From an uncultured Anaerolineales bacterium (GTDB taxonomy: Bacteria > Chloroflexota > Anaerolineae > B4-G1 > SLSP01): a DNA stretch of 64,000 nucleotides. Shown here piece after piece: positions 1 to 64,000 of this stretch. The notes below the pieces were generated by a model. That model searched no databases, was not told the origin of the DNA, and saw only the letters and a list, made by a program, of their open reading frames with translations. The translations under genes were made by a program, and so were the position numbers. The stretch spans positions 20,607 through 84,606 of the forward strand of contig CAYMAQ010000001.1 in NCBI GenBank assembly GCA_964388385.1, read 5' to 3'. Numbering within the stretch: position 1 is the first letter of the stretch; each line of letters starts with the position of its first letter.

Positions 1-1
1 C

Positions 2-547
2 TTGGCAACAGGAGGGCATCCTGCCGAAACTCTGTCTGAAGATTATGATCGTTACTATGCGTGGCTATCCTCAGAGTACATCGCTAACGGACTCGCGGAT
101 ATTGCAGTGACCCAAGGATTCGCGCAGAAGGCAAGTGAGCGACTTGCAGCGGAAGGACTGAGCGTTTCGGGGCCTCAACTTCACAACGCCTTAGCCTCTG
201 ACAACACCCAATCAATAGCCATCATCTATATCACATGGCACGATCCCGAACAATTGAACCTGATTGGCCCCGTGGTAGGCGAGACACTGATTGATTCCGG
301 ATCCAGCTTTTACCCTCAGATGCAAGCGATAGGACCGGTGGCACGTATTGTCGATATGCCTGCACCTCACGCGATCGCACCATCAATCAGGAATCAGATC
401 TTACAGCCTGGACTGCGTCTCATAGTTGCCGGCGCTCTGGGTGTTGGATTGGCAATGGTGGCTCACTATATCGATCCGTTCGTGCGTTCGGAGGAGGATA
501 TAGAATCTCAAAACGTCACGGTCCTGACCCGCATTCCACGGACCTGA
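2..547 (+). CDS. C-terminal part of a polysaccharide chain-length determinant (Wzz/PCP)-like protein; gene starts upstream of the window
   Basis: ORF runs in from the window edge. Soluble domain is followed by a C-terminal TM helix (LRLIVAGALGVGLAMVAHYI) and a short tail, the usual PCP topology. No catalytic motifs. Confidence 0.35.
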   Translation: MATGGHPAETLSEDYDRYYAWLSSEYIANGLADIAVTQGFAQKASERLAAEGLSVSGPQLHNALASDNTQSIAIIYITWHDPEQLNLIGPVVGETLIDSGSSFYPQMQAIGPVARIVDMPAPHAIAPSIRNQILQPGLRLIVAGALGVGLAMVAHYIDPFVRSEEDIESQNVTVLTRIPRT

Positions 548-574
548 CGTGGGACGGCAACCTATCGGGGCCCC

Positions 575-982
575 TCACCCAGGCTCCCAGACCGGCTTTC
601 CCTCAAGAATGGTCTGAATCTGATCACGCAGCTTATAGAGCCTGAAAGGCTTACTGATAAATCCGTCAAACCCAAAGTCCTGCGTCCGTTTCATCTCGCT
701 TGGCAAAACATGCGCGGTAGCCGCAACAAAATGAGTCTCTGAGAGCGCAGGATGCGACTTCAGAGACTCATAAATTTCATAGCCGTTCTCGTCTGGTAAA
801 CGCAGATCAAGCAAAACAAGATCGATCCGAGGTAACTTCAGCACCATCGCCCTTGCGTCATCCCCGGAATCGCAGATGACGACCGAGCCCACCCCAATTC
901 GTTCCAGCATCTTTCGCACAACCCAAGCATTCGTATCTTTATCATCAACGATCATCACGGTGATGTCGTGAAGATCCCCCAT
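575..982 (-). CDS. stand-alone response-regulator receiver (CheY-like)
   Basis: Receiver signature VMIVDD...DLVLLDLRLPDENG...KPF. ATG at 982 with GGAGG 6 nt upstream; the longer ORF to 1027 lacks an RBS. Confidence 0.7.
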   Translation of the reverse strand: MGDLHDITVMIVDDKDTNAWVVRKMLERIGVGSVVICDSGDDARAMVLKLPRIDLVLLDLRLPDENGYEIYESLKSHPALSETHFVAATAHVLPSEMKRTQDFGFDGFISKPFRLYKLRDQIQTILEGKPVWEPG

Positions 983-1124
983 ACTTGACCTCCAGGGAAC
1001 TGCTCCGGAAAGATGATGAGGACCCAACCACTACGTGGGGCCAGGATAAGTGACCCCACGTCCTGTAAGGGCACGCCCCTGCGCTCGTACGTCGTCACCG
1101 ATAATCGAAACGGATTCACATATC

Positions 1125-1394
1125 CTAATTCAGCCCCAACATACGGTCAATCTTGGCTCGATCAAACCCCACCACAGGCCGCCCGTTGATCTGTATCACC
1201 GGGACCCCCTGCTGACCGCTGATCCGAACCAAATCCTTTGCCGCACGTTTGTCGCGTGTAATATCGACGTCCTTGAAACGAATACCGTTCTTTCGAAGAT
1301 AACGTTTCGCATTACGACAATGTGGACACGTAGGGGTGCTAAACACCACCACTCTTGGTTGACGCTTACCCGTCCGATCAGTATTTCCTGCCAT
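1125..1394 (-). CDS. glutaredoxin-like/thioredoxin-fold protein (CPHC active site), candidate RNR reductant
   Basis: VVVFSTPTCPHC motif; 89 aa. ATG at 1394 with GGGAGGG 6 nt upstream. Divergent from nrdR-nrdJ. Confidence 0.7.
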   Translation of the reverse strand: MAGNTDRTGKRQPRVVVFSTPTCPHCRNAKRYLRKNGIRFKDVDITRDKRAAKDLVRISGQQGVPVIQINGRPVVGFDRAKIDRMLGLN

Positions 1395-1468
1395 GCCAAT
1401 CCCTCCCACAGTATTGAGACCTATCCATTTATAGATATCTTATACACAACCGTAACAAACTAATGATT

Positions 1469-1496
1469 AGTATATCAATCCTTGGTTTTTTGTCAA
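1469..1496 (-). promoter_or_regulatory. sigma70-like promoter for the glutaredoxin-like gene (TTGACA-16-TATACT)
   Basis: Minus strand reads TTGACAaaaaaccaaggattgaTATACT; TSS about 68 nt before the ATG. Lies in an AT-rich divergent intergenic region. Confidence 0.4.
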
Positions 1497-1610
1497 TAGA
1501 TGATGAAAAATCATTCCGGCCCAAGGCCTGCTAAGGCCAACATCTGTGCGGTGTTTTTTAAGCCGGATATGCCACCGGGATGCACATTAGTTTGCAAGAA
1601 AGCACTCGGC

Positions 1611-1639
1611 TTGTTTATTCACGCGAGCCGTGTTATAAT
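1611..1639 (+). promoter_or_regulatory. sigma70-like promoter for nrdR (TTGTTT-17-TATAAT)
   Basis: Sequence cTTGTTTattcacgcgagccgtgtTATAATcc, about 75 nt upstream of the nrdR start. Confidence 0.4.
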
Positions 1640-1712
1640 CCTTAAACCCTATACGTTGCCTCTCGATATCATCGATCTACGACATATGGGGGATATCGAT
1701 AAGGAAGGATGA

Positions 1713-2171
1713 ATGATGAAGTGTCCCTTTTGCAGTTCTGATGACACAAAGGTTGTAGATACACGCCACGATGCGCAAGGAAACGTGCGAAGGCGACGTG
1801 AATGCTCGGACTGCGAGGAGCGGTTCAGTACCGTTGAGCGCGCGATACTCACAGCCCCATTGGTGGTCAAGCGGGACGGACGACGTGAGGAATTCGATCC
1901 AGACAAGCTGATGGTTGGTCTACGCATCGCGTGTGCTCGCCGCCCTATCTCAGCGGAGGCCCTGGATCGAGTCGTCGATCGCGTACAATATGCTATACGC
2001 CAGACCGGTCGCACTGAGATTTCCAGCCAAACGATTGGCGACCTTGTTGTTCAGGAGCTCCGTGAGTTGGATGAGGTCGCCTACATCCGCTATGCGATTG
2101 TCTATATGGGCCTCAAAGACCTCGAATCCATCCGAGCTGAGATCGACCGCCTGCGCGGGCAACGTCACTAG
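1713..2171 (+). CDS. nrdR: transcriptional repressor NrdR
   Basis: N-terminal Zn ribbon CPFC...CSDC followed by an ATP-cone. AAGGAAGG RBS before the tandem ATG ATG. Lies immediately upstream of nrdJ. Confidence 0.9.
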   Translation: MMKCPFCSSDDTKVVDTRHDAQGNVRRRRECSDCEERFSTVERAILTAPLVVKRDGRREEFDPDKLMVGLRIACARRPISAEALDRVVDRVQYAIRQTGRTEISSQTIGDLVVQELRELDEVAYIRYAIVYMGLKDLESIRAEIDRLRGQRH

Positions 2172-2299
2172 ATCGATATCGCGCTCCAAGCCTGTCCCAC
2201 ACGAATGTACGGGATGGGCTTTTTGTGTTGGAATCTTTCTGTCTGAATCCAGAAAACCGCGTTACGCACCTTTATGTTGATATAGTCAGGAGTCGATTA

Positions 2300-4882
2300 A
2301 TGTCCACAACAGATAAATCCCCAATACCCAGTCAGTCACTGCGTGATCAATTCTCGGATAATGCGTTGACCGTCCTAGAGCGACGCTATCTCCGAAAAGA
2401 TCAGAACGGAGAGCCGGTCGAATCGTTAGCCGAGATGTTTACGCGGGTCGCACATCACGTTGCCCGCGCCGAAGATGCTTGGAATGGAGCTGTGACGGAA
2501 GCGGAGGATCTGTTTTATAAGATGCTGACCAGAGTGAGATTTCTGCCCAATTCACCCACGTTCACGGGTGCCGGAACGCCACTGGGTCAGCTCGCAGCCT
2601 GCTTTGTCTTACCGATTCAGGACGATATGGGGCGCGAACCCGGGGGCATCTTCCAGAGTCTACGCGATGCAGCGCTTATCCAACAGACCGGTGGGGGAAA
2701 CGGATTCAGTTTCTCGCGCTTGCGTCCCAAGGGCAGCTTGGTAGCGTCGAGTATGGGAAAAGCCACGGGGCCCCTGGGCTTCCTACGCGTCTATGACAAA
2801 GCCTTCGGGGAGATCGCCCAAGGCGGCACTCGACGCGGTGCAAATATGGCAGTCCTCAGGGTCGATCATCCAGATATTGAAGCATTTATCACCTGTAAAA
2901 CTTCCGAGCAGGCGATTACCAATTTCAATATCTCGGCGGGTGTGCTCGATAGCTTTATGAAAGCCGTCGAGAATGACGAAATGTGGGCGCTTCGCTTCCC
3001 TGATGTCAAAGACCCAAAATACCGCGATTTTCACGGCACGATCGAGAAGGCTGAAGCGCAAGGGATAGCTATTGACACGTACCAAAAAGTCAGTGCAAGA
3101 GAGATCTTCAACCAGATCGTCGAGCAAGCGTGGACGAACGGCGAGCCCGGCATGTTATTCCTTGACACGGCGCAGAGAGACCATCCCCTGCCTGAGCTCG
3201 GTCGATATGAAAGCACCAATCCTTGCGGCGAACAGTTCTTGATGCCTTACGAGAACTGCTGTTTGGGTTCTGTCAACCTGGCAGAGCACCTTTCCTATGA
3301 TGACGCGGGAAATCCCCTGATTCAATGGAAGGAAATGGCCGGAACAGTTCGAATCGCGACCCGGTTTCTGGATGATGTCGTGAGCGCCAATGCGTACGTT
3401 CCGGGCGTGCCCCAGCTGCGGAAGGCAGCCCACCGCGCGCGCCGTATCGGGCTGGGCATAATGGGACTCGCGGATCTTCTATACCACATGGGAATCCGCT
3501 ATGGGAGTACCGAGGGCCAAGCGCTTGCCGCCCAGGTGATGGAATTTATCCGTTATCACACCATGTCAGCCAGCATTGATCTCGCCAAAGAGCGCGGGCC
3601 TTTCCCGGCAATTCATACCAGTATTTACAATCCGGACAATGTGACCTGGTGTCCAAAGACATGGCCGTCCTGGCTCGGCGAAGAGCCCACTCGTCACTGG
3701 GGACGTCCAGGTTTGAAATGGGAGGACGTCCTAGAAGGCATCCAAACTTATGGGATTCGTAACTCAACCCAACTGACCATCGCCCCAACAGGTACAATCG
3801 CGACCGTTGCGGGCATTGAGGGATACGGCTGCGAGCCGGTCTTTGCCCTGGCGTATACCCGACACGTACGCGATGAGGATCGTGAGATTGAGCTCAGATA
3901 CGTCAGCCCTCGATTTGAGACTGCCCTCAAGGACGCCGGCCTCGACAAAGACAAGCGCGAGCGAATCCTGAATGAGGTGATGCAGACAGGGAGTTGCCAG
4001 AAGATCGAAGAAGTACCTGAGGAGATCCGCAGGGTCTTCGTTGTCTCTGGAGATATCCCTGCAGAGGGACATATCCGTATGCAAGCTGCGCTCCAATTCT
4101 TCACCGATGCAAGCATCAGCAAGACCGTAAACTTTCCCGCAGATGCAAAACCTGACGATGTCGCCGACGCATTCATGCTTGCCTGGCACCTTGGCTGCAA
4201 AGGACTCACAGTCTATGTCGCGGGGTCCCGTCAGGAGGAGGTGCTGGAGACCGAGGAGACGCGTCTCAAGAAAGATGAGGGAGAAAGACGAACAACCACT
4301 CAGGAGGCTGCGGTTCGAGCCGGTAGGCAGGCGACAGTTCCACACGTCGCTCCAAGACGACCAAGGCCAACCCTGCTTCAAGGTACAACCTATCGCGCAC
4401 AGACCCCCTTGGGCACGGCTTACGTCACGATCAACACAAATGGAGATGATCAACCGTTCGAGGTCTTCCTCAACGTCGGGAAAGCCGGATCCGATACAGC
4501 GGCTGTCGCGGAAGCGATGGGACGCCTGATCTCACTTGTTCTTCGGCTTCCTTCATCGGTAGAGCCCAGAGAGCGATTGACGCAAATCGTGGATCAACTG
4601 AGTGGAATAGGCGGTCGCCGGCCTTCAGGTTTCGGCCACAATCGCGTCCTCAGCCTGCCGGATGGTGTCGCAAGCGTATTGGAGAACTATCTGAAACCCA
4701 ACGACGGAGATCAACCGAAGTTGATGCTGTCGCTTGGTCCTGACTCAGAAGATCACGACGCGACGCAACCCAACCTGGCCCTCTTTCAGGTTGGAGACCT
4801 CTGCCCAGAATGCGGGCAGGCCACATTGGTGAATACAGAGGGGTGTCGACGCTGCTACGCATGCGGGCACAGTGAATGCTGA
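2300..4882 (+). CDS. nrdJ: class II adenosylcobalamin-dependent ribonucleotide reductase
   Basis: Motifs LERRYLRKDQNGEP, FLPNSPTFTGAG, NPCGEQ, and a C-terminal Zn ribbon CPECG...CRRCYACG. AGGAG RBS 7 nt before the ATG at 2300; the ORF N-extension to 2225 has no RBS. Confidence 0.9.
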   Translation: MSTTDKSPIPSQSLRDQFSDNALTVLERRYLRKDQNGEPVESLAEMFTRVAHHVARAEDAWNGAVTEAEDLFYKMLTRVRFLPNSPTFTGAGTPLGQLAACFVLPIQDDMGREPGGIFQSLRDAALIQQTGGGNGFSFSRLRPKGSLVASSMGKATGPLGFLRVYDKAFGEIAQGGTRRGANMAVLRVDHPDIEAFITCKTSEQAITNFNISAGVLDSFMKAVENDEMWALRFPDVKDPKYRDFHGTIEKAEAQGIAIDTYQKVSAREIFNQIVEQAWTNGEPGMLFLDTAQRDHPLPELGRYESTNPCGEQFLMPYENCCLGSVNLAEHLSYDDAGNPLIQWKEMAGTVRIATRFLDDVVSANAYVPGVPQLRKAAHRARRIGLGIMGLADLLYHMGIRYGSTEGQALAAQVMEFIRYHTMSASIDLAKERGPFPAIHTSIYNPDNVTWCPKTWPSWLGEEPTRHWGRPGLKWEDVLEGIQTYGIRNSTQLTIAPTGTIATVAGIEGYGCEPVFALAYTRHVRDEDREIELRYVSPRFETALKDAGLDKDKRERILNEVMQTGSCQKIEEVPEEIRRVFVVSGDIPAEGHIRMQAALQFFTDASISKTVNFPADAKPDDVADAFMLAWHLGCKGLTVYVAGSRQEEVLETEETRLKKDEGERRTTTQEAAVRAGRQATVPHVAPRRPRPTLLQGTTYRAQTPLGTAYVTINTNGDDQPFEVFLNVGKAGSDTAAVAEAMGRLISLVLRLPSSVEPRERLTQIVDQLSGIGGRRPSGFGHNRVLSLPDGVASVLENYLKPNDGDQPKLMLSLGPDSEDHDATQPNLALFQVGDLCPECGQATLVNTEGCRRCYACGHSEC

Positions 4883-4902
4883 TCCGTGAGCCTAAAGAAA
4901 GA

Positions 4903-4933
4903 GGATGGGGCCGAACTAGGTTCGGCCCCATCC
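4903..4933. terminator. strong hairpin between convergent nrdJ and greA (14-bp perfect stem GGATGGGGCCGAAC/GTTCGGCCCCATCC)
   Basis: Perfect inverted repeat seen directly. It is T-rich on the minus-strand side (CTTTCTTT) and weakly U-rich on the plus side, so probably a bidirectional terminator. Confidence 0.5.
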
Positions 4934-4991
4934 CTTGTCCGCAACGTGCAGAATGCCTGTCCCAACCACAAATAGGACATCGCTCGATTCG

Positions 4992-5462
4992 CTATGAAAC
5001 ATCCAGCAATTTGAAAACAATCTCGCCTGCAGGCGCACTGATCGTGACCTCATCCCCCACAGAATGCCCTAATAACGCTCGCCCAAGTGGAGATTCGTGT
5101 GAGATCTTTCCCTTGGAGGGATCGGCCTCGGTAGGCCCAACCATATGGTACGTCTCTTTTTCATCATAGCCCATTTCCAAGACGGTGACGTGCGATCCCA
5201 ATCTTACCCTGCCGTCGCCACCAGACTCCTCGATAAGCACAGCATGTCTGATTTTGTGCTGAATTTCCTGGATCTGCCCTTCGAGAAACCCCTGAGCCTC
5301 TTTCGCCGTGATATAGTCCGCATTCTCAGACAGATCACCTTGTTTGATCGCTTTATTCAGTCGCGCCGCAAGCTCCGGCCGTTGTACATTGATCAACTCG
5401 TTGAGTTTTTCCTTGAGGTTCTCCAAGCCTTCCTCGGTCAAATAGACAGGCGTCGCATTCAT
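4992..5462 (-). CDS. greA: transcription elongation factor GreA
   Basis: Full-length GreA-like sequence with N-terminal coiled coil and C-terminal FKBP-like domain. ATG at 5462 with GGGAGGG RBS. Confidence 0.9.
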   Translation of the reverse strand: MNATPVYLTEEGLENLKEKLNELINVQRPELAARLNKAIKQGDLSENADYITAKEAQGFLEGQIQEIQHKIRHAVLIEESGGDGRVRLGSHVTVLEMGYDEKETYHMVGPTEADPSKGKISHESPLGRALLGHSVGDEVTISAPAGEIVFKLLDVS

Positions 5463-5552
5463 CTTTCCCTCCCACACACAAGCATATACACTCTAAAATC
5501 TAAAACGATAACAACTTCGATACCACCCCAGGATCAATACGTCCTGGAGCCG

Positions 5553-6653
5553 TCAATGGACGACGAACGGCTCACGTGACAGCTCCGTCATAACCACGCC
5601 ACCTTGAGGCGTCATCACGACGTCATCCTCAATTCGGATACCTCCCATACCCCGCAAGTAGATACCCGGTTCCACCGTGAAGGTCATTCCGGGTTTCAGC
5701 ACACGAGAGTTACCGGCGACGAGGTAAGGAGGCTCGTGGCTCTCCAGCCCCAGACCGTGCCCGGTCCGGTGCACGAACTGTGGACCATATCCCGCATCGA
5801 TGATAACCGCCCGTGTCTCGGCGTCGACGTCCTGCGCTTCCACCGCTACGTTCGTCGCTTCACAGCCCGCACGGTTGGCCTTCAATACAATCTCATATAC
5901 GCGACGCATAAGACCTCTGGGAGGGCCAATCACGACCGTCCTTGTCAGATCTGAGGCGTACCCCTCAACACTGGCTCCCCAATCGACGACAATCCAATCA
6001 CCTTTTTGAAACTGACGGTCGCCCGGCACCGCGTGAGGAAGCCCTCCGTTTGGGCCACTGGCAACAATGGGGTTGAAGGCAAGCGCATCAGCGCCACCCC
6101 GGAGGATCTCAGCAGTGAGAGAAGCGGCAGCGGCTTTTTCCGGCATTCCGACCTCCAACCTCGATACCCATCGCAAGAAAGCGGTCTCTGCCACGTCAAT
6201 CGCTCGGCGCATAGCTTCCAATTCTACATCCGACTTGATCACACGTAACTCGGCAACGAGGTCATCCATAGGCACAAGTTCAATATTTGGCGCGAAACGC
6301 ACCAGTGTACTCGATTCAAGGAATCGCATCCGCAAAGCCTCGATACCAACTCGAGCATCCGCCAGTTGCAGCGACACACACGTCTCGTGAAAAGCCATCA
6401 GATACCCTTCGGTGTCGGAATAGGGGAATGTCCTGAATCCGACGGCCTCCGCTTTGCCGGCCTCCAGCTCCGGCAAGATCACCGCAGGACTTGCGTCCGC
6501 CGGAAGCATCAAAAGAATCGGACGCTCACTGAGATGAAAGTGCAGTCCAGTTAAATAGACAAGATTGGGACCGGGCATCAACACCAAGGCATCCAATCCT
6601 TGCGATTCTGCCAGGGACAAGAGATGGTTTACGCGCTCCTCGAAATCACTCAT
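5553..6653 (-). CDS. Xaa-Pro aminopeptidase / M24 family metallopeptidase
   Basis: Creatinase-like N-terminal domain plus M24 metal ligands (HRTGHGLGLESHEPP). ATG at 6653 with GGAGG RBS. Confidence 0.85.
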   Translation of the reverse strand: MSDFEERVNHLLSLAESQGLDALVLMPGPNLVYLTGLHFHLSERPILLMLPADASPAVILPELEAGKAEAVGFRTFPYSDTEGYLMAFHETCVSLQLADARVGIEALRMRFLESSTLVRFAPNIELVPMDDLVAELRVIKSDVELEAMRRAIDVAETAFLRWVSRLEVGMPEKAAAASLTAEILRGGADALAFNPIVASGPNGGLPHAVPGDRQFQKGDWIVVDWGASVEGYASDLTRTVVIGPPRGLMRRVYEIVLKANRAGCEATNVAVEAQDVDAETRAVIIDAGYGPQFVHRTGHGLGLESHEPPYLVAGNSRVLKPGMTFTVEPGIYLRGMGGIRIEDDVVMTPQGGVVMTELSREPFVVH

Positions 6654-6754
6654 ATCTAACCTCCAACATCTCAGATGGGAATTCATCCCAGACCTAATGA
6701 CACTACCTGAGACCTTCGTATGCTCCTATCTTGCTATTCATGCGTAAGAATGCC

Positions 6755-6781
6755 TTGAGATAATCCCAAGTATGGTAAAAT
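6755..6781 (+). promoter_or_regulatory. promoter with extended -10 (TTGAGA-15-TGgTAAAAT) for the MBL hydrolase gene
   Basis: gccTTGAGAtaatcccaagtaTGgTAAAATc seen directly. Confidence 0.4.
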
Positions 6782-6849
6782 CATAAGTGTGATTTAGGAC
6801 CCTTGGAAAGATCGCACGGAATTTGCGGAGACATAAGGACTATGCATAT

Positions 6850-7494
6850 ATGAACACAACAATAATCGAGACCTATCCTGTCGGGCTGCTTGGATCGAAT
6901 GTTTATCTGATTTATGAAGCCCCCGGCGGGGAAGCTGCTATAGTGGACCCCGGCTTGCGGGATGTCAGGTCAATTCAAGAGACACTTGCGTCGAAAAACC
7001 TGAGCCTGCGATATGTCATCAATACCCATGGCCATTTTGACCATGTCGCCGGTAACAGTTTGTTCGCAAATTCGGATGTCACGCTTGCAATTCACCCAGC
7101 CGACCGCGCTCTTCTCACGTCCGGGGGCGGAGGCGCCGAATTCGGCTTCCGGATTTCCCCGTCACCCCACCCTGATCGCTATCTAGAGGATGGTGACGAG
7201 ATTCAGATCAGCGAATCGGTCTTTCAGGTCATCCATACGCCGGGACACACCCCAGGGAGCATCTGCCTCTACAATCCGCAAGGACCCGATCTCCTAACAG
7301 GAGATACCCTCTTCGCGGCGGGTATCGGCCGCACCGATCTCCCGGGTGGAAATCCCCACGCACTCAGACAAAGCCTGAGGCGTCTGCTAAGCCTGCCAGC
7401 ACAGACCCGGATCTACCCAGGTCACGGAGCTGCGACGACACTAACGGACGAACTGAAAACCAATCGTTGGCTTCGAGGCCTGAATCCACTGTAG
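6850..7494 (+). CDS. MBL-fold metallo-hydrolase (glyoxalase II-like)
   Basis: HGHFDHVAGN motif plus downstream His/Asp ligands. Start ATG 6850, with an alternative TTG at 6823. Confidence 0.8.
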   Translation: MNTTIIETYPVGLLGSNVYLIYEAPGGEAAIVDPGLRDVRSIQETLASKNLSLRYVINTHGHFDHVAGNSLFANSDVTLAIHPADRALLTSGGGGAEFGFRISPSPHPDRYLEDGDEIQISESVFQVIHTPGHTPGSICLYNPQGPDLLTGDTLFAAGIGRTDLPGGNPHALRQSLRRLLSLPAQTRIYPGHGAATTLTDELKTNRWLRGLNPL

Positions 7495-7536
7495 AGAGAG
7501 GACAGCATCGATGACTTTGCTCCAGATTATTCCCGA

Positions 7537-7558
7537 GAAGACGTCAGGGGCAAGCAGA
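7537..7558. terminator. 9-bp stem hairpin (GGGGCAAGC-agac-GCTTGCCCC) between convergent genes
   Basis: Inverted repeat seen directly; no clean U tract. Confidence 0.3.
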
Positions 7559-7589
7559 CGCTTGCCCCATCTGATCGCTCCAATTCGTA

Positions 7590-7787
7590 TCAATCGGCGA
7601 TAAGGCGTAGAACCCCCAGAAGGCTCAAGCCCCACTTCAATCCATCCGTCGGTCTGGGGGCAGGCAACGTCTGCTCACCTGACTCATTTACATTCACGTT
7701 GGCATTATAGTACAACCAACCTGCCAGCGATCCCACAATCAGACCCAGAATCGCACCAAAGCCAATAGCCCGCGTTTGAGAACTCAC
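7590..7787 (-). CDS. small hypothetical membrane protein (65 aa)
   Basis: Single hydrophobic helix; start overlaps the stop of the upstream ORF (ATGA). No family recognised. Confidence 0.35.
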   Translation of the reverse strand: MSSQTRAIGFGAILGLIVGSLAGWLYYNANVNVNESGEQTLPAPRPTDGLKWGLSLLGVLRLIAD

Positions 7788-8077
7788 CGAGACCTCCTTG
7801 TCTTCAATCCTTCAGTCACTTTCTTCAGCATCGCGTTGACGCGACTTGCTGCCATGTGAATTGCGATAAATGGCATAGCGATCTTCTCAGACCACTCATC
7901 AACCACATCATAGGCCCGTTGAACATAACCCTGGGCAAGCTGCAGAGACGTTCGCGTCCAGCGATGTAGACGAAACACGCCATATGCAAGCCCAGCGATG
8001 AGCACCATAGGAATGAAAGCAATAATCAAAGCCTCCAAGCTTAGAAAAATGAGCGCGATGTCTCGTGCGGTAGGCAT
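7784..8077 (-). CDS. small hypothetical membrane protein (97 aa)
   Basis: N-terminal TM helix plus a charged C-terminal helix. GGGGG RBS before the ATG at 8077. Confidence 0.4.
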   Translation of the reverse strand: MPTARDIALIFLSLEALIIAFIPMVLIAGLAYGVFRLHRWTRTSLQLAQGYVQRAYDVVDEWSEKIAMPFIAIHMAASRVNAMLKKVTEGLKTRRSR

Positions 8078-8142
8078 CGTCTACCCCCTTCAGCGTCTTC
8101 GCTTTTATTTGAATACACATAAGTATACCCTGAAACTAACAA

Positions 8143-10254
8143 ATGCAAACCTTGACCACAAACAAAAGATCCACATCCAGCTTCGTATTTTATCCGAGAT
8201 GCGGTAACATACACCCCGTGAAACCCAGACAGAGACCTTGGTTGTGGTGGGCAAGCGTGATCACGCTCCTGCTGCTAATATTTGGACTTCGAACCTACGG
8301 GCTTTTACAGACTCCCCCGGGGCTTACCCACGATGAAGCCAGCAACGGGCACGACAGCAACGCCATACTTTCAGGTGTTCACCGGCTCTATTTTCCAGTT
8401 GGCTACGGCCACGAACCGCTATATAACTACTCGGTAGCTCTGATGACACACTTCCTGGGTCAAAGTATCTACACACTTCGGATAACGACAGTATTCTGGA
8501 GCTTGGCCCAGGTCACAGTCACGACTGCATTAGCCAGACGCTGGTGGGGACGTAAGGCAGCTCTAGGCGTCTTGGCTGCTTACACCGTGAGTTTTTGGGC
8601 GTTGATGATGAGTAGAATCGGCCTTCGCGCGCCCACACTCCCGGCTGTCCTGGCGGCGTCCATACTGACCTTCGATCGATCGCTCACTGCGACCCAAAAG
8701 CGGCTCACCGCCGTGATTGCCGGGGTCTTGCTGGGCCTGGGATTCTATACTTATATGGCAAGCCGAGGGACTCCGCTCCTCTACGTCGGATTCCTATTGA
8801 TATTGCTTCTCCTGGATCGAACCGCGTTCAAACAAGCGTGGCAACCGACGATGATAGTCCTGCTCACTGCTGTACTCGTCGGCATGCCTCTCTTTCTCTT
8901 GTTGCGCGCCCATCCGGCACTGGAGTCCCGCATCGAGCAGCTGGGTGGCGCCCTCAAAGCACTTCAGAACGGGGACTGGGGGCCCTTGATCGAAAACATC
9001 AGAGCCAACGCCCCTATGCTCTTCTGGACGGCAGACCCCCGTTGGCTCTACAATATTGCCGGTCGACCGCTTTTGGAACCGCTGCTGGTCGGGCTTTTTC
9101 TGCTGGGCCTCGGCGCCGCGCTTAGCAAATTGCGATCCCGTCGCACGATTCTGACTTTACTCTGGCTCGGGGTTGGGCTTGCCCCGGCATGGGTCGTCCC
9201 AATCGAATACAATACACTTCACGCCATCGCCGCGATGCCTCCGATCTTTCTACTGATTGGCCTGGGTTTCCGTACGTTAACGCAGATACGCATAGGCCTT
9301 GTGCGCATTGGAATGGCTTTGCTCTTAGGCGTGGGATTCGGGATAACAGCTGTCCGCACGACGCACGCCTATTTTGTCACCTGGAGCACACAACGTGACG
9401 TGCGGGTGGCTTACCACCACCACGTGGTCGCACTGGGAAGACATCTTAATCGACAGGAGCCACAATCCCCCGTCGTCATCACCAGCCTTTATCCCGGCGA
9501 GTACCATGATCCCTACACGATGGAGGTCACGTTGGAACGCCAGGACCTCAACCTGCGCTGGTGTGATGCACGCTACGCCCTTATGGTACCCCAAGCCCCG
9601 GCGCGCTTGTACATCGAAGAGCAGACGGTGCCGCATGAGGTCTTTGACGCTCTCCTCGCAGAAAAGACTCAACATATCACAACGCTGAATTTTGACGCGG
9701 ATGCCATTCCTTCGCAGATTCGGGGATATCGATGGGAAAGTGATCGAGCGTGGGACGACCTTCGCGCCGTCCTGGGCACGGACGTTCGAGCCCTAAACGG
9801 AGATCCACCGCCCAACGTGCCGCATCCGGTCCTCACCTCCCCCATCGACTTTGGGAACACGGTCGCGTTCATAGGATATGCAGCCCACACGGTTACAGGG
9901 ACGACCGCATCTCTGGAATTGATGACAGCCTGGGAAGTCAAATCCCCCCCGGAGCAGCGAATATGGATGTTCAGTCACCTTTTATCTCCTACGGGTGAGT
10001 TACTCGATCAGGTCGACCGCCTAGATGCACCCGCTTGGCAGTGGCGGGAAGGGGATCGTTTCGTTCAGCGGCATCAACTACAAGTGCCAGAGAGCGAATC
10101 CTGCAGCGCATGTAGTATTGCCGTAGGATTCTACATCCCTTCGACACTGACCCGGTTACCCGTGCAAGCAGACACCGTGACTTCGCTTGAAGGCCCACCC
10201 CCCACGCGCATTCTGATTCCTTATCCCCAGGCGTCAGGACAGAAGGCACCATGA
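8143..10254 (+). CDS. GT-C fold polytopic glycosyltransferase (ArnT/PMT-like, GT39/GT83-type) with C-terminal soluble module
   Basis: More than 10 predicted TM helices. First periplasmic loop carries the Asp-Glu motif (LTHDEASNG...GHEPLY). No RBS, so the start is uncertain. Confidence 0.75.
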   Translation: MQTLTTNKRSTSSFVFYPRCGNIHPVKPRQRPWLWWASVITLLLLIFGLRTYGLLQTPPGLTHDEASNGHDSNAILSGVHRLYFPVGYGHEPLYNYSVALMTHFLGQSIYTLRITTVFWSLAQVTVTTALARRWWGRKAALGVLAAYTVSFWALMMSRIGLRAPTLPAVLAASILTFDRSLTATQKRLTAVIAGVLLGLGFYTYMASRGTPLLYVGFLLILLLLDRTAFKQAWQPTMIVLLTAVLVGMPLFLLLRAHPALESRIEQLGGALKALQNGDWGPLIENIRANAPMLFWTADPRWLYNIAGRPLLEPLLVGLFLLGLGAALSKLRSRRTILTLLWLGVGLAPAWVVPIEYNTLHAIAAMPPIFLLIGLGFRTLTQIRIGLVRIGMALLLGVGFGITAVRTTHAYFVTWSTQRDVRVAYHHHVVALGRHLNRQEPQSPVVITSLYPGEYHDPYTMEVTLERQDLNLRWCDARYALMVPQAPARLYIEEQTVPHEVFDALLAEKTQHITTLNFDADAIPSQIRGYRWESDRAWDDLRAVLGTDVRALNGDPPPNVPHPVLTSPIDFGNTVAFIGYAAHTVTGTTASLELMTAWEVKSPPEQRIWMFSHLLSPTGELLDQVDRLDAPAWQWREGDRFVQRHQLQVPESESCSACSIAVGFYIPSTLTRLPVQADTVTSLEGPPPTRILIPYPQASGQKAP

Positions 10255-12242
10255 CCTGCGGGATCAAGACTCGTGAGCGTTGGGCCCTGCTTGCCACTCT
10301 GCTGATCGCTTGGACCGCACGATGGGTGGCGTTGATGGATGTCCCACCGGGATGGCGGGATGACGACCTCATCGAGCTCTACACGTTTTCCAAGGAAATT
10401 CTCGAATCTGGCCCGCAGCTCTACTTTACGGGGGCTTCAGGACACGAACCCCTTTATCACACGATTCGAGCACCCTTGATCGCGGTTGCTGGTTTGAACC
10501 AAGCCTCGGCCCGCTGGCTCGCGGCTTCTGCCGGAATGCTCTCTGTATTGCTGACGTGGGCAGTAGGTCGCCAACTCTTCGGGGGTCGTGCAGCTCTCGG
10601 GGCGGCGGCTTCGTTATCCGTCTCCTTCTGGAATCTGATGTACAGCCGCGTGGCCATCCGGCATATCGGCGCCCTGCCCTGGATGCTGGTGGCGATCTAT
10701 TGGGCCTGGCGTGAATTGGACGATCAACCTCAAACCCTAACCCCGCTGATAGGCATAGCTGTGGGAACCGCCGGCGCCGTGCTCACCTATTACGCCGGTC
10801 GATTGATACCGGCGCTGCTTCTGGCCTTTTTGCCTGTCCTATGGATCAACATCCGCCGCTGGCCTCGTTTTCTGACCGCACTCGGCGTCGGTCTGGCTTT
10901 GACCGGGCCGATGTTCATCGCATCGGCCCAGGCTCCCGGTGCAGATGCCCGCGTCAGCGAACTTGCCGGCCCCTTGTACGCCCTCGCCGAGGGTAACGCT
11001 GCCCCCTTTATTCAAACGACGCTGACCACATTGAGTATGTTTCACGCGACGGGAGATCCCGAGTGGCTCTACAATATCAGTGGACGACCCGTTTTCGGTA
11101 CGTTTGGAGCCGTGCTTTTTTTCGCCGCGCTGTTTTTCCACGCCATCACTATGGGCCAACGCAGATCTCGCTTTCTTCTCCTGTGGCTCCTGGTAGGATT
11201 GGCCCCGGCATTTATCAGTTTCCCACCCTCCAGTTACGGACATACTGTGCTGGCTATGCCCGCAGTCTACCTCATCCTGGCCCGAGTTATCGCATTAGGG
11301 CACAAATATGGCCCTCGGGGCTATAGGCAGAGCCTGGCCTTTATTCTGACCTTGGCTTCCGTGGCTTCAGTTGGCGGACGCGATCTTCCTGATTACTTTG
11401 TTGAGTGGGGAAATCACAGCATGGTGGAGTTTTTATATCGGGCGGATTATCGGGCGCTTGCGCAGCATCTCGACGCCCACGACGAGATCGAGGATGCGGT
11501 GGTAGGAAGTATGCTATTGGGCCCCTGGGATAGACTCGCGGTACGGACCGACCTCAAACGAGAGAAGCCGACTCTGCGATGGATCAATCCGACGAGATCC
11601 TTGGTGCTTACATCTGACGCCGCCACGCGGCTCTATCTCCAACACGAGGGACAGCGTCATCCTGCTATCGAGGACTATCTGCTGGATGCGCCCCCTGCCC
11701 CAGCACCGGAGGGTATGGAGGGATTCCTCATATCCCAATCCATTGTACGGCTTAAACAGCCATATCTTGAGGAGGGTTGTGACGGGAACCCACTGATCGA
11801 TCAGCCCTTCGAGAGTACACTGGCACTCAGTGCCGTTGAGATCGACGATGACGCGGATACGGAGAAGATGACGCTCAAACTCTGGTGGATGATCAAAGAT
11901 CCGCTTCCGTTGCCGCTCAAGGAGCTAATCCCCCACCCGCCGCCACCGGGTGTCTACAGTGGACCGCGACTGAAGGTCTTCGTGCACAGCACCAGGGCAG
12001 ACAGCGAAATCCAGCTCGATGTAGACGATGGAATAGGCGTCGATCCTTATACCCTCAGCGTGGGGGATCTTTGGCTACAAGTTCACAGCCTTGAGAAATC
12101 CGAGGGCCAACGAATCCGCATTGGACTCTACGATCCAAAAAGTGGCGCGCGATGGAGATTGGCTGATGGAGGTGATATGATCTGGATCTGCCCTCATCAA
12201 GCAGGACGTAAATCGGTTCAAAGCCGCCTCAGCGGAGATTGA
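10251..12242 (+). CDS. GT-C fold polytopic glycosyltransferase, tandem paralogue of 8143..10254
   Basis: ATGA overlap with the upstream gene. Same DD/DE...GHEPLY loop motif, many TM helices and the related C-terminal module. Confidence 0.75.
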   Translation: MTCGIKTRERWALLATLLIAWTARWVALMDVPPGWRDDDLIELYTFSKEILESGPQLYFTGASGHEPLYHTIRAPLIAVAGLNQASARWLAASAGMLSVLLTWAVGRQLFGGRAALGAAASLSVSFWNLMYSRVAIRHIGALPWMLVAIYWAWRELDDQPQTLTPLIGIAVGTAGAVLTYYAGRLIPALLLAFLPVLWINIRRWPRFLTALGVGLALTGPMFIASAQAPGADARVSELAGPLYALAEGNAAPFIQTTLTTLSMFHATGDPEWLYNISGRPVFGTFGAVLFFAALFFHAITMGQRRSRFLLLWLLVGLAPAFISFPPSSYGHTVLAMPAVYLILARVIALGHKYGPRGYRQSLAFILTLASVASVGGRDLPDYFVEWGNHSMVEFLYRADYRALAQHLDAHDEIEDAVVGSMLLGPWDRLAVRTDLKREKPTLRWINPTRSLVLTSDAATRLYLQHEGQRHPAIEDYLLDAPPAPAPEGMEGFLISQSIVRLKQPYLEEGCDGNPLIDQPFESTLALSAVEIDDDADTEKMTLKLWWMIKDPLPLPLKELIPHPPPPGVYSGPRLKVFVHSTRADSEIQLDVDDGIGVDPYTLSVGDLWLQVHSLEKSEGQRIRIGLYDPKSGARWRLADGGDMIWICPHQAGRKSVQSRLSGD

Positions 12243-12609
12243 GATTATCTGCAAGGAAGGGACCGAAAATAAGAAAAGCGACAATCACCGCAACAATAGC
12301 CGAAACCAGAACCGCACCGGCCATCAGGTCTTTGATACGCTTAGCCAGAGGATGATAGTCAGGCTTAACGAGATCGACGAAAACCTCAAGAGCGGTATTC
12401 AACATTTCGAGTGCCACCACCCCACCAATTGTCAGCGTGAGGAGTGCCCATGCATAGGAGGAGATGCCTACCCAGAGCCCCAGGGCCACGACGACAACAA
12501 TAGCGACGAAGTGTATACGAAAATTACGCTGGGTGCGCAAAGCATAGAAAACGCCACGAAAGGCGTGTCCAAAACTCGCCCAGAGAGTTGAGTGGCGTTT
12601 TGGATTCAT
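12229..12609 (-). CDS. dgkA: diacylglycerol/undecaprenol kinase DgkA family
   Basis: About 125 aa with 3 TM helices and a DgkA-like core; sits downstream of ybeY as in Firmicutes. Confidence 0.7.
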   Translation of the reverse strand: MNPKRHSTLWASFGHAFRGVFYALRTQRNFRIHFVAIVVVVALGLWVGISSYAWALLTLTIGGVVALEMLNTALEVFVDLVKPDYHPLAKRIKDLMAGAVLVSAIVAVIVAFLIFGPFLADNLNLR

Positions 12610-13091
12610 TCGGGAAGTGAAATATCAGCACCAAGGGCCCGCAGCGCCGCGCGCTGCACCTGCCACATGGCAGCCTTATCCGCTTCTGTTTCGTGGTCAT
12701 AGCCGAGGAGGTGCAAGACGCCGTGGACAGTCAAAAGCTGCAGCTCCTGATTCAGCGTCCCACCCGCCTCTGAGGCCTGGTCGCGAGCGCGGTCGATCGA
12801 GATAACTACGTCCCCCAGATAATCAGGATAGGCTGCGGTGCCCCCGGCAAAGGGGCCTCGGGTATCATTTTCAAAAGAGAGCACGTCAGTCGGCCTGGGC
12901 TCGCCCCGAAAACGTCGATTCAGCGCCTCCAACGCCTCATCATCGGAGATCACGATCACCACCTCACTGGGTCCTTCCATCTCGTGCATCTGGAGAACCA
13001 GATCAGCAGACTGCTCCACGCACGCACTATCGATGTCCTGGGCCTCAATCTGAGGTTCGATTTTGACTTCAATCTGATGTGCTTGATTCAT
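12606..13091 (-). CDS. ybeY: rRNA maturation endoribonuclease YbeY
   Basis: HGVLHLLGYDH zinc-binding motif. Confidence 0.85.
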   Translation of the reverse strand: MNQAHQIEVKIEPQIEAQDIDSACVEQSADLVLQMHEMEGPSEVVIVISDDEALEALNRRFRGEPRPTDVLSFENDTRGPFAGGTAAYPDYLGDVVISIDRARDQASEAGGTLNQELQLLTVHGVLHLLGYDHETEADKAAMWQVQRAALRALGADISLPE

Positions 13092-15267
13092 CGACTTCTG
13101 CGTATTGATTGCCCACCTCCTGTAGATCCATCACGGATTCCTCACTGCCAGCGGGTGCTTGAGACTTTGGCTCCGGATATTTCACACGGGGATGAAAGGC
13201 ACCCCGAAGAAGCCCAATATAAGTCTCCTTGACCACCTTAAGTTCGGCAAACGTAATCGGGCACTCGTCCAATTGCCCCTGTTTTATCCGCTGCTCGAAA
13301 ATCATATCGACCCCCTCGCGTAACTCCTCGGGTGTCGTAGGACGCCGTGCGCGCGTTGCCGCTTCACACCCATCCGCCAACATCACCAGCAAAGTCTCTC
13401 GACTCCGGGGGCTAGGTCCGGGATACCGAAACTGCGATTCATCCACCAAGTCCGCGTCCCCACCGACGGCCTCCACGGCTTTACCATAAAAGAAACCGGC
13501 CTTCATTGTCCCGTGATGCTCATTGATAAAGGCCCGAACGGCAGCTGGGAGATGATACTCCCGCGCCAACTTCTGTCCGTCCCGAATATGACCGACGAGT
13601 ACGTCCGCGCTGGTATAGGCATCCAAACGTTCGTGAGGGTTGCTCAAGTCCTGCTGGTTCTCCGCAAAGAAATAGGGACGCACCAGCTTCCCGATATCAT
13701 GATAATATGCCCCAACCCTAGTCAAAAGACTATTGGCCCCAATACGCTCCGCCGCCTGCTCGGCGAGACTGGTAACCATCATCACGTGATTGAATGTCGC
13801 CGGGGCCTCCCGAAGGAGGCGCTGCAAGAGTGGATGGTTCGGTCGACTCAACTCAATCAGACGAAACGTCGTCGTTAAGTCGAAAAGAGGGGTCAAGAGA
13901 AAGAGCCCACCAACCGTCAACCCACCGCCGATCCCACCACTGACGACACTAACCCCAAGCTTAAGGAGGAGAGAAAGCGGGTCTAATCTCAGCTCATCAA
14001 TCGAGAACACAAAAATCGCAATCGCCTGCGCGATGCCGCCAATCAGGCCCGCGCGAAAGATCGGCCCGGTTTGCTCATATCGAGGCAGTGTCAGCGTCGC
14101 GTAAAACCCACCAAACAAGACCATCGTCGAAATCATCAATGATCGTGCACCGGCCCATCCGGCTACCAAGCTCAACAGCGTGATACCACCCAAAGCGGGA
14201 AGCGAACCCACAGTCGTTGCCAACAGCATGCCCGCAGCTGTGACCGGATAGAGAAAGGGAACCAAATCGCCCGAACGCAGGAGCAACCAGATCAAGCCCA
14301 GGAAAACTGAAAGTATCAGGGTGAATAGAAGCTCCTGCCGCCCACCATCAAGCGCATCAGGTGCAAGCTGCCAAAGAAAAAGCCCCAACAACAGCACGGA
14401 CACACCGGCAAGCAGAGCCACATTCCCCAGATTATGGCTGGCCTGAGGCTCTGCAGTGAGTCCGAGTTCAGTCAATGCCTCGATGTCAAGTTCGCTGACA
14501 ACGGTCCCCTCACGGACAATGATCTGACCACTGCGGAGGAAGCGGAACGCCGGCCCCACAGCCTCGCGAGCCGCGTCGCGTTCCATCTCGGTTGCGACCT
14601 CGTCGAAGAAAACGTTAGGTCGGACGAATCGTTTGACCAATTCCTGGATGACGACGGCCTCTTCCTGGGGCATATCGAGGGAAACCATCGCCGGGATTCG
14701 ACGCCGAATTGAGACCAGGTTCTCCTCGCGAACCTCCTCTTGTCGCATAACCTGATCCAACAATCCGAGAAACTCCAGCTGGACCCGATTCCATCCGGCG
14801 TCCGACATCGTGAGGATCATTTCTACGTCACTCTCCGACAGATCGGAGAGCTCGGGGACCGCACGCACCCAAGCACTCCGCCGTTTCTCAGACCCGACCG
14901 GATCAGCGCGCAACGCACGCAGATAGGCCAAAACATCCCGAGCTCGATTGTACTGCCCGCGGGCGATATCCGAGTCGGGTGCCGTATAAAGCGGCTGAAC
15001 GCGTCGCGCAGCGTCCTCACGCGCTTGCTGACTGAGAATGTCACTGACAAACGTGATATCCCTGGGGGCACGGATATCCTGTGACACCACGTCACCTACC
15101 CCGACATCATACTCCTGTGGGGTAGAATAGATCAGTACGACAGCTGTAACGAGTGAGAGCCACAACCAAAAGACGATCTGCCGTACAGACCATCGAAGAT
15201 TGACTTTATCGAATTTGGTCTGGATCATAGATCTCTGCGCCGCAAAGAGAAGAAGGGAGCCCCACAT
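13069..15267 (-). CDS. 7TM-receptor-HD (HDIG) phosphohydrolase, PgpH-like (c-di-AMP phosphodiesterase family)
   Basis: Extracellular region, a 7TM block and a C-terminal HD domain (HDIGK...). Synteny with ybeY-dgkA matches the yqfF/pgpH position. Confidence 0.8.
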   Translation of the reverse strand: MWGSLLLFAAQRSMIQTKFDKVNLRWSVRQIVFWLWLSLVTAVVLIYSTPQEYDVGVGDVVSQDIRAPRDITFVSDILSQQAREDAARRVQPLYTAPDSDIARGQYNRARDVLAYLRALRADPVGSEKRRSAWVRAVPELSDLSESDVEMILTMSDAGWNRVQLEFLGLLDQVMRQEEVREENLVSIRRRIPAMVSLDMPQEEAVVIQELVKRFVRPNVFFDEVATEMERDAAREAVGPAFRFLRSGQIIVREGTVVSELDIEALTELGLTAEPQASHNLGNVALLAGVSVLLLGLFLWQLAPDALDGGRQELLFTLILSVFLGLIWLLLRSGDLVPFLYPVTAAGMLLATTVGSLPALGGITLLSLVAGWAGARSLMISTMVLFGGFYATLTLPRYEQTGPIFRAGLIGGIAQAIAIFVFSIDELRLDPLSLLLKLGVSVVSGGIGGGLTVGGLFLLTPLFDLTTTFRLIELSRPNHPLLQRLLREAPATFNHVMMVTSLAEQAAERIGANSLLTRVGAYYHDIGKLVRPYFFAENQQDLSNPHERLDAYTSADVLVGHIRDGQKLAREYHLPAAVRAFINEHHGTMKAGFFYGKAVEAVGGDADLVDESQFRYPGPSPRSRETLLVMLADGCEAATRARRPTTPEELREGVDMIFEQRIKQGQLDECPITFAELKVVKETYIGLLRGAFHPRVKYPEPKSQAPAGSEESVMDLQEVGNQYAEVDESSTSD

Positions 15268-15311
15268 CTGGAGCCCCCATTTTCCATTCGGCGCCTACAA
15301 ACAAAGGGGTG

Positions 15312-15758
15312 TTAAGCGGTGAGTAACTCGCGGACGATACGATTGACGATACGGCCTTCTGCCTTTCCCCTCACACGCGGCATAAGAGTACCCATCACAA
15401 CGCCCAGATCCGCTGGGGATTCCGCACCGACGTCTTCAATCACGTCCCGGGCCAAAGCCCGGATCTCCTCCTCGCTCATTTCTTCAGGGAGATAAGCCTG
15501 CAGGATTTCGACCTCTGTGACTTCGTCCTCGACCAGATCGTCACGACCGGCCTCACGCATCATATCCAACGCTTCCTCGCGTCGTTTAACCTCTTTGCGG
15601 ATAAGGACAACGATGTCTTCATCCTCAAGATCCTGACCGGTCTCTACCTCAGCAAGCTGGATGCCAGTTAGAATCATCCGCAGCGCGGATTTCCGGTGTG
15701 AATCTCGAGCTCGCATCGCGTCTCGGAGATCACTGCGGAGCCTATCCTCCAGAGCCAT
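15312..15758 (-). CDS. GatB/YqeY domain protein
   Basis: LRDAMRARDSHRKSALRMILTGIQ is typical of the GatB_Yqey family. ATG at 15758 with AAGGGAG RBS. Confidence 0.8.
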   Translation of the reverse strand: MALEDRLRSDLRDAMRARDSHRKSALRMILTGIQLAEVETGQDLEDEDIVVLIRKEVKRREEALDMMREAGRDDLVEDEVTEVEILQAYLPEEMSEEEIRALARDVIEDVGAESPADLGVVMGTLMPRVRGKAEGRIVNRIVRELLTA

Positions 15759-15922
15759 TTCATCAACTCCCTTTTCCCCACCACTCAACACCCAAAAACT
15801 TAATCACCCCATGCGTGCAGTCGAGAATACACACTCGCCGGCACACAGACTAAACATCGAGTGTCCGCCTATCCAACCAGACGGTCAAACCGCAACTCAG
15901 GGACAGACGCAGTCAAATTGCG

Positions 15923-16138
15923 TCAGTACTCCTGCTGGTGGTCTTTGACCGAAGTCCGGCGGCTCTTCCGCAGCTTCGCAGCCCGTTTTCGCTTGCGAAC
16001 CTGGCTGGGCTGTTCAAAGTAGCGGCGACGTCGAATTTCAGACAGGATACGATCCTGCTGAACCTTGTGTTTGAACCGCTTGTATAGCGAATCAAACGAT
16101 TCATTGTCGTTTGCCGTCACAAAGGTCACGCCCCTCAC
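15923..16138 (-). CDS. rpsU: 30S ribosomal protein S21
   Basis: NESFDSLYKRFKHKV...RRRRYFEQPS...KRKR. GTG start at 16138 with GAAAGGAGA RBS; no in-frame ATG. Confidence 0.85.
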   Translation of the reverse strand: MRGVTFVTANDNESFDSLYKRFKHKVQQDRILSEIRRRRYFEQPSQVRKRKRAAKLRKSRRTSVKDHQQEY

Positions 16139-16208
16139 TCTCCTTTCATGCTTCCGACACCACGTGTCGGCTAGGGATTACGCGTCCCAAAGCGAGATGC
16201 GCAGAACA

Positions 16209-16236
16209 ATAATACAATGACCTGAAAGATTGTCAA
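16209..16236 (-). promoter_or_regulatory. sigma70-like promoter for rpsU (TTGACA-16-TATTAT)
   Basis: Minus strand reads TTGACAatctttcaggtcattgTATTAT. The 5' UTR that follows contains a 7-bp hairpin CCGACACgtgGTGTCGG. Confidence 0.4.
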
Positions 16237-16334
16237 GAGAAAAAAGAAACGAAGTGGACCACATCTCCCTCGCCTGGAGGAAGCTTACCATCTCGGTTTT
16301 GACGGGCAAGAATCGGAGAACACATCGCCATCGC

Positions 16335-18344
16335 TTATTGAGGAGCGGGCCAATCATAGACGATGGCAAGGAGACGCCCGTCCGGAGAGTGTAGAGATGT
16401 CCGGGTGCCCTGAGGATAAACCGATTCAATCCACGACAAATCGTCAATCCGATAGGATGTCACAACGAATCGCGCAGGCAGTATGACGGAGGACGGTCTC
16501 TGGTCGGGCAAGACATCCTCACCAGGTATACCGCGCGCCAGAAACTGCAACCCGCCAAACTCCCAGTAAAGCGATGGTGCCCCCAAGAAGTAGACGCGCC
16601 CTTCGCATATCCGGGAAGGACCTTGAGTGCAAACCGGGCTAGGATTCTCGCGCAGGTAACGACCGATAGCGGTCGCGACCTCCGAGGTGGGATTGCCGTA
16701 AACTCGGCGTGGCGTATAGACTGCAAAGTAAAATCCAACATTGAGAATGACGATCGCGGTAAGAATTCCGTAAACAAGCCATCGGTGTATAGATGTCTTC
16801 AGGGTGAGAGCGCGCAGCACTTCCCGCAGGCCCCACGCGACTAACACAGAGACGACAGGCATCAACAATAACCCTCGTTGACTGCTGGGCGGGTTCTCCG
16901 TGATTCCCCACGCCGTCAGGACAGTCGTAACAAACCATAAAAGCATCAGACCGCGACTGGGCCATCGCGCGCGCAAAACCGCAGCGCTTATGCCGATCAA
17001 TAACAACCCACTGGTGACAAAGTCAAGCAACGGACGCCCGGGGCGATACCAGAAGGTCGGATCGGGTGTCAGATGAAAAGCGGTGAAAGCCCTCCAAAGC
17101 TGCTGTCCCATCAAAAAGACTGCGCTGCGCCCCGTCAAAACTTGCTCTCGACTCAACCACCCGGAGGAGAAGATCGATACGGCTTGATATCGTTCGGTGA
17201 GCGCAGATGGATGGACCTGATACCATCCTAAAAGCGGCAAAAGCGCAATCAACCCACCGACAATTAACAGACCTACGGCGTGGCGATGCCGGTAAAGAAA
17301 AGCGGGATCCACCAACATCCGCCACAACAAAAAGAGACCCATCAAGATCGTGACCCAGCGTGCGCCAAAGTATCCGTACCACCCCAGGCCCGCAACGACC
17401 CCAGCCAACCCCCAAGCTGCCCTCCTTAGCCTCCTATCGTCACCAGCATCGTACCCCAACCATAGGAGTCCAAATGCCAGCGCGCCAACCCACGGATCCG
17501 CGATCTGGTTGGAAGCCAAACGGCTATAGTGAATGTGATAGGCCGAGACAGCCAGCACAATAGCACTCCACCAGCCGATACGCCGCCCTCCCACCATGCG
17601 ACCCAAAAAGAAAGTCAGAACGACCGTCGTTACGCCCATGATAACTGAAAGCGCACGGCCCCCCGCAATAGTCGCGCCAAGGATGCGCATCACCAGCCCA
17701 TAAGCAAAGAAAGACATCGTTGGCACGGAGTACCATCCGGTTGCGAAAGGATTACCCAGGGGTTTGTTCAGCAGATCAAGGCCGATAACAAGCTGAGTAC
17801 CCTCGTCGCCTCCAAGATTGTAGGGAATACGACCAAGCCGCACGCCCCTTAGCGCAGCCGCAACCGCGATCAGGAGGATCAAAGCGCCCCACTCCCAACG
17901 GAGCATAGGAGGATGAATGGCAGATGCGCGCAGTAGCGAGATGAGAAGGGGGAGGATGTAAACGCCAATACCGACGATCCAGATCAACAAAGGAACGACG
18001 TAGCTTCCATTGTCGGTAACCGAACGCGCCAAGACCATCGCCAGCGCAGAGGCGATCAGAGCGAAGACACGGAGCCAGCCCTCCAAGGTATGGGGAAACC
18101 AGCCGAGACAGAGGCGTCTGACAGCGGGCGGAAGCCTACACTTCCAGTAGCGGCGCATAATGGAGAGGAGCGTAATAAAGGACAAGCCGAGGATGAGGAA
18201 CGCATCCCAAACGTAAACCCCCAATGAGAGCAAGAGGGTCGCCCCGAACAGTGCCAACAACGCTACAGCAGAGACGATTTGCCTCGAAAATTCCCCGCGT
18301 CTCACGTTCCTCTCACCCACGATCCTATGCTCGTTCGGCGCCAC
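16335..18344 (-). CDS. GT-C fold glycosyltransferase (PMT_2/ArnT-like)
   Basis: YNLGGDEGTQL loop motif and more than 10 TM helices. GTG at 18344; start uncertain. Confidence 0.75.
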   Translation of the reverse strand: MAPNEHRIVGERNVRRGEFSRQIVSAVALLALFGATLLLSLGVYVWDAFLILGLSFITLLSIMRRYWKCRLPPAVRRLCLGWFPHTLEGWLRVFALIASALAMVLARSVTDNGSYVVPLLIWIVGIGVYILPLLISLLRASAIHPPMLRWEWGALILLIAVAAALRGVRLGRIPYNLGGDEGTQLVIGLDLLNKPLGNPFATGWYSVPTMSFFAYGLVMRILGATIAGGRALSVIMGVTTVVLTFFLGRMVGGRRIGWWSAIVLAVSAYHIHYSRLASNQIADPWVGALAFGLLWLGYDAGDDRRLRRAAWGLAGVVAGLGWYGYFGARWVTILMGLFLLWRMLVDPAFLYRHRHAVGLLIVGGLIALLPLLGWYQVHPSALTERYQAVSIFSSGWLSREQVLTGRSAVFLMGQQLWRAFTAFHLTPDPTFWYRPGRPLLDFVTSGLLLIGISAAVLRARWPSRGLMLLWFVTTVLTAWGITENPPSSQRGLLLMPVVSVLVAWGLREVLRALTLKTSIHRWLVYGILTAIVILNVGFYFAVYTPRRVYGNPTSEVATAIGRYLRENPSPVCTQGPSRICEGRVYFLGAPSLYWEFGGLQFLARGIPGEDVLPDQRPSSVILPARFVVTSYRIDDLSWIESVYPQGTRTSLHSPDGRLLAIVYDWPAPQ

Positions 18345-18362
18345 CGAACGGAAACTCTGACA

Positions 18363-19241
18363 TCAATCCAAACACAGTGAGGCGACCCGTTTCGCAACCC
18401 GGCGCGCATTCTGTCGCAAGAGGCCCAGAAGCGCCGAACCTCGGACGGGTACGGCTAAAATCGCATCGAGCACGCTGACGGCATAGAGCAAATAGCTGCC
18501 ACCGGCAATGCTCTGTTCAAATCGCAACTGTTCTTGCCCAAGGATGCGAGCGACTTCCGCAGAAGATTTCCAGCCTTGAACGACCACCCGAGCCAATGCC
18601 TGCGCCTCCTCCGCGCTGAAACGGCCCGTCCACGTGAGCAGCGTGTCATTCCGGGCCAAGATGACCCCATCAGATCCGACCTCCCTAGCCAGAGCCTCCA
18701 TCAGCTTCTGGACCCGTTCGCGATTTGCATTGAATGCGTCGAGGGAGAATTGTGGTTTCGCCTGTGATTCTGGCTCATCGGTCAAATCTTGAACCACAGG
18801 AGTTATCGCTCTGGAAACAGAGACGCTTTCAACCGGACCAGAACCAGGTGCGATGGGTTCAACCAAATCGGGGGCATCAGCACCCAGCGGTGCAGAAAAT
18901 GCCTCTTCGATCCGCGCCGGAAGTTCCGGAAGGAAAAACGGTTTGGGAAGAATACCTTGTACCGAAAGCGCCGCGACATCCTTCGGAAGCGCCTCCCCAT
19001 CCAGCGGAATAATTATCAGCCGCATCGCCGCATCATAGGAACGGAGGGCCCGCCCAACCCTGACCACCTGGGACGTACCCAACCCCATATCGAGGAAAGT
19101 TATATCAGGACAGTTGGTCTCTGCAGCCGCAAGCGCTTTCTGCCCATCAGCTGCGATGTCACCGCTGTAACCAAGACGTTTCAACTCATCGGATAATAAT
19201 GTTGCAAACGAAACGTTTGGATCCACGACAAGAAAATGCAT
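18363..19241 (-). CDS. response-regulator receiver fused to Roadblock/LC7 (MglB-like) domain
   Basis: N-terminal FLVVDPN...DITFLDMGLG receiver-like segment, apparently partly degenerate. C-terminal GSDGVILARNDTLLTW...GGSYLLYAVSV is Roadblock-like. ATG 19241 with GAGGAG RBS, 19 bp upstream of the GT-C gene. Confidence 0.6.
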   Translation of the reverse strand: MHFLVVDPNVSFATLLSDELKRLGYSGDIAADGQKALAAAETNCPDITFLDMGLGTSQVVRVGRALRSYDAAMRLIIIPLDGEALPKDVAALSVQGILPKPFFLPELPARIEEAFSAPLGADAPDLVEPIAPGSGPVESVSVSRAITPVVQDLTDEPESQAKPQFSLDAFNANRERVQKLMEALAREVGSDGVILARNDTLLTWTGRFSAEEAQALARVVVQGWKSSAEVARILGQEQLRFEQSIAGGSYLLYAVSVLDAILAVPVRGSALLGLLRQNARRVAKRVASLCLD

Positions 19242-19419
19242 CTGATCTCCTCGGTAAAGCACATGGCAGCAAACCAAATCCAGCGCTCTGTTCCTGTATT
19301 GTACGGGTTGGTAAAAATTTGGCAATAGGCCGACACGCTACAATCCGGCTGATGTCCCCGCAATCGTCAGATGACGGCCAACTGGACAATCCTCGCCGAA
19401 TAGTGGTAGAATACGGCCT

Positions 19420-21531
19420 ATGAATACACTCAGACCTCAACGGAATCGAATCAATCGTCAGATCCTAACACTTAGCGCCGTCCTTGCAGCACTGCTTTTC
19501 GGTGCACTTACGCATCGTTGGCTCGTACGTGCTGATAACGTGGTGGTTTTGCCATCAGTGATCGAAGCCAATGGAAGTATGGGAACGTGCTACAGTTTTT
19601 ATAAGCTCGAGGACAGTCAGAAGCCTCTGTCGACGGAAGCCTATGCGGCCGGTTCCCGGTGGGACCGCTTTGATTTCCGATGGAACGTAATTGAACCCAC
19701 AAAGGGGCAATTCTCGTTCGGCCCTCACGAGGAATTGGTCGACCGGAACCGGAACAACGGCCTTGAAGTCGTCGCGATCCTTGGCTCGACGGCGGAGTGG
19801 GCCTCGGGAAATTGCTCAAGTCGCTTGCAACAGACCCGGACGGACACGCTGCCGCAGGGGCACCCTCCCCCGCCGCAAAGCCCAGATGACGACATCTGGT
19901 GGCGCCCCTGCCCCCCTATCAATCTCCATCTGCCCTGGAATCACCCTGAAAATTACTGGGGACGATACGTCTACCAAACAGTCGAGCATTTCAAGGACAA
20001 GATCAACGTCTGGGAGATCTGGAACGAACCTGACCTACAATCCTTCTGGGCCAGCTCACCTGCGGACTATGCCCGGCTGCTCCAGGTCGGATACCAGGCC
20101 GTAAAGGCCGCAGATCCTGAGGCAACCGTGCTCTTTGGGGGGCTAGCGTACTGGGCGGATCCAAACTTCTATAAGCAGACCCTCCGGGAAATCCAGACGC
20201 TGGAGGGCGCCGTGGAGAACAACAGCTACTTCGATGTGCTTTCGCTTCACGCATACAGCAATATCTACCTGCTGCGACCGGTCGTCTCCGAAATTCAGAC
20301 GGAGATGATGACAACCGTCGGTCCGCATCCTATTTGGCTCACCGAGACCGGCGTGCCCATATGGGGCGAAAGCCAGCAGCCCTATCCTTATTCAAACTCG
20401 GCCACCGCGGAAGAAGCCGCCGCCTACATCATCGAAGCATATGCAGAGGCTCGTGCTGCCGGCGTTGAAAAATTCTTCGTCTTCCGCACCCATGACGAAG
20501 CGATGGGGGAGGCCTTCGGCTTGATTCGCAACGACCGTAGCCTGCGACCGGGTTACGTGGCCTATCAGGTAGCAGCCCGCTACCTGCAGGGAGAGAATCA
20601 GATCACCGGACCGTTCTCCGATGGTACCGTACGCCGCATCACCTTTTGGGGCACGCCCCAAGGCCGGATCGACGTGCTCTGGAAGGAGACGGGCGGAGAT
20701 GCAGTTCAATATCCACACCCCGCCATTGTCCCAACCGCCACGCTTATTGATCATCGCGGGCAAAGTCGGGCCCTAAATCCAACAGAAAGGACGTATACAG
20801 TGCCACTCCAACCGGCAACGGCGAATACCGGTGCCGGGGGCGCAACTATCATCGGCGGTCCGCCGGTCCTGCTGATCCAATCCGATCCGGAGCCCCCCTC
20901 CTCAGCGCTCCAACCGCTTTCTGCTGCAGTCTATACCACGGCCCTAACCCTTACGTGGAAGGTAACCGATACGGTCTCCGGCTATTGGTATGCGCAGGTC
21001 GAACAGGCACCCACATCCAATGGTCCGTGGACTTTGATCGCCGACTGGAGTGACACCAGGGGTGTAACGCACACCATCGTGAGGATCCCCTTGCATCAAC
21101 AGACATATTTCCGTGCTCGGGCCCGGAATAATGTCGGCAATTGGGAGCCGTGGCCCGCGACCGCCGAGACATGGACCACGGCCTATCTGACTCGCACGGT
21201 CAGTCTTTCACTCACAACCTATCTCGATGAAAACAGCAACAATGTATGGGATCCAGAGGAGACGCGCCCCCTCACCCCACCCGTTTTAAATTGGCGTTCT
21301 CGGGGTAGCACGGTCATCTCAGAGACCTTCGGAGTCTCGTGGCGGATCACCCAGACGGTGAGAACCGGTCCGCACATTTTGGAGGCGCAACTGCCACAGT
21401 ATCTCTACAGTCAAACTCCCTTCTTCGTCGCAGAACAACCGCTTACTCAGTCTTTTACAATGACGGTAGGACTGAAGCCCATTGGGGCGCGAAGCTATCT
21501 GCCCGTCGTCACCCGCAACGCAAACCCTTAG
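19420..21531 (+). CDS. secreted/anchored clan GH-A glycoside hydrolase (GH5/GH39-like) with Fn3 domain
   Basis: N-terminal signal anchor. WEIWNEPD (acid/base) and WLTETG (nucleophile) motifs, followed by an Fn3-like segment. The ATG sits right after a TGgTAGAAT promoter, so it looks leaderless. Confidence 0.7.
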   Translation: MNTLRPQRNRINRQILTLSAVLAALLFGALTHRWLVRADNVVVLPSVIEANGSMGTCYSFYKLEDSQKPLSTEAYAAGSRWDRFDFRWNVIEPTKGQFSFGPHEELVDRNRNNGLEVVAILGSTAEWASGNCSSRLQQTRTDTLPQGHPPPPQSPDDDIWWRPCPPINLHLPWNHPENYWGRYVYQTVEHFKDKINVWEIWNEPDLQSFWASSPADYARLLQVGYQAVKAADPEATVLFGGLAYWADPNFYKQTLREIQTLEGAVENNSYFDVLSLHAYSNIYLLRPVVSEIQTEMMTTVGPHPIWLTETGVPIWGESQQPYPYSNSATAEEAAAYIIEAYAEARAAGVEKFFVFRTHDEAMGEAFGLIRNDRSLRPGYVAYQVAARYLQGENQITGPFSDGTVRRITFWGTPQGRIDVLWKETGGDAVQYPHPAIVPTATLIDHRGQSRALNPTERTYTVPLQPATANTGAGGATIIGGPPVLLIQSDPEPPSSALQPLSAAVYTTALTLTWKVTDTVSGYWYAQVEQAPTSNGPWTLIADWSDTRGVTHTIVRIPLHQQTYFRARARNNVGNWEPWPATAETWTTAYLTRTVSLSLTTYLDENSNNVWDPEETRPLTPPVLNWRSRGSTVISETFGVSWRITQTVRTGPHILEAQLPQYLYSQTPFFVAEQPLTQSFTMTVGLKPIGARSYLPVVTRNANP

Positions 21532-21534
21532 GCC

Positions 21535-22851
21535 ATGGCACGGCGTGTGCTCGTCGGGTTAGTCGTGTGTCTTTTGCTGATAACGGGCCTATCGGGGGAT
21601 AGCGTGCTTACCCCACACCTCGACTGGATCGGGGAGGCAGCCACCCAAATCCGTGAGGGACGCTACACATCGGCAGAGACTGTCTACAAGCGTGCTATGG
21701 AACGAACACCTGAGGACGCCGGGCCTGCGTTGTATCTCGCTAGGCTCTATGCCGAATGGGGACAGCCCCAGCGTGGCTTGATAGCGGTGGACGAGGCCGT
21801 AGATCGTGGCGCCCAAGAGGATCTTGTAAGACCGCTCCGTTTTGATCTTTTGGCCCAGACCGAGCGCTGGACACAACTACGTTTCGAAGCTCGCCAACAG
21901 CTCTCACACGTGCCGACCGACCCAAAGGCCTGGCAAGCTCTGACAATAGCAGCGCTGCACCAAGGAGATTGTGCCGCAGCCACCGAGTCCGTGATCGGCT
22001 GGATCAACACAGAGTCATCTCGACCAGCGGAGGCGCTGTATTTTCTGGCGGTACTCTCGGCAGATCCAGACCGACTCGCCAGATTTGCACCCGAACTCCA
22101 CCAAAGGGCCTTTGTGTGTGGTGAGGTTTCACCCAGCTGTATAGGACACGCCCTCGTGCGCCAAGGATTCTGGGCGCACGCCATCTGCCCACTGCGTCAA
22201 GCCATTCGCCTGGACCCCCAGGACTCCGGAAGCCACGCATGGCTCGGTGAGGCGCTGACCCGCAACGATCTCCACGCGGAGGCCGAATCCCACTTACTTG
22301 AGGCCGTCCGCTTGGCGCCCAACGACCCACTCCCCTGGCTGCTCCTGGGAAAGCACTACCTCAATCTTGGCGAGACGAGCGCCGCGCGCAGGTCCCTTCT
22401 CAACGCACAGGCACTCGACCCGGCTAACCCGGCCCCCTGTCTGGCGATCGCGGAACTCAAAGCGCAGGCGAGTGCTTACGAAGAGATACAGACCTGGGCC
22501 GACGCAGCCCTGGAGCGAGCGCCCGACGACGCCGAGGTCTGGAAAGCTGTCGCCAGGCTCTACCTGGAGCGAAACCTAATCACGGACCGTTACCCCCTTT
22601 GGGCTGCAGAGGGTGCCGTCCGAATGGAGCCCGAAGATGGAGAGGCTCATATGCTGTTAGGGTGGGCCCATCTTCAATCAGAACGAACACAGGACGCGTT
22701 ACTGACACTCAAAAAGTCGACGGAGCTCGCGCCATACTCCGGTGAAGCTCATTTTTGGCTCGCACAGGCGCTGGAGGCTTCCGGTAGCGCCGAACAAGCC
22801 GAACAGGCACTGACACGAGCCGCCAATCTCGGTTATATCTCAGGCCGTTAA
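21535..22851 (+). CDS. secreted TPR-repeat protein
   Basis: Signal peptide followed by multiple 34-aa TPR-like repeats. Lies 4 nt after the GH gene. Confidence 0.7.
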   Translation: MARRVLVGLVVCLLLITGLSGDSVLTPHLDWIGEAATQIREGRYTSAETVYKRAMERTPEDAGPALYLARLYAEWGQPQRGLIAVDEAVDRGAQEDLVRPLRFDLLAQTERWTQLRFEARQQLSHVPTDPKAWQALTIAALHQGDCAAATESVIGWINTESSRPAEALYFLAVLSADPDRLARFAPELHQRAFVCGEVSPSCIGHALVRQGFWAHAICPLRQAIRLDPQDSGSHAWLGEALTRNDLHAEAESHLLEAVRLAPNDPLPWLLLGKHYLNLGETSAARRSLLNAQALDPANPAPCLAIAELKAQASAYEEIQTWADAALERAPDDAEVWKAVARLYLERNLITDRYPLWAAEGAVRMEPEDGEAHMLLGWAHLQSERTQDALLTLKKSTELAPYSGEAHFWLAQALEASGSAEQAEQALTRAANLGYISGR

Positions 22852-22855
22852 CCCA

Positions 22856-23938
22856 TCATCGTAGCGGTATGCTATTCGGCGGGATGCGTTCCGCGCGATA
22901 TGTTCCCCAGCCGCTGGGCAGCAACTCAACGTCCCATACGATCTCGCCCTCTGATGTGACCTCCACGTAGCGTGTTGTATCCCCTTCCGTCCGGGTGCCG
23001 AATGCAATCAGGGTATTGCCGTTGGATAGACGGTCTGCATCGCCCCAGATAGGACAGAAGAGATCCGGAGTATGGCGGTAGCTCCAGACAGCCTCAGCCG
23101 TCATCGCATCTTCATCGATCCGCAGCTCCAAAGCCCGTGTAAACTCGCCACCTTGGGATTCTGGGCGGTGCGTCCCGTTATCATAAAGAAGAATATTGCC
23201 GTTGGGTTGGAGTTCGGGTGAGTGCTGGTGATAGAAAAGATCCAACGGGTCCATATCAAAGTCGCCACCGACGCCCAGTCGCCACAGGATCTCCCCGGTC
23301 TGCCGACTGATTTTAAGAAGCTGATTCATATTCCGGCAGGAGATAATGAGCGCCCTATCCTTCAGATCCGGTTCGATCGTGTTCGTATGGCTGTAGTCAC
23401 GCCGATCCATCTCAGGCTGGTGATGATCAAAGAGATGCCAATTCCAGACCATCGTATGGGTCCTCGGATCCCACTCGACGATCTGATCGCCAACCAGGGT
23501 TTCGCCGCCGTAGGTCTCGAATCTGCGCGGGTCATCAAGTAGAAACATAAAGGTTCCATCCGGTGTCAGGTGAATGTGATGATGGTTAATCATAGGGCTC
23601 TCCCATAACAAATCCCCCTTCCAACTGACCAAGGCCGGATGCACACGAGCAATGCCCTCGTGAATGTTCGTCCCGCCGATAAGCACACCTCTCTTCGTAG
23701 TTCGGCTGTCGACGTCGCCGCGGAGGTCCGGGGCGTTTGCGGTCTGTCCCCACCAGAGCCTATCGTCAGACCGCTTATGTGACCAGACGATCTCACCCTG
23801 CGGATTCAGAATCGCCACCATGATGGGTGCACCCAGATTATGATTGGAAAAATTGACCAGGGTGAGGCCGGGCTGCATTTTTTCCTCGCGACAGACGTGC
23901 ACCTCGATCTCGGGCCAAAGGGCTTTATCACCCACCAT
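22856..23938 (-). CDS. arylsulfotransferase (ASST)-like beta-propeller protein, no signal peptide
   Basis: ASST/PQQ-propeller-like repeats (HHxHL, NGNxLxxDNG). ATG 23938 with AAAGGAG RBS. Confidence 0.55.
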   Translation of the reverse strand: MVGDKALWPEIEVHVCREEKMQPGLTLVNFSNHNLGAPIMVAILNPQGEIVWSHKRSDDRLWWGQTANAPDLRGDVDSRTTKRGVLIGGTNIHEGIARVHPALVSWKGDLLWESPMINHHHIHLTPDGTFMFLLDDPRRFETYGGETLVGDQIVEWDPRTHTMVWNWHLFDHHQPEMDRRDYSHTNTIEPDLKDRALIISCRNMNQLLKISRQTGEILWRLGVGGDFDMDPLDLFYHQHSPELQPNGNILLYDNGTHRPESQGGEFTRALELRIDEDAMTAEAVWSYRHTPDLFCPIWGDADRLSNGNTLIAFGTRTEGDTTRYVEVTSEGEIVWDVELLPSGWGTYRAERIPPNSIPLR

Positions 23939-23984
23939 ACCCATCTCCTTTCGCTGAATCCCCACGACGAGACATCCTACCCGG

Positions 23985-24012
23985 ATGATAGATCAGGACG
24001 TTCACAGGTCAA
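23985..24012 (-). promoter_or_regulatory. sigma70-like promoter for ASST-like gene (TTGACC-16-TATCAT)
   Basis: Minus strand reads cTTGACCtgtgaacgtcctgatcTATCATcc. Confidence 0.35.
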
Positions 24013-24141
24013 GCCACGGGCCAGAACGCGCGCGTTGTAACGTCATTTTCCGACTGTATGCACTATACCTACGGAGCCGGGCGGCGAGGCGCAAGCGGCA
24101 TTAAGAGGGTCCCAAGCCGATACGATACCTATAGCATCCGA

Positions 24142-27100
24142 TCAGGGGACCGTAATCTCACCGAGCAAGACAGCGTCGGTGCCGTCGGCGAGACGGAGAC
24201 GTTCTCCGCTCTCGTCATACATCCCAACGCGAAAATGATAAGTTCCATCCTTGACACCCTCGGGCACAATGAGTGTGCGGGTTTCGATAATCACCTCACC
24301 CACGGCCCAACCGGGCGTAGGGCGCGTCCAATCGACCGGTTCTCCGTCACTCTGAGCTACAAGATGCCCCCCGTCGTCAACGAGATGGACAAAAACGCGA
24401 TACGGGATCGCGATCTCATCAAGCGCCTGCCAAGCGAGTTCAACCTCCAACGACGAGCCAGGAGTCACCGACTGCTGTGGAATTGAGTAGCCAGCCAGGC
24501 GGATGACAGAACCAAACACCCGATCTGCACTCGTCAAGGTCTCAGGAACCGTCCAGATTCGCTCCGGCGCCTGGACGTCAAGAGGGATCTCGGCCAACGG
24601 GTCGCAGGAGGGGAGCTGAACTTTGATCGCGTACTGCCCACTCTCCAGAGAACCGGGCAACCGCAGGGCAGGACATCCTATCCACCGGTCACCGCGGCGC
24701 CATTGGTCCGTCGGCCACTGTGCAGCAGATGGAGGTATCTCCCAACTCTGCATAATCGTGCCCTGATCATTCTCAAGAATGACGTTTACCCATTTCGCAT
24801 GAGTGGGTTGACGGCGCGCTTCCCACACCCAGCGCAGATGCAGCGATTCTCCCGGCGCTAACGAAGCGCGGTCGGGTTCCACCTGCCACAGGCCCAGGGC
24901 ACCACAAGCCCGAAGTTCTGCCTGGGGAGTGACCCCCAGATCATGCAAAGTCGGAGGCGTATCAGGCGGGGCCAGCTGAATCGGTGCCAAAGAGAGCGCC
25001 GGCCCGACAGGATTGCCGTCGATGCCGATGACCGAGGCCGGCTCCAACGTCTTGCGGTCGAACAAGGACAATGTCGGTGTATAGATCCCCGGAGGGATTC
25101 CAGCAGGAAGACCCACCAGCTTATCCATCCGCGCATAGCTGTTCGCAGGCCAGGCTTGAACAGGAGGTGGGGTGCGCCCCCATCGAGCGGGGCGCATCAA
25201 TGTCGGCCATGCATCGCCATCGGAGTCCTCCAGGGAAAGACCGGTGTGCCAGTCTCCATCCCCTGGATTGAGCGCGCTCCAGAACATCGTGAATTCCTGG
25301 GTGGTCCCAGAGGGCACCATACCCGTCAGCCCCTCCGCACCTATCAACATAGCGCGGTCCCCAAAATTGATCTGCATCGGCGTCTCCACGCCGCGAAGGC
25401 TACCATCCTCCTGCAGCCTGGTAGCACGCCAGAGCCACGGTTGTCGATCGACAACACCCACCTTCAGTAAGATCAAAGCCAGACCCACGACAGAAGTCGC
25501 AACCACCGCATGGCGTGGTGGTCCTCGCCAACCCGTGAAGGTCCCGCCCCTGGGAAGACCGAGGGTCAGACCGACGAGGCCTGCGAGACTGATCGCGGAG
25601 ATCGCGTCTGCAGCCAATCGCAGCGGCGTCTCGCCAAAGGCTATCTCAATCTCATGCGTGCCGGCCGGCACACGAAAGGTGAGTAACCCTGAACCCGACG
25701 CCGGGACCACCGGCACCCGCACACCGTCAATGAAGGCCTTCCAGCCCGGATAGTAGAGTGCAAGATAGCGAGCTGTAAATGATTCCGGGGAAGACAACCG
25801 GATCCTTGCCCGGAGAGCGTCATAGCGGGACGCGTGAATGACAGCGCCCTCAGGAAGAGCGGTGGAGGGCAACCGCACGACGGGACCGCTGGTCTCGTAA
25901 TCATCGAGGAGCGATGGGGCCTCTACAAGGCGCTCCGCCCAGATGGGCAAATATTCACCCTTGGCCGTTGTTCCAAGCGTATCTGTCGTATGCTCCCACC
26001 GGATCATCGAATCGACCGAGATTTCAGAAGGGGGCGAACAATGGTCAGGGAAAAACCAACCGAGATTGGCAAAAATGAGTACCACTATCCCGAGTACGGG
26101 CAATAAATCCGCGCTGACGTCGTACTTTTCTCGAAGCCACGTAGAACCCGCAGCGGTTCCGGCTCCGATCAAGAGTGAAAGGGAAAACGCAGCAGGGCCG
26201 AGATAACGCCAGGGGAATTGAACGTATGATAACAACAGCACCCGATCCCAAAGAAACTGGGAAGGCGCGAGGGTCAGTGCAGAAAAAAACAGAGCCAGAA
26301 AAACCAAGCTGCCGACGAATCCGCGCTCAGGCTTCTCAAGCTTGTGCCAGAAAACGATGGGGACCAATCCCAGGATTGCAGGCACCAAACCCAAGCTTTT
26401 TTGTGGCCAATCGTTGACAAGGTTAGGATCGGCGCGTCGGGGCAGCGCGAGCAGATGATCGAGGGGCAGGAAATTGTATCGATAGTCGAAGACCCATGTT
26501 CCCAGCAGTCGCCCCGTCTGGACATACGCCCGTTCGACCATGGGTGGCAGCCAAAAAAAGGCCGTGATCCCCAATCCTAACAAGCCGAACAACGCACCGC
26601 GCCCCACAGCATCCGGTTCTCGCATCTGTATGGCCAAAAGTACAACCCAAAGGATCAGCAACGGCGCAAAGAGAAAGGCGAAGAGGTGATGGCTCATCAC
26701 CATCGCCGCAAACGCGGCGGTACCGATCCATAGAGCGCGGCGATCTTTCAACCGAACCCAGCGATGGAGCCCCCAGAGCACCAGCGGGGGCCACGCCCAT
26801 GCAAAGGCTTCCCACAAGCTGCCTCGATTGAAGATGTCGTAGGCCTGAAACGGTGCGTAGACATAGGCAATCCCCGCAACCCAACCCGCCTCGCGACCAA
26901 AGAGTTCGCGGGCCAGCTTGACCATCGTAAGTCCACCGAGGACGACGCCGAGTGCGAAAACAGCATTCATCGAAACCGTCCACGCTGCCCCCATCTGATG
27001 CAGCAACGCAACCAACGAGGGCGGAAACGGCGAAGTAAAGAGATAAAGGGGAAAGCCCAGGCCGTGTGCCATCGCAGGCGCCCAACGTGAGTAGAGAACC

Positions 27101-27291
27101 CCCTGCTCCCACAGCGATGCGATCTGCACCGCACGCCAGAGATGAAAGATGTGATCGTATCCACATGCCAACGTGTCAACCAGCAAGGGCTGTAGAGCCG
27201 GAATGCTGAAAAGCAAGGGGACAACGAGGTCGAGGGCGCGATCCACGACCCGCATAACCCGAGGTGAGTTGGCGCGTCGAGACGTTATCAT
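24142..27291 (-). CDS. giant (1049 aa) GT-C-like polytopic membrane protein (YfhO/PTPS-related-like) with three tandem C-terminal beta-rich modules
   Basis: N-terminal region has about 12 TM helices with CGYDHIFHLWR. Then a periplasmic domain with YYPGWKAFIDG, one TM helix, and three ~120-aa repeats. ATG lies immediately after the upstream gene's TAA. Confidence 0.7.
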   Translation of the reverse strand: MITSRRANSPRVMRVVDRALDLVVPLLFSIPALQPLLVDTLACGYDHIFHLWRAVQIASLWEQGVLYSRWAPAMAHGLGFPLYLFTSPFPPSLVALLHQMGAAWTVSMNAVFALGVVLGGLTMVKLARELFGREAGWVAGIAYVYAPFQAYDIFNRGSLWEAFAWAWPPLVLWGLHRWVRLKDRRALWIGTAAFAAMVMSHHLFAFLFAPLLILWVVLLAIQMREPDAVGRGALFGLLGLGITAFFWLPPMVERAYVQTGRLLGTWVFDYRYNFLPLDHLLALPRRADPNLVNDWPQKSLGLVPAILGLVPIVFWHKLEKPERGFVGSLVFLALFFSALTLAPSQFLWDRVLLLSYVQFPWRYLGPAAFSLSLLIGAGTAAGSTWLREKYDVSADLLPVLGIVVLIFANLGWFFPDHCSPPSEISVDSMIRWEHTTDTLGTTAKGEYLPIWAERLVEAPSLLDDYETSGPVVRLPSTALPEGAVIHASRYDALRARIRLSSPESFTARYLALYYPGWKAFIDGVRVPVVPASGSGLLTFRVPAGTHEIEIAFGETPLRLAADAISAISLAGLVGLTLGLPRGGTFTGWRGPPRHAVVATSVVGLALILLKVGVVDRQPWLWRATRLQEDGSLRGVETPMQINFGDRAMLIGAEGLTGMVPSGTTQEFTMFWSALNPGDGDWHTGLSLEDSDGDAWPTLMRPARWGRTPPPVQAWPANSYARMDKLVGLPAGIPPGIYTPTLSLFDRKTLEPASVIGIDGNPVGPALSLAPIQLAPPDTPPTLHDLGVTPQAELRACGALGLWQVEPDRASLAPGESLHLRWVWEARRQPTHAKWVNVILENDQGTIMQSWEIPPSAAQWPTDQWRRGDRWIGCPALRLPGSLESGQYAIKVQLPSCDPLAEIPLDVQAPERIWTVPETLTSADRVFGSVIRLAGYSIPQQSVTPGSSLEVELAWQALDEIAIPYRVFVHLVDDGGHLVAQSDGEPVDWTRPTPGWAVGEVIIETRTLIVPEGVKDGTYHFRVGMYDESGERLRLADGTDAVLLGEITVP

Positions 27292-30200
27292 TTACTGACC
27301 CTCGACCGGTATTATTGTCTCCAGGATGACGCCGTCCCCACCGAGATTTGTCGCCAACCGCGTGCCGTCCTCGTGGTAAACCCCGACCCGGACTGTGTAG
27401 GCATCAGAGCCTGCACGGTCCGACACTTCCACAGACCGAGATTCTACAACCACCTCACCGACGGCCCATCCAGGGGTCGGTCGGCCCCAAGAAACGGGAA
27501 CCCCGTCGCTCTGATCAATCATCCGACCCTCGGCATCCAATAAATGGACGAAAATCCGATAGGACTTATCCAATTCAGTGACAGCCTGCCAAGCCAGCGA
27601 GACCGTCAGGGTCTCACCGCTATCGACACCAGCCGTATCCACACGATATCCGACCAATCGAATCCTGTCGCCGAAGAGGATATCCGTCGTAGTGAGACCG
27701 TCCGGCACCGTCCATCGCCGTTCCGGCGCCTCGACCCCCAAAGCCACCCGTGCCAATGGATCAGCACACCCCTCCAAGCGCGCCTCGAAGGTGTAAGATC
27801 CGGTTGCCAAACCGCCGGGCAGTCGGAGCACGTGTTGACCCAGCCACCGATCTCCAACTCGCCATCGATCCGTAGGCCACCAACTCGCGACCGGGGGAAG
27901 CAACCAGCTATCCAAAACCTCATCGTCTCGATCGGTCAAAGAGATCTCCGCCAAACGGACACGAGCCGGCGCTCCAGTCGCTTCCCACACCCACCGTACA
28001 GCCACAAGACCACCGGGAGCGGCACTTCCGCGGTCCAGGGTCATCGACCAAAGCGCGATCCCATCACACGCACTTGGGGGTTCGGGCGCGCTCACACCGA
28101 GATCAGACAAAGAAGGAGAGACTGCGGGACGGACGATCTCGATCTCACCGAGAACCAGTTCAGTGCCCAAGGGTTCACCCTGCGGACCGAATAGCGTCGC
28201 GGGCTCGAGGGTATCGCGGTCGAAGAGACCAACCACGACATCGTAGGTCCCGGGTGGCGTACCCGGCAGCGGCGACACAAGGTGCGGGTCAAAGACAAAC
28301 TCACCGGGTTGCCACATCATTGTGGGTGGTGGCGGCTCATATCCGCGAGGCCGCAGGGTTCCGGCGGGGCTCCAAGTGCGTCCCTCCCGTCCCACCAGGA
28401 GTATCGACGTTCTATACTCAGCAGAGGGAGTCGCCCGCGCGATCCAGAGCAGATCGATCCTGAGTTCATCGTCGGCGGTCACCAAATCGGTTTCAACCCG
28501 GGCACCGATCAAATCAAGTCCTACGTCGTAGACGTGTGCGACCGGCGTCAGTCCCTCCGGCATCCGTCCTGCGCCTAAGCGAGATATCGGAACTGCCGCC
28601 CCCGACCGCCCGATGAACAACCGCAGGATGGTTATCCCCGACACCACAGCAAGCCAAACTACCGTCATAGTGGGATCCACCCTAGTAGGAGCCATTCTCG
28701 ATACATCAAGAGGGGGGCTCTCGTTACGGCAAGCAGGCCAATGGCCCCAAAGCGAGGATCCGATCCAGCCTACTAGCCCAACAACCGTCATGGACAGAGC
28801 CAAACTGCGAGCGGTCGTCGCACCCAGCCAAACTTCCACCTCATAAGTGCCGGCAGGCACCGGAAATGTGAGAAATCCGGTATCCTCCTCCGGAGAGACA
28901 GAAACCGGCTTCCCATTGACAGATGCTTTCCAACCCGGAAAGTAAAGCCCTAACCAACGTGCCTGAAATGCCTGAGGGGTTGATAGAACTAGGGAAGCAC
29001 GCAGAGGTCGGTAAACAGACTCGTCGATGGTGACACCCTCTGGCAACGAGGCGGCATCCAGTCGTTCCGGCAGCTCCCCGCGGATAAAAGCTTCGGCTAA
29101 CTGAGTATCAGTGGGATGCGTTTCGACCCAGATTGGAAAATAACTGCTTTCTGGGTCGATCCCGATCCAGCCGGCACGCTCATATCGGTAGACATCCTCG
29201 ATCGTTGGATAAGGCTCCTCAGCACAGATACCTTTAGGTGGAAATGTTCGGGGCCAGGCCAGGATCGTCAAAGCGACGACCAGGGCGAGTGCGAAAACCC
29301 CGCGAACCCGTGAAGGTCTCACGGAAGAGTCACGTAAGGACAACGGAGACGCATCCTCTCCCACAACAGCCCCAGCCAACAAACTCACCGGCAGCAAAGC
29401 CCGCCCTACCAGACGCCACGGAAACTGCACGAAAGCCAGCAAGGGAAAGGCCTCCCACACACCTACCGAGGGCGCGGTCGCAAGCCAGAGATATCCGATC
29501 GCAACACACCCAAAGAGAGCCGCTACCCATCGTCTGGCAGACGTCCCGCCTCGCCACAGAATCCACCCCAGGCCCAAGAGACCCAACAAGCCGGGACCGA
29601 TCCCCAGCGGGACGCGCATCGGGGGATTAAGATAGTTGGGGTCGTGGCTCAAAGGCGGGGTAAGAAGTATCTCCCGCCACGTCAAAAAGTTGAAGTGAAA
29701 ATCGTTGTTGCGCGTTGTTCGTGAGAGATGCAGTTGAACGAAATGCTGTTCTGTGAGGGCCGGCAGCCAGAACCACGCAGCAACTAGAGTGGCCAGACCC
29801 ACCGCCAGGAATGCCCGCGGCCAATAACCCCGACGCCGGTGAATAATCGACAGCACAAGGGTATAAAGGCCGAGAAAGGGTGCAAGCAGAAGGGACGAGA
29901 TATTGTGACTCAAAAAGAGCCCGATCAACAGGGACGTGCTTGCGACAAATGCGCCGCGTTTCCCATAAAGAATAACACGTCGCACGCTCAAGAACAGCCA
30001 GGGGAGTATCGCCAGGGCCACAGACTCCGGCATGTTACCCCGTCTCAGCACATCCAAGAGCACATAGGGTCCCAGGCCATAGGCGACGCCCGCGACCCAC
30101 CCCGCCCACCCACCCCACAGATCGTCGGCCAGCGCTCCCGCACCGATCGCGCCGGCGAGAAGACTGATACCGTAAATCAGCCCCAAAACCAGGGGAATCG

Positions 30201-30477
30201 GAATTTCGATCAGGGCCAACAACTCACCGACAAGATACGGAACCGGTTCTCGGTAATTGAAAAATGGGTATCCGTGGCCCAGGGCCAGGTTGGGAAGCCA
30301 GCGAGCGAAGACCCACCCGTGTTTGAACATATCGCGCATAGCCACAATTCGATATTGATGCCATATATTGTCATGCGTACATGGCAACGATGTCGAGTTG
30401 AGGAGCGGAATAAGGACAGGCAACAAAAGAACGAAGAGAACCAGCCACCGCACAAGGTTGGATCGTTGGTATGTCAT
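27292..30477 (-). CDS. giant (about 1061 aa) GT-C-like polytopic membrane protein, tandem paralogue of 24142..27291
   Basis: Collinear with the paralogue (CTHDNIWHQYR, YFPGWKASVNG, TM helix, three repeats). Start chosen as ATG 30477 with no RBS; starts further upstream would overlap the CDP-alcohol transferase gene. Confidence 0.7.
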   Translation of the reverse strand: MTYQRSNLVRWLVLFVLLLPVLIPLLNSTSLPCTHDNIWHQYRIVAMRDMFKHGWVFARWLPNLALGHGYPFFNYREPVPYLVGELLALIEIPIPLVLGLIYGISLLAGAIGAGALADDLWGGWAGWVAGVAYGLGPYVLLDVLRRGNMPESVALAILPWLFLSVRRVILYGKRGAFVASTSLLIGLFLSHNISSLLLAPFLGLYTLVLSIIHRRRGYWPRAFLAVGLATLVAAWFWLPALTEQHFVQLHLSRTTRNNDFHFNFLTWREILLTPPLSHDPNYLNPPMRVPLGIGPGLLGLLGLGWILWRGGTSARRWVAALFGCVAIGYLWLATAPSVGVWEAFPLLAFVQFPWRLVGRALLPVSLLAGAVVGEDASPLSLRDSSVRPSRVRGVFALALVVALTILAWPRTFPPKGICAEEPYPTIEDVYRYERAGWIGIDPESSYFPIWVETHPTDTQLAEAFIRGELPERLDAASLPEGVTIDESVYRPLRASLVLSTPQAFQARWLGLYFPGWKASVNGKPVSVSPEEDTGFLTFPVPAGTYEVEVWLGATTARSLALSMTVVGLVGWIGSSLWGHWPACRNESPPLDVSRMAPTRVDPTMTVVWLAVVSGITILRLFIGRSGAAVPISRLGAGRMPEGLTPVAHVYDVGLDLIGARVETDLVTADDELRIDLLWIARATPSAEYRTSILLVGREGRTWSPAGTLRPRGYEPPPPTMMWQPGEFVFDPHLVSPLPGTPPGTYDVVVGLFDRDTLEPATLFGPQGEPLGTELVLGEIEIVRPAVSPSLSDLGVSAPEPPSACDGIALWSMTLDRGSAAPGGLVAVRWVWEATGAPARVRLAEISLTDRDDEVLDSWLLPPVASWWPTDRWRVGDRWLGQHVLRLPGGLATGSYTFEARLEGCADPLARVALGVEAPERRWTVPDGLTTTDILFGDRIRLVGYRVDTAGVDSGETLTVSLAWQAVTELDKSYRIFVHLLDAEGRMIDQSDGVPVSWGRPTPGWAVGEVVVESRSVEVSDRAGSDAYTVRVGVYHEDGTRLATNLGGDGVILETIIPVEGQ

Positions 30478-30547
30478 CAACAGGATTGTACCATGTTCCC
30501 GTGACCCGAAAACATTCGAACGGCCGCTGATGAAAAGCTGATCGCCG

Positions 30548-31162
30548 TTACGGCTCCTGCAGCGAGACCTGATAGACGTGGAGCATCCTCTGCGCAACGG
30601 TAAACCAGGTGAGGGTCGCCATCACGACAAGCGTGAACCGAACAATCCCCGGCACAATAAGGCCGACGGCCAGGAAAACCACACGTACAACCCGCGTAAA
30701 CAAGCCTACCTCACAGGTATATCCCAGACCTTCAGCACGAGCGCGCGTGTAACTGACCATCACGGAACCAAGCAGAATCAGGAAGAGAAGCGCAATATCA
30801 GCGACCCGCCTCGCACTCAACGCCCACACCATCAAGCCGAAAAGAACCGCGCCCTCAGAGAAACGGTCCAACGTCGAATCAAGGAAGGCACCGAACCGAC
30901 TTTGTTGTCGCGTCTCCCTCGCCAAGGACCCGTCCAGACCATCGACGGAGGAAGTTAAAAGCATAAGGATCCCACCCACCTGCAACCGACCGGCAGCCAG
31001 GACAGCCCCGACCCCCGCCGTTAATAGAAATCCTAACCAGGTCAGCTGATTCGGTCGCACTCCCCATCGCGCCAAAAAACCGATAACAGGACGTATCACG
31101 CCGGCCATCCGCTTTCGCAGCCAGTCTGTGAACGTGAAAGATGTATCACGCTGGGTTGACAC
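30548..31162 (-). CDS. CDP-alcohol phosphatidyltransferase (PI/PGP-synthase-like)
   Basis: Exact D-G-x2-A-R-x8-G-x3-D-x3-D motif (DGLDGSLARETRQQSRFGAFLDSTLD) and about 5 TM helices. GTG 31162 or ATG 31108 as start. Confidence 0.8.
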   Translation of the reverse strand: MSTQRDTSFTFTDWLRKRMAGVIRPVIGFLARWGVRPNQLTWLGFLLTAGVGAVLAAGRLQVGGILMLLTSSVDGLDGSLARETRQQSRFGAFLDSTLDRFSEGAVLFGLMVWALSARRVADIALLFLILLGSVMVSYTRARAEGLGYTCEVGLFTRVVRVVFLAVGLIVPGIVRFTLVVMATLTWFTVAQRMLHVYQVSLQEP

Positions 31163-31281
31163 GGAAATCGGGCACCTCCCTACAGAATAGATCGCGGTAT
31201 GAATGCCAGGAACGAACGTATCCTACTCCAGACCGGTATCCTGTCAACTACAGATCTGGGCATAAAACACTGAATTTTCCC

Positions 31282-31310
31282 TTGCTGTTTTGTTCCAATT
31301 GCGTTAGAAT
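31282..31310 (+). promoter_or_regulatory. candidate promoter for mutL (TTGCTG-17-TAGAAT)
   Basis: Seen directly. The TSS would fall about 4 nt before an in-frame ATG at 31321. Confidence 0.3.
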
Positions 31311-31386
31311 CGCCTTACACATGCCGAATTGTGAACCAGACATCAGTCCCAACCGAGAGTGGACGAAAAGATCCGGACTTACCCAC

Positions 31387-33162
31387 ATGCCCATTCGATT
31401 GTTACCTGAGGAAATTGCATCCCGAATCGCCGCTGGCGAGGTCGTCGAGCGCCCTGCATCAGTCGTCAAAGAGTTGATGGAAAATAGCCTGGATGCCGGT
31501 GCGACCCGGATCGAGATCGAAACTATCGATGGCGGCAAAAAGCGGATTCGAGTCCGGGACAACGGGGTCGGCATCCCCCGTGATGAAGTGCCGCTTGCCT
31601 TCCGTCGCCACGCCACCAGTAAGCTCGAAACCACCGAGGATCTGGAGAGGATCACCACCCTGGGATTTCGCGGTGAGGCACTTTCAAGCATCGCGTCGGT
31701 TAGCCGGGTGACGTGTACGACCAGGCACGTTGAGGAATCGACGGGCACGCACATTCGCCTGGAGGGTGGTGAAGTAATCACCACCCGATCAGTAGGAATC
31801 CCGCCGGGGACCGAGATTCTCATCGAGGATCTCTTCTACAATGTACCTGCCCGCCGCAAGTTCCTGCGGACCGATCGAACAGAGCGGCGCCATATTGACA
31901 GCTTCCTTACACGATATGCCATTGCGTATCCGGACGTTGCCTTTCAGGTGCACCACGATGGACGTGAGGTACTCCTCACGTCGGGTCACAGTCGGCCCCA
32001 AGAGGTGTTGATCAACGTCTACGGTATGGAATTGGGGGCGAACCTGCTGGAGATCCCTGCCGCATTGACGGACGGTCGCGTCATTCGCGTGCGCGGTTTT
32101 GTCGGGCCACCCACCGTGCATCGCGCGAACCGTGGCTATATCACGATTTTCGTCAATGGGCGCTGGATCGAAAACACGATGCGCCTGAACTATGCCGTGA
32201 TCCAAGCTTATCATACCCTGCTGCCCGTCAAGCGCTATCCCGTCGCGTTTGTCCTAATCGATCTCCCTAACGAGGACGTCGACGTCAACGTCCATCCAAC
32301 AAAAGCGGAGGTTCGCTTCAGGGACGGCGATGCCGTATTCCGAGCCGTCCAGCGCGCAGTTCGTGCGACGGTCATTCAGGAGTCTCCGGCAGCGGCGGCG
32401 TTCGAGGAAGCGCGTCCAGAGACGGATACGACGCCCGATCAGGCCGCGGAAACCGATACTCAGAGAAATCGATCTCGCCTGCGACAGATCCAACCCCGGG
32501 AGCAGCAATTTCGGCTGCCGAATCAGGACACGACCGTTACTGTGACAAAGCCAGCCGGATCCACCACTCAAGGTCAACCGGGGAGAGCGCTGCCGCCCCT
32601 GCGAATCCTTGGTCAGGCTGCCACGATGTTCATCATCGCTGAGGGGCCGGACGGCCTCTACCTGATTGATCAACACGCAGCTCACGAGCGGGTACTCTAC
32701 GAGCAGATGGTATCGGAGGAGGCCCGGGGGCAAATTCGAACTCAAACACTTTTGGAACCCGCGATGGTCTCTCTTCCGGCGGATGCAGCCGCGCATCTCG
32801 AAGAACTGCTGCCCACGATCCATCAACTCGGTATTGAAGTCGAGACCTTTGGCCCCAACACATTTCGAGTTCGCGCGCTGCCAGCTCACCTTACAGACGT
32901 ATCACCCGGTGATCTTCTGGCCGATATTGCGAGCAGCTTGGAGGCCGATTCGACAGTGGACGACGAGCTTGAGGAGGCGCTCGTCAGGCAAATCTGCAAA
33001 CGTGCAGCCGTCAAGGCGGGGCAGGTCCTCGCGCCGGAGGAGATGAAACAGTTGATCCGCGATTTGGAGCAGACGATCAACCCGCGAACGTGTCCTCATG
33101 GCCGTCCGACCATCATCCAGATTTCAACAGAAGCGCTGGCCCGGCAGTTTGGACGGATCTAG
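31387..33162 (+). CDS. mutL: DNA mismatch repair protein MutL
   Basis: MPIRLLPEEIASRIAAGEVVERPASVVKELMENSLDAGATRIEIE GHKL ATPase N-terminus plus C-terminal dimerisation domain. An in-frame ATG at 31321 would add 22 aa. Confidence 0.9.
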   Translation: MPIRLLPEEIASRIAAGEVVERPASVVKELMENSLDAGATRIEIETIDGGKKRIRVRDNGVGIPRDEVPLAFRRHATSKLETTEDLERITTLGFRGEALSSIASVSRVTCTTRHVEESTGTHIRLEGGEVITTRSVGIPPGTEILIEDLFYNVPARRKFLRTDRTERRHIDSFLTRYAIAYPDVAFQVHHDGREVLLTSGHSRPQEVLINVYGMELGANLLEIPAALTDGRVIRVRGFVGPPTVHRANRGYITIFVNGRWIENTMRLNYAVIQAYHTLLPVKRYPVAFVLIDLPNEDVDVNVHPTKAEVRFRDGDAVFRAVQRAVRATVIQESPAAAAFEEARPETDTTPDQAAETDTQRNRSRLRQIQPREQQFRLPNQDTTVTVTKPAGSTTQGQPGRALPPLRILGQAATMFIIAEGPDGLYLIDQHAAHERVLYEQMVSEEARGQIRTQTLLEPAMVSLPADAAAHLEELLPTIHQLGIEVETFGPNTFRVRALPAHLTDVSPGDLLADIASSLEADSTVDDELEEALVRQICKRAAVKAGQVLAPEEMKQLIRDLEQTINPRTCPHGRPTIIQISTEALARQFGRI

Positions 33163-33209
33163 TGAGGACGATAACAAAAACTGCAACCCACCTATGAACC
33201 CACACAAGG

Positions 33210-33659
33210 ATGAACACGATGACCCTATCTAAAGGAGTACGTTCTAGGATAACGCAGCTGGCAAACCAGATCGTGGCGCAATATCACCTCAAAGACCCGC
33301 CGGTCCCTGTCGAGACGATCTTGTCCAATCCACCGGGAGAGTTGGAGGGCGTGGATATCACGGATCTCTCCCTGGTGTTTGGCGCGGGTGAGCACCGCCA
33401 TGAATATCGTTTGGGACTGGGTCGGCTGCTCTATCGGGAGATATGTCGTGCTGGCCTTGAGGCCCCCCCGATGCCTTATACCGGCGAAGCTGCCCGAGCC
33501 TTCGCCAAAGAACTCCTGGCTCCCGCGATGTGGCTGAAGCCAGCGGCTCAACGTCCGGGCGTCACGCTCCAGGATCTTGGTGAGGAGTTTCAACTTCCGG
33601 AGTATACTGTCGCCAGCCGTCTGGTGGAGCTGGGGCTTTGGGTCGAGGGAATGGAGTAA
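33210..33659 (+). CDS. ImmA/IrrE-family (COG2856-like) protein with degenerate HEXXH
   Basis: The C-terminal GEAARAFAKELLAPAMWL...FQLPEYTVASRLVELGL matches the ImmA ExxANxFAxELLMP...RL pattern. The expected HEXXH reads HEYRL. Confidence 0.5.
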   Translation: MNTMTLSKGVRSRITQLANQIVAQYHLKDPPVPVETILSNPPGELEGVDITDLSLVFGAGEHRHEYRLGLGRLLYREICRAGLEAPPMPYTGEAARAFAKELLAPAMWLKPAAQRPGVTLQDLGEEFQLPEYTVASRLVELGLWVEGME

Positions 33660-33707
33660 GCATCACCTGGAAGGGAACCTGCAGCCCTCCTGGACGCTCA
33701 ACCGACA

Positions 33708-34625
33708 TCACCGATCGCCACGGTCGTTGGGGTGCACGATCTCGACCCCGGCGACGATGTCGGACGTAGGGGTCCGGTAAGCATAGGCCAGGTTGGGCGT
33801 GTTATGCGCGAGTCCTATTCGTCCCTGACGATCGACAAGAACGACCCCGCCGTATCCCCGCACCCGATCCCAGAGCTTGTCGATCACAGCATCAGCCGCC
33901 TCCTGAGCCGAGAGTCCTCGCGCCATCAAATCACACGCGGTCTTGCTGGTCACGATGCGCATCAAATCCTCACCGGAACCCGTAGCAACCGCCGCGCCGA
34001 TCTCGTTATCGGCGTAGGCGCCGCAGCCGATCAAGGGCGAATCCCCAACGCGTCCGGGCCACTTGTTCGGCGTACCTCCCGTCGAGGTCGCGACCGCCAT
34101 GTTTCCGTCGCGATCGATAGCAACCGCTCCCACGGTATCGCCCAATCGCACCGGCGACGCCAGGCTGTGCTTGGGAGGCGACCAGCCGCCAGGGTCCTCA
34201 CGCCCCCACGGGATGTCTTTCGATACCCGTGCTACACCGTAGGACTCGGCAAGGGCCTCGGCCCCTGCCCCAACAATCAATCGATGTTCGCAGCGCTCCA
34301 TGATGTGTCTGGCGAGAGTAATCGGATGAGAGATGTCCCTGACAGCAGCAACCGCACCGAACTCCAAAGTGCGACCATCCATCAGGATGGCGTCCATTTG
34401 GACGTCACCCACCCGGTTGAAATAACTCCCTCGCCCGGCATCGAACGTCGGATCGTCCTCTAGAATCCGGACTGCGATCTCTACGACGTCAACGGCTGAA
34501 GTTCCTCCAACCAAATGCGCCCATCCCGCTGCAACAGCTTCTTGACATCCTGCAGTTGCACGCGTTCGTTCCTCATCCGCAATATACCAAGCTCCACCGT
34601 GTACCACCAAGACCGGATGCACCAA
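33708..34625 (-). CDS. isoaspartyl peptidase / plant-type L-asparaginase (Ntn hydrolase)
   Basis: VVHGGAW...GTVGAVAIDRDGNMAVATSTGG. TTG/GTG start preceded by AAGGGGG. Confidence 0.85.
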   Translation of the reverse strand: MVHPVLVVHGGAWYIADEERTRATAGCQEAVAAGWAHLVGGTSAVDVVEIAVRILEDDPTFDAGRGSYFNRVGDVQMDAILMDGRTLEFGAVAAVRDISHPITLARHIMERCEHRLIVGAGAEALAESYGVARVSKDIPWGREDPGGWSPPKHSLASPVRLGDTVGAVAIDRDGNMAVATSTGGTPNKWPGRVGDSPLIGCGAYADNEIGAAVATGSGEDLMRIVTSKTACDLMARGLSAQEAADAVIDKLWDRVRGYGGVVLVDRQGRIGLAHNTPNLAYAYRTPTSDIVAGVEIVHPNDRGDR

Positions 34626-34991
34626 CCCAACCCCCTTCTCGTCGACCTGGCGTCCCGCCGAGAATCCTTTACGTAGATCACCAGGGTTCTATTATAATCT
34701 GATCATAAATGACTAAAGCGGTTCTGCGTTCCCCTGGATATCACAGAAAAGTTTAGCGTTTTATGTCCGGATCTATATGACCGCGTATATCAGCTCCAAC
34801 GATTATAGACATCACCTCCGATGTGGCAAGACCCACCGCGCCGGAGTCACCCGACCCCGGGCCACACACCGAACTTGTCTTTTCATCGGGGGACGCCAAA
34901 ATTGCGCACGCGACTATGGGCGAGCTTACAATAAACTGCATTGAGGATATGACGCTAGGAGGAGACCCTGATCAAACGCAAAAACGGTTGG

Positions 34992-36887
34992 GTGCTTGGA
35001 ACAACAATCTTATTGCTTGCCGCCTTCTTGCGCCTCGCAGCGTTCGATGAAGCCCTGGTCGGGTCCGACCAGTCATCGATCTTGGCCGCGGCTGCAGAGA
35101 TAGCTGCGCTCCGGGACTTCCCTCTGGTCGGTATCAAATCATCAGTCGGCGTCATGCAGACAGCGCTGCCGGCCTATCTTGCGGCACTCGGTTGGATGTT
35201 GCTCCCTCGGGTGATCGCGGTCAAATGGCTGTACGCAGTCCTGGACTTGATAGCGCTGGCATTTCTTTTTTCTGCGGTCAAGAACGAGCGCGGATGGACG
35301 GCAGCGAGCATCGCGGGATTGCTCTACGCAACTAATCCTTGGCTGGTTGAGTACAATCGCTGGATTTGGTATCAGACACTCATTCCCACCTTTGCGACCG
35401 TCGCATTCGCAGGTCTTCTCCTGACACTATCGGATCGACAACGTACCGGATGGCCCCTCACGGTGGCTATGTCCGGAGCGGCACTGATGGGGCTGGTTCA
35501 TCTGGCATCGGTGCCTTGGGCAGCTTTGCTCTTTCTACTCGGTTTTGTGGTGGCAATTCGCCGCCGCTGGCTTCCTGCCTACGCCGCCGGTGTTGGATTC
35601 AGCTTGATCGCAGCTTATCCCTATCTCCATTACCTCATTAAGACCCGGTTTGCCGACGTAGCGATGCTGCTGACCCAGGGTGGACAGTCAAGCTCCCGCA
35701 ATTGGGCAGCTTACCGACTGACAATAGAGCTTCTCAGCGGTCAACAGGTTCTGACGACACCACGGAGCTCTCTCTGGGCCGAATCGGTCGTGGAGCCAAA
35801 AACGCTCTATTGGGTCATCCCTAGCGTGCTTGGTTTTGCCGCCATCGGCGCACTCCAGGCAATCCATCGCAGACACGCATCGGCTTATCTGCTGGCGCTG
35901 GGCTGGACGCTCGCAGCACCAACCATCTTTGTATTCACCGGATTCCATCTTCAGCACTTTTATCTACTCTTTATCTTTCCAGCTCCTTGGGTTCTCATAG
36001 GAATGTGGTCGAGTGAGACAGTACCGCCTCAGTCCGTGATTGAAGAGAGCGTCCAGCGACTTGCCCTAGCAAGTACGCTCATCGTTTCGGTGTGGTGGGC
36101 TTATCTGTGGGGTGTAAGGATTGTCTACGAGAGTCGGGGAGCCCTCCGGGCACCAACGAGAGCGTGGTTAATGGATCGTACGGTGGATCGCATCGGGCAT
36201 TTCCTCAACATGGACCCCCAAAATGAGGTCATCATACTCACCGAGTTTGGAGGCGGACTCTCTCCCTACGACTGGATGCGCAATGCACTTAATACAGACC
36301 GAGTGCGGATTGTACCCGCCGACCGGGGCTTAATCCTCCCGCCTGACGAGAGTTGTTATCTGCTCGGACCCGGGGCCACACCCGCAGACCTAACACCCGC
36401 CGCATCTTTGGATATCCAATTTGAGGAGCGGTCATCTATGACCGTAATGGCTTCGCCTCCCTGGCGGTTCTTCTGCTACAACAACCGCCCACCGATGCCT
36501 GCCCCTTTAGCCCAATGGAGAAATGGGCTGACGTTGCTCGATACGGATATCCAGGGGCACTGGCAAGCATCGGGCACGTTAAATGTGCAGCATGCCTGGC
36601 ATTATAGGACTCGGCGAGATCAGGTATATCATCTCTTCAATCACCTGACGGAAGAGGAAACGCTTGTCACCCAGGCCGATGGTGCGGGAGTCCCAACCCG
36701 ATTCTGGCGTGATGATGATGGACTGATCACCCACTTCACGCTCAAATTACCCGAGACCTTAAACGAAGAGACTCAATACCATCTTAAGGTCGGAGCCTAT
36801 ACCTGGCCCGGACTTGAGCGAGTTCTGCTCTTGGATGGGACAGACGCCTATACCGTCGAAACATTCTCCGGTAGCGTTATGCATTGA
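34992..36887 (+). CDS. GT-C fold polytopic glycosyltransferase-like membrane protein
   Basis: AAFDEALVGSD loop motif, more than 10 TM helices and the related C-terminal module. The only in-frame start is GTG 34992; an AGGAGGAG 28 nt upstream is too far to serve it. Confidence 0.65.
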   Translation: MLGTTILLLAAFLRLAAFDEALVGSDQSSILAAAAEIAALRDFPLVGIKSSVGVMQTALPAYLAALGWMLLPRVIAVKWLYAVLDLIALAFLFSAVKNERGWTAASIAGLLYATNPWLVEYNRWIWYQTLIPTFATVAFAGLLLTLSDRQRTGWPLTVAMSGAALMGLVHLASVPWAALLFLLGFVVAIRRRWLPAYAAGVGFSLIAAYPYLHYLIKTRFADVAMLLTQGGQSSSRNWAAYRLTIELLSGQQVLTTPRSSLWAESVVEPKTLYWVIPSVLGFAAIGALQAIHRRHASAYLLALGWTLAAPTIFVFTGFHLQHFYLLFIFPAPWVLIGMWSSETVPPQSVIEESVQRLALASTLIVSVWWAYLWGVRIVYESRGALRAPTRAWLMDRTVDRIGHFLNMDPQNEVIILTEFGGGLSPYDWMRNALNTDRVRIVPADRGLILPPDESCYLLGPGATPADLTPAASLDIQFEERSSMTVMASPPWRFFCYNNRPPMPAPLAQWRNGLTLLDTDIQGHWQASGTLNVQHAWHYRTRRDQVYHLFNHLTEEETLVTQADGAGVPTRFWRDDDGLITHFTLKLPETLNEETQYHLKVGAYTWPGLERVLLLDGTDAYTVETFSGSVMH

Positions 36888-36920
36888 TAGCGATCAATCG
36901 AAACGCGAGGGATCTCGTGA

Positions 36921-38402
36921 CTACGGATATTCTTCAGACGCCAGAAGCCAGGCCGACAGGGCCAACATCAATCCGATATGGAGATGCACATTGTTGACGA
37001 GCAGGTTATCCACCAGGCTGTGGGCCGCAAATTGACACCACGCTCCGATCAATCCCAGCGTGAGTCCACGATGCCATCCGGTCTGCCGATGTAAAGTCGC
37101 CATCAACCGCCCAACCCATAGCCCTAACCAGAGCAGATATCCCGACAAACCCAGCAGCCCGGTCTCCGCCAACAGGTTGAGATAGGTATTATGCGCGTGT
37201 CCTAAGGCCAGAGGCCAATTGGCAAGCCGATACACGGGATAGGCAGACTCATAGCAGCCCAGCCCCACCCCGAGCCAGAAATGATCGCGCCACATGCCCA
37301 GGGCGGCCTGCCAATGGGCCACGCGCTCGAGGACAGCATAACTGGCATCGGTGACGGCAACTCCGCGCACATCGGCAAAGCGCGTGTAGGCTAAAAATCC
37401 AATCATCCGTTCACTTATCGCAGTCGGCAACCACCCGGCAAGATAGGCCCACCACCCGGCAGCCAGCAGTGCCACGACGCCTGTCAAACCCCAAAATCTG
37501 CGGCGTGGAAAAAGCACAGCTATGCCCAGCATCGCCACGCCAAACCCCATCCATCCACCACGGGACCAGGAAGCGATCAATCCGCCGACCAACCCTAACA
37601 CGGCAGCCGAAACCAACAGCCGCCGCAGCATAGGCCACCATCCCTCCCTGCCCCGCTCACGAAACCAACTGTCCCACATACCGGCGGACAATCCCACCGC
37701 AACCGCAGCGACCATCCCGACGAAACCGGCATAAGGATTCGGTTGTTGAAAGGTCCCATAAGCCCGATACAACCGCCCGAAGATCAGAAAAGCATCAGGA
37801 CCGTCGCCGCGGCCCACAAACTGCCAGAGCCCAACGCCAGCCTGAATAAGACCAGCACCGAGTAACGTGGCGATCATCACCCCACCGACAAGGTTCCGAG
37901 AATCGCTCCGAATCCGTTGTGAGACGACCAAAAAGATCAGAAGGATCTGAACCCATTTTGACAGCTCAAGAAATCCAACCCAGACATCGACCGGCGACCA
38001 TAGCGTAAGCAGATAAAGACCGAGAAGCCCCAAGAGAGGAGCCAGGAGCGGAGGGGTCGGTATTTCGATCTCCCGCCGCACCAAACCTTGCAACAACCAC
38101 GCACAGAGCGCGGAAACGAATGCGATCTGACCGATATAGTTGGGGACACCGGGAGCGGCAATGTGCAACCACGCCGTCAGCGGCCCAACCAAAAGCGAGA
38201 GGATCACCCCGACCAGCGGCTCAATCAGCAAGGCAACGAGAAATCCGCTCCCCACAACCCCAAACCCGACATAGACCAGAGGCAAGCCGGCAATCAGAAG
38301 GCCCGCAAAGCCGCCGAAAATCGAGAGGCCAATCAGGACACACCACCAGCGCCAGTGCGTGAGAACGCCCGGTGCTCTCCAGGATTTCAGTACTCGATCC
38401 AT
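36921..38402 (-). CDS. O-antigen ligase (WaaL/RfaL)-like or O-antigen polymerase-like membrane protein
   Basis: About 12 TM helices with a large periplasmic loop near the C-terminal third. Overlaps the NUDIX gene by 16 nt. Confidence 0.6.
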   Translation of the reverse strand: MDRVLKSWRAPGVLTHWRWWCVLIGLSIFGGFAGLLIAGLPLVYVGFGVVGSGFLVALLIEPLVGVILSLLVGPLTAWLHIAAPGVPNYIGQIAFVSALCAWLLQGLVRREIEIPTPPLLAPLLGLLGLYLLTLWSPVDVWVGFLELSKWVQILLIFLVVSQRIRSDSRNLVGGVMIATLLGAGLIQAGVGLWQFVGRGDGPDAFLIFGRLYRAYGTFQQPNPYAGFVGMVAAVAVGLSAGMWDSWFRERGREGWWPMLRRLLVSAAVLGLVGGLIASWSRGGWMGFGVAMLGIAVLFPRRRFWGLTGVVALLAAGWWAYLAGWLPTAISERMIGFLAYTRFADVRGVAVTDASYAVLERVAHWQAALGMWRDHFWLGVGLGCYESAYPVYRLANWPLALGHAHNTYLNLLAETGLLGLSGYLLWLGLWVGRLMATLHRQTGWHRGLTLGLIGAWCQFAAHSLVDNLLVNNVHLHIGLMLALSAWLLASEEYP

Positions 38403-38851
38403 TGCACTAATTTGAGATCGCGATCGTACACAAACTTCGCATGGAAAAAGTCAGTGTCCGAACTCAGAATCCGGGGAGCGAAGATTGCATCGGCCTGTGG
38501 AATCGGCAGGTCACGATAATAGCGCGCCAAGGGAACCCAATCCAACGCGCCCTCCCGAAGGTCTGGGGTAAGTTTGCCCTCAAAACAGTGGGCCACGTAG
38601 ATAAAGAGGAACCACTGCCAATCAGGTCGTGGGGAAACTTCGGTGCAAAACCCCTTCCAGTCCAGATTGCTTACATGAAGGCCCGTCTCCTCAAACATCT
38701 CGCGCTTTGCCGCGTCCATCGGGGATTCATCAAGTTCCACTTTGCCGCCGGGAGCGATCCAAAGACCGAGGTTCGGCGCCTTGTTGCGATGAATAAGCAG
38801 CACCTCGTCGTCCTGCTTCGCATAGACCAACACACTGGCGATCCTTGCCAT
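38387..38851 (-). CDS. NUDIX hydrolase
   Basis: Nudix box GGKVELDESPMDAAKREMFEETGL. Confidence 0.8.
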   Translation of the reverse strand: MARIASVLVYAKQDDEVLLIHRNKAPNLGLWIAPGGKVELDESPMDAAKREMFEETGLHVSNLDWKGFCTEVSPRPDWQWFLFIYVAHCFEGKLTPDLREGALDWVPLARYYRDLPIPQADAIFAPRILSSDTDFFHAKFVYDRDLKLVQWIEY

Positions 38852-39801
38852 CAGGCCAATCCTAGGCGCTCGCGAAAATACGCCGTCGTCAACGTCAGCC
38901 CCTCGCGAAGCGAGACCTCAGGCTCCCAGCCCAGCCATTCGCGCGCCCGGCTGATATCCGGACACCGCCGCTTGGGGTCGTCTCGGGTCCGCTCATCCTC
39001 CGGAATGACAAACGTGATATCGGAGGGGCTATCCGTGACTTCGATGACAAGCTTGGCGAAGTCCAGGATTGTGATCTCATTGGGATTGCCGATATTGACC
39101 GGATCTGTCTCGTCTGAGGCCATCAGGCGCATGATTCCCGCGACCAGGTCATCAACGTAGCAGAACGCTCGCGTCCGTTGCCCCTTGTCATACACAGTCA
39201 AAGGATCGCTGCGGAGCGCCTGACTGATGAAATTCGGGACGACCCGTCCATCATCCACACGCATCCGGGGGCCGTAGGTGTTGAAAATCCTCACAATCCG
39301 AGTGTCGACGCCATGATAACGATGGTAGGCCATCGTTAAGGCCTCAGCGAAGCGTTTGCTCTCGTCGTAAACGCCGCGTGGCCCCACAGGGTTGACGTTT
39401 CCCCAATAGGATTCCTCCTGCGGGTGGACCAATGGATCCCCATAGACCTCCGAGGTGGAGGCCAAAAGATAGCGGGCGTCTTTGACCAATGCGAGACCTA
39501 ACGTATTGTGCGTACCCAGCGCACCGACCTTCAAAGTCTGAATCGGAAAGTTTAAGTAATCGACTGGGCTGGGGAGAGATGCAAGATGGAGCACCATATC
39601 GAGATGACCGGCAACGTAGATATAGTTGGTGACGTCGTGCTTGATAAAGGAGAATTGAGAATGACCGGCTAGATGTGAGATATTGTCCGTCGTCCCGGTC
39701 TTAAGGTTATCCATAGCGATCACCTCATGACCTTCATCAAGATATTGATCGCAGAGATGCGAACCAATAAAGCCTGCTCCGCCTGTGATAAGAATACGCA
39801 T
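38851..39801 (-). CDS. UDP-glucuronate decarboxylase (UDP-xylose synthase) / short-chain NAD-dependent sugar epimerase-dehydratase
   Basis: [16 protein letters not shown] Rossmann motif and YxxxK. UXS/ArnA-decarboxylase-like over the full length. Confidence 0.85.
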
Positions 39802-39991
39802 ATTGACTCCTTAGGTGGTTGTCTAGTACCGAAATTATACTTCAGCCGTTGAACAAGTCACCTGCCCGATGGTGACCCTGAAATCTTGCAACCTACGCCT
39901 GGGTAATCCCGTATGGACTAATAGAGCAGTGTCGCGGCATCAGTGCTGCAACCGAGAAAAGCAAATACAGGACGTGATAGAGAGCGACAAC

Positions 39992-40020
39992 TTCACACGA
40001 AATCGTTTCTGTGCTACAAT
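39992..40020 (+). promoter_or_regulatory. promoter TTCACA-17-TGcTACAAT (extended -10) for the coiled-coil/SPFH operon
   Basis: Seen directly, about 70 nt upstream of the ATG at 40090. Confidence 0.4.
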
Positions 40021-40089
40021 GGATGTCAGGCGAAAACAAGCGACAATCAACAGAAACCCACGAAACCTAACCGCTTGAGGAGGGGCAGA

Positions 40090-40605
40090 ATGAGTCTACT
40101 CGACAAAGTCCAGGGCGAGATGTCTAGTTTGGAAGCATTGATTGCCAAAATTCCGGGATACAAAGGCTACAAAGCGAAGGAGCAACGGCGGGAAGCCGAT
40201 CGCCTCTTGAGAGAACATATAGCCAATCGTTTGCGTACGGTTAAATCGCGACTCGATGCACTCCAGACGGACCTTGTCTCGTCCGGTAAGATCGATCTGC
40301 TCGACGAAGCAGGAAGTGCCTCCACTCAACTCCAGACATTTATCGACCGCATACAGACTGCCTCGTACGGGTACAGCGGGCTATTCGACGCCTCTCGCAT
40401 CAAGGAGGACGATCTCGATCGCGTATATGAGTTCGATGCGGCGCTGCTGAGCTATGCAGATCGACTGGAGGGTGCTATCGCTCGGGCCCGGGAGGAAATG
40501 GAGGGCGAAGACGCCAAGGCTCAAATCCTGATGATCCGCGACTTGGCCCGTGAAGCAAATGCAACCCTTGACGAACGGCGCGATGTGCTTCGGGACATCG
40601 TCTGA
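40090..40605 (+). CDS. hypothetical coiled-coil protein (171 aa)
   Basis: GAGGAGGGG RBS before the ATG. Charged helical sequence with no recognised family; 71 nt upstream of the SPFH gene. Confidence 0.6.
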   Translation: MSLLDKVQGEMSSLEALIAKIPGYKGYKAKEQRREADRLLREHIANRLRTVKSRLDALQTDLVSSGKIDLLDEAGSASTQLQTFIDRIQTASYGYSGLFDASRIKEDDLDRVYEFDAALLSYADRLEGAIARAREEMEGEDAKAQILMIRDLAREANATLDERRDVLRDIV

Positions 40606-40676
40606 TAACTGAGGAGAAAACGAGGCGCTAGTCTCTTGCAGCGACGCCTTGATAGACCTACGGGAGGTAAATACCT

Positions 40677-41783
40677 ATGGCCCGCGTTTTTGATCTAATC
40701 GAATATGTAGATGAGGGGCGTACCGAAATCGCCCATCGCATTCCGGAGCGTGGCTCCGGTGACTTCCGAATCGGCAGCCAGCTCATCGTCAGAGAATCAC
40801 AGGCGGCAATCTTCTTCCGGGACGGCAAAGCCCTGGATACGTTCGGACCGGGACGCCACACCATCACCACCGCCAATATTCCCTATCTCGTTGACCTGGT
40901 TGGCAAAGCCTTCTCAGGACGGTCGCCTTTCCGTGCAGAAGTCTACTTTGTCACGACCCGTGAGCTTACGGATATGAAATGGGGGACGCCGCAGCCGATC
41001 ACAATTCAGGATCCCATCCTGCGGATGGCCCGCGTGACCGGATACGGCACGTACGCGATCCAGATCACAGATCCGCAGCTCTTTGTGTCCAAGATTGTGG
41101 GGACTCAAAACCTCTACCGAACACAGGATATCCAGAATTTCTTCCGCAGCATTCTCTTGACAAAGATGATCGATCTGATCGGCGAGATGGGCAAGTCCAT
41201 CATCCAGATGGCGGCGTTCGTTGAGGAGTTAGCAGCCGGTGTACGGGCGAAAGCCGCGGAGGAGTTTGCCGCCCGAGGCGTAACCCTGAACTCCTTTTAT
41301 GTTGAGTCAATCTCTCCCACGGAGGAGACGGCGAAGGCCATCGACACAGCCTCGGCGATGGGTGCGATCGGTGATATGAACGCCTACATGCAGTATCAGG
41401 GAGCGAACGCGATGCGGGATGCTGCGCAGAATGAGGGAGCGGCAGGCAGCGGTGTGGGCTTGGGCGCGGGGGTGGGCTTGGGTTCAGCGATGGGACAGAT
41501 GCTCGGACAAACAACGCAGCGCCAGCCACAGCAGCAACCGGCTCAGTCATCGGCGTCCCCGCCACCCGTCCCGCAGACCGGCAGCTACTACGTCGCGGTT
41601 AACGGCCAGCAGGCAGGCCCCTTTGATAGGGGATCCCTTCAGCAGAAGATACAATCTGGAGATCTCACCAAGGAGACTCTGGTCTGGAAAGAAGGTATGG
41701 ATCAATGGGCGAAAGCGGGCGAGGTTTCGGATCTCAACCAGTTGTTCGGTCAAAGCCCGCCCCCGCTACCCTCAGAGTCATAG
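40677..41783 (+). CDS. SPFH/band-7 superfamily protein (virion-core/Band_7_1-like) with Gly/Gln-rich linker and C-terminal DUF4339 (GYF-like) domain
   Basis: N-terminal SPFH-like domain. C-terminal YYVAVNGQQAGPF...LQQKIQSGDLTKETLVWKEGMDQWAKAGEV. GGGAGG RBS. Confidence 0.7.
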   Translation: MARVFDLIEYVDEGRTEIAHRIPERGSGDFRIGSQLIVRESQAAIFFRDGKALDTFGPGRHTITTANIPYLVDLVGKAFSGRSPFRAEVYFVTTRELTDMKWGTPQPITIQDPILRMARVTGYGTYAIQITDPQLFVSKIVGTQNLYRTQDIQNFFRSILLTKMIDLIGEMGKSIIQMAAFVEELAAGVRAKAAEEFAARGVTLNSFYVESISPTEETAKAIDTASAMGAIGDMNAYMQYQGANAMRDAAQNEGAAGSGVGLGAGVGLGSAMGQMLGQTTQRQPQQQPAQSSASPPPVPQTGSYYVAVNGQQAGPFDRGSLQQKIQSGDLTKETLVWKEGMDQWAKAGEVSDLNQLFGQSPPPLPSES

Positions 41784-41806
41784 TCCGACAACCATCAAAA
41801 CACAAT

Positions 41807-41837
41807 GAGCCCGGATCTCGATATGTGATCCGGGCTC
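41807..41837. terminator. bidirectional hairpin terminator (11-bp stem GAGCCCGGATC/GATCCGGGCTC) between convergent SPFH and NERD genes
   Basis: Perfect inverted repeat; U-rich (TTGTGTTTTGAT) on the minus side. Confidence 0.5.
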
Positions 41838-41870
41838 ATCCGTATGAGTAATACCGCGTGGACACTTTGA

Positions 41871-42593
41871 TCAGGTCTCTGTCCCAGCGTTATCCGAATC
41901 CCCGAGGCTATACCCCAGAGCGTCTGCCAGTTCCATACGGGTCTCGTAAGAGAGTGGCGGACTCAGTGGATTCTTGCGCAACCAGCGTTTGAGTTCTGCA
42001 GCCCTAAGGGCTGGAATCGGCGCCTTTTCCGCATGCAGATGTACGTCCGGATGGGTAAACAGAATAACCGCGCGAATTGGAATCTTCTCAACCTCCGATA
42101 ACCGATCATCGAACGCATTCTCCAAGACTTCGACTTCCGCCTCAGCAAGCCGATCCGGACGACCCAATGATTCCTGACCGGCGAAGCGCCGAAGCCACCC
42201 GAGTTTTTGCTGGTGACGCCAACGCCCATCCTCATAGGCCACTTCCCCGGCTTGTGACTTTACGGTTATCACAGTAAGCCCCCCGGGTTCAACAAAAACG
42301 AAGGGAACCGGCGTACTGTAAATCAGCAGTGCGTAGTCGTCGTCAAACCCTTTCAAGGATTCCGGGACCCGTTTGTGGTGGGCCTGCTCGCCTACGTACC
42401 GATCACCCAGGTAGCCACCCGTCAATGAGATAAGGAGACCCACCCAGACAAGGGCCAGCGTTCCCCACATCCACTCCGGCTTGGCAAAGATCAGAACCGT
42501 AGCAAGCACCAGCATAATCAAACCTGCAAACGGGGCTATTTCGCCGATTTTAGCGCGTCTTTCAATCTTGGCCTCATTGGCAATGATCCGCAT
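41871..42593 (-). CDS. membrane-anchored NERD (nuclease-related domain) protein
   Basis: N-terminal 2 TM helices. Core DDYALLIY...GGLTVITVKS resembles a NERD domain. ATG 42593 with GGTAGGAGGG RBS. Confidence 0.5.
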   Translation of the reverse strand: MRIIANEAKIERRAKIGEIAPFAGLIMLVLATVLIFAKPEWMWGTLALVWVGLLISLTGGYLGDRYVGEQAHHKRVPESLKGFDDDYALLIYSTPVPFVFVEPGGLTVITVKSQAGEVAYEDGRWRHQQKLGWLRRFAGQESLGRPDRLAEAEVEVLENAFDDRLSEVEKIPIRAVILFTHPDVHLHAEKAPIPALRAAELKRWLRKNPLSPPLSYETRMELADALGYSLGDSDNAGTET

Positions 42594-42701
42594 ATACCCT
42601 CCTACCCCTAAGGAACTAAGGAACGACAATCGAACTGAGAGGTTGAAAAACATTCTGCAGCCAATAATTACTATGACACATTCTCACTCAAGACAGATTC
42701 A

Positions 42702-43730
42702 TCAACGACCGAGTAGCTCGGACTTGATCGTGGGAATAACGTCTCCGGCAACGGCTTCCCGTGCCCGCAAAATCGCACTGCGCACAGCATAGGCATTCGA
42801 TCGACCATGGCCCACGATAACCACGCCGTTCACACCTAACAAGAGAGCACCTCCGACCTCAGCATAATCCAGGCGTTTGACAAGACGCCGAACGCGGGGG
42901 AGTATAAAAAGCAGACCCGGAAGCCCAACCAAGAGCGCAGGCAGCAGCAGAATTCCGGCGACAATGGGTAACGCACCGGATAACAGATCCTTCTGAATGG
43001 CTCTCTTGAGAAACGAAGCAACAGCCTCCGCGGTTTTGATGTGGATATTGCCCGTAAAACCGTCGGTTACAACCACGTCCGCGTGCCCTTTAACCGCCTC
43101 CTTAGGCTCGACGTTGCCCACAAAATTGAGATCGCTCTCTTCGAGCATGGAAAAGGTCTCACGCAGTACCATCGTCCCCTTCTCCTCCTCCTCCCCGTTT
43201 GCCAACAAGCCGACGCGCGGTCGTTCGATCCCCATCACCTTCTCTGCGTAAATCGCCCCCATCTGGGCGAATTGCTTCAAGATATCCGGCTTGGGATCGG
43301 CGGTCGCACCGGTGTCCATAAAAAGCATCGGGTTCTCCGACATCGGATAGTGTATGCAGAGAGCCGGTCGGCGGATACCTCGTATGCGCCTGAGGTCGAA
43401 AATTGCCGAAGAGAGACACGCAATGGTGTTGCCAGCAGACACGAATGCATCCGCCTCACCATCTCGAACCATCCGCATACCGACCCTGATGGTAGCGTTC
43501 TCTTTGCTGCGGACCTCCCGTGCGTGATCTTCCATGGTCAGGACCTCGGGAGCGTGGACGACACGGATGTTCAAACCTTCCGTATCGTGCTTGCCCAACT
43601 CGCGTCGCGTGTCGTTCTCGGGTCCCACCAAGATGATCTCGTCGCCCCACTCTCGTGCCGCCATCACGGCACCAGCGACATCCGGAACGGGGCAATCATC
43701 GGTTCCAAACGCATCAACTACAATTCTCAT
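42702..43730 (-). CDS. plsX: phosphate acyltransferase PlsX
   Basis: MRIVVDAFGTDDCP...GNVEP...GFTGNIHIKT...GGALLLGVNGVVIVGHGRS. AAGGAGG RBS. Confidence 0.85.
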   Translation of the reverse strand: MRIVVDAFGTDDCPVPDVAGAVMAAREWGDEIILVGPENDTRRELGKHDTEGLNIRVVHAPEVLTMEDHAREVRSKENATIRVGMRMVRDGEADAFVSAGNTIACLSSAIFDLRRIRGIRRPALCIHYPMSENPMLFMDTGATADPKPDILKQFAQMGAIYAEKVMGIERPRVGLLANGEEEEKGTMVLRETFSMLEESDLNFVGNVEPKEAVKGHADVVVTDGFTGNIHIKTAEAVASFLKRAIQKDLLSGALPIVAGILLLPALLVGLPGLLFILPRVRRLVKRLDYAEVGGALLLGVNGVVIVGHGRSNAYAVRSAILRAREAVAGDVIPTIKSELLGR

Positions 43731-43804
43731 CGTTGACCTCCTTACAACCGTGCATCTCCGAGAGCCATCCGCCCTGCCGTTTTTCAACACCCAAGCGCCA
43801 ACCT

Positions 43805-46729
43805 TCAGGCTCCCCAGAACCAAGGCGGATCGTCATCCTCATCGGAGACAAAGAGCTCCTGATTCGAGAGATCCCAATCTTGATCAAAAGCCGCTCCACC
43901 ATAGACCGACGCAGGCATCCCACGCCCATTCACCCACTGCTCGGCGACGGCGGGGAGGTCCGCCCGGGATCCGACGTGAATGCGCGGATCCGGTAAGGAC
44001 GCGATGAAACGCTGTCCGTACCCCTTACTCAACAAGCGACGATCCAGGACAACGGCGATCCCCTGATCGCCTGCCGTGCGGATCAAACGCCCAAAACCCT
44101 GCATAAAACGCAAGATCGCCTCCGGGACCATATACTGGTGAAATGGGCTTTCGTAAGCCTCTGCCCGGGCTGACACAATCGGGTCACTGGGTACGTCAAA
44201 GGGCAGTTTCGCGATGACCAGACACGAGAGCGCTTCGCCTGGCACGTCAACGCCCTCCCAGAACGATCGTGTACCTAATAGGACAACCCGCTCATCCTCC
44301 CGGAAGCTCTCGAGGAGCTGAGATCGAGAAGTGCCCGATCCTTGAGAGTAGACTGTGATGCCCGCCTTCGCAAGAGGCTCGGTAATAGCCGTCGTGGTGG
44401 CTTTAAGCTGACTGTACGACGTGAACAGAGCCAGGGCTCGCCCCTCCGTCGCTTTAAACAAATCAATCAACGTCTCCTCAACGGTTTTCTGATATCCATG
44501 TGTGCCAGGCTCCGGAATATCGTTGAGAAGATAGAGCAAGGCCACGGACGGGTAGTCGAAAGGCGATCCCACGGCGAGATCATCGATCTCTTCCGCACCC
44601 AGTCGATCGCGCATGTAATCAAACGCCCCCTCAACCCGCAGGGTCGCCGATGTAAGGATCACCGACCGTTTCTTCTCGAGAAGATGCTGACGTATCAATG
44701 TGCCGACGTTGAGAGGAGCAACGTTGAAATTGAGTGCGCGCCCCCGTCGCATCGAGAGCCAATAGATCGCGTTCCGTGTGGGACGTCGAATGAACTGATC
44801 GAGTTGTGCGTGGGATTCCTCGAGCATTCGGCTCAACCCAACCATGCGAACCCGTAGGGATTCCAACTCAGGAGCCTCAACCTCTGTCAGATCCTCCAAG
44901 CCCCGGGTTAATCGTGACAATCGTTCAACGAAGCGGCCAAAATCCGGTTCCAAACGCGACCAGCTGACATAAATTTGATCCCAGCCCGGATCTTGTCGCA
45001 TCGATTCCACCATTCGCAGTCGGACCCCATAGCCCCCACGTTGTTGAACGCGACTGTTAAGAAACCCTTCAGCATCCGAAAAAAGCGCATCTAATTCACG
45101 CTGAAGCCGCTTGCCCAGATCCCCCAGTTGTTGTACCTCCTCATAGATTTTGGCGCCGATACTTGGGGAGAGCGTACGGCCCATTTGGAGCAGCTCTTGT
45201 AGAAGGGAATCATACGAGCGCCCCGAACGAAGCAGCGCACCCAAAGCCCGGTCCAGACCAGGCCCCGTCACGGTATACTGCATCGAGTCGGTCGCTGCGG
45301 ATTCGAGATGATGGGCCTCATCCACGATAAGCAGAGGATACTCGGGAAGCACTCGGTTCTGGGTAGCCAGATCTGCCAGCAGGAGCGCATGGTTCACAAT
45401 GAGCAGATGGGCGCCCTCTGCCTTTGCCCGTGCCTGGTAGAAAAAGCACCGCCCCTCGTGAAAGACCCGACAGTGCTCGGGGTCGCACACCTCACTGGCG
45501 GCAGATAACTCGTGCCATACCCGGCGTTCGTTCGGCGTGGGGAGGAACAGATCGTCGCCATCCCCATCAATTGTACTCGGCAACCAGTACAGCACCTTGG
45601 CCAGAACACGCATCTCGTCTTCGCTGCGCGGGCCACGCTTTCGCAGCGCGTCCAACTGCTGCATACAGAGATAGTGGGAGCGCCCTTTGAGAATCTGATA
45701 GCGAAAGTCATAGAGTATATCGGCAAGCTGAGGAATATCCTTGTTGACCAACTGCTCCTGCAGATTGATGGTGTTGGTCGAGATCACGACGTGCTGACCG
45801 TTCAAGACGCCCCATTCGATCGCCGGGAGCAGGTACGCCAATGACTTGCCGGTACCCGTGCCGGCCTCTACCATTAAGTGGCGACCCGCATTAAAGGCAT
45901 CTCCCACGGCCTGCATCATCTTCACCTGCTGCTCCCGGTATTCGTATTCAGGATAGACCTGGGAGATCGGGCCGTCTTCATCGAAGAACGCGGTCAACGC
46001 ATCGAGATCAATAGGCTTCGGTTCGCGCCGGGCTCGCAAAGGCTCAAAGCTTGTCTCTTGAATAACCTGCCGCTTGACAGTGCGGGTGAATTTGTCCGCA
46101 AGTTGCGCACCAAGGGCGCCCTGGGTTCCGTAACGCCGGCGGCTGTAGAGCGCGTCCCCAAAGAAACGGGCCGGCCCCCAATGGACGCGACGACCTAACC
46201 GGATGATTTCCTTGAGCGTGGATTCGGGCATCTGAGAAGCACGTTCCAAAAGCTTAAGGAAGAGCGCCTGGGTCATCTGCGCATCGTCCAAAGCGCGATG
46301 CGTCTGCTCGACCGTCGTAAGCCCCAGATCGTGCACCAAATTGTTGAGGCTATATCGGCTGGCATGGGGAACCAGTATGCCCGCCAGTTCAAAGGTATCA
46401 ATACGCGCACTTCGGCGAAGCACGCCGTGCTGGCGCATGAACGCCAGGTCAAAGCCAACATTATGGCCCACGACCGGATCACGGCCCACAAACTCGGCAG
46501 CCTGTCGGGTAGCCTCTCGCGAACCTATGGCATCCTTGACGTCCCGATTTGTGATGCCGGTCAATTCAACGACAAAGGGAGGAATCGGGCGTCCGGGATT
46601 AACCAACGTGGAGAACTCCGCAATGACGTGATCACGATCAAAGCGAACTGCGCCAATCTCGATAATCTCGTCGTGCGAAGGCTCTAAGCCGGTTGTTTCC
46701 AGATCAAGGGCAACGTACGTTTTAGGCAT
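43805..46729 (-). CDS. dinG: DinG-family ATP-dependent helicase with N-terminal DnaQ-like 3'-5' exonuclease domain
   Basis: N-terminus YVALDLETTGL...HNVGFDLAFM (exonuclease). Helicase motifs GTGKSLAYLLP and VDEAHHL, plus a C-terminal RecA-like domain. Confidence 0.85.
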   Translation of the reverse strand: MPKTYVALDLETTGLEPSHDEIIEIGAVRFDRDHVIAEFSTLVNPGRPIPPFVVELTGITNRDVKDAIGSREATRQAAEFVGRDPVVGHNVGFDLAFMRQHGVLRRSARIDTFELAGILVPHASRYSLNNLVHDLGLTTVEQTHRALDDAQMTQALFLKLLERASQMPESTLKEIIRLGRRVHWGPARFFGDALYSRRRYGTQGALGAQLADKFTRTVKRQVIQETSFEPLRARREPKPIDLDALTAFFDEDGPISQVYPEYEYREQQVKMMQAVGDAFNAGRHLMVEAGTGTGKSLAYLLPAIEWGVLNGQHVVISTNTINLQEQLVNKDIPQLADILYDFRYQILKGRSHYLCMQQLDALRKRGPRSEDEMRVLAKVLYWLPSTIDGDGDDLFLPTPNERRVWHELSAASEVCDPEHCRVFHEGRCFFYQARAKAEGAHLLIVNHALLLADLATQNRVLPEYPLLIVDEAHHLESAATDSMQYTVTGPGLDRALGALLRSGRSYDSLLQELLQMGRTLSPSIGAKIYEEVQQLGDLGKRLQRELDALFSDAEGFLNSRVQQRGGYGVRLRMVESMRQDPGWDQIYVSWSRLEPDFGRFVERLSRLTRGLEDLTEVEAPELESLRVRMVGLSRMLEESHAQLDQFIRRPTRNAIYWLSMRRGRALNFNVAPLNVGTLIRQHLLEKKRSVILTSATLRVEGAFDYMRDRLGAEEIDDLAVGSPFDYPSVALLYLLNDIPEPGTHGYQKTVEETLIDLFKATEGRALALFTSYSQLKATTTAITEPLAKAGITVYSQGSGTSRSQLLESFREDERVVLLGTRSFWEGVDVPGEALSCLVIAKLPFDVPSDPIVSARAEAYESPFHQYMVPEAILRFMQGFGRLIRTAGDQGIAVVLDRRLLSKGYGQRFIASLPDPRIHVGSRADLPAVAEQWVNGRGMPASVYGGAAFDQDWDLSNQELFVSDEDDDPPWFWGA

Positions 46730-46836
46730 AGTGTCCTTTCCAGACAATAATGGAGTCATTATACCTCATTCCAACCGGGCTCAAAGCAAGATGTAACGCA
46801 CTCGACGTAAAGACGGGGTATCGGGAAGCTGAACAG

Positions 46837-46877
46837 AAAAAAAACCCCGCGGTTCAGGTCGACAATGAACCGCGGGT
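46837..46877 (-). terminator. intrinsic terminator of valS (10-bp stem CCCGCGGTTC, 11-nt loop, then an 8-U tract on the minus strand)
   Basis: Inverted repeat plus A8 run on the plus strand, 22 nt after the valS stop. Confidence 0.6.
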
Positions 46878-46898
46878 ACAGTCTTGGATCCAACCCGA

Positions 46899-49634
46899 TT
46901 AGGCCTGGCTGAGAAGCCCCATCTGCTCTTTCACCTGTGCGGCTTCCGCCCGCATCGAGGCCAATTTGTCACGTTCCCGCTGAACAATGTGCTCGGGAGC
47001 CTTCTCGGCAAAAGGGCCGGCCAGACGCTCTTCACTCTCCTGAATGCGCTCGTACAGATCGTCGAGGTTTTTCTGCAACCGCGCCTGTTCGGCCTCCAGA
47101 TCAACCATCCCTGCCAACGGAAGATAGGCGACCACGTCTCCCACGGTCACCGATGCCGACTGATCGAGCGGCTCGCAGATGCGAACTACAGTATATGCAT
47201 CTGCATCGAGGCGGGCCAAGAAGGTCACCATCAGCTGCCTGGCCTGGAAGACCGGTGCCATCTCGCCGGCCGCCAGGGTAGCCGCGATCCGTCGACCGGC
47301 CTGTACGTTATACTCCGAACGAATCGCCCGGATCTCGCGGATCACCGCCATAATTGTAGCCATCTGATCTTCGGATTCCTCATCAATCCAAACTTCGTCC
47401 ACATCCGGCCATGGTGCCATCATCAACGACTCACCAACCTTGGTCTCATTGGGGAATGCTTGCCAGATAGCCTCCGTCACAAAGGGCATATAAGGATGCA
47501 GTAAACGCAACGACTGCTCCAGCACAGCGATCAGGATCGTTCGCGGAGTAGTTTTGTCCGCTTCGTCATCGTAAAGCCGGACCTTGGTCGCCTCGATATA
47601 CCAGTCGCAGAACTCATCCCAGAGAAAATCCCGGATCTGGCGCCCTGCCTCTCCATACTGATGCGACTCAATCAGGTTTGTCACCTGATCGGTTAACTGA
47701 GTGAGACGGCTGAGAATCCACCGATCCTCCAACACGAGGGCTTCCAAATCCAGAGCACTGAGGTCAGCCACGGGCTCGTCGTCCAGGTTCATCAGAATAA
47801 AACGGGCCGCCTGCCAGATCTTGTTGGCAAAATTCCGAGCCCCTTCCAACCGTCGAGGATCAAGGTTCATATCATTACCCGGTGACGAGGATGTCGTCAA
47901 CGTATACCTGAGCGCGTCGGTGCCGTACTCCTCGATGATATAAAGGGGATCGTATTTCCAGGCGTCGGGCATCGATTTGCTGATCTTCTCGCCGTGCTCG
48001 TTGCGGATCAACCCGTGAAGATAGACATCCTTGTAAGGCACCTCGTCCAGCAGTGCCAGCGAGAGCATTGTCTCCCGCGCCACCCAGAAGAACAGGATAT
48101 CGTAGCCGGTTTCCCGCATCGTCGTGGGGAAGAATCTTCGAAAATCAGGCGCCTCTTCGTCTGGCCAACCCAAGGTTGAAAAAGGCCAGAGGCCGGATGA
48201 AAACCACGTATCGAGTACGTCGGGATCTTGACGGATCGACGCACTCCCGCATTCGGGACAGGTTGAGGGGTCTTCAACGGCACTCCACTGATGATTACAG
48301 GCATCACAATACCAGACCGGGATACGATGCCCCCACCAGAGCTGCCGACTGATACACCAATCACGGATATTCTCCATCCAGTGAAAGAACGTCTTCTCAA
48401 ATCGCTCCGGGATGATCTGCATTGCGCCCTCCCGGACGGCATTCATCGCCTTCGCCGCCAGAGGCTTGGTGCGTACGAACCACTGCGTGCTGATCCGTGG
48501 TTCGATCACGGTATCGCACCGCTCGCAGTGACCCACCGTGTGATGATAATCCTCGATGCGGACAAGCAGTCCCTCCGTCTCGAAATCGGATACAATGGCC
48601 TTGCGACACTCATATCGGCCCATCCCTGCATAAGGACCGGCCTCTTCGTTCATCGTCCCGGTATCCGTCATCACATCCACGACTTCCAGATTATGGCGTC
48701 GACCGATCTCATAATCGGTGGGGTCGTGCGCGGGGGTCACCTTGACCGCGCCGGTACCGAATTCCGATTCAACCGCCTCGTCTGCGACGATAGGAATCTC
48801 CCGCTCGACCGCCGGAAGCACAGCCATCAAGCCCACGATGTCCTGCCACCGAGGATCATCCGGATTGACGGCCACGCCGGAGTCACCGAGGATCGTCTCG
48901 GGACGTGTGGTCGCCATCTCGATGAATTCGGTCGCACCTTCCGCCCAACGGCCACTCTCCCAAGCGGCATGGGGACCGTCCCAATCCTCATTCAAGATCG
49001 GATACCGGATGACCCAAAGGTGACTGTCGTGCTCATGGGGAATCACCTCAAGATCCGAAATCGCGGACTCACAACGCGGACACCAATTGACCATATAAGG
49101 CCCGCGATAGATCAGATCGCGCTCGTAAAGCGTATGAAACGCGACGCGGACAGCGTAGCTAAGCCCTTCATCGAGCGTGAATCGCTCGCGGTCCCAATCA
49201 CACGAGATGCCCAGCTGGCGATGCTGATCTGTGATACGCGCGTGCGTTTTCTCCTTCCATTCCCACACGCGTTCCACAAAGGCCTCACGGCCCAGATCGT
49301 GCCGGCTCAACCCCTCTTTGTGCAGTTCTCGCTCGACCACGTTCTGTGTTGCAATTCCGGCGTGATCCGATCCCGGCAGGAACAGGGTCTCGTAGCCGCG
49401 CATCCTGTGATAACGGGTCATCAAGTCCTCGAGCGCGGCCGCTACAGCATGACCGAGGTGCAGGATACCCGTCACGTTGGGTGGCGGCATCGTGATACAG
49501 AAAGTCTTGCCCTCTGCATCGACCAAGCCCATATCGACCATCGTTTCGGGCTTAAAGTATCCCTGGGACTCCCACCACTCGTAAAGCTCTTCCTCGTGAT
49601 CCTGGTGATTGTACGTTTTTGATAGTTCAGCCAT
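46899..49634 (-). CDS. valS: valine--tRNA ligase
   Basis: HLGHA (HIGH) and KISKS (KMSKS) motifs, editing domain, C-terminal coiled coil. GAGGAGG RBS. Confidence 0.95.
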   Translation of the reverse strand: MAELSKTYNHQDHEEELYEWWESQGYFKPETMVDMGLVDAEGKTFCITMPPPNVTGILHLGHAVAAALEDLMTRYHRMRGYETLFLPGSDHAGIATQNVVERELHKEGLSRHDLGREAFVERVWEWKEKTHARITDQHRQLGISCDWDRERFTLDEGLSYAVRVAFHTLYERDLIYRGPYMVNWCPRCESAISDLEVIPHEHDSHLWVIRYPILNEDWDGPHAAWESGRWAEGATEFIEMATTRPETILGDSGVAVNPDDPRWQDIVGLMAVLPAVEREIPIVADEAVESEFGTGAVKVTPAHDPTDYEIGRRHNLEVVDVMTDTGTMNEEAGPYAGMGRYECRKAIVSDFETEGLLVRIEDYHHTVGHCERCDTVIEPRISTQWFVRTKPLAAKAMNAVREGAMQIIPERFEKTFFHWMENIRDWCISRQLWWGHRIPVWYCDACNHQWSAVEDPSTCPECGSASIRQDPDVLDTWFSSGLWPFSTLGWPDEEAPDFRRFFPTTMRETGYDILFFWVARETMLSLALLDEVPYKDVYLHGLIRNEHGEKISKSMPDAWKYDPLYIIEEYGTDALRYTLTTSSSPGNDMNLDPRRLEGARNFANKIWQAARFILMNLDDEPVADLSALDLEALVLEDRWILSRLTQLTDQVTNLIESHQYGEAGRQIRDFLWDEFCDWYIEATKVRLYDDEADKTTPRTILIAVLEQSLRLLHPYMPFVTEAIWQAFPNETKVGESLMMAPWPDVDEVWIDEESEDQMATIMAVIREIRAIRSEYNVQAGRRIAATLAAGEMAPVFQARQLMVTFLARLDADAYTVVRICEPLDQSASVTVGDVVAYLPLAGMVDLEAEQARLQKNLDDLYERIQESEERLAGPFAEKAPEHIVQRERDKLASMRAEAAQVKEQMGLLSQA

Positions 49635-49639
49635 ATCGC

Positions 49640-50034
49640 CTCCTCATAATCATCGCATGTCGATGCACAATCATGGGTACCCATCGCCTTCGGCACACAC
49701 AAAAAAGCCCAATCCATCCCAGGGACGGATCGGGCTCCGCGGTACCACCCTGATTCACCGACTCAATCGGTGCATCTCAGTTACACTCCGCCAGGGATGA
49801 GAACACCCCAACCAAGCGTACTCGCTGTAACGGGCGAACCCGTAACGACTTCAGTCAAGTTTTCAGTCGTTCAACTCCCGGACGACCTTCGGTGGTCGGC
49901 GCTGCTGAGGGCTTGCACCCAATGACCCTCATCTCTACCTGAGCTTTCGGCTCAGTTCGCCAGAACCTGTGGACTTGCCGACGGCAAATCTCTGCCACCT
50001 ACTCCTTCCGTTCACAGTCTTTTTTCTATCACTT
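49640..50034 (-). promoter_or_regulatory. T-box riboswitch leader of valS
   Basis: Minus strand contains AATCAGGGTGGTACCGCGG, matching the T-box consensus AATTAGGGTGGNACCGCG, at 49738-49756. An F-box-like GCCCGTTACAG lies at 49826-49834. Terminator hairpin GCCCGATCCGTCCC/GGGATGGATTGGGC plus T6 at 49701-49737, about 65 nt before the ATG. Confidence 0.7.
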
Positions 50035-50040
50035 GCATTT

Positions 50041-50069
50041 ATTATACAAAAAATACCTCTTAAGTCAAT
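50041..50069 (-). promoter_or_regulatory. near-consensus promoter (TTGACT-17-TATAAT) driving the valS T-box leader
   Basis: Minus strand reads TTGACTtaagaggtattttttgTATAAT. Confidence 0.45.
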
Positions 50070-50083
50070 CAGATCCAGCGAAG

Positions 50084-50111
50084 TTGACATCCTTTTTACA
50101 GCCGCTATCAT
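50084..50111 (+). promoter_or_regulatory. promoter TTGACA-16-TATCAT for the DUF2079 gene; predicted leaderless transcript
   Basis: Seen directly. The -10 ends 5 nt before ATG 50117. Confidence 0.4.
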
Positions 50112-50116
50112 ACCGA

Positions 50117-52000
50117 ATGATGTCGACTACGAATGGTATCCAACACCGACGATCCCCCACCCAGGCCCTCTACGCCTGGGTAAGCACATTACGCCGCACA
50201 GACCGCATCGTCCTTGTCCTAACGGTTGTCTACGTCGCCACACTCTCGTTCCTGACAATCCGCGAGCACAACGGATTTGGTACCCGGGCCCTTGACCTGG
50301 CGAAGTTCGATCAGGCTATCTGGAACACCGCTCACGGACGGCCTTTTCGGACTACGCTGGGCGAATACTCTGTGATCCAAAGTCACTTCTCACCGGCCTT
50401 GGCGCTCTACGCCCCGCTCTTCTGGGCATGGTCCGATGTGCGCTTACTCTTCATTGCCCAGGCCTTACTGATGGCTGGGGCCGGGCTCCCAATCTACCTC
50501 TATCTCCGCAAATCGCATCCAGGGCTTGGTCTGACCGTCTTCGCCAGCTACCTGATGCACCCGATGATCCATCAGGTCAATCTCATTGAATTCCGCCGCA
50601 TCACCCTCGCTGTCTTTGCCACATCACTGACGATCCTGATGATGCTGCGGCGGCGACATCGGTGGATGTTCGTTTCACTCGCCATAGCCCTGCTCTGTAA
50701 GGAGGATATGGCTTTCACCGTGGTCGCGGTGGGTCTGTACATCGCGTTGGCCCAACGCAACTTCCGGCTTGGTATTCCGCTGACTATCTTCGGGGCCGCC
50801 TATCTTGTCCTGATCCCCTTTATTGTCCTACCGGCGCTCAACGCCGAAGCGTCCTATCGCCACGCAGCCCATAATTTCAGCTACCTGGGTGGCAGTTTGT
50901 CTGACATCGTGCCCACGCTGCTGGCTCAACCGAGCCTACCCTTGACCTATATGTTCCGCCCGGACCGGCTCTGGGCTGTGATCCGGCTCTTCTGGCCGAC
51001 GCTCTTTCTATTCGTGCTGGCTCCCGAGGTCGCCGCCTTTATGCTGCCTAATCTCGGATACCTGCTGGCCAGCACCGGTGACGCTATGGGACGACTGGAA
51101 GACTGGTATCCTGCGATTCTGCTGGTCTATCTCTACTGGGCCGTGGCTCTGGGCGCCCGGCGCTTGCCTGAGAGCTGGGTCCGGATAGCCAGCGGCGCGC
51201 TGATACTGGCTGGCACCGCCGCTTGGCTGTCCAGCAGTCCGCTCTGGCCCGGCGCCGCGTTTCAACCAAGGAATTACACGATCGTCAGGCACGACCGCCT
51301 TGTCCGCCGTGCGCTGCGCGACGTTGACCCCACCGCAGCCGTCGCAGCCCAGGATGCGCTCGTCCCTCACCTCTCCCACCGCGAGGAAATCTATCTCTAC
51401 CCGTGGATCTATGAGGGGACCTCGGTGGACACAGTGGCACTGGATCGCAGTATGGGCACCTATCCGCTCACCCTGGGAGAGTACACCTCTCGCTTCTACG
51501 ACTACCTGGCCTCAACGCAGTGGAGAATCGCGCGCCAGGTTGACAGCTTCCTCCTTTTCGAGCGCGTGGCTGCCATCACGCCGGAGGTGGCGCGCGATGA
51601 CGTGTGGAGCGGGACAGTCATGCTGACCGGCGTCAGCGCAACGCTGGCCGCGGACGGTACAGACTTCGAGGTGACCCACGCTGACCATGGCACCGCGACG
51701 CTTCGAGTCGCCCTCATCTGGGAGATGGTAGCGACAGCGGATCGCAACTACACGGTCTTCGTTCACGTCTTGGACAAGCAAGATCAGCTCCTGGCTCAAC
51801 ACGACAGTTGGCCCGCCGACGCACATCGCCCGACCAGCGTACTGGATGCGGGAACCAGGATCCGTGATGTCCATACGCTGACGTGGTCCGGTAACGGGAC
51901 TGAGGCCGACGCGTTGCGCATCGGCGTCTACGACAGCCTCACCGGCGATCCCCTCACACTCTCCGACGGTAAACCCTTTGTCGTCGTCCCTATGCCTTAA
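50117..52000 (+). CDS. DUF2079-like polytopic membrane protein (GT-C-like) with C-terminal soluble module
   Basis: HNGFGTRALDLAKFDQAIWNT...HFSPALALYAPL resembles the DUF2079 N-terminus. About 10 TM helices. The ORF-track extension to 50033 is an AT-rich promoter region. Confidence 0.65.
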   Translation: MMSTTNGIQHRRSPTQALYAWVSTLRRTDRIVLVLTVVYVATLSFLTIREHNGFGTRALDLAKFDQAIWNTAHGRPFRTTLGEYSVIQSHFSPALALYAPLFWAWSDVRLLFIAQALLMAGAGLPIYLYLRKSHPGLGLTVFASYLMHPMIHQVNLIEFRRITLAVFATSLTILMMLRRRHRWMFVSLAIALLCKEDMAFTVVAVGLYIALAQRNFRLGIPLTIFGAAYLVLIPFIVLPALNAEASYRHAAHNFSYLGGSLSDIVPTLLAQPSLPLTYMFRPDRLWAVIRLFWPTLFLFVLAPEVAAFMLPNLGYLLASTGDAMGRLEDWYPAILLVYLYWAVALGARRLPESWVRIASGALILAGTAAWLSSSPLWPGAAFQPRNYTIVRHDRLVRRALRDVDPTAAVAAQDALVPHLSHREEIYLYPWIYEGTSVDTVALDRSMGTYPLTLGEYTSRFYDYLASTQWRIARQVDSFLLFERVAAITPEVARDDVWSGTVMLTGVSATLAADGTDFEVTHADHGTATLRVALIWEMVATADRNYTVFVHVLDKQDQLLAQHDSWPADAHRPTSVLDAGTRIRDVHTLTWSGNGTEADALRIGVYDSLTGDPLTLSDGKPFVVVPMP

Positions 52001-52058
52001 GCGAAGAAGGAGCCCCCATTTACGGCGGATCCGGGGTATTCATCCCCGAGGCGCCGGG

Positions 52059-53237
52059 TCACTGATAGACGATGAACACCGGAAATGGTTCCAGGTCGAG
52101 CACCTGTCCGGGGGTCATCAAGGGAGTGTCGTAATTGTAGAAGAGCTTGAATCCACCGTGTTCGAATCCTGGTTCCTTCGCGTACTGCTCATAGTCGGCG
52201 ATCTTCGGACCAGGCGCACCGAAACCATCGGCGTCCCACACAAGCTCGACCCAGGGATAGTCCTCAATCGCATCCTTATCTGAGAACATCCGACTGTCAA
52301 ACTGATGAACGACCAGCGCCTTACGCGCACCGACCGTCTCAGCCAGATCGTTTAACCAGGATTGCGTGATGTTGAGCATCTGACCGCTCATCGAACCGAT
52401 CGTCGAGCCGGGGATCGCGGCCTCGTCGACCATTAAAAACTCCGGATCGACTGCCAGATGCACGTCCTCCATCCGAAGAAAGGGCTCAAGATGGGTCAAT
52501 TCTTGGGTCAACGCGCTGTGTCCCGGTTGAATATCCAGCACACTCACCAAACCGTGGTCATGGGCGACGTCGATCCACAGCGAGAGGGTCTCCGTCGATA
52601 CGCGATGGACATAGTCGCCGTCGGCGCCGGGAAAGGGATCGGCGATCGTCGTCACCATATGAAAGAACGGGATGACACTAACACCGGTAGGGCTGATTAA
52701 CACCTGATAAGAGATCGCCTGCTGCGCAGCCAGCATTACGGTCTCCGTCGGTGAGTAGCGCCCCAGGACGCCCAACCCCCGCCCCCCCGGCGTGCCATAG
52801 AGCCCAACCCAGAGGGTATCAGAGAAAAGCGGCCAATCGAGGGGACCAACCTTACGCGGGCGCTCAATTTCAGCACGTTCCAGGGGGTCCAGGTCCGCAA
52901 AAGCGCCGGAGATAAAACCGATATAGGGAGTCGGAGAAGGCGTTGGCATAGCCGCAGGAGTAAGCGCGGTTGAGGACCGGGACGCAGTGACAAGCGCACC
53001 AGGTGCTAACGCCGCGGACATAATCGGCGTGCCGGGCGTGGAAGCCGGCGACGCCCCCATCCAATCGCCCGATCTAGGAGCCACCGTCTCAAAACCCGAT
53101 TGGACCGAGCGAACCTCCACATCGGTCGCGCGCCTACCGGTCAAGAGCACAACTGCTAACGTCAGAAGGAAAATGCTCAGCGCAGCGACTGGCAACAGCC
53201 GCTTAGATCGAGGGCGATCTTCAGCGTTCATCGACAC
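52059..53237 (-). CDS. hypothetical membrane-anchored extracytoplasmic protein (possible glycoside-hydrolase-like domain)
   Basis: N-terminal signal anchor, Ala/Pro/Thr-rich linker, about 250-aa C-terminal domain. No confident family. Confidence 0.5.
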   Translation of the reverse strand: MSMNAEDRPRSKRLLPVAALSIFLLTLAVVLLTGRRATDVEVRSVQSGFETVAPRSGDWMGASPASTPGTPIMSAALAPGALVTASRSSTALTPAAMPTPSPTPYIGFISGAFADLDPLERAEIERPRKVGPLDWPLFSDTLWVGLYGTPGGRGLGVLGRYSPTETVMLAAQQAISYQVLISPTGVSVIPFFHMVTTIADPFPGADGDYVHRVSTETLSLWIDVAHDHGLVSVLDIQPGHSALTQELTHLEPFLRMEDVHLAVDPEFLMVDEAAIPGSTIGSMSGQMLNITQSWLNDLAETVGARKALVVHQFDSRMFSDKDAIEDYPWVELVWDADGFGAPGPKIADYEQYAKEPGFEHGGFKLFYNYDTPLMTPGQVLDLEPFPVFIVYQ

Positions 53238-53250
53238 AGAAAGCGCTCGG

Positions 53251-54288
53251 TTAGGAATCCGCGTAAATATCGATAAGATCGCGGAGCATCGTAGCGGCCG
53301 AGGGCACAGGCGTAGGCTCGTCGATGATCATCGTCACGGCCCCGTAGATGTCTGTCTGGTAAACCACGCCCATCTGTTTCTGTCCCATCCGGCCCAGCGG
53401 ATGATCCTCCGGCATCGGGGTCGGAACGACACTGAGATCATAGCCGCCCTGAGGACGGCGTTTGGCCTTCGCCAGCAAACGGTATCGCCGACCCTCCCTG
53501 TGTGCCGCAACCAGTCGGTCCGGTTGGACCTGATGCACGCCCGTGCGTTCGACGTCGTCCAAGACCGCAGGATAGCGCAACACGGCTCGTGCCAGAATGA
53601 GCAGCTTCGCAGCGGCATCCCATCCCTCCAGGTCCCAGGCACCATCCCCTTCCAAAACCCCGGCCTCAAAAGCCCGGGTTTTAGCATCTTCCCATGACAA
53701 CCCTTCGGCAAGAAGATCCATCACATACCCCGTTGACAAATTGGGGATCGCCTCAATACCAAAGACATCGCCCCCACGCATATCCCGCATTCCCGTATAC
53801 AGCGCTGGCAGTCCACCCGCAACCGTACCATCGTAACGCAGTTCCACCCCCATCTCTTCAGACAGCGCGTGTAGTTCATCAAAGGCCACAACCAGGGGGC
53901 CCTTATTAGGAGTCGCAACGTGCATCCCCTGTCGCATCGCGGTGCGGATGCAGCTCAGACCGGGTTCCGCGCCCTGCTCAAGATGAACTGGGGACGCTTC
54001 CAATAGAAGGTCCGCCTCCGCGCTGTCGACCAACTCGAGCGCATCCCAATCGGAACGCCCAACGTTGGGATAAGATGCCACCGACCGACCCGCAAGCTTG
54101 ATCCTCGCAACGCGCTCCAGATCAAGGCCTCGGGGATCATAAGCCACCCCACGGCTGTCCGATGCCCCGACCATTATCAGCGACAATCCATATCGCGCCC
54201 GTAAATCCTCTTCCTTTTCAACAACAATTTCACAGAAACGCCGCCCCAGATTCCCCAGTCCAACGAGAACAAAACGCACGGTGCGCAC
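53251..54288 (-). CDS. hom: homoserine dehydrogenase (short form, no ACT domain)
   Basis: FVLVGLGNLG NAD-binding motif plus catalytic domain. GTG start after GAGGGGGG. Confidence 0.85.
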   Translation of the reverse strand: MRTVRFVLVGLGNLGRRFCEIVVEKEEDLRARYGLSLIMVGASDSRGVAYDPRGLDLERVARIKLAGRSVASYPNVGRSDWDALELVDSAEADLLLEASPVHLEQGAEPGLSCIRTAMRQGMHVATPNKGPLVVAFDELHALSEEMGVELRYDGTVAGGLPALYTGMRDMRGGDVFGIEAIPNLSTGYVMDLLAEGLSWEDAKTRAFEAGVLEGDGAWDLEGWDAAAKLLILARAVLRYPAVLDDVERTGVHQVQPDRLVAAHREGRRYRLLAKAKRRPQGGYDLSVVPTPMPEDHPLGRMGQKQMGVVYQTDIYGAVTMIIDEPTPVPSAATMLRDLIDIYADS

Positions 54289-54426
54289 AGATCCCCCCTC
54301 ATTTGGTTGATAGATACGGATCCGGAGATAAGAGACTAAACTTTCCCGGGATCCCCACGGATACGTTGAAACGCTTTAGTTATTCATGACCAGATCCACA
54401 AGCGGGCACCCGCGACAGCAGACCCA

Positions 54427-55731
54427 TTAGCCATCCAATCGGACGGCTACTAAGGGTACCAACATCTCCTCCGGCGACAATCCGCCGTGTCGCCCCTCCA
54501 AGCGGGTGGCCCCATCCACATCGACAGCCATAAATGCGGCCCCCTTGGAGATTCCCACGATATCCCCCAGGCGGTGAAAGACCTCTTCATAGACGGGCCC
54601 CGGCCCCAGCAGCTCGCTCTCGATCATTTGTTGACGGGTCATAAACACGAACTTTGACCCCAACTCCGTGTTGAGATACGACCAGGCGTCGTCGAACATC
54701 CCGGCACGGACGTGGAAAAAGGGGACTCGACTCTCACCAACCGGTCGATGGCGCAGAAGGGATGAAAGCTCGGGATGATCTTCCATCAACACCGCATCCT
54801 CAGGGCGCGTTCCTATCTGCCCGTGATCGGCCGTCAAAAGGAGCAACGTCCCCTCCCGCTCCTCTGCAGTGAGCGCATCCAGAAAAAGTCTCTGCATAAG
54901 AAGGCCAATTGCACGAACCTCCGCGACGCCGCGCGGGTCCTCCGGGCCGAACCGATGGGCCAGTGTATCGACCGCCGGCCAATATCCGCCCAGTAGTAAC
55001 CGTTCGTCAAGATGATGCTTCAAGGCCTGGTGTAATTCAACCCAGAAATCCGATGCATAACTGTGCCCCCGTATCTCTTTGCTGCCTCGGAAGTGCATAC
55101 GGGAAAGCGGCGTGGTTGTAAAACGCTTATGGATAACGATGCGGCTGGTAACGCCCTGCCTGACTAGGGCCTGCCCAATCGACGGGACGGGCAAGAAGGA
55201 CAACGGATCGAACCCCCAGGACTCGAGCAGCCCTTCAAACTTTGCGTGTGGCGAGGAGAAGGAGATCGCTTCCACGGCCATAAGCCATTCCCGCACGTAC
55301 ATTTCAAAGGCCAGGAGGCCGTGTGCCGCCGGTGGCCGACCCGTCCATATCGAGCTCAACACACTATTTGTAGTGGAGAGAAAGGTGGTCGTCATCGGCA
55401 CAATCTGACCCTGAACGGCTAACTGATGGAAGACCAAGTCGCGGTCCGCAGCCATCACGCGTTGGAGCTGCAGCCATCCCAACGCATCCATCACCAGCAT
55501 AACGACCCGGCGAACACCGTGCAAACTGTCCCCTAAAAGTTCCGGATCCAACCCCGGCAGACTGTCCGGCAACGAGCATCCCAACGCCTGGGCCACGGTC
55601 TGGGCCAGGTTACCCACCGATCGCCCCTCATAACGCGGCCAAATCATCGTGTTCGGCAGATCGGGGCAGAACTGCCCTACACCCACCGGTACATAGTTCC
55701 TCAATTCCGATTCAAGCTCCGAACATTCCAT
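54427..55731 (-). CDS. alkaline-phosphatase-superfamily type I phosphodiesterase/nucleotide pyrophosphatase-like protein
   Basis: VMLVMDALGW...PMTTTFLSTTNSVLSSIWTGRPPAAHGL metal/nucleophile motifs of PF01663-like enzymes. ATG 55731 with GGAGGG RBS. Confidence 0.75.
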   Translation of the reverse strand: MECSELESELRNYVPVGVGQFCPDLPNTMIWPRYEGRSVGNLAQTVAQALGCSLPDSLPGLDPELLGDSLHGVRRVVMLVMDALGWLQLQRVMAADRDLVFHQLAVQGQIVPMTTTFLSTTNSVLSSIWTGRPPAAHGLLAFEMYVREWLMAVEAISFSSPHAKFEGLLESWGFDPLSFLPVPSIGQALVRQGVTSRIVIHKRFTTTPLSRMHFRGSKEIRGHSYASDFWVELHQALKHHLDERLLLGGYWPAVDTLAHRFGPEDPRGVAEVRAIGLLMQRLFLDALTAEEREGTLLLLTADHGQIGTRPEDAVLMEDHPELSSLLRHRPVGESRVPFFHVRAGMFDDAWSYLNTELGSKFVFMTRQQMIESELLGPGPVYEEVFHRLGDIVGISKGAAFMAVDVDGATRLEGRHGGLSPEEMLVPLVAVRLDG

Positions 55732-55773
55732 GAACCCTCCAACTCGACAACGATCACGACACAAAAGACAATC

Positions 55774-56307
55774 CTACCGGATCAATCTGTGAATCCAGTG
55801 CCCAACGAACAGAGCCCCCAGCGTCACAACTGCCCACTCAGTCCAGAGAGAAGAAGATCGCACTCTTAGGCCTGACTGGCAAAGACGTGGTATCGCAAGA
55901 AGGCTCAACAAAGTCCATACTGAAAGCTGTCCAAGCGCAATGCCCAGCGCCACCAAGCCCAACGCAAGAGAGGATATCCACAGGCGATGTACCTTGATCT
56001 TCATAAAAGCCGCCGCAGTTAGGCTTATAATGACCGACAGCGTCCAGAAAAGCCTTATCGGCGCACCCAGGCCACCCACCAGCCCGCCCAATAACCCAAT
56101 GATGGGTAGACTCAGCCAGGTGAAACCGGGTCCGAAGGTCGCATATCCGACCCATGAAACGACAGCATCCAGGGCAAGCGTGACAGCAAGGAAAGCTCCG
56201 CTTTCCCCACCCGCGGCAGCCCACCCAACAAGGAAGGCACAGATCCCGAGTGCCACCGCCCCCGACCTCTGAGTATCGACACCTCGAGTCAAAATGATTT
56301 GAATCAC
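55774..56307 (-). CDS. hypothetical integral membrane protein (about 177 aa, 5 TM)
   Basis: Hydrophobic throughout. GTG start 2 nt after the rdgB stop; no family recognised. Confidence 0.45.
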   Translation of the reverse strand: MIQIILTRGVDTQRSGAVALGICAFLVGWAAAGGESGAFLAVTLALDAVVSWVGYATFGPGFTWLSLPIIGLLGGLVGGLGAPIRLFWTLSVIISLTAAAFMKIKVHRLWISSLALGLVALGIALGQLSVWTLLSLLAIPRLCQSGLRVRSSSLWTEWAVVTLGALFVGHWIHRLIR

Positions 56308-56309
56308 GC

Positions 56310-56903
56310 TCAGCCGTCCAGCACGTCGTCCAAAATGGGACGCATCGCCTGCGCAGCCCGGGCCCGATGACTGATCGTATTCTTCTGCGCCAGGGAGATC
56401 TCGGCCATCGTGCGACCGAGCGAGGGAATGTAGAAGACAGGATCGTAGCCAAATCCCTCGGTCCCCCTGGGACAACGGGTAATTCGTCCCTCGCAGACCC
56501 CCTCCGTGGTATATGTTTCCCCATTGGGCAAGGCCAGCGCTGCCACACAACGGAAACGCGCCGTCCTCTGCTCGTCCGGAACCCCTTTCAGGGCTGTTAA
56601 CAGTGCTTTATATCGGACCTCATCGGATCCGAGTCGGTAACGCGCCGACCGCACCCCGGGAGCGCCGTTCAGCGCGTCCACCTCCAGTCCTGAATCATCA
56701 GCGAGCGCAGGCAGGCCAGAAGCGGCACACAGGGCTCGGGCTTTGATCAGAGCGTTCTCTGTATAGGTATCTCCGGTCTCTTTCACGTCGCCCTCGAACC
56801 CCAGTTCCTGGGGCAGGAGAAGAGTTAAGTCCAAACCCTCGAGCAGCGCACGCCACTCGGTCCGCTTACCGGGGTTGTGGGTTGCCAGTACAACTTTCAC
56901 CAT
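56310..56903 (-). CDS. rdgB: non-canonical purine NTP pyrophosphatase RdgB/HAM1
   Basis: VVLATHNPGK...FGYDPVF motifs. Confidence 0.85.
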   Translation of the reverse strand: MVKVVLATHNPGKRTEWRALLEGLDLTLLLPQELGFEGDVKETGDTYTENALIKARALCAASGLPALADDSGLEVDALNGAPGVRSARYRLGSDEVRYKALLTALKGVPDEQRTARFRCVAALALPNGETYTTEGVCEGRITRCPRGTEGFGYDPVFYIPSLGRTMAEISLAQKNTISHRARAAQAMRPILDDVLDG

Positions 56904-56959
56904 AGATGATACATCCTCCTCATATTGACCGACCACACATCCGCAACCATCTAGAGCTA

Positions 56960-58207
56960 CTATGATCCATCGGGGACCAGCTTCCGCCTAAGTCGCGCCT
57001 CACGATGCCTCAGCGCTTCTAAGGTCGTTCGTCGCTTGGAACTGGCGTGCCATGCCTCTGCCCGTTCCAGCGCTCGTTCGGTGCAGTCCAAGGCAGCGGT
57101 CAGATCCTTGGTCACCCACTCGAAATATTTAGCCTGCTCCACCAGGGGGACAACACTCAACGGGATCCGTTCAGTCCACGTTTCCCATATCGCCCGAGCC
57201 GCATTCCAGGCCTCAGCACGCTTGTGCCGCACTCCGATCTCACGCCACAAACGCGCGGCACTATCATCGGCAATCTCACCGACCTCCCCGGAAAGCGCGA
57301 ATTGCCACGCTTCGAGCGCACGCGCCTCCCACCCCATACGATCGTAGATGCGCCCCACACCGGCCCATTCCCCGGCGGAGAGCTTACAGGCCGCGGGTTC
57401 AGTCACGAGGCGAAGTGCGTGCCAGAGCAGTGTGGCTAAGCTCAGCACATCAATCTGATTGTGATAAAAAATGCGGGCCATCTCTGCAGGATCCCCGCTC
57501 TCCAGGTATTGCCGGTAAAGATACGGGATCAGTGACGACGGGAGATCCTCCTCACTGCGTTCAACATCCAGAATCTTTTCCTCCAGGACCACCAGGCGGC
57601 GAGAGCTCAGGTGATCCCGCCAGAGCTGTCGGGCCAGGGGCAAAAGGTCCAAATGAGGAAGATTCAGACATCCAGGAGCCATACGGTTGAGGACAAAGCG
57701 GGTCTCGAGGATAGGAAGGTCGAACGCCCGTCCGTTAAAAGAGACCAGACTGCTCGCGTCAGCCAGCACCTTCTCCAGATAGTACAGGGCCGCAACCTCA
57801 TCTTGAGGATCTCGCATAAAGATCAGGTGAAGATCAAGAGCCTCAGTATTCCATACCCCTACCCCAATCAGGAACGCCAGTGTGCCGGTGCCGCCGGCCA
57901 ATCCGGTTGTCTCCGTGTCGATAAAAGCCGGGTGAGCACCGAGATCAGGACACTCGATCAATGCGAGTCCTTGCTCCGGCATCGAACGGAGAGAGCGAAG
58001 CACGTAGCGCCCATGGCGAAAATCGCCCCCATAAGCCTTTCGCAGCACCCATACCGGCCCATGCGGAGTCTGAACACGTTCTCCGGGGAGCGTGGTACGC
58101 GGATCTGCTTCTGACCCAACCCGCTGCGTGTCGGATTGGACTTCAAGACCACGAAAGCCCTTGACGACACCGAGCTGTCTCAACCGGCGATGAAGGGGAT
58201 CACTCAA
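56960..58207 (-). CDS. RNase-H-like 3'-5' exonuclease (YprB/COG3359-like) fused to C-terminal TPR-like helical repeats
   Basis: AFIDTETTGLAGGTGTLAFLIGVGVW DEDD-type exonuclease motif; helical repeats in the C-terminal half. Confidence 0.6.
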   Translation of the reverse strand: MSDPLHRRLRQLGVVKGFRGLEVQSDTQRVGSEADPRTTLPGERVQTPHGPVWVLRKAYGGDFRHGRYVLRSLRSMPEQGLALIECPDLGAHPAFIDTETTGLAGGTGTLAFLIGVGVWNTEALDLHLIFMRDPQDEVAALYYLEKVLADASSLVSFNGRAFDLPILETRFVLNRMAPGCLNLPHLDLLPLARQLWRDHLSSRRLVVLEEKILDVERSEEDLPSSLIPYLYRQYLESGDPAEMARIFYHNQIDVLSLATLLWHALRLVTEPAACKLSAGEWAGVGRIYDRMGWEARALEAWQFALSGEVGEIADDSAARLWREIGVRHKRAEAWNAARAIWETWTERIPLSVVPLVEQAKYFEWVTKDLTAALDCTERALERAEAWHASSKRRTTLEALRHREARLRRKLVPDGS

Positions 58208-58258
58208 AACACATCACCCCCTTTCTGGTGCACATCGTCAGATCAACCACCAAGTCAC

Positions 58259-59584
58259 TCAGTGTCCCTTACAAGTCTCACGCGAGCAGCGTTGAATTCG
58301 GGCTCCTAAAGGCTGCAGTTTCGCTTCTAGACGCTCGTACCCCCGATCAATCTGCCGAATATTGTGGATCACACTGGTCCCTTCAGCAGCTAACGCAGCG
58401 ATGACCATCGCCATGCCGGCCCGAATATCGGGGCTCTCCATGACATCCCCCGAAAGATCGGAGGGGCCATAAACTAACGCACGGTGCGGATCGCAGAGCA
58501 CGATCCGGGCCCCCATGGGAATGAGCTTATCGACGAAGAACAGGCGGCTTTCAAACATCTTTTCATGGAAAATAACCACCCCCTCGCACTGCGTCGCCGC
58601 GACCAGAGCGATACTCATCAGGTCCGGGGGGAACGCCGGCCACGGCGCATCCGCAATCGAAGGAATCGCTCCCCCTATATCCGGCACGATAGCGAGATCC
58701 TGACTCGGGGGAACGAAGAGATCATCGCCGCGTACCTCCGCATAAATTCCTAATCGTCTAAAGGTCTGGAGGATCATGCGCAGGTTTCCGGGCACCGCAT
58801 CGCGAATCGTAAGCTCACCTCCTGTAGCGGCAGCCAGGGCAATATAGCTGCCGACCTCAATGTGATCGCTACCGATCTCGTAATCAGCACCATGTAATTC
58901 AGAGACGCCATCGACCCGCAGCGTATTAGTTCCAATCCCCGAGATGCGTGCCCCCATCGCATTGAGAAGATGGGAGAGATCTTGAACGTGGGGTTCAGAC
59001 GCGGCATTGCGGATAATCGTCGTACCCTCCGCGAGAACCGCCGCCATCAAGGCATTCTCCGTCCCGGTTACACTCGCCTCGTCCAGCAGGATATCAGCCC
59101 CCTTGAGTCTCGTAGCCTCAACGTGAAAACGGTTGTCTCGGATCTCGACCGTGGCGCCCAGCGCCCGGAACGCTAGAAAATGAGTATCCACGCGACGGCG
59201 CCCAATGACATCGCCGCCGGGTGCCGGAATGGCAAAGTGCCCTCGGCGGCCCAGCAGCGGACCCGCCATTAGAATCGATCCACGGATCGCCCGGAATAGA
59301 TCGGGAGTCATCTGATCGGTAATAGCTCCGTTCATACTGTCTGCCGCGAGCACCCAGGTGTTCGGGTCGGGCTGCTCTACATGCACCCCAACCTTCTCTA
59401 GAAGGGTGCCCATCGTCTGGACATCCTGAATCGCGGGCATATTGCGAAGCGTGATCGTGTCATCTGTGAGTAAACAGGCCGCCAACGCAGGCAGAGCCGC
59501 GTTCTTATTGCCCGAGGGACGTACTTCCCCCTTGAGAGGGACACCACCATCGATCACGAAATGATCCGACAGATCAATCGCCAT
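58259..59584 (-). CDS. murA: UDP-N-acetylglucosamine 1-carboxyvinyltransferase
   Basis: Full-length MurA (GNKNAALP, catalytic-Cys-region loop, EPSP-synthase fold repeats). Confidence 0.95.
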
Positions 59585-59621
59585 TGCTCATCTCCTTTCA
59601 ACGCCTTTGACCGCGCACATC

Positions 59622-60458
59622 TCACGCATCCAGTTGGATCTCAATAGAATCGCCCACCGTAAGGCCCAGATCAGAAGCCGCATGCCCTTGATTCACAGAA
59701 ATTTCCAGCATCCCCGTGCTGCCGACCAGAGCCAGGGCGTTACCGGACGCTACACCACTATACGTCGAACGAATCGGTCCGACGACCTTCCTGTCTGCAA
59801 TCACAAGACTCTGAGCCGCACTGAAAACAAAGGGCTCAACGTCGACGAAGGCCGGATCCAGGGTTAAGGCCTCGCCCGAGCCGTGCAGGCGCCCAATACT
59901 TGTCACAACATTGCCGAAATGATCCACCGCAATGACCTCGCCCTCGATCCGGTTGGACTCAAAAACTAACCTCGGTATGGGCAAACCAACCGGATTGTCA
60001 ATCGCGGGGCCGAGTTTCAAAATCGGAACCGCGGCTGCCAGATGAGCGGCGGCCGGGGCAAAGATATCCCGTCCGTGAAACGTCTGGCTGACCGGGTGTC
60101 GATGGTAGCGGGGATTCGTCAGAGAAACAATGGCATCGGCCCCGACCGATGCCCACACATAGGAGAAAACACCGTTGTCAGGTCCAACCATCAAGCCCCA
60201 TGGGGTTTGCGAAGCAATCGCCCTTCGCGTTGTGCCCACGCCCGGATCAACGACAACGAGATGCACGCCCGATTTCGGAAAATATGGCAGGGCGCTCCAC
60301 AGAACGTATGCGGCATGGCGGACTTCCTGCGGGGGGATCCCATGGGTAATATCGACGAACTGTATATCCGGTTCGATATCGACCATGACGCCCTTCATCG
60401 CGCCGACGTAAGCGTCTCGAACACCAAAATCCGTCGTCAGTGTAATGAGCGGTCGCAT
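59622..60458 (-). CDS. SAM hydroxide adenosyltransferase / S-adenosyl-L-methionine hydrolase (DUF62, fluorinase-like fold)
   Basis: LITLTTDFGVRDAYVGAMKGV N-terminus and the rest of the DUF62 pattern. AGGAGG RBS. Confidence 0.85.
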   Translation of the reverse strand: MRPLITLTTDFGVRDAYVGAMKGVMVDIEPDIQFVDITHGIPPQEVRHAAYVLWSALPYFPKSGVHLVVVDPGVGTTRRAIASQTPWGLMVGPDNGVFSYVWASVGADAIVSLTNPRYHRHPVSQTFHGRDIFAPAAAHLAAAVPILKLGPAIDNPVGLPIPRLVFESNRIEGEVIAVDHFGNVVTSIGRLHGSGEALTLDPAFVDVEPFVFSAAQSLVIADRKVVGPIRSTYSGVASGNALALVGSTGMLEISVNQGHAASDLGLTVGDSIEIQLDA

Positions 60459-60474
60459 CGGTCCTCCTATCAGA

Positions 60475-62037
60475 TCAGATCACGGCCTGCCGCAGTATTA
60501 GCCGGGCTGCGTCCCGCAGCTCGCGCACACCCAGAAGCCACGCGATCAGGCCATACGACGACACACCCAGCGGCACGCCTAATACAACTTGGTACAACAC
60601 CCGGGTCGGAGCTCCCCGCAGAAACACCAGCAGAACCAGAGCCATCCCCACGGATGCGACCACAACGCGCCAAGCGGTCTGCCCAATCGTTCTAAAATCG
60701 AGACCGCCCAATCTTCGATCCGCGCGCACAACCAACAATCCTGCCTGCACGAGTGCCGCAATTGCCGTCGCTAACGCCAGCCCCCCAATGGGCATCCAGC
60801 CAATTCGTCCGAACAGCGGTGGTAAGGACAGCCCCAGGGCACCATTGAGAAGCACGGCGACAATGGCGGCGCGGGCCGGAGTCCACGTATCGTGCATCGC
60901 GTAAAAAGCACGCCCTAGAATCTCCAAAGCGGAGTGACCAACGAGGCCGACGGCAAAGAAACCCAGGGCCCAGGACACGTTCCGGGTAGAGACAACGTCG
61001 AACTCCCCCCTCTCGAAAATCAGCTCGATGATTGGGGCGCCCAATATCGCCAGCCCTATCGACGCGGGAACAGTCAATGCCATCAGCAGCCGGAGCGTAC
61101 GGAGAAGGGTGCCGCGGAGTTCGCTGTCCTGCCCCCGCGCCGCCTGGGCGGAGAACGTAGGAAAGACAGCCGTGCCCACGGCCTGGGCAAAGACGCCTTG
61201 GGGCAACAACATCAGACGCCATCCGTACTCCAACGCGGATATAGCTCCCGGCCCTAATCGAGAGGCTAAACTACTGGTCACGATCACGTTGATCTGAAAA
61301 GCGGCCACCCCCAGCATTCGAGGGGCGATCAGCAATCCGACTTCACGAACCATCGGGTCTTCCAGGCCAAGGGTTGGCATATACCGCGCCTCGAAATGCC
61401 GCAACCCAGGAAGTTGGACCAGAAGATGACCGGTAGCACCCACGACCATCCCAATAGCCGGTCCCATCACACCCAGGTCCGTCATTCCCCCCCAGGCCGC
61501 GCCCCCGATCAGACCCAGATTGTAGACGATAGGGGCCAACGCCGGAAGCAAGAAATGCTGGTGCGCGTTTAACGCCCCCATCAGGACCCCACTCACGCCG
61601 AACACTGTGGGTGAAATCAACATCACCCGCATCAACTCGACCGCCCGCGCCTGGACCTCCGAAGACGAAGCCGGCGCCACCAGAGTACGCACCAACCACG
61701 GGGCCAATGCGATACACATCAAACTTACCAGCAACAATACAGCGACGAGAATGTTGATAACGGAAGAGGCTAAAGCCCAAGCCCCTCTCGCGTCATCGCG
61801 AGCCAGTCGTTGAGTGAAGAGCGGGATAAACGCCGACCCCAACGCACCCCCTGCGAAGACCAAGAAAAGCGTATCGGGGATCCGTACGGCTGCAACGTAG
61901 GCATCCATTTCCGGACCGGTACCGAAGTAGAGCCCGAAGACCATCTGGCGCACCAGGCCCAGAAGGCGGCTGACCGAAAATGCGACCATAACCAGAGCCG
62001 CGGCCCGGGCGACGGTGCGATGGCTGTGTTCATTCAT
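60475..62037 (-). CDS. murJ: lipid II flippase MurJ (MviN)
   Basis: 14 TM helices; N-terminal VSRLLGLVRQMVFGLYFG and MOP-family features. Confidence 0.9.
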   Translation of the reverse strand: MNEHSHRTVARAAALVMVAFSVSRLLGLVRQMVFGLYFGTGPEMDAYVAAVRIPDTLFLVFAGGALGSAFIPLFTQRLARDDARGAWALASSVINILVAVLLLVSLMCIALAPWLVRTLVAPASSSEVQARAVELMRVMLISPTVFGVSGVLMGALNAHQHFLLPALAPIVYNLGLIGGAAWGGMTDLGVMGPAIGMVVGATGHLLVQLPGLRHFEARYMPTLGLEDPMVREVGLLIAPRMLGVAAFQINVIVTSSLASRLGPGAISALEYGWRLMLLPQGVFAQAVGTAVFPTFSAQAARGQDSELRGTLLRTLRLLMALTVPASIGLAILGAPIIELIFERGEFDVVSTRNVSWALGFFAVGLVGHSALEILGRAFYAMHDTWTPARAAIVAVLLNGALGLSLPPLFGRIGWMPIGGLALATAIAALVQAGLLVVRADRRLGGLDFRTIGQTAWRVVVASVGMALVLLVFLRGAPTRVLYQVVLGVPLGVSSYGLIAWLLGVRELRDAARLILRQAVI

Positions 62038-62217
62038 AGAGTAGATTATAACACAAGTTTATCGACACCCGATTTCAGCCGATGCTCCCTGATCCATGGG
62101 AAGATTCAGGCATCTACAAAAACAGCCGCGCAACCTCGTCATGCCCTCTTCGTATAGAGTATACGGATAGAGGATTGGGATTTGATAACAGACACTGTAT
62201 GCCTGAGGAGGCAAACG

Positions 62218-63009
62218 ATGAAGCTGATCCTGGGTATTGTCGCAGGCACAATGCTTATGACGCTGAGCTGCACTTCGCTGAATATCGGATTGAAAATTGC
62301 CGATGTCGGACCGCTAAAGCGAGAATCAACCACAGTCGAGTTGGGCAATGCCGATAGCGTCAACGCTACGATTCGTATGTCGGCCGGTAAACTGAAAGTG
62401 GAGGGAGGATCAGAGGCCTTACTGAACGCAGACTTCGCGTACAACGTCGCAGACTGGAAGCCGGAGGTCACTTACGGCGTTGTGGACGCCGTAGGGCGGT
62501 TGGACGTGCGCCACGCCGAAAGAGACGCGCTGCCTGTGACGAACAAAGTCCGTAATGAGTGGGATCTCCAGCTCAATGAGAACGTACCCCTTGATCTGCG
62601 GATCGAGATGGGAGCCGGAAAGCACAGTCTCGATCTTGAGGGCCTCACCCTGACCGAACTGGACGTCAAACTCGGTGCCGGCGATATGAGCTTGACGCTT
62701 GGTGACAACGCGGGTCTCAATCGTGTCAAACTCAATATCGGGGCCGGGGATGTAGAGTTCGACCTGGGCAGCACCTGGACCCAAGACGCATCGATAAGCA
62801 TTCAGGGCGGTGTGGGAAAGACAACCCTATACCTTCCAAAAGATATCGGAATCCATCTGTCGGTGACCCAGGGCATTGGAGATCTCGATGTATCCGGACT
62901 CACACGCAAGGGTGGAGCCTGGGTGAATGAGGCCTATGACCGGTCGGAAAACACGTTGGAGATCAGTATTCAAGCCGGGATCGGAGAGATTGAAATCATC
63001 GGTGACTGA
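62218..63009 (+). CDS. lipoprotein with DUF4097/toastrack-like beta-strand repeats (LiaG-like putative adhesin)
   Basis: Lipobox MTLSC. Repeated LxLxxGAGDhxL... beta-strand repeats. GAGGAGG RBS. Confidence 0.6.
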   Translation: MKLILGIVAGTMLMTLSCTSLNIGLKIADVGPLKRESTTVELGNADSVNATIRMSAGKLKVEGGSEALLNADFAYNVADWKPEVTYGVVDAVGRLDVRHAERDALPVTNKVRNEWDLQLNENVPLDLRIEMGAGKHSLDLEGLTLTELDVKLGAGDMSLTLGDNAGLNRVKLNIGAGDVEFDLGSTWTQDASISIQGGVGKTTLYLPKDIGIHLSVTQGIGDLDVSGLTRKGGAWVNEAYDRSENTLEISIQAGIGEIEIIGD

Positions 63010-63021
63010 ACGGAAGTATGG

Positions 63022-63047
63022 ACGGCTCCCGCATCGATGGGAGCCGT
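63022..63047. terminator. 9-bp stem hairpin (ACGGCTCCC-gcatcgat-GGGAGCCGT) between convergent lipoprotein genes
   Basis: Inverted repeat seen directly; no U tract on either side. Confidence 0.3.
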
Positions 63048-63081
63048 TCGCACGTGAATCCGGCGCGATCCCAAAAAAAAC

Positions 63082-63759
63082 TCACTCGATGGGCAGGCGG
63101 ACCTCCCGTGCCTTCATCTCCACAGGAATCGCCTGCCCCGATACAGTCGCCAGGATTAAAGAGTCAACAGCTATGGAGAGCTGACCGGGTGAAGCAGCCT
63201 CCATATGCATCGTGACTAACGCGCCCGTGCCTGAGATAGATTTCTTCGGCGGCATCTGTGAGACCGCATAATGCGCCACACCTGTGTTACCCACCCCCGA
63301 AGTCGACGAGATCACATTCTGGATCACAAAGTCAGGGCTCAAAAGCTCCCCGTGTTCCATCTGAATGCCCGCCTCATCGGGCTCAGCATCTATGACGGAT
63401 ACGGCCGCGAGATCAAGCGAAAGGTGGACCTCAACGGCATAGAGTTTCTCCACGCCGGAGAGATGCAAGGCTACGTCCAGAGTATCACCCACACGGGCAG
63501 TCGACGATGATACTTGCAGGGAAGCACTTGCCGTCTCGAGTGAGAGATTCAATGCTGACGGTGTCGGGGTTGCGGTGGGAGAGACAATCGTCACAGCATT
63601 CGTAACCCCCTCACTCATGGATGCCGGTGCGATCTCGGCCCTATCGGTGCCACCACAGCCTACCAGCCCAAGACAAAGGCTCAGAATAAGAAGAAATCGT
63701 CCCGGAGGGGCCCACTGCCTATATGAAAAGTCCGTACTTTTTATGGTTACACATCCCAT
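63082..63759 (-). CDS. lipoprotein (lipobox LVGC) with cohesin-like beta-sandwich domain
   Basis: Signal peptide plus LVGCGG, Thr/Pro linker, then a beta-rich domain with a cohesin-like hydrophobic periodicity. Confidence 0.45.
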   Translation of the reverse strand: MGCVTIKSTDFSYRQWAPPGRFLLILSLCLGLVGCGGTDRAEIAPASMSEGVTNAVTIVSPTATPTPSALNLSLETASASLQVSSSTARVGDTLDVALHLSGVEKLYAVEVHLSLDLAAVSVIDAEPDEAGIQMEHGELLSPDFVIQNVISSTSGVGNTGVAHYAVSQMPPKKSISGTGALVTMHMEAASPGQLSIAVDSLILATVSGQAIPVEMKAREVRLPIE

Positions 63760-64000
63760 GCGTCGCTATTCTCCGTCCTTGAAAGCTCTGCGTCAATCAT
63801 CCAATCTACCATTGCCGAGGTCAGGAAATAAACCAACGCCAGATCGATCACGAAATAGGACGCGTCAACAAAGCCGTGCGCCCAAAAATTGGCCATCGAT
63901 CCGAGCAAACCCAACCCAAGCGCTCGATACTCAGGGTCGTCTAACGCACAAACGCGCAGCCCTCGACGCCAAAACCGAATTTGATGCCATACGAAAGCCC
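63748..64000 (-). CDS. 3' end (last 84 codons) of a membrane-protein gene whose start lies beyond the window
   Basis: Open minus-strand frame from the window edge to TAA at 63748-63750. Hydrophobic sequence (LGLGLLGSMANFWAHGFVDASYFVIDLALVYFL). Not in the ORF track because no start codon lies inside the window. Overlaps the next gene's start by 12 nt. Confidence 0.3.

What the first reader, a model, noticed from the sequence alone, without database searches (positions are those of the whole stretch)
8143..52000. Expansion of GT-C-type glycosyltransferase paralogues across the window
Seven large polytopic proteins carry a GT-C-type first-loop D-E/D-D motif or DUF2079/YfhO-like signatures. They start at 8143, 10251, 16335, 24142, 27292, 34992 and 50117. 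Around them sit a WaaL-like ligase, a Wzz-like fragment, a UXS-NUDIX operon, a secreted GH-A hydrolase, a TPR protein and an ASST-like propeller. All are interspersed with core genes (valS, mutL, murA and others) rather than grouped in one island. This suggests a chromosomally embedded, multi-substrate envelope glycosylation machinery that uses polyprenyl-phosphate sugars (S-layer or sheath glycans, or lipoglycans).
Basis: partly seen in the sequence, partly recalled or inferred. Interest (0 to 1): 0.6.

Follow-up and report, generated by a model that had tools for sequence, protein, structure and literature searches.

The report
Seven GT-C glycosyltransferases in an Anaerolineae genome
This stretch of an uncultured Anaerolineae (Chloroflexota) genome really does encode seven large membrane glycosyltransferases of the GT-C type; six end in the same unnamed sugar-binding-like domain, and the whole set is an inherited trait of the class that probably builds its poorly understood cell surface.

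Summary

The neighbours are mostly as described: Wzy_C protein, UDP-xylose synthase, NUDIX, GH39/GH5-like hydrolase, TPR, ASST, valS, mutL and murA. The "Wzz-like fragment" could not be confirmed.

Two things are new. First, six of the seven proteins share a C-terminal beta-sandwich module of about 125 aa, with three copies in G4 and G5. No Pfam family covers it. It is present in about 22,500 protein clusters, mostly fused to GT-C domains, and its fold resembles Wzt carbohydrate-binding domains. Second, this is not a local expansion. The order G4-G5-...-mutL-...-G6-Wzy_C-NUDIX-UXS is conserved in about ten related species, and in more distant Anaerolineae the G6 orthologue sits in same-strand arrays of up to six GT-C genes.

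Donors and acceptors are inferred only: the window has no polyprenyl-phosphate-sugar synthase or flippase. These are new members of a known kind, and interest is moderate.

The parts
8143..10254 (+). G1: GT-C (PMT_2/ArnT-like) membrane glycosyltransferase, 703 aa. First-loop motif HDEA (D64 E65). One C-terminal module at nt 9811-10248.
   Evidence: PMT_2 23.1 bits, below the cut-off. 30 % identical to G2 over 494 aa. TM-only hhalign of G1+G2: 98 % with G3 and 93.9 % with the G6 family. Module found.
10251..12242 (+). G2: GT-C (PMT_2) paralogue of G1, 663 aa. Its start overlaps the G1 stop (ATGA). Motif RDDD. One C-terminal module at nt 11769-12215.
   Evidence: PMT_2 29.5 bits; junction sequence; module.
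16335..18344 (-). G3: GT-C (PMT_2), 669 aa. Motif GDEG at residues 178-181. About 145 extra N-terminal residues with 4 predicted TM segments. No shared C-terminal module.
   Evidence: PMT_2 34.8 bits; hydropathy; module HMM finds nothing.
24142..27291 (-). G4: YfhO-like GT-C, 1049 aa. Module copies at nt 24145-24555 and 24619-24882. A third, weaker copy upstream is inferred from the alignment with G5.
   Evidence: YfhO 50.7 bits. 35 % identical to G5 over 1036 aa. Module domains. G4+G5 TM domain against the G6 family: 93.1 %.
27292..30597 (-). G5: PTPS_related/YfhO-like GT-C, 1101 aa, directly upstream of G4 (stop TAA followed at once by ATG). Three module copies at nt 27295-27717, 27787-28062 and 28171-28563.
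   Evidence: PTPS_related 29.9 bits; module domains; junction.
34992..36887 (+). G6: GT-C fold protein of an Anaerolineae-wide family, 631 aa. D26 is invariant. One C-terminal module at nt 36492-36884.
50117..52000 (+). G7: DUF2079 protein with GT-C fold, 627 aa. D60 and D65 are invariant. One C-terminal module at nt 51581-51997.
36921..38402 (-). Wzy_C-family (O-antigen ligase/polymerase-like) membrane protein, tail-to-tail with G6. The adjacency is conserved in relatives.
   Evidence: Wzy_C 65.5 bits; no PDB sequence match; synteny.
38387..38851 (-). NUDIX hydrolase in the conserved UXS-NUDIX-Wzy_C gene string.
   Evidence: NUDIX 76 bits; synteny.
38851..39801 (-). UDP-glucuronate decarboxylase (UDP-xylose synthase).
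   Evidence: 365 bits, E 2.7e-108, to human UXS1 structures. ArnA scores only about 100 bits.

Best explanation
The window carries seven extracytoplasmic glycosyltransferases of the GT-C fold. They fall into three sequence groups: PMT_2/ArnT-like (G1, G2, G3, G6), YfhO/PTPS_related (G4, G5) and DUF2079 (G7). By analogy with every characterised GT-C enzyme, each should take a sugar from a polyprenyl-phosphate-linked donor at the outer face of the membrane and transfer it using the conserved Asp of the first external loop.

Six of the seven end in one to three copies of a shared beta-sandwich module of about 125 aa. In the models this module lies on the same side of the membrane as the catalytic loop. 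It most likely binds the glycan acceptor or product, which would tether the enzymes to a surface polysaccharide. EmbC does this with its C-terminal carbohydrate-binding module, and Wzt does it with its own.

The complement is vertically inherited and typical of the class Anaerolineae. It probably builds or decorates the non-LPS surface layers of these bacteria. G6 is stably linked to a Wzy_C protein, a NUDIX hydrolase and UDP-xylose synthase, which hints at a xylose-containing polymer.

Shown: family, fold, conserved Asp, the shared module, and synteny. Inferred: the donors, the acceptors, the binding role of the module, and any cooperation among the seven.
For: - Pfam hits to families treated here as GT-C for six of seven proteins.
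- TM-domain-only profile comparisons link G1/G2 to G3 (98 %), G1/G2 to the G6 family (93.9 %) and G4/G5 to the G6 family (93.1 %).
- The first-loop Asp is invariant in 41 G6 homologues and 46 G7 homologues.
- Both models have 11 TM helices before the soluble C-terminal part, so the first loop and the module are on the same side.
- The module is present in G1, G2, G4, G5, G6 and G7 and nowhere else in the window.
- The module occurs in 22,518 clusters at E<=1e-3. Of 50 carriers, most match a GT-C-type family: PMT_2 23, PTPS_related 6, PMT 5, DUF2142 4, YfhO 3, TMEM260-like 2; these counts can overlap within one protein.
- Synteny is conserved, and GT-C arrays occur in other Anaerolineae.
- GC content is even, 0.53-0.59, across the window.
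- Three-component GT-C glycosylation and carbohydrate-binding modules on Wzt and EmbC are established (PMC11127046, PMC5836110, PMC8035078).
Against: - The window has no polyprenyl-phosphate-sugar synthase (GT2) and no GtrA-type flippase, so the donor side is unseen.
- G1 is below the PMT_2 cut-off, and G1-G5 were not modelled.
- The YfhO and PTPS_related hits cover only the N-terminal third of those profiles.
- The similarity of the module to Wzt carbohydrate-binding domains is modest and is typical of many beta-sandwiches. GH2 accessory domains score as high or higher.
- Nothing shows that the seven enzymes act on one product. G7's neighbourhood is not conserved.
- No biochemical evidence exists for any member of the G6 or DUF2079 families. 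Literature searches found none.
Confidence: 0.75

Rival explanations
1. The enzymes are mainly protein O-glycosyltransferases, like eukaryotic and actinobacterial PMT (GT39) or TMEM260. They would mannosylate secreted or S-layer proteins, and the C-terminal module would recognise protein rather than glycan.
Against: PMT_2 is a broad family that includes ArnT-like lipid and glycan transferases. ArnT and ALG12 score nearly the same as Pmt4. No MIR domain is present. The closest small-domain fold matches of the module are carbohydrate-binding domains. G6 is linked to a Wzy_C protein and UXS, which suggests a glycan pathway.
Confidence: 0.2
2. The cluster is a horizontally acquired or recently amplified glycosylation island peculiar to this genome.
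For: GT-C density is very high (25 % of the window), and there are two adjacent paralogue pairs.
Against: Paralogue identities are only 30-35 %. GC is even across the window. Core genes are interleaved. The same gene order occurs in about ten species whose G6 orthologues are 46-58 % identical. No mobile-element genes were seen in the window.
Confidence: 0.03
3. Some or all are not glycosyltransferases. They could be polytopic transporters, or inactive scaffolds that merely keep a GT-C-like fold, as PIG-U/GAB1 do in the GPI transamidase.
Against: No transporter family is hit. The catalytic-loop Asp is invariant in the G6 and G7 families. Active GT-C enzymes score much higher than PIG-U.
Confidence: 0.07

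Closest known systems
YfhO/GtlB-type GT-C enzymes of the three-component LTA/WTA glycosylation systems (CsbB/GtlA GT2 + GtcA flippase + YfhO/GtlB) of Bacillus and Listeria
   Same: G4 matches the YfhO profile above its cut-off. The predicted mechanism is the same: an extracytoplasmic enzyme that takes its sugar from C55-P-sugar (PMC5836110, PMC8035078, PMC7389260).
   Different: Only the N-terminal third of the YfhO profile is matched. G4 and G5 carry three extra C-terminal beta-sandwich modules. No GT2 or GtcA partner is nearby. No teichoic-acid acceptor has been identified for these organisms.
ArnT (GT83) and PMT (GT39) families, Pfam PMT_2/PMT
   Different: Sequence identity to the solved enzymes is 8-13 %, and phmmer finds no PDB relative. 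Chloroflexota are reported to lack the LPS pathway (PMC13319060), so the lipid A acceptor of ArnT does not apply. No MIR domain as in PMT.
[quoted passage not shown]
   Different: The sequence families are different, and the module is of a different type (small beta-sandwich, one to three tandem copies). The donor and the polymer are unknown.
Wzt C-terminal carbohydrate-binding domain (Pfam Wzt_C, PDB 6o14, 5hno, 2r5o)
   Different: The window copies score nothing against Wzt_C. The module is attached to a membrane glycosyltransferase on the outside, not to a cytoplasmic ABC ATPase. Binding has not been tested.

Membership tests
GT-C fold glycosyltransferase superfamily | Polytopic membrane domain (about 8-13 TM helices) followed by a soluble extracytoplasmic domain | tested here: met
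   Hydropathy gives 6-12 segments in each of the seven proteins. The G6 and G7 models show 11 TM helices followed by an alpha/beta domain and a beta-sandwich.
GT-C fold glycosyltransferase superfamily | Conserved acidic residue(s) (D/E) in the first extracytoplasmic loop | tested here: met
   Motifs read in all seven. D26 is invariant in the G6 family. D60 and D65 are invariant in the G7 family. For G1-G5 only the single sequences were inspected.
GT-C fold glycosyltransferase superfamily | Three-dimensional similarity to solved GT-C enzymes | tested here: met
GT-C fold glycosyltransferase superfamily | Uses a lipid-phosphate-linked sugar donor | not testable with these tools
   This needs biochemistry. 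No donor-synthesis gene is present in the window.
Pfam PMT_2 (PF13231) | Score at or above the gathering cut-off of 26.1 bits | tested here: inconclusive
   G2 29.5 and G3 34.8 pass. G1 at 23.1 fails. G6 has no hit, although several of its orthologues carry a precomputed PF13231 hit.
Pfam YfhO (PF09586) / PTPS_related (PF10131) | Score above the cut-off and coverage of the profile | tested here: inconclusive
   G4 scores 50.7 on YfhO (cut-off 28.5) but covers only profile positions 71-385 of 835. G5 scores 29.9 on PTPS_related (cut-off 26.4) and covers positions 1-171 of 621.
Pfam DUF2079 (PF09852) | Score above the cut-off over most of the profile | tested here: met
   G7 scores 184 bits over profile positions 7-422 of 459. 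All 120 listed homologues carry PF09852.
Three-component extracytoplasmic glycosylation system (GT2 synthase + flippase + GT-C) | A polyprenyl-phosphate glycosyltransferase (GT2) and a GtrA/small-flippase gene encoded with the GT-C gene | tested here: not met
   No Glycos_transf_2 or GtrA hit in any ORF scanned across the 64 kb. Such genes may lie elsewhere in the genome.
Wzt-type carbohydrate-binding domain (Pfam Wzt_C) | Sequence match to PF14524, similar fold, and glycan binding | tested here: inconclusive
WaaL-type O-antigen ligase | Wzy_C domain plus evidence of ligation to lipid A-core | tested here: inconclusive
   Wzy_C scores 65.5 bits. The family also contains polymerases and protein O-oligosaccharyltransferases. 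There is no PDB sequence match, and the phylum is reported to lack the LPS pathway (PMC13319060).

The most novel reading that the evidence does not exclude
The shared C-terminal beta-sandwich is an undescribed and very large family of acceptor-binding modules specific to GT-C enzymes (about 22,500 clusters, no Pfam model). On this reading, the arrays of module-bearing GT-C genes in Anaerolineae form a dedicated assembly line for the non-LPS outer layer or sheath polysaccharide of Chloroflexota, with each paralogue adding one linkage while held on the growing polymer.
Probability: 0.25. Interest if true: 0.6.

Novelty: new member of a known kind. Interest (0 to 1): 0.35.

Why it matters
What the layered cell envelope of Chloroflexota is made of remains unsettled. 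The phylum lacks the LPS and BAM pathways, and polysaccharide or protein layers have been proposed (PMC13319060). A class-wide complement of GT-C enzymes that all carry a common sugar-binding-like module is a concrete set of candidates for the enzymes that build those layers.

The module is a large domain family with no Pfam model and would merit a profile of its own. The models also place DUF2079 and the G6 family firmly in the GT-C fold. None of this overturns current ideas, because many GT-C genes are already annotated in these genomes under generic names.

Tried and rejected
- Sequence searches of G2, G3, G4, G6, G7, the G6-family profile and the Wzy_C protein against PDB found nothing relevant. 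Fold comparison was needed instead.
- An exact look-up of ValS failed.
- The word-indexed homologue search with the module profile returned mostly short fragments and said little about architecture. The exhaustive profile search replaced it.
- Literature searches for DUF2079, GT-C with Chloroflexi, GT83/GT39 with Chloroflex*, and PMT_2 with Anaerolineae gave nothing useful.
- The afdb50 fold library was unavailable.
- The source genome is not a GTDB species representative (best G6 match 58 %). A genome-wide count of GT-C genes, and a search for GT2 donor synthases outside the window, could not be made.
- The transporter hypothesis and the recent-island hypothesis were considered and rejected (see rival explanations).
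Full report
**What the window is.** The 64-kb window has an even GC content of 0.53-0.59. Its proteins find their closest relatives in uncultured Anaerolineae/Chloroflexota MAGs. G6 and G7 each have a 100 %-identical copy on metagenome contigs; the G6 copy comes from a microbial-mat assembly. The genome itself is not a GTDB species representative: the best G6 orthologue there is 58 % identical.

**Check of the observation.** All seven ORFs are present at the stated coordinates.
- Pfam gives PMT_2 for G1 (23.1 bits, just below the 26.1 cut-off), G2 (29.5) and G3 (34.8).
- G4 hits YfhO (50.7 bits), G5 hits PTPS_related (29.9) and G7 hits DUF2079 (184).
- G6 hits nothing. NCBIfam adds only faint Agl23 and STT3 hints.
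- All seven are polytopic.
- Each has an acidic residue shortly after its first core TM helix: HDEA, RDDD, GDEG, YDH, HDN, SDQ and LDLAKFDQ.
- Together the seven genes fill 25.5 % of the window.

**The surrounding genes.**
- a Wzy_C-family protein, a NUDIX hydrolase and a true UDP-glucuronate decarboxylase (365 bits to human UXS1);
- a weak GH39/GH5-like protein with an N-terminal hydrophobic segment, a TPR protein and an ASST-like protein;
- ValS, MutL and MurA.

The 'Wzz-like fragment' could not be confirmed. The partial ORF at 2-544 has a C-terminal hydrophobic segment but no HMM hit.

**Fold tests.** G6 lacked any Pfam hit, and DUF2079 is a family of unknown function, so I modelled both with alignments of their homologues.
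- G6: pLDDT 93.7, pTM 0.92. G7: pLDDT 93.5, pTM 0.90.
- D26 of G6, and D60 and D65 of G7, are invariant across 41 and 46 homologues.
- Profile comparisons restricted to the membrane domains link G1/G2 to G3 (98 %), G1/G2 to the G6 family (93.9 %) and G4/G5 to the G6 family (93.1 %).
- The high full-length score between the G6 and G7 families (97.6 %) comes largely from a shared C-terminal domain: with the membrane domains alone it is 13 %.

**A shared C-terminal module.** An all-against-all BLAST showed that G1, G2, G4, G5, G6 and G7 share a C-terminal segment of about 125 aa; G3 does not.
- An HMM built from six copies finds one copy in each of G1, G2, G6 and G7. It finds three in G5 and two clear copies in G4, where a third is inferred from the G4/G5 alignment. 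It finds none elsewhere in the six-frame translation of the window.
- The consensus reads roughly Y-x-V-F-V-H-L-x-D-x-x-G-x-x-x-x-Q-x-D...P-T-x-x-W...G-x-Y.
- No Pfam family covers it, even at E<=10.
- An exhaustive profile search of 1.84 billion representatives finds 22,518 clusters at E<=1e-3 and 13,623 at E<=1e-10. The best-scoring carriers typically have two to four tandem copies, usually at the end of 900-1100-aa proteins.
- Of 50 carriers scanned, most match a GT-C-type family: PMT_2 23, PTPS_related 6, PMT 5, DUF2142 4, YfhO 3, TMEM260-like 2; a protein can match more than one of these.
- The carriers that have a source name are Chloroflexota.
- In both models the module is an eight-stranded beta-sandwich. 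It follows 11 TM helices and an alpha/beta domain, so it lies on the same side of the membrane as the catalytic first loop.
- Two relatives give sub-threshold Wzt_C hits.

A glycan-binding role is therefore plausible but unproven. [quoted passage not shown]

**Is it an 'expansion' here?** The adjacent pairs look translationally coupled: the G1 stop overlaps the G2 start (ATGA), and the TAA stop of G5 directly abuts the ATG of G4. They are old duplicates, at 30 % and 35 % identity.

I fetched the G6 orthologue with 10-kb flanks from 40 GTDB species and searched the loci with the window's proteins and the module HMM.
- About ten species, whose G6 orthologues are about 50-58 % identical, keep the order G4-G5-CDP-alcohol phosphatidyltransferase-MutL-(orf149)-asparaginase-G6-Wzy_C-NUDIX-UXS-LIMLP_15305-like-SPFH. 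One locus extends further, to PlsX and DinG.
- In more distant Anaerolineae the G6 orthologue lies in arrays of large polytopic ORFs. Thirteen loci have three to six module-bearing ORFs of at least 450 aa, and up to eight polytopic ORFs occur in 22 kb.
- One such array is annotated GT4 - PMT_2 - YfhO - PMT_2 - G6 orthologue - PMT - x - PMT_2, all on one strand.
- A G7 orthologue elsewhere sits in a tandem DUF2079 pair in an unrelated context.

The high GT-C load is thus a class-wide, inherited trait. The scattering among core genes seen here is one arrangement of it, shared by a subgroup of species. It is not a recent amplification or an acquired island.

**Mechanism.**
- Shown: seven GT-C-type proteins, with the fold verified for two and profile links for the rest; conserved first-loop Asp; a shared outward-facing module; and a stable linkage of G6 with Wzy_C, NUDIX and UXS.
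- Inferred from what is known of GT-C enzymes (three-component systems; PMC11127046, PMC5836110, PMC8035078): each enzyme takes a sugar from a polyprenyl-phosphate carrier at the outer face and adds it to a surface acceptor.
- The carbohydrate-binding-like module and the Wzy_C/UXS linkage favour a polysaccharide acceptor, possibly containing xylose, over protein or lipid. This is a preference, not a result.
- The window contains no GT2 polyprenyl-phosphate-sugar synthase and no GtrA-type flippase. The only carrier-lipid-related gene is a DgkA/undecaprenol-kinase-family ORF at 12232-12624, and it sits in the PgpH(7TMR-HD)-YbeY-DgkA cluster familiar from Bacillus (my recollection).

**Comparison and novelty.** These are new, distant members of known GT-C families, 8-13 % identical to the solved enzymes. 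They are not a new kind of system. Three points go beyond current annotation, as far as my limited literature searches show:
- the fold-level placement of the G6 family and of DUF2079;
- the very large module family that has no Pfam model;
- the GT-C gene arrays in Anaerolineae.

The envelope of Chloroflexota is an open question (PMC13319060), which gives the set some value as a list of candidates. Interest is moderate, at 0.35.

Noticed in passing
window 49718-50024 (-): A T-box leader (RF00230, 94.1 bits) lies upstream of valS. It fills most of the gap between valS and G7 and fits the 50117 start of G7.
   Followed up: partly
window 12232-12624 (-): A DAGK_prokar (DgkA/undecaprenol-kinase family) ORF, 125 bits, lies convergent with and abutting G2. 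It belongs to a 7TMR-HD(PgpH)-YbeY-DgkA cluster, so its proximity to the GT-C genes may be coincidental.
   Followed up: partly
window 18363-19325 (-): A 320-aa protein with a receiver domain (residues 32-139) and an unassigned C-terminal half lies 18 nt upstream of G3 on the same strand. It may be co-transcribed with G3.
   Followed up: no
window 17900-18344 (-), the N-terminus of G3: G3 has about 145 residues with four predicted TM segments ahead of the canonical GT-C start (DE at 179-180). This is either a real N-terminal extension or a start codon called too far upstream; a Met at residue 147 would give a standard GT-C N-terminus.
   Followed up: no
window 63750-63998 (-): A partial ORF cut by the window end aligns end-to-end with the C-terminus of the Wzy_C protein (35 % over 48 aa, pairwise E 7e-5). 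It is probably a second Wzy_C-like gene.
   Followed up: partly
window 31141-33162 (+): The mechanical MutL ORF (673 aa) begins inside the CDP-alcohol phosphatidyltransferase gene. Relatives-639 aa, so the true start is probably near 31384.
   Followed up: partly
window 39943-41783 (+): A LIMLP_15305-like protein (64.9 bits, below its cut-off) is followed by an SPFH/Band-7 protein with a C-terminal GYF_2 domain. The pair is conserved next to the UXS block in about seven related species.
   Followed up: partly
window 52059-53237 (-): A 392-aa protein with one N-terminal TM segment and no Pfam or NCBIfam hit lies convergent with G7.
   Followed up: no
L049 814-18114; L047 10001-13930: In other Anaerolineae MAGs, six GT-C genes (PMT_2, YfhO, PMT and the G6 orthologue) follow a GT4 gene on one strand. 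An FGE-sulfatase-domain gene follows that array, and another lies a few kilobases upstream of a tandem DUF2079 pair.
   Followed up: partly
window 2-544 (+): A partial ORF at the window start ends in a hydrophobic segment and a charged tail.
   Followed up: partly

Follow-up and report, generated by a model that had tools for sequence, protein, structure and literature searches.

A candidate ligand-binding, Ig-like module at the C-termini of GT-C proteins from at least five families, mainly in Chloroflexota

The window analyzed here, a 64,000-nucleotide stretch of DNA with a GC content of about 56%, encodes seven large polytopic membrane proteins, A, B, D, F, G, I, and L. The initial annotation reported that the C-termini of six of them follow one pattern, and the question raised by this locus is whether these proteins share a module and, if so, what it may do there. 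The seven proteins are the following:

8143..10254, plus strand: host A, 703 aa, ArnT/PMT_2-like GT-C protein (PMT_2 at 23.1 bits, under the gathering score).
10251..12242, plus strand: host B, 663 aa, PMT_2 GT-C protein (PMT_2 at 29.5 bits, over the gathering score).
16335-18344, minus strand: paralogue D, PMT_2 GT-C protein, module-free.
24142..27291, minus strand: host F, 1049 aa, YfhO-type GT-C protein with three modules (YfhO, E 1.3e-13).
27292..30597, minus strand: host G, 1101 aa, PTPS_related/YfhO-type GT-C protein with three modules (PTPS_related at 29.9 bits).
34992..36887, plus strand: host I, 631 aa, no Pfam match, GT-C fold.
50033..52000, plus strand: host L, 655 aa, DUF2079 protein (E 7.5e-54).

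The stop codon of A overlaps the start of B (ATGA), and G and F are joined as TAA-ATG, with zero spacer between the two genes. One source names A an "ArnT-like glycosyltransferase." The module ascribed to L is present, but the start originally given for this protein, 50117, is an internal ATG of the ORF 50033-52000.

Two profiles were used to delimit the module. The seed HMM was built from the copies in A, I, and L and the third copies of F and G (F3 and G3) and was run against the 693 six-frame ORFs of the window. The external HMM was built from 397 domain copies of nonwindow proteins only, as a guard against circularity. In total, ten module copies of approximately 120 to 145 aa each were located at the extreme C-termini of six window proteins. 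The region 9850-10254, in which the pattern had first been pointed out, corresponds to aa 570-703 of A, and the module envelope in this protein spans aa 556-678/703. The copies are as follows:

9805..10251, plus strand: module of A, aa 556-703, single and C-terminal (external HMM, E 2.5e-17; seed HMM, 175 bits).
11853..12188, plus strand: module of B, aa ~535-646, divergent (seed HMM, E 2e-5; hhalign, 95.5% and 91.8%).
24967..25389, minus strand: F copy 1, aa 635-775, LFDRKTLEP variant (external HMM, E 1e-19).
24610..24918, minus strand: F copy 2, aa 792-894, WPTDQWRRGD variant with a shortened C-terminal end (external HMM, E 3.7e-14).
24148..24579, minus strand: F copy 3, aa 905-1048, terminal, complete motif (external HMM, E 9e-44).
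28123..28548, minus strand: G copy 1, LFDRDTLEP variant (external HMM, E 6.7e-28).
27775..28065, minus strand: G copy 2, WPTDRWRVGD variant (external HMM, E 1.3e-13).
27313..27738, minus strand: G copy 3, terminal (external HMM, E 3.1e-38).
36486..36869, plus strand: module of I, aa ~507-626 (external HMM, E 5.8e-11; strands at 507-626 in the full-length AF2 model).
51590..51988, plus strand: module of L, on a DUF2079 host, "WPADAHRPTSVL" subtype (external HMM, E 4e-22).

BLASTP searches that used the C-terminal 170 residues of every protein as query, run on the large proteins of the window, recovered the remaining C-termini as well as the copies internal to F and G. Beyond its own members, the seed HMM picked up only B, F1 to F3, and G1 to G3 (E 2e-5 for B, 1.6e-8 for F2, 1.8e-6 for G1, and 1e-4 for G2). 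With the external HMM, nine window copies were detected at E 6e-11 to 9e-44, and the pattern proposed for the listed C-termini matches the external family consensus, "...LLGYdL....v.pG..l.ltLyWqAl.....dY.VfvhLlD..G..wgQ.D..P..G.yPTs.W..GEvv.D.y.l.vpp.aPpG.Y.L.vGlYd..tg.rLpv". The variants mentioned for the two giant proteins were also recovered, WPTDxWxxGD in F2 and G2 and LFDRxTLEP in F1 and G1. Furthermore, profile-profile comparison of the three copy classes gave a probability of 100% with E 1e-47 to 3e-56; the similarity is thus not compositional only. Chance or compositional resemblance in place of a common module, on the side of which stand the low pairwise identities between copies (22 to 38%) and a nonsignificant external HMM score for B, can be set aside with near certainty, since the external HMM reached E 9e-44 while the best of 2000 shuffles scored 7.8 bits (real copies, 38 to 144 bits), the copy classes matched each other fully by profile-profile comparison, and one fold was confidently predicted.

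B had been described as fitting the pattern more weakly. Indeed, its E-value with the external HMM was 0.38, which is not significant, yet hhalign aligned B with the five-copy window alignment (A1) at a probability of 95.5% (E 1.4e-8) and with the external copy-3 profile at 91.8% (E 7e-7). The score of the latter alignment was 41.6, compared to 17.5 for the best of 60 shuffles, and the shuffled controls had a probability of at most 2%. The B copy retains FVH and IGLYD..SG.R..LADG, and its PT..W motif is gone. Judged by these alignments, B is a divergent but homologous copy.

To describe the fold, F3 (aa 905-1049) was modeled with AF2 from a 28-sequence alignment. The model (pLDDT 95.7; pTM 0.87) is an all-beta sandwich of eight strands plus a single short helix. 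Of the earlier guess of a CBM-like beta-sandwich, the sandwich was borne out, but the link to CBMs was not, no CBM family being found by sequence. The top Foldseek ranks were RhoGDI, NPC2/ML, and GH3 FnIII-like domains at TM-scores of 0.44 to 0.58 (E 2e-5 to 1e-4 for RhoGDI and NPC2/ML), and the likeness to CBMs was no greater than that to arrestin, macroglobulin, and GH2 linker domains. Sequence profile searches of the PDB gave no convincing match and no CBM, the best hits being RbmA (E 0.003) and a sialidase linker (E 0.005). A Pfam scan of 28 isolated module copies at E<=10 yielded marginal Ig-like families only, with no CBM and none significant; the Pfam ML family matched 1 of the 28 copies at E 0.12. 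No model of Pfam-A (2025 copy) or NCBIfam (release 20), the two InterPro member databases to which our statements on library coverage refer, lies over the module in the six window proteins, and Pfam has nothing over the module region of 19 external carriers. Given the low Foldseek TM-scores, the weak PDB profile matches, and the absence of a Pfam or NCBIfam model, the module, as modeled, is of a generic Ig-like (E-set type) fold but forms a separate sequence family. Membership by sequence of a CBM, Wzt_C, or ML family was considered and dropped, as the Pfam scan of the modules gave no significant match. The AF2 model of full-length I (pLDDT 94.9) has a pTM of 0.92, which suggests that the predicted module packs in a defined position in this protein.

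An exhaustive profile search over 1.84 billion representatives gave 31,794 matches at E<=1e-3, 22,998 at E<=1e-10, and 7,203 at E<=1e-30, and the family comprises about 32,000 clusters at 50% identity. Three copies were present in 142 of the best 150 of these matches, mostly in proteins whose length, about 1000 aa, is similar to that of F and G, and in all of the best 150 the distance from the last module to the C-terminus was at most 35 aa (median, 8). In the GTDB representative genomes, 589 stretches with the motif Y[TR]VFVHL[LV][DG] were confirmed relatives. Among the best 80 of these stretches, 79 were from Chloroflexota (Anaerolineae, Ardenticatenaceae, Promineifilaceae, Caldilineaceae, Chloroflexia, Thermoflexia, Chlorohelix, and Aquidulcis), the exception being a short contig in a Verrucomicrobiota MAG; this taxonomic sample was drawn with the copy-3 alignment (A3), is tilted to relatives of F3, and does not fix the outer limits of the range. 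Other named matches were from Chloroflexota, plus one Armatimonadetes fragment. Word-index searches for homologues of the module profile returned short metagenome fragments only, and tblastn with a consensus-like module against plasmids gave no match.

The carriers outside the window resemble the hosts described above. All 91 near-complete carrier ORFs in the relatives' loci have 5 to 16 (median, 11) hydrophobic segments N-terminal to the first module. Pfam placed 15 of 19 nonwindow carriers in PMT_2, PMT, PTPS_related, YfhO, TMEM260-like, or DUF2079 and left four matchless, and a non-GT-C Pfam domain was found in none of the 19. One of the matchless carriers clusters with a member named "Gpi18-like mannosyltransferase." The polytopic core typical of GT-C proteins is present in the window hosts. 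In I, for which 83 Anaerolineae orthologues were found (some with PMT_2 or with the name "ArnT family"), the acidic first loop of GT-C proteins was also recognized: directly after TM1, D26 occurs in every sequence of a 77-sequence alignment, and conservation of F18 and E20 reaches >=90%.

The soluble region ahead of the module shows no relationship from one host family to the next, and D, the PMT_2 paralogue in the window, has no module under either the seed or the external HMM. Together with the variety of the host scaffolds, this supports the view that the module was probably grafted onto its hosts by domain shuffling and does not reflect one ancestral architecture. In line with this, the earlier proposal of one module grafted onto different scaffolds agrees with the homology tests and with the module-free D, while its extracytoplasmic location follows from the topology considered below. 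Vertical descent from a single GT-C ancestor was dropped as an explanation because neither D nor any Pfam model of a host family includes the module and because the single copies are all copy-3-like.

Hydropathy-based TM counts from single sequences were too crude for topology, and the AF2 helices of I were used instead. The model of I reads as 11 TM helices, with nine K/R residues in the inside loops and one in the short outside loops. The predicted orientation is N-in and C-out; the first loop with its acidic residues (FDE, D26) would then lie outside, as would the whole tail (aa 382-631). F and G have a soluble YfhO loop of 142 to 148 aa, then a TM helix matching the end of the YfhO profile, one more TM helix, and the three modules. 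This added TM helix would bring the chain back outside, and with it the modules of F and G. From these data we infer that the module is on the extracytoplasmic side, where the GT-C active site lies.

In triple-module proteins, the copies are orthologous by position: each of the three copies of F and of G groups with the equally numbered copy of other such proteins. For example, 32 of the 40 top matches of F1 are first copies from other carriers of three modules. The solitary modules of A, B, I, and L are closest in kind to copy 3. In 143 terminal copies, a set of residues is nearly invariant, namely, F62 (.97), H64 (.94), Q75 (.97), D77 (.99), P80 (.99), P86 (.97), T87 (.98), W90 (1.0), E94 (.92), D98 (.97), G118 (.98), and Y120 (.98). 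The first two copies have R or Q in place of H64 (.4), and the frequency of F62 there is only about.3; copy 2 additionally lacks Q75 and D77. The structural residues W49 and G111 (>=.93) and Y113 (.78 to.97) are kept in all three classes. Deviations at the site were observed in the window copies: B is without PT..W, F3 and G3 have E where the family has D, and L is without the conserved W and E, a feature of its "WPADAHRPTSVL" subtype, which is also found on other DUF2079 fragments (P0013 and P0026).

In the F3 model, the motif residues are carried by strands 4 and 5 and by the loop that leads to strand 6. Given the alternation of side chains along a strand, F63 and H65 of this model would face away from the core residues V62, V64, and L66; clustering and exposure of the conserved residues were judged from the strand pattern. 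In the family of I, the mean frequency of the major residue is.60 in the module and.62 in the catalytic TM core, and columns conserved at >=95% amount to 21 of 126 in the module and 58 of 378 in the core. By these alignment measures, the I-family module is conserved as strongly as the catalytic core. Moreover, the same motif residues are conserved although the domain before the module differs between hosts, which argues for a ligand site and against an inter-domain interface. The conservation pattern favors a putative ligand site but does not specify the identity of the ligand.

Our preferred reading, to which we give about even credence, is that the module is an autonomous, Ig-like, extracytoplasmic domain of about 130 residues that binds a ligand, most likely a glycan, and was shuffled onto at least five GT-C families, mainly in Chloroflexota. 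This reading is suggested by the near-invariant polar and aromatic residues restricted to the terminal copy, their conservation whatever the neighboring domain, the occurrence only on GT-C hosts, enzymes that glycosylate acceptors outside the cytoplasm, a fold compatible with those of CBMs and the Wzt CBD, and the envelope-glycan genes in the neighborhood, which include those for a Wzy_C-type protein, an NDP-sugar epimerase/dehydratase, and a GH-like protein. According to this proposal, domain shuffling would have placed the module on the C-termini of at least five polyprenyl-phosphate-dependent GT-C families. The putative ligand site would be formed by F and H of strand 4, Q-x-D of strand 5, the P...PT-x2-W-x2-GE loop into strand 6, and a further D, and would be found in the terminal copy, the sole one in single-module enzymes. 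Candidate ligands are the acceptor polymer, the polymeric product, and a shared envelope glycan, and a metal ion may mediate the contact. Binding may keep the substrate polymer beside the catalytic core or hold the enzyme to that polymer. Copies 1 and 2 of F and G would be older, with a partly decayed site, and probably form a stalk before the terminal copy. Since, along the chain of these giants, the intact copy is the most distant from the TM core, anchoring to the wall fits as well as delivery of the acceptor.

A purely structural scaffold or spacer without a ligand, like the Ig-like linkers of GH2, GH3, and sialidase enzymes, is rather unlikely in our judgment. The Ig-like and FnIII domains of GH2, GH3, sialidase, and dextranase enzymes are mostly structural linkers of soluble enzymes. 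These domains and RbmA are without the F-x-H / Q-x-D / PT-x2-W-x2-GE motif, and their E-values are over any safe threshold. The near invariance of H, Q, D, E, and D (.92 to.99) in terminal copies across hosts with unrelated neighbors would be needless in a spacer, and the core-like conservation of the I-family module also speaks against one.

Protein docking is unlikely to an even greater degree. The module would then join the GT-C paralogues into one complex or bind a common protein, be it a partner or an acceptor (an S-layer or sheath protein, for instance), a reading that gains from the fact that PMT and TMEM260-like hosts are protein O-mannosyltransferases elsewhere. Conservation of Q-x-D, W, and E is, however, more usual at sugar or metal sites than at protein interfaces, and no obvious common protein partner is encoded among the neighborhood genes.

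We consider it similarly doubtful that the module serves as an address, that is, as a phylum-wide wall-targeting domain of Chloroflexota that would dock each extracytoplasmic GT-C enzyme on one lineage-specific envelope polymer through the H/Q-x-D/W/E site. Its counterparts would then be SLH, LysM, and choline-binding repeats, and, if true, this would mean a new glycan-recognition family and an undescribed common envelope polymer.

It is very improbable that the module binds lipid as a sandwich of the RhoGDI or ML (NPC2) type and handles the polyprenyl-phosphate carrier, even though the best Foldseek matches (E 2e-5 to 1e-4) and the single Pfam ML match (E 0.12) point in this direction, and a lipid-linked donor is common to the host families; of the substrate features, only the polyprenyl-phosphate carrier is shared by all GT-C families.

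Returning to glycan binding, the nearest functional analogues are Emb/AftD, PMT MIR, and the Wzt CBD, none of which includes the module by sequence. EmbA/B/C and AftD, which are mycobacterial GT-C arabinosyltransferases, carry after the GT-C core C-terminal, soluble, extracytoplasmic beta-sandwich CBMs that bind the polymer acceptor off the active site and may occur in more than one copy. Wzt_C, the O-antigen-binding domain of Wzm-Wzt, is cytoplasmic and located on an ATPase; it shares 11 to 13% identity with the module, gives no Pfam match to it, and reaches a Z score that many unrelated sandwiches also reach. Two reports describe MIR (in PMT) and TPR (in TMTC/TMEM260) as accessory lumenal or extracytoplasmic domains that aid substrate selection on GT-C cores of the same clan (PMC7759382, PMC10214176). 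MIR is a beta-trefoil within a loop and TPR is helical, whereas the module is a predicted Ig-like sandwich at the extreme C-terminus. 

The known GT-C accessory substrate-binding domains are, to our knowledge, each confined to a single enzyme family. What is new here, on the sequence comparisons above, is one accessory module common to at least five GT-C families, in a very large family that is without a Pfam-A or NCBIfam model. A description of this module was not found in the literature on DUF2079, Chloroflexota GT39, and GT-C plus CBM in Chloroflexi. Its definition would improve the annotation of thousands of Chloroflexota proteins now called "hypothetical" or "family 39." The envelope architecture and glycans of Chloroflexota are poorly known, and a small, well-folding domain could serve as a probe for the envelope glycan or partner of these enzymes. 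The contig analyzed here is also present in microbial-mat metagenomes, where its proteins are labeled "hypothetical" or "ArnT-like."

The modules carried by DUF2079 proteins form a separate subtype of the C-terminal Ig-like beta-sandwich found on the GT-C glycosyltransferases. In these modules, 'HDSWPADAHRPTSVL' replaces the 'Q.D..P....PT..W..GE' motif of the proposed ligand site, and both the W and the E, which are invariant elsewhere, are missing. The subtype comprises the module of protein L (51590-51988 in the window) and those of the homologs P0004, P0006, P0010, P0012, P0013, and P0026. Since the two invariant residues are lacking, the candidate site may be retuned in each host family.

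The two YfhO-type carriers F (24142-27291) and G (27292-30597), with three modules each, are encoded without any spacer, the TAA stop codon of G directly abutting the ATG of F (27289-27294). A same-strand tandem of two triple-module GT-C genes, each encoding approximately 1,050 aa, recurs in many Chloroflexota loci (L005-L014, L017, L019, L024, L040, L046, and others). In both proteins, one extra transmembrane helix is present between the YfhO-type extracellular loop with its transmembrane helix and the three modules (F, aa 415-609; G, aa 450-658), and it looks like an adaptor that returns the added tail to the outside.

The genes for A and B share the bases ATGA at 10251-10254: the TGA that ends A occupies 10252-10254, and the ATG that opens B occupies 10251-10253. 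This overlap suggests translational coupling of the two PMT_2-type paralogs. Of the four metagenome contigs bearing protein A, three carry the same A-B pair; the fourth contig terminates at the gene. For carrier I, the alignment showed that orthologs reach approximately 12 residues further N-terminally, and the open frame starts at 34959. Thus, the annotated GTG start (34992) may be too far downstream.

The window also encodes a paralog without the module and several proteins that may be related to envelope glycans:

16335-18344, (-), D, a 669-aa PMT_2 GT-C paralog without the module
19420-21531, (+), 703-aa protein with weak GH39/GH5/GH42-type glycoside hydrolase matches in its N-terminal half
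22856-23965, (-), arylsulfotransferase (ASST)-like protein (E value, 1e-31), directly downstream of F
36921-38402, (-), O-antigen ligase/polymerase-type Wzy_C membrane protein, convergent with I
38851-39801, (-), NDP-sugar epimerase/dehydratase, near the Wzy_C gene

The 132-aa C-terminal tail of D is unrelated to the module, and D serves as a natural control from the same genome. The Wzy_C protein and the epimerase/dehydratase support an envelope-glycan neighborhood with unrelated genes interspersed. The gene at 19420-21531 is situated amid GT-C genes; the C-terminal half of its product (approximately 300 aa) has no assignment. The ASST-like gene beside F hints at possible sulfation of some envelope component.

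Among the named carriers in the samples seen, only two were from outside Chloroflexota, namely, L051, a 3.7-kb contig of a Verrucomicrobiota MAG, and P0235, an Armatimonadetes fragment. These could be either binning errors or genuine cases of lateral spread.

Follow-up and report, generated by a model that had tools for sequence, protein, structure and literature searches.

What does a response regulator control when its output is a Roadblock domain, and is its target the membrane glycosyltransferase encoded beside it? Both questions are raised by a gene, here called RR, at 18363..19241 on the minus strand of the window, the whole 64-kb stretch of DNA that was analysed. RR encodes 292 amino acids, with an ATG start, a ribosome-binding site (GAGGAG) 5 nt upstream and a stop codon at 18363-18365. 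All homologues begin with the same methionine, so the start at 19241 is right and a TTG at 19325 was rejected. An identical protein (P0001) was found on three metagenome contigs. The first-pass annotation had described the product as a receiver fused to an MglB/Roadblock-like domain. This architecture was confirmed by a Pfam Response_reg match, a profile match to MglB and superposition of a structure model: the RR family joins a receiver to an MglB-type Roadblock output in place of a DNA-binding domain. With such an output, the names "response regulator" and "response regulator transcription factor" are incomplete or wrong for the family.

The receiver spans aa 1-118 (18888..19241, minus strand), as delimited by Pfam, residue alignment, Foldseek and column counts. 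It scored 34.8 bits against Response_reg over aa 4-111, above the Pfam cut-off of 30.2 bits, and all 35 RR homologues tested were matched as well. In Foldseek searches with the model, it matched the receivers of MicA, PhoP and Spo0F (target TM 0.81-0.87). Active-site residues were assigned by alignment to B. subtilis PhoP, CheY2 and YycF, and columns were counted over 81 species. The phospho-acceptor Asp and the Lys, whose conservation had been singled out for checking, are both kept: D51 (codon 19089-19091; CheY D57 equivalent) in 80/80 sequences, and K100 (18942-18944; CheY K109 equivalent) in 79 of 81, with Arg in the other two. D7 (19221-19223), the first residue of the acidic pair D12/D13, is also found in 79/81 sequences. 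The slot of CheY D13 is P8 in RR and mostly Pro (45), Ser (20) or Ala (12) in the family, and is never acidic among the 81 species; N9, present in 72/81 sequences, might substitute for the missing second acidic residue. The slot of CheY T87 is P79 (19005-19007), with Pro in 78/81 sequences, and the aromatic switch slot (CheY Y106) is Val, Ile or Thr in the family. Of the five active-site residues of a canonical receiver, two are missing, and the earlier description of the receiver as partly degenerate was apt. Judged from these columns, the receiver is atypical yet under selection for phosphotransfer chemistry, D51, K100 and D7 being near-invariant. Its phosphorylation may not follow the usual course, since neither a second acidic residue nor a Thr/Ser switch residue is present.

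The receiver is followed by a disordered Pro/Ala/Glu-rich linker (aa 119-165; 18747..18887, minus strand), recognised from AlphaFold pLDDT values (<50 over aa 124-158) and from the homologue alignment, in which its length and sequence differ widely. The MglB-type Roadblock/LC7 domain occupies aa 166-292 (18366..18746, minus strand) and was assigned from a PDB profile match, Foldseek, secondary-structure order and conservation. A direct profile check against Robl_LC7, which had been proposed as a test, was negative: Pfam gave no match to RR even at E<=1, and Pfam and NCBIfam run on the RR protein alone gave no Roadblock match. The Pfam model matched 6 of 35 homologues, weakly (best E 0.0024); its cut-off of 23 bits was exceeded by more distant REC-Roadblock relatives, which scored 28.5 and 40.2 bits. 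The miss reflects the limited sensitivity of this model, as remarked likewise in PMC4316618, and it was the family profile, the structure model and the distant relatives that established the Roadblock domain.

Searched against the PDB, a profile of the C-terminal domain matched M. xanthus MglB (E=7.9e-11) and T. thermophilus MglB (E=4.3e-6), the alignments running end to end (profile positions 8-128 of 130). An LGLxRxR motif at the start of alpha3 is common to the RR domain and both MglBs. In the AlphaFold model of RR (pLDDT 86.9), the domain has the order alpha-beta-beta-alpha-beta-beta-beta-alpha, with pLDDT mostly >90 (H174-188, E192-197, E200-206, H210-233, E242-247, E250-257, E260-267 and H272-289). 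The model superposes on MglB chains (6izw, 6hjm, 3t1r and 1j3w) with target TM 0.79-0.88 and rmsd 1.7-2.9 Å in Foldseek. Mean column identity over the domain is 59%, and the residues invariant in the family include W224, S227, A231-L234-G235, R240-F241-E242-Q243-S244, Y253, L272-G273 and R276. By these sequence comparisons, the C-terminal domain is nearer to true MglB than to a generic Roadblock.

The gene downstream of RR (16335..18344, minus strand) encodes a GT-C (PMT_2-type) membrane glycosyltransferase. Its product scored 34.8 bits against PMT_2 (cut-off 26.1), has about 11-12 hydrophobic segments and carries a GGDEG motif at aa 178-182 that is invariant in 43/43 orthologues; phmmer found no sequence homologue of it in the PDB. 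The two genes are adjacent and co-directional, as previously stated; their separation is 18 nt with the first GTG as the GT-C start codon and could reach ~57 nt with a later one, and the 18-nt spacer contains no terminator-like site. A promoter-like site, TTGCCA-16-TACAAT (19298..19325, minus strand; 10/12 consensus matches by pattern only), lies ~55 nt upstream of the RR start. Another, TTGACA-16-TATTAT (16209..16236, minus strand; 11/12 matches, again by pattern only), lies between the GT-C gene and rpsU, suggesting that the unit ends there. RR and the GT-C gene are thus probably co-transcribed as an operon-like pair. Divergent from RR are a GH39-like gene (19420-21531) and a TPR gene (21535-22851), both on the plus strand and identified by Pfam and synteny. 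GT-C-type genes abound in the 30 kb around the pair (three PMT_2, YfhO and PTPS_related), where genes for Wzy_C and an epimerase are found as well.

The RR family gave 132 GTDB species matches, the best 80 of which are all from Anaerolineae; judged on these best 80 of 132, the family is restricted to that class. In the RR tree, two clades split cleanly by gene context. In clade A, which includes the window, a GT-C orthologue follows RR in 43/43 assessable loci and in the window itself, within a syntenic block TPR/GH39-like/RR/GT-C/rpsU/yqeY/pgpH/ybeY/dgkA. The GH39-like and TPR genes are frequent but not constant neighbours, and the RR-GT-C adjacency persists even where the upstream GH39-like gene has been lost. 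In the sister clade, polA lies directly downstream of RR in 26 loci, with no GT-C gene nearby; the gap to polA ranges from an overlap to ~140 nt in most of these and is >900 nt in three. That the GT-C-linked and polA-linked genes are paralogues was considered and rejected for now, given the clean split of the tree and the fact that no assembly supplies two of the best 80 of 132 loci. Since the whole clade A block is syntenic and the sister clade has the polA context, the RR-GT-C adjacency can be inherited gene order, and the different downstream genes of the two clades would make any link to glycosylation lineage-specific rather than family-wide. Adjacency to GT-C is a lineage-specific context and not the defining function of the RR family.

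The likeness to MglB raises the question of a GTPase partner. The earlier statement that no small GTPase is present in the 64-kb window was upheld: phmmer with MglA returned nothing at E<=1, and the sole Walker A motif lies in a 984-aa helicase-like ORF. At the same threshold, no MglA homologue was found among the ORFs of the window and of 91 related loci (±8-10 kb, 1.27 Mb in all), and in the 91 loci no conserved kinase, GTPase or second Roadblock gene lies beside RR. Coupling of mglB to mglA has been defined as the presence of mglA within four genes (PMC4316618); RR has no mglA at that distance. No histidine kinase gene adjoins RR in the window; the only locus with kinase-like ORFs downstream is L091, that of a divergent RR member, where two ORFs resembling histidine kinases come immediately after the gene.

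We also compared the surface by which MglB binds MglA. Docking uses a patch of small or hydrophobic residues on alpha2, A64/G68 in M. xanthus and A68/A72 in T. thermophilus, for which mutant data exist (PMC3199381). In the RR family, the A64/A68-equivalent position 225, which follows the invariant W224, is Arg in 45 sequences, Gln in 8, His in 5 and Ala in 5, and Lys also occurs; six stand-alone MglB-like proteins have Ala or Ser there, and the two of them that were checked are mglA-coupled. Also missing from the RR family is the Asp (D36) that coupled MglBs retain. The G68/A72-equivalent position 229 is Glu or Arg in the family; Glu or Gln is also found there in the mglA-coupled MglBs P0217 and P0224, and this position was dropped as evidence against MglA binding. 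Only the A64-equivalent position discriminates, and the argument against MglA binding was therefore downgraded. P0217 and P0224, the nearest stand-alone relatives, are encoded in mglB-mglA operons, and one of the two loci is a cluster with PatA_N (PATAN) and REC genes. A REC-PATAN(DUF4388)-Roadblock relative exists, and in other relatives the REC-Roadblock core is internal, ahead of a degenerate Y1-transposase-like domain.

The reading that we tentatively prefer, plausible if short of probable, is that RR is an orphan Roadblock platform, switched by phosphorylation, whose partner has its gene elsewhere and is likeliest an MglA-family GTPase module. We infer that an unlinked histidine kinase would phosphorylate D51 of the atypical receiver and that this, via the flexible linker, would alter the engagement of the Roadblock domain with its partner elsewhere in the genome. 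Taking MglB as the model, two copies of the domain would pair through alpha2 and beta3 to form the platform. The likeliest class of partner would be an MglA-family small GTPase module, for example a Group-5 MglA with PATAN that has no MglB of its own. A Ras-like GTPase or polarity-type module could thus come under two-component control, comparable to what the separate RomR, MglC and MglB do in Myxococcus; in the branch of the window organism, RR would also be the leading cistron in a unit of two, ahead of GT-C. In A. thermophila, such a Group-5 MglA gene (ANT_06780) is reported next to a PATAN gene, with no MglB of its own; the organism has a single orphan gene of the MglB family, ANT_03760 (PMC4316618), which is only a candidate member of the RR family. 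Of the 565 matches to a profile of the polA-linked clade, none is named Anaerolinea. One could go further and see in RR the missing MglB-type regulator of the Anaerolineae Group-5 MglA/PATAN module, under histidine-kinase control, with GT-C co-transcription tying a polarity or growth-zone switch to the site of envelope glycosylation, and with the polA-linked and pseudo-Y1-transposase branches as rewired outputs. We regard this fuller scheme as improbable.

The partner need not be a GTPase. An unlikely but serious alternative is that the Roadblock domain has lost the ability to bind MglA and is a GTPase-independent adaptor, giving a dimerisation or scaffold output for another Roadblock or an unrelated conserved partner, or pairing two receivers. 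MglC, an MglB paralogue that no longer binds MglA or acts as a GAP, is a precedent (PMC4719450), and the orphan context of RR in all 92 sources, the bulky W224-R/K225 at the A64/A68-equivalent position and the missing D36 are consistent with it. So is the invariant polar R-F-E-Q-S on beta3, the dimerisation strand of MglB (PMC3199381), and the relatives in which the REC-Roadblock core is sandwiched before the degenerate Y1-transposase-like domain suggest that the Roadblock could be simply a dimerisation module. However, the domain is closer in sequence to true MglB than to any other PDB entry, no MglC-named PDB chain was matched even at E<=10, and the F-D-I signature of the MglC beta1-beta2 turn is not conserved in the RR family. 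Moreover, the case against MglA docking comes down to the one interface position that discriminates, the other being Glu or Gln in MglA-coupled MglBs too.

A different doubt concerns the switch itself: the N-terminal domain could be a pseudo-receiver that is never phosphorylated, RR being a constitutive structural or scaffold component. The two lost active-site residues, with Pro, Ser or Ala in the D13 slot, a nearly fixed Pro in the T87 slot and Val, Ile or Thr in the switch slot, point that way, as does the lack of an adjacent histidine kinase in the window and in most loci. We nevertheless find this doubtful, D51, K100 and D7 having stayed near-invariant across a deep divergence (32-70% identity), N9 possibly compensating, and the L091 member lying just ahead of its two kinase-like ORFs. 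The remaining reading returns to the neighbouring gene. The first-pass annotation had suggested a regulatory input to envelope glycosylation, and RR might be a dedicated regulator of GT-C, the Roadblock of the phosphorylated protein binding or localising the enzyme or its complex and so tuning glycosylation. The operon-like pair, with its short spacer and with promoter-like sites that bracket just these two genes, its retention at every assessable clade A locus even without the GH39-like gene, and the wealth of GT-C-type genes, Wzy_C and epimerase around it lend the suggestion weak support. Against it, the sister-clade orthologues precede polA with no GT-C nearby, and the two clades conserve the C-terminal domain equally well. 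In addition, the clade A block is syntenic down to dgkA, which allows the adjacency to be inherited order, and the RR protein itself carries nothing pointing to glycosylation. We are aware of no earlier case in which a Roadblock domain acts on an enzyme of the GT-C type, and we consider a dedicated GT-C regulator hardly probable.

If the platform mechanism that we prefer is true, RR would naturally combine in one chain the interplay of receiver and Roadblock for which Myxococcus uses the separate proteins RomR, MglC and MglB, and would offer a handle on how small-GTPase/Roadblock modules are wired to two-component signalling. For annotation, the adjoining glycosyltransferase should not be assumed to be the RR target without experiment. 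The class Anaerolineae is large, little studied and for the most part uncultured, and its bacteria are filamentous. Most of these filaments are non-motile, which makes it probable that RR has a cellular role different from that of the Myxococcus polarity module.

Among known systems, MglB of M. xanthus and T. thermophilus has the same Roadblock fold and extra alpha3 helix as the C-terminal 127 aa of RR. RR differs in that a receiver and a disordered linker precede this domain in the same chain, in that the gene is uncoupled from mglA, and in that the small A64/A68 residue is replaced by Arg, Lys, Gln or His after an invariant Trp and the Asp of coupled MglBs is missing. Proteins with REC and an MglB-like C-terminus were found by BLAST with MglB in 2014 (Wuichet & Sogaard-Andersen, PMC4316618), and the five reported were not analysed further there; they resemble RR as judged by architecture alone. 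Pfam likewise lists Response_reg + Robl_LC7, the same architecture as that of RR. The receiver-Roadblock combination is thus already catalogued, yet unstudied. The archaeal REC-NitrOD3 response regulators are also receiver-output fusions, with an output related to Roadblock/LC7 by HHpred (Galperin et al. 2018, PMC5847659), but NitrOD3 is thaumarchaeal and, by its description, a separate family. In the conservons of Streptomyces, which comprise CvnA (kinase-like), CvnB (Roadblock), CvnC and CvnD (GTPase) (PMC4316618, PMC9739842), two-component-type signalling is joined to a Roadblock protein, as in RR; there, however, separate proteins are encoded in one operon that includes the GTPase, whereas RR is a fusion with kinase and GTPase unlinked.

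MglC is marked by an orphan context and by a conserved Asp beside the invariant Gly of the beta1-beta2 turn (F25-D26-x-I28; PMC4719450). RR shares the orphan context, but its turn is variable (NDT, GGG, DDE, EGG and others) and lacks the MglC signature. RomR consists of a receiver, a disordered region and a Glu-rich alpha-helical C-terminus, which binds the Roadblock protein MglC, which in turn binds MglB (PMC10329633). RR has a Roadblock domain in place of the Glu-rich C-terminus, and no MglA, RomX or RomY was detected near its gene. What M. xanthus distributes over the separate proteins RomR, MglC and MglB is laid out in RR, in a Rosetta-stone-like manner, as receiver, disordered linker and Roadblock in a single chain.

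The response regulator gene (hereafter RR) occupies window positions 18363-19241 on the minus strand, with an ATG start, a Shine-Dalgarno sequence (GAGGAG) 5 nt upstream of it, and a reading frame of 292 codons. The longest mechanical reading of the frame reaches a TTG at 19325, but this extension is unneeded: all RR homologues begin identically with MHxLVVDPN, so the start chosen in the first-pass annotation is correct. An identical protein (P0001) is encoded, amid the same neighbours, on three contigs from microbial-mat metagenomes.

The same annotation had proposed that a receiver is fused here to a Roadblock-like domain. Pfam Response_reg matched residues 4-111 with 34.8 bits (cut-off 30.2), confirming the receiver. 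Pfam Robl_LC7 did not match the RR protein even at E≤1 and matched only weakly in 6 of 35 homologues; since the annotation had named the lack of a Roadblock hit as grounds for refutation, this part of the call looked shaky. Three independent tests nevertheless bear it out. When a C-terminal profile of 130 positions, built from 22 family members, was searched against the PDB, the only significant matches were MglB of M. xanthus (E=7.9e-11) and of T. thermophilus (E=4.3e-6), and the alignment ran end to end, including the start of helix alpha3 (LGLxRxR). The AlphaFold2 model (mean pLDDT 86.9) showed two domains mostly above 90 and a disordered stretch at residues 124-158, with a pTM of 0.49, meaning that inter-domain packing is not fixed; its C-terminal half has the order alpha-beta-beta-alpha-beta-beta-beta-alpha. 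Foldseek retrieved with this half the MglB chains 6izw, 6hjm, 6h5b, 3t1r and 1j3w (target TM 0.79-0.88, rmsd 1.7-2.9 Å), and with the N-terminal half the receivers of MicA, PhoP and Spo0F. More distant receiver-Roadblock relatives pass the Robl_LC7 cut-off, and several homologues carry COG-based JGI names of the form [quoted passage not shown]. The fusion is therefore real, and its output domain is specifically MglB-like. The architecture has been noted previously, both in COG-based annotation and in the literature, Response_reg plus Robl_LC7 architectures being present in Pfam (PMC4316618); no report of an experimental study was found in the literature searched.

To characterize the state of the receiver, we aligned it residue by residue with B. 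subtilis PhoP, CheY2 and YycF and counted each column over 81 species-level sequences. The equivalents of CheY D12 (D7, 79/81), D57 (D51, 80/80) and K109 (K100, 79/81, within the invariant motif QG-x-LPKPFF-x-PEL) are kept. The D13 slot (position 8) holds Pro in 45 sequences, Ser in 20 and Ala in 12, is acidic in none, and is followed by N9 in 72 of 81; the T87 slot is P79 in 78 of 81, and the Y106 slot (position 97) is Val, Ile or Thr. "Partly degenerate", as the receiver had been described, is thus accurate. Among sequences of 32-70% overall identity, strong purifying selection acts on both the acceptor Asp and the Lys. We read the domain as an atypical receiver that is probably still phosphorylatable and does without the usual Thr/aromatic switch. 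The window also encodes a stand-alone canonical receiver of 150 aa (575-1027, minus strand; Response_reg 71.6 bits) whose acidic pair is the normal DD, and no kinase gene adjoining it was seen in the window.

A word-indexed search returned 134 RR relatives, nearly all full length; when one genome was scanned for each GTDB species, 132 species had a relative. The best 80 of these 132 species loci all come from Anaerolineae metagenome-assembled genomes (labelled Anaerolineales, Thermoflexales, Anaerolineae, Chloroflexia or Chloroflexota), no two of them from one assembly. Profile search with the polA-linked branch alone (see below) gave 565 clusters at E≤1e-20, and when the C-terminal domain was used in an exhaustive HMM search, 767 representatives matched at E≤1e-3. 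Most of the best 150 of these 767 are 250-430 aa long with the MglB-like domain at the C-terminus, and all ten distant representatives checked carry an N-terminal receiver.

Directly 3' of RR, on the same strand as had been reported, lies a gene (16335-18344, minus strand) for a PMT_2-type GT-C glycosyltransferase of 669 aa (PMT_2 34.8 bits, cut-off 26.1) with about 11-12 hydrophobic segments and a GGDEG motif invariant in 43 of 43 orthologues. The two genes are 18 nt apart, or more should GT-C translation truly begin at a later GTG. No terminator-like site was seen between the two genes, and promoter-like hexamers, as pattern matches only, lie on the minus strand 5' of RR (19325-19298) and next only between the GT-C gene and rpsU (16236-16209); these features are consistent with a two-gene unit. 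We then surveyed 80 species loci by tblastn of the window's neighbour proteins. A same-strand GT-C orthologue follows RR in 43, usually with rpsU-yqeY-pgpH-ybeY-dgkA next; polA takes its place in 26, directly in most; and 10 have neither or are too short. A further one, L048, groups with the GT-C-linked clade, its downstream sequence being too short to assess. A neighbour-joining tree of the RR proteins divides exactly by GT-C versus polA context, and both contexts recur on six contigs with precomputed gene calls. One large branch thus has GT-C adjacency as an ancestral trait and the other lacks it, yet the RR protein, output domain included, is equally conserved in both, which weakens the reading of RR as a dedicated regulator of glycosylation. 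The proposed regulatory input to envelope glycosylation is thus partly supported: the architecture and the context hold, whereas a functional link, if there is one, would be lineage-specific.

In the polA-linked clade (26 loci among L054-L090, e.g. L010 10001-13597 and L011 10001-13521), the RR-type signalling gene is the first cistron before the DNA polymerase I gene, on the same strand; the spacing ranges in most loci between a 4-nt overlap and about 140 nt, but exceeds 900 nt in three. Within a few kb of RR, a receiver-ParA/CbiA-type ATPase gene is called in L011 (15795-16925), and candidate ORFs with similar C-termini recur in L050 (3891-5045), L080 (2178-3326) and L084 (4657-5970); a Peptidase_S26 (signal peptidase) gene is called near RR in L010 and L011. 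A candidate cognate kinase was seen in L091 alone (9137-14953, plus strand), where a divergent RR member has two histidine-kinase-like ORFs directly 3' (1171 and 679 aa, HATPase-like C-termini). A third branch (P0198, P0212, P0218, P0221, P0226, P0249, P0252, P0256/P0266; L092 2069-3976, plus strand), with 31-41% identity over the receiver-Roadblock core, adds an IS200-like Y1_Tnp domain (47-58 bits) at the C-terminus, beyond a long disordered spacer. With a degenerate HUH motif and no conserved C-terminal Tyr, this domain is probably catalytically dead. The annotation of one member reads "IS200/IS605 family transposase [Anaerolineales bacterium]", and in L092 there is a same-strand polA 7.7 kb downstream. 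It looks unusual for a response regulator to combine a Roadblock domain in the middle with a domesticated transposase-like output. In the window itself the density of GT-C-type genes is unusually high (8143-12242, plus; 16335-18344, 24142-30597 and 36921-38402, minus): three PMT_2 paralogues, of which one falls slightly short of the curated Pfam cut-off, a YfhO-like protein of 1049 aa and a PTPS_related protein of 1101 aa. This region also encodes a Wzy_C ligase/polymerase-like protein, an NAD-dependent epimerase, a GH39-like protein and an arylsulfotransferase-like protein (22856-23965), interleaved with housekeeping genes.

With M. xanthus MglA (identical to PDB 6hjh_A) as phmmer query, no homologue was detected at E≤1 among all ORFs of 70 aa or more from the window plus 91 loci (1.27 Mb). 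In the same ORF set the RR family HMM found exactly one MglB-like ORF per source, RR itself. The window's only Walker A motif belongs to a 984-aa helicase-like ORF, in agreement with the earlier remark that the window has no small GTPase. As coupling is defined by Wuichet and Søgaard-Andersen as lying within four genes (PMC4316618), RR is an orphan MglB-family member. In Anaerolinea thermophila, the Group-5 MglA ANT_06780 adjoins a PATAN gene without a coupled MglB, and the single MglB-family gene, ANT_03760, is an orphan (PMC4316618). The nearest stand-alone relatives of the RR C-terminal domain, P0217 and P0224, both lie in mglB-mglA operons, one of them clustered with genes for PatA_N (PATAN) and receiver proteins, and P0199 (423 aa) has the order receiver-DUF4388/PatA_N (PATAN)-MglB-like Roadblock. 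Together, these data make an unlinked MglA/PATAN module the most plausible candidate partner of RR. P0199, whose cluster has a member named Candidatus Zixiibacteriota, fuses three domain types that elsewhere occur next to MglA genes. In L093 (52-6534) the nearest stand-alone MglB relative is part of a dense signalling cluster, in the order MglB, Arf/Ras-like GTPase, second Roadblock, REC-wHTH, PATAN, REC-PATAN and another Arf-like GTPase.

On the MglB dimer, MglA binds the two-helix (alpha2) side, and Arg at T. thermophilus A68/A72 or M. xanthus A64/G68 reduces binding about tenfold and lowers GAP activity (PMC3199381). Both PDB alignments place the A64/A68 and G68/A72 equivalents at RR residues 225 and 229. 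Position 225, after an invariant Trp, is Arg, Gln, His or Lys in most of the family. Six stand-alone MglB-like proteins have Ala or Ser there, and the two of these that were checked are mglA-coupled. Position 229 (Glu or Arg in the family) is uninformative, because coupled MglBs also have Glu or Gln. The equivalent of D36, an Asp conserved in coupled MglBs (PMC4719450), lies in a deletion. Family-invariant residues cluster at the end of alpha2 (W224, S227, A231, L234, G235), in beta3, the dimerisation strand in MglB (R240-F241-E242-Q243-S244), and at the start of alpha3 (L272, G273, R276).

The bulky or polar residue at 225 and the loss of D36 may argue against a canonical MglB role and for a GTPase-independent adaptor. 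The altered surface could reflect an MglC-like loss of GTPase binding; it could also reflect another way of docking, such as one suited to a Group-5 GTPase. The catalytic mechanism of Group-5 GTPases is thought to differ from that of Group 1. As the surface fits both, we tentatively favour a role with a GTPase partner, at slightly less than even chances, and regard the adaptor as rather unlikely. A further reading, in which RR would be an MglB under kinase control that serves an unlinked Group-5 MglA and, in the GT-C-linked branch, is tied to envelope glycosylation, seems improbable.

RR is not a RomR (it has no Glu-rich C-terminus), an MglC (no F-D-I turn) or a coupled MglB (mglA is not nearby and the docking patch is altered). 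Its closest functional analogy is the Myxococcus RomR/MglC/MglB module, in which RomR, made up of a receiver and a disordered region, binds the Roadblock protein MglC through its C-terminus, and MglC binds MglB (PMC10329633); in RR, receiver, disordered linker and Roadblock are joined in a single chain. Streptomyces conservons and the archaeal REC-NitrOD3 regulators offer looser parallels.
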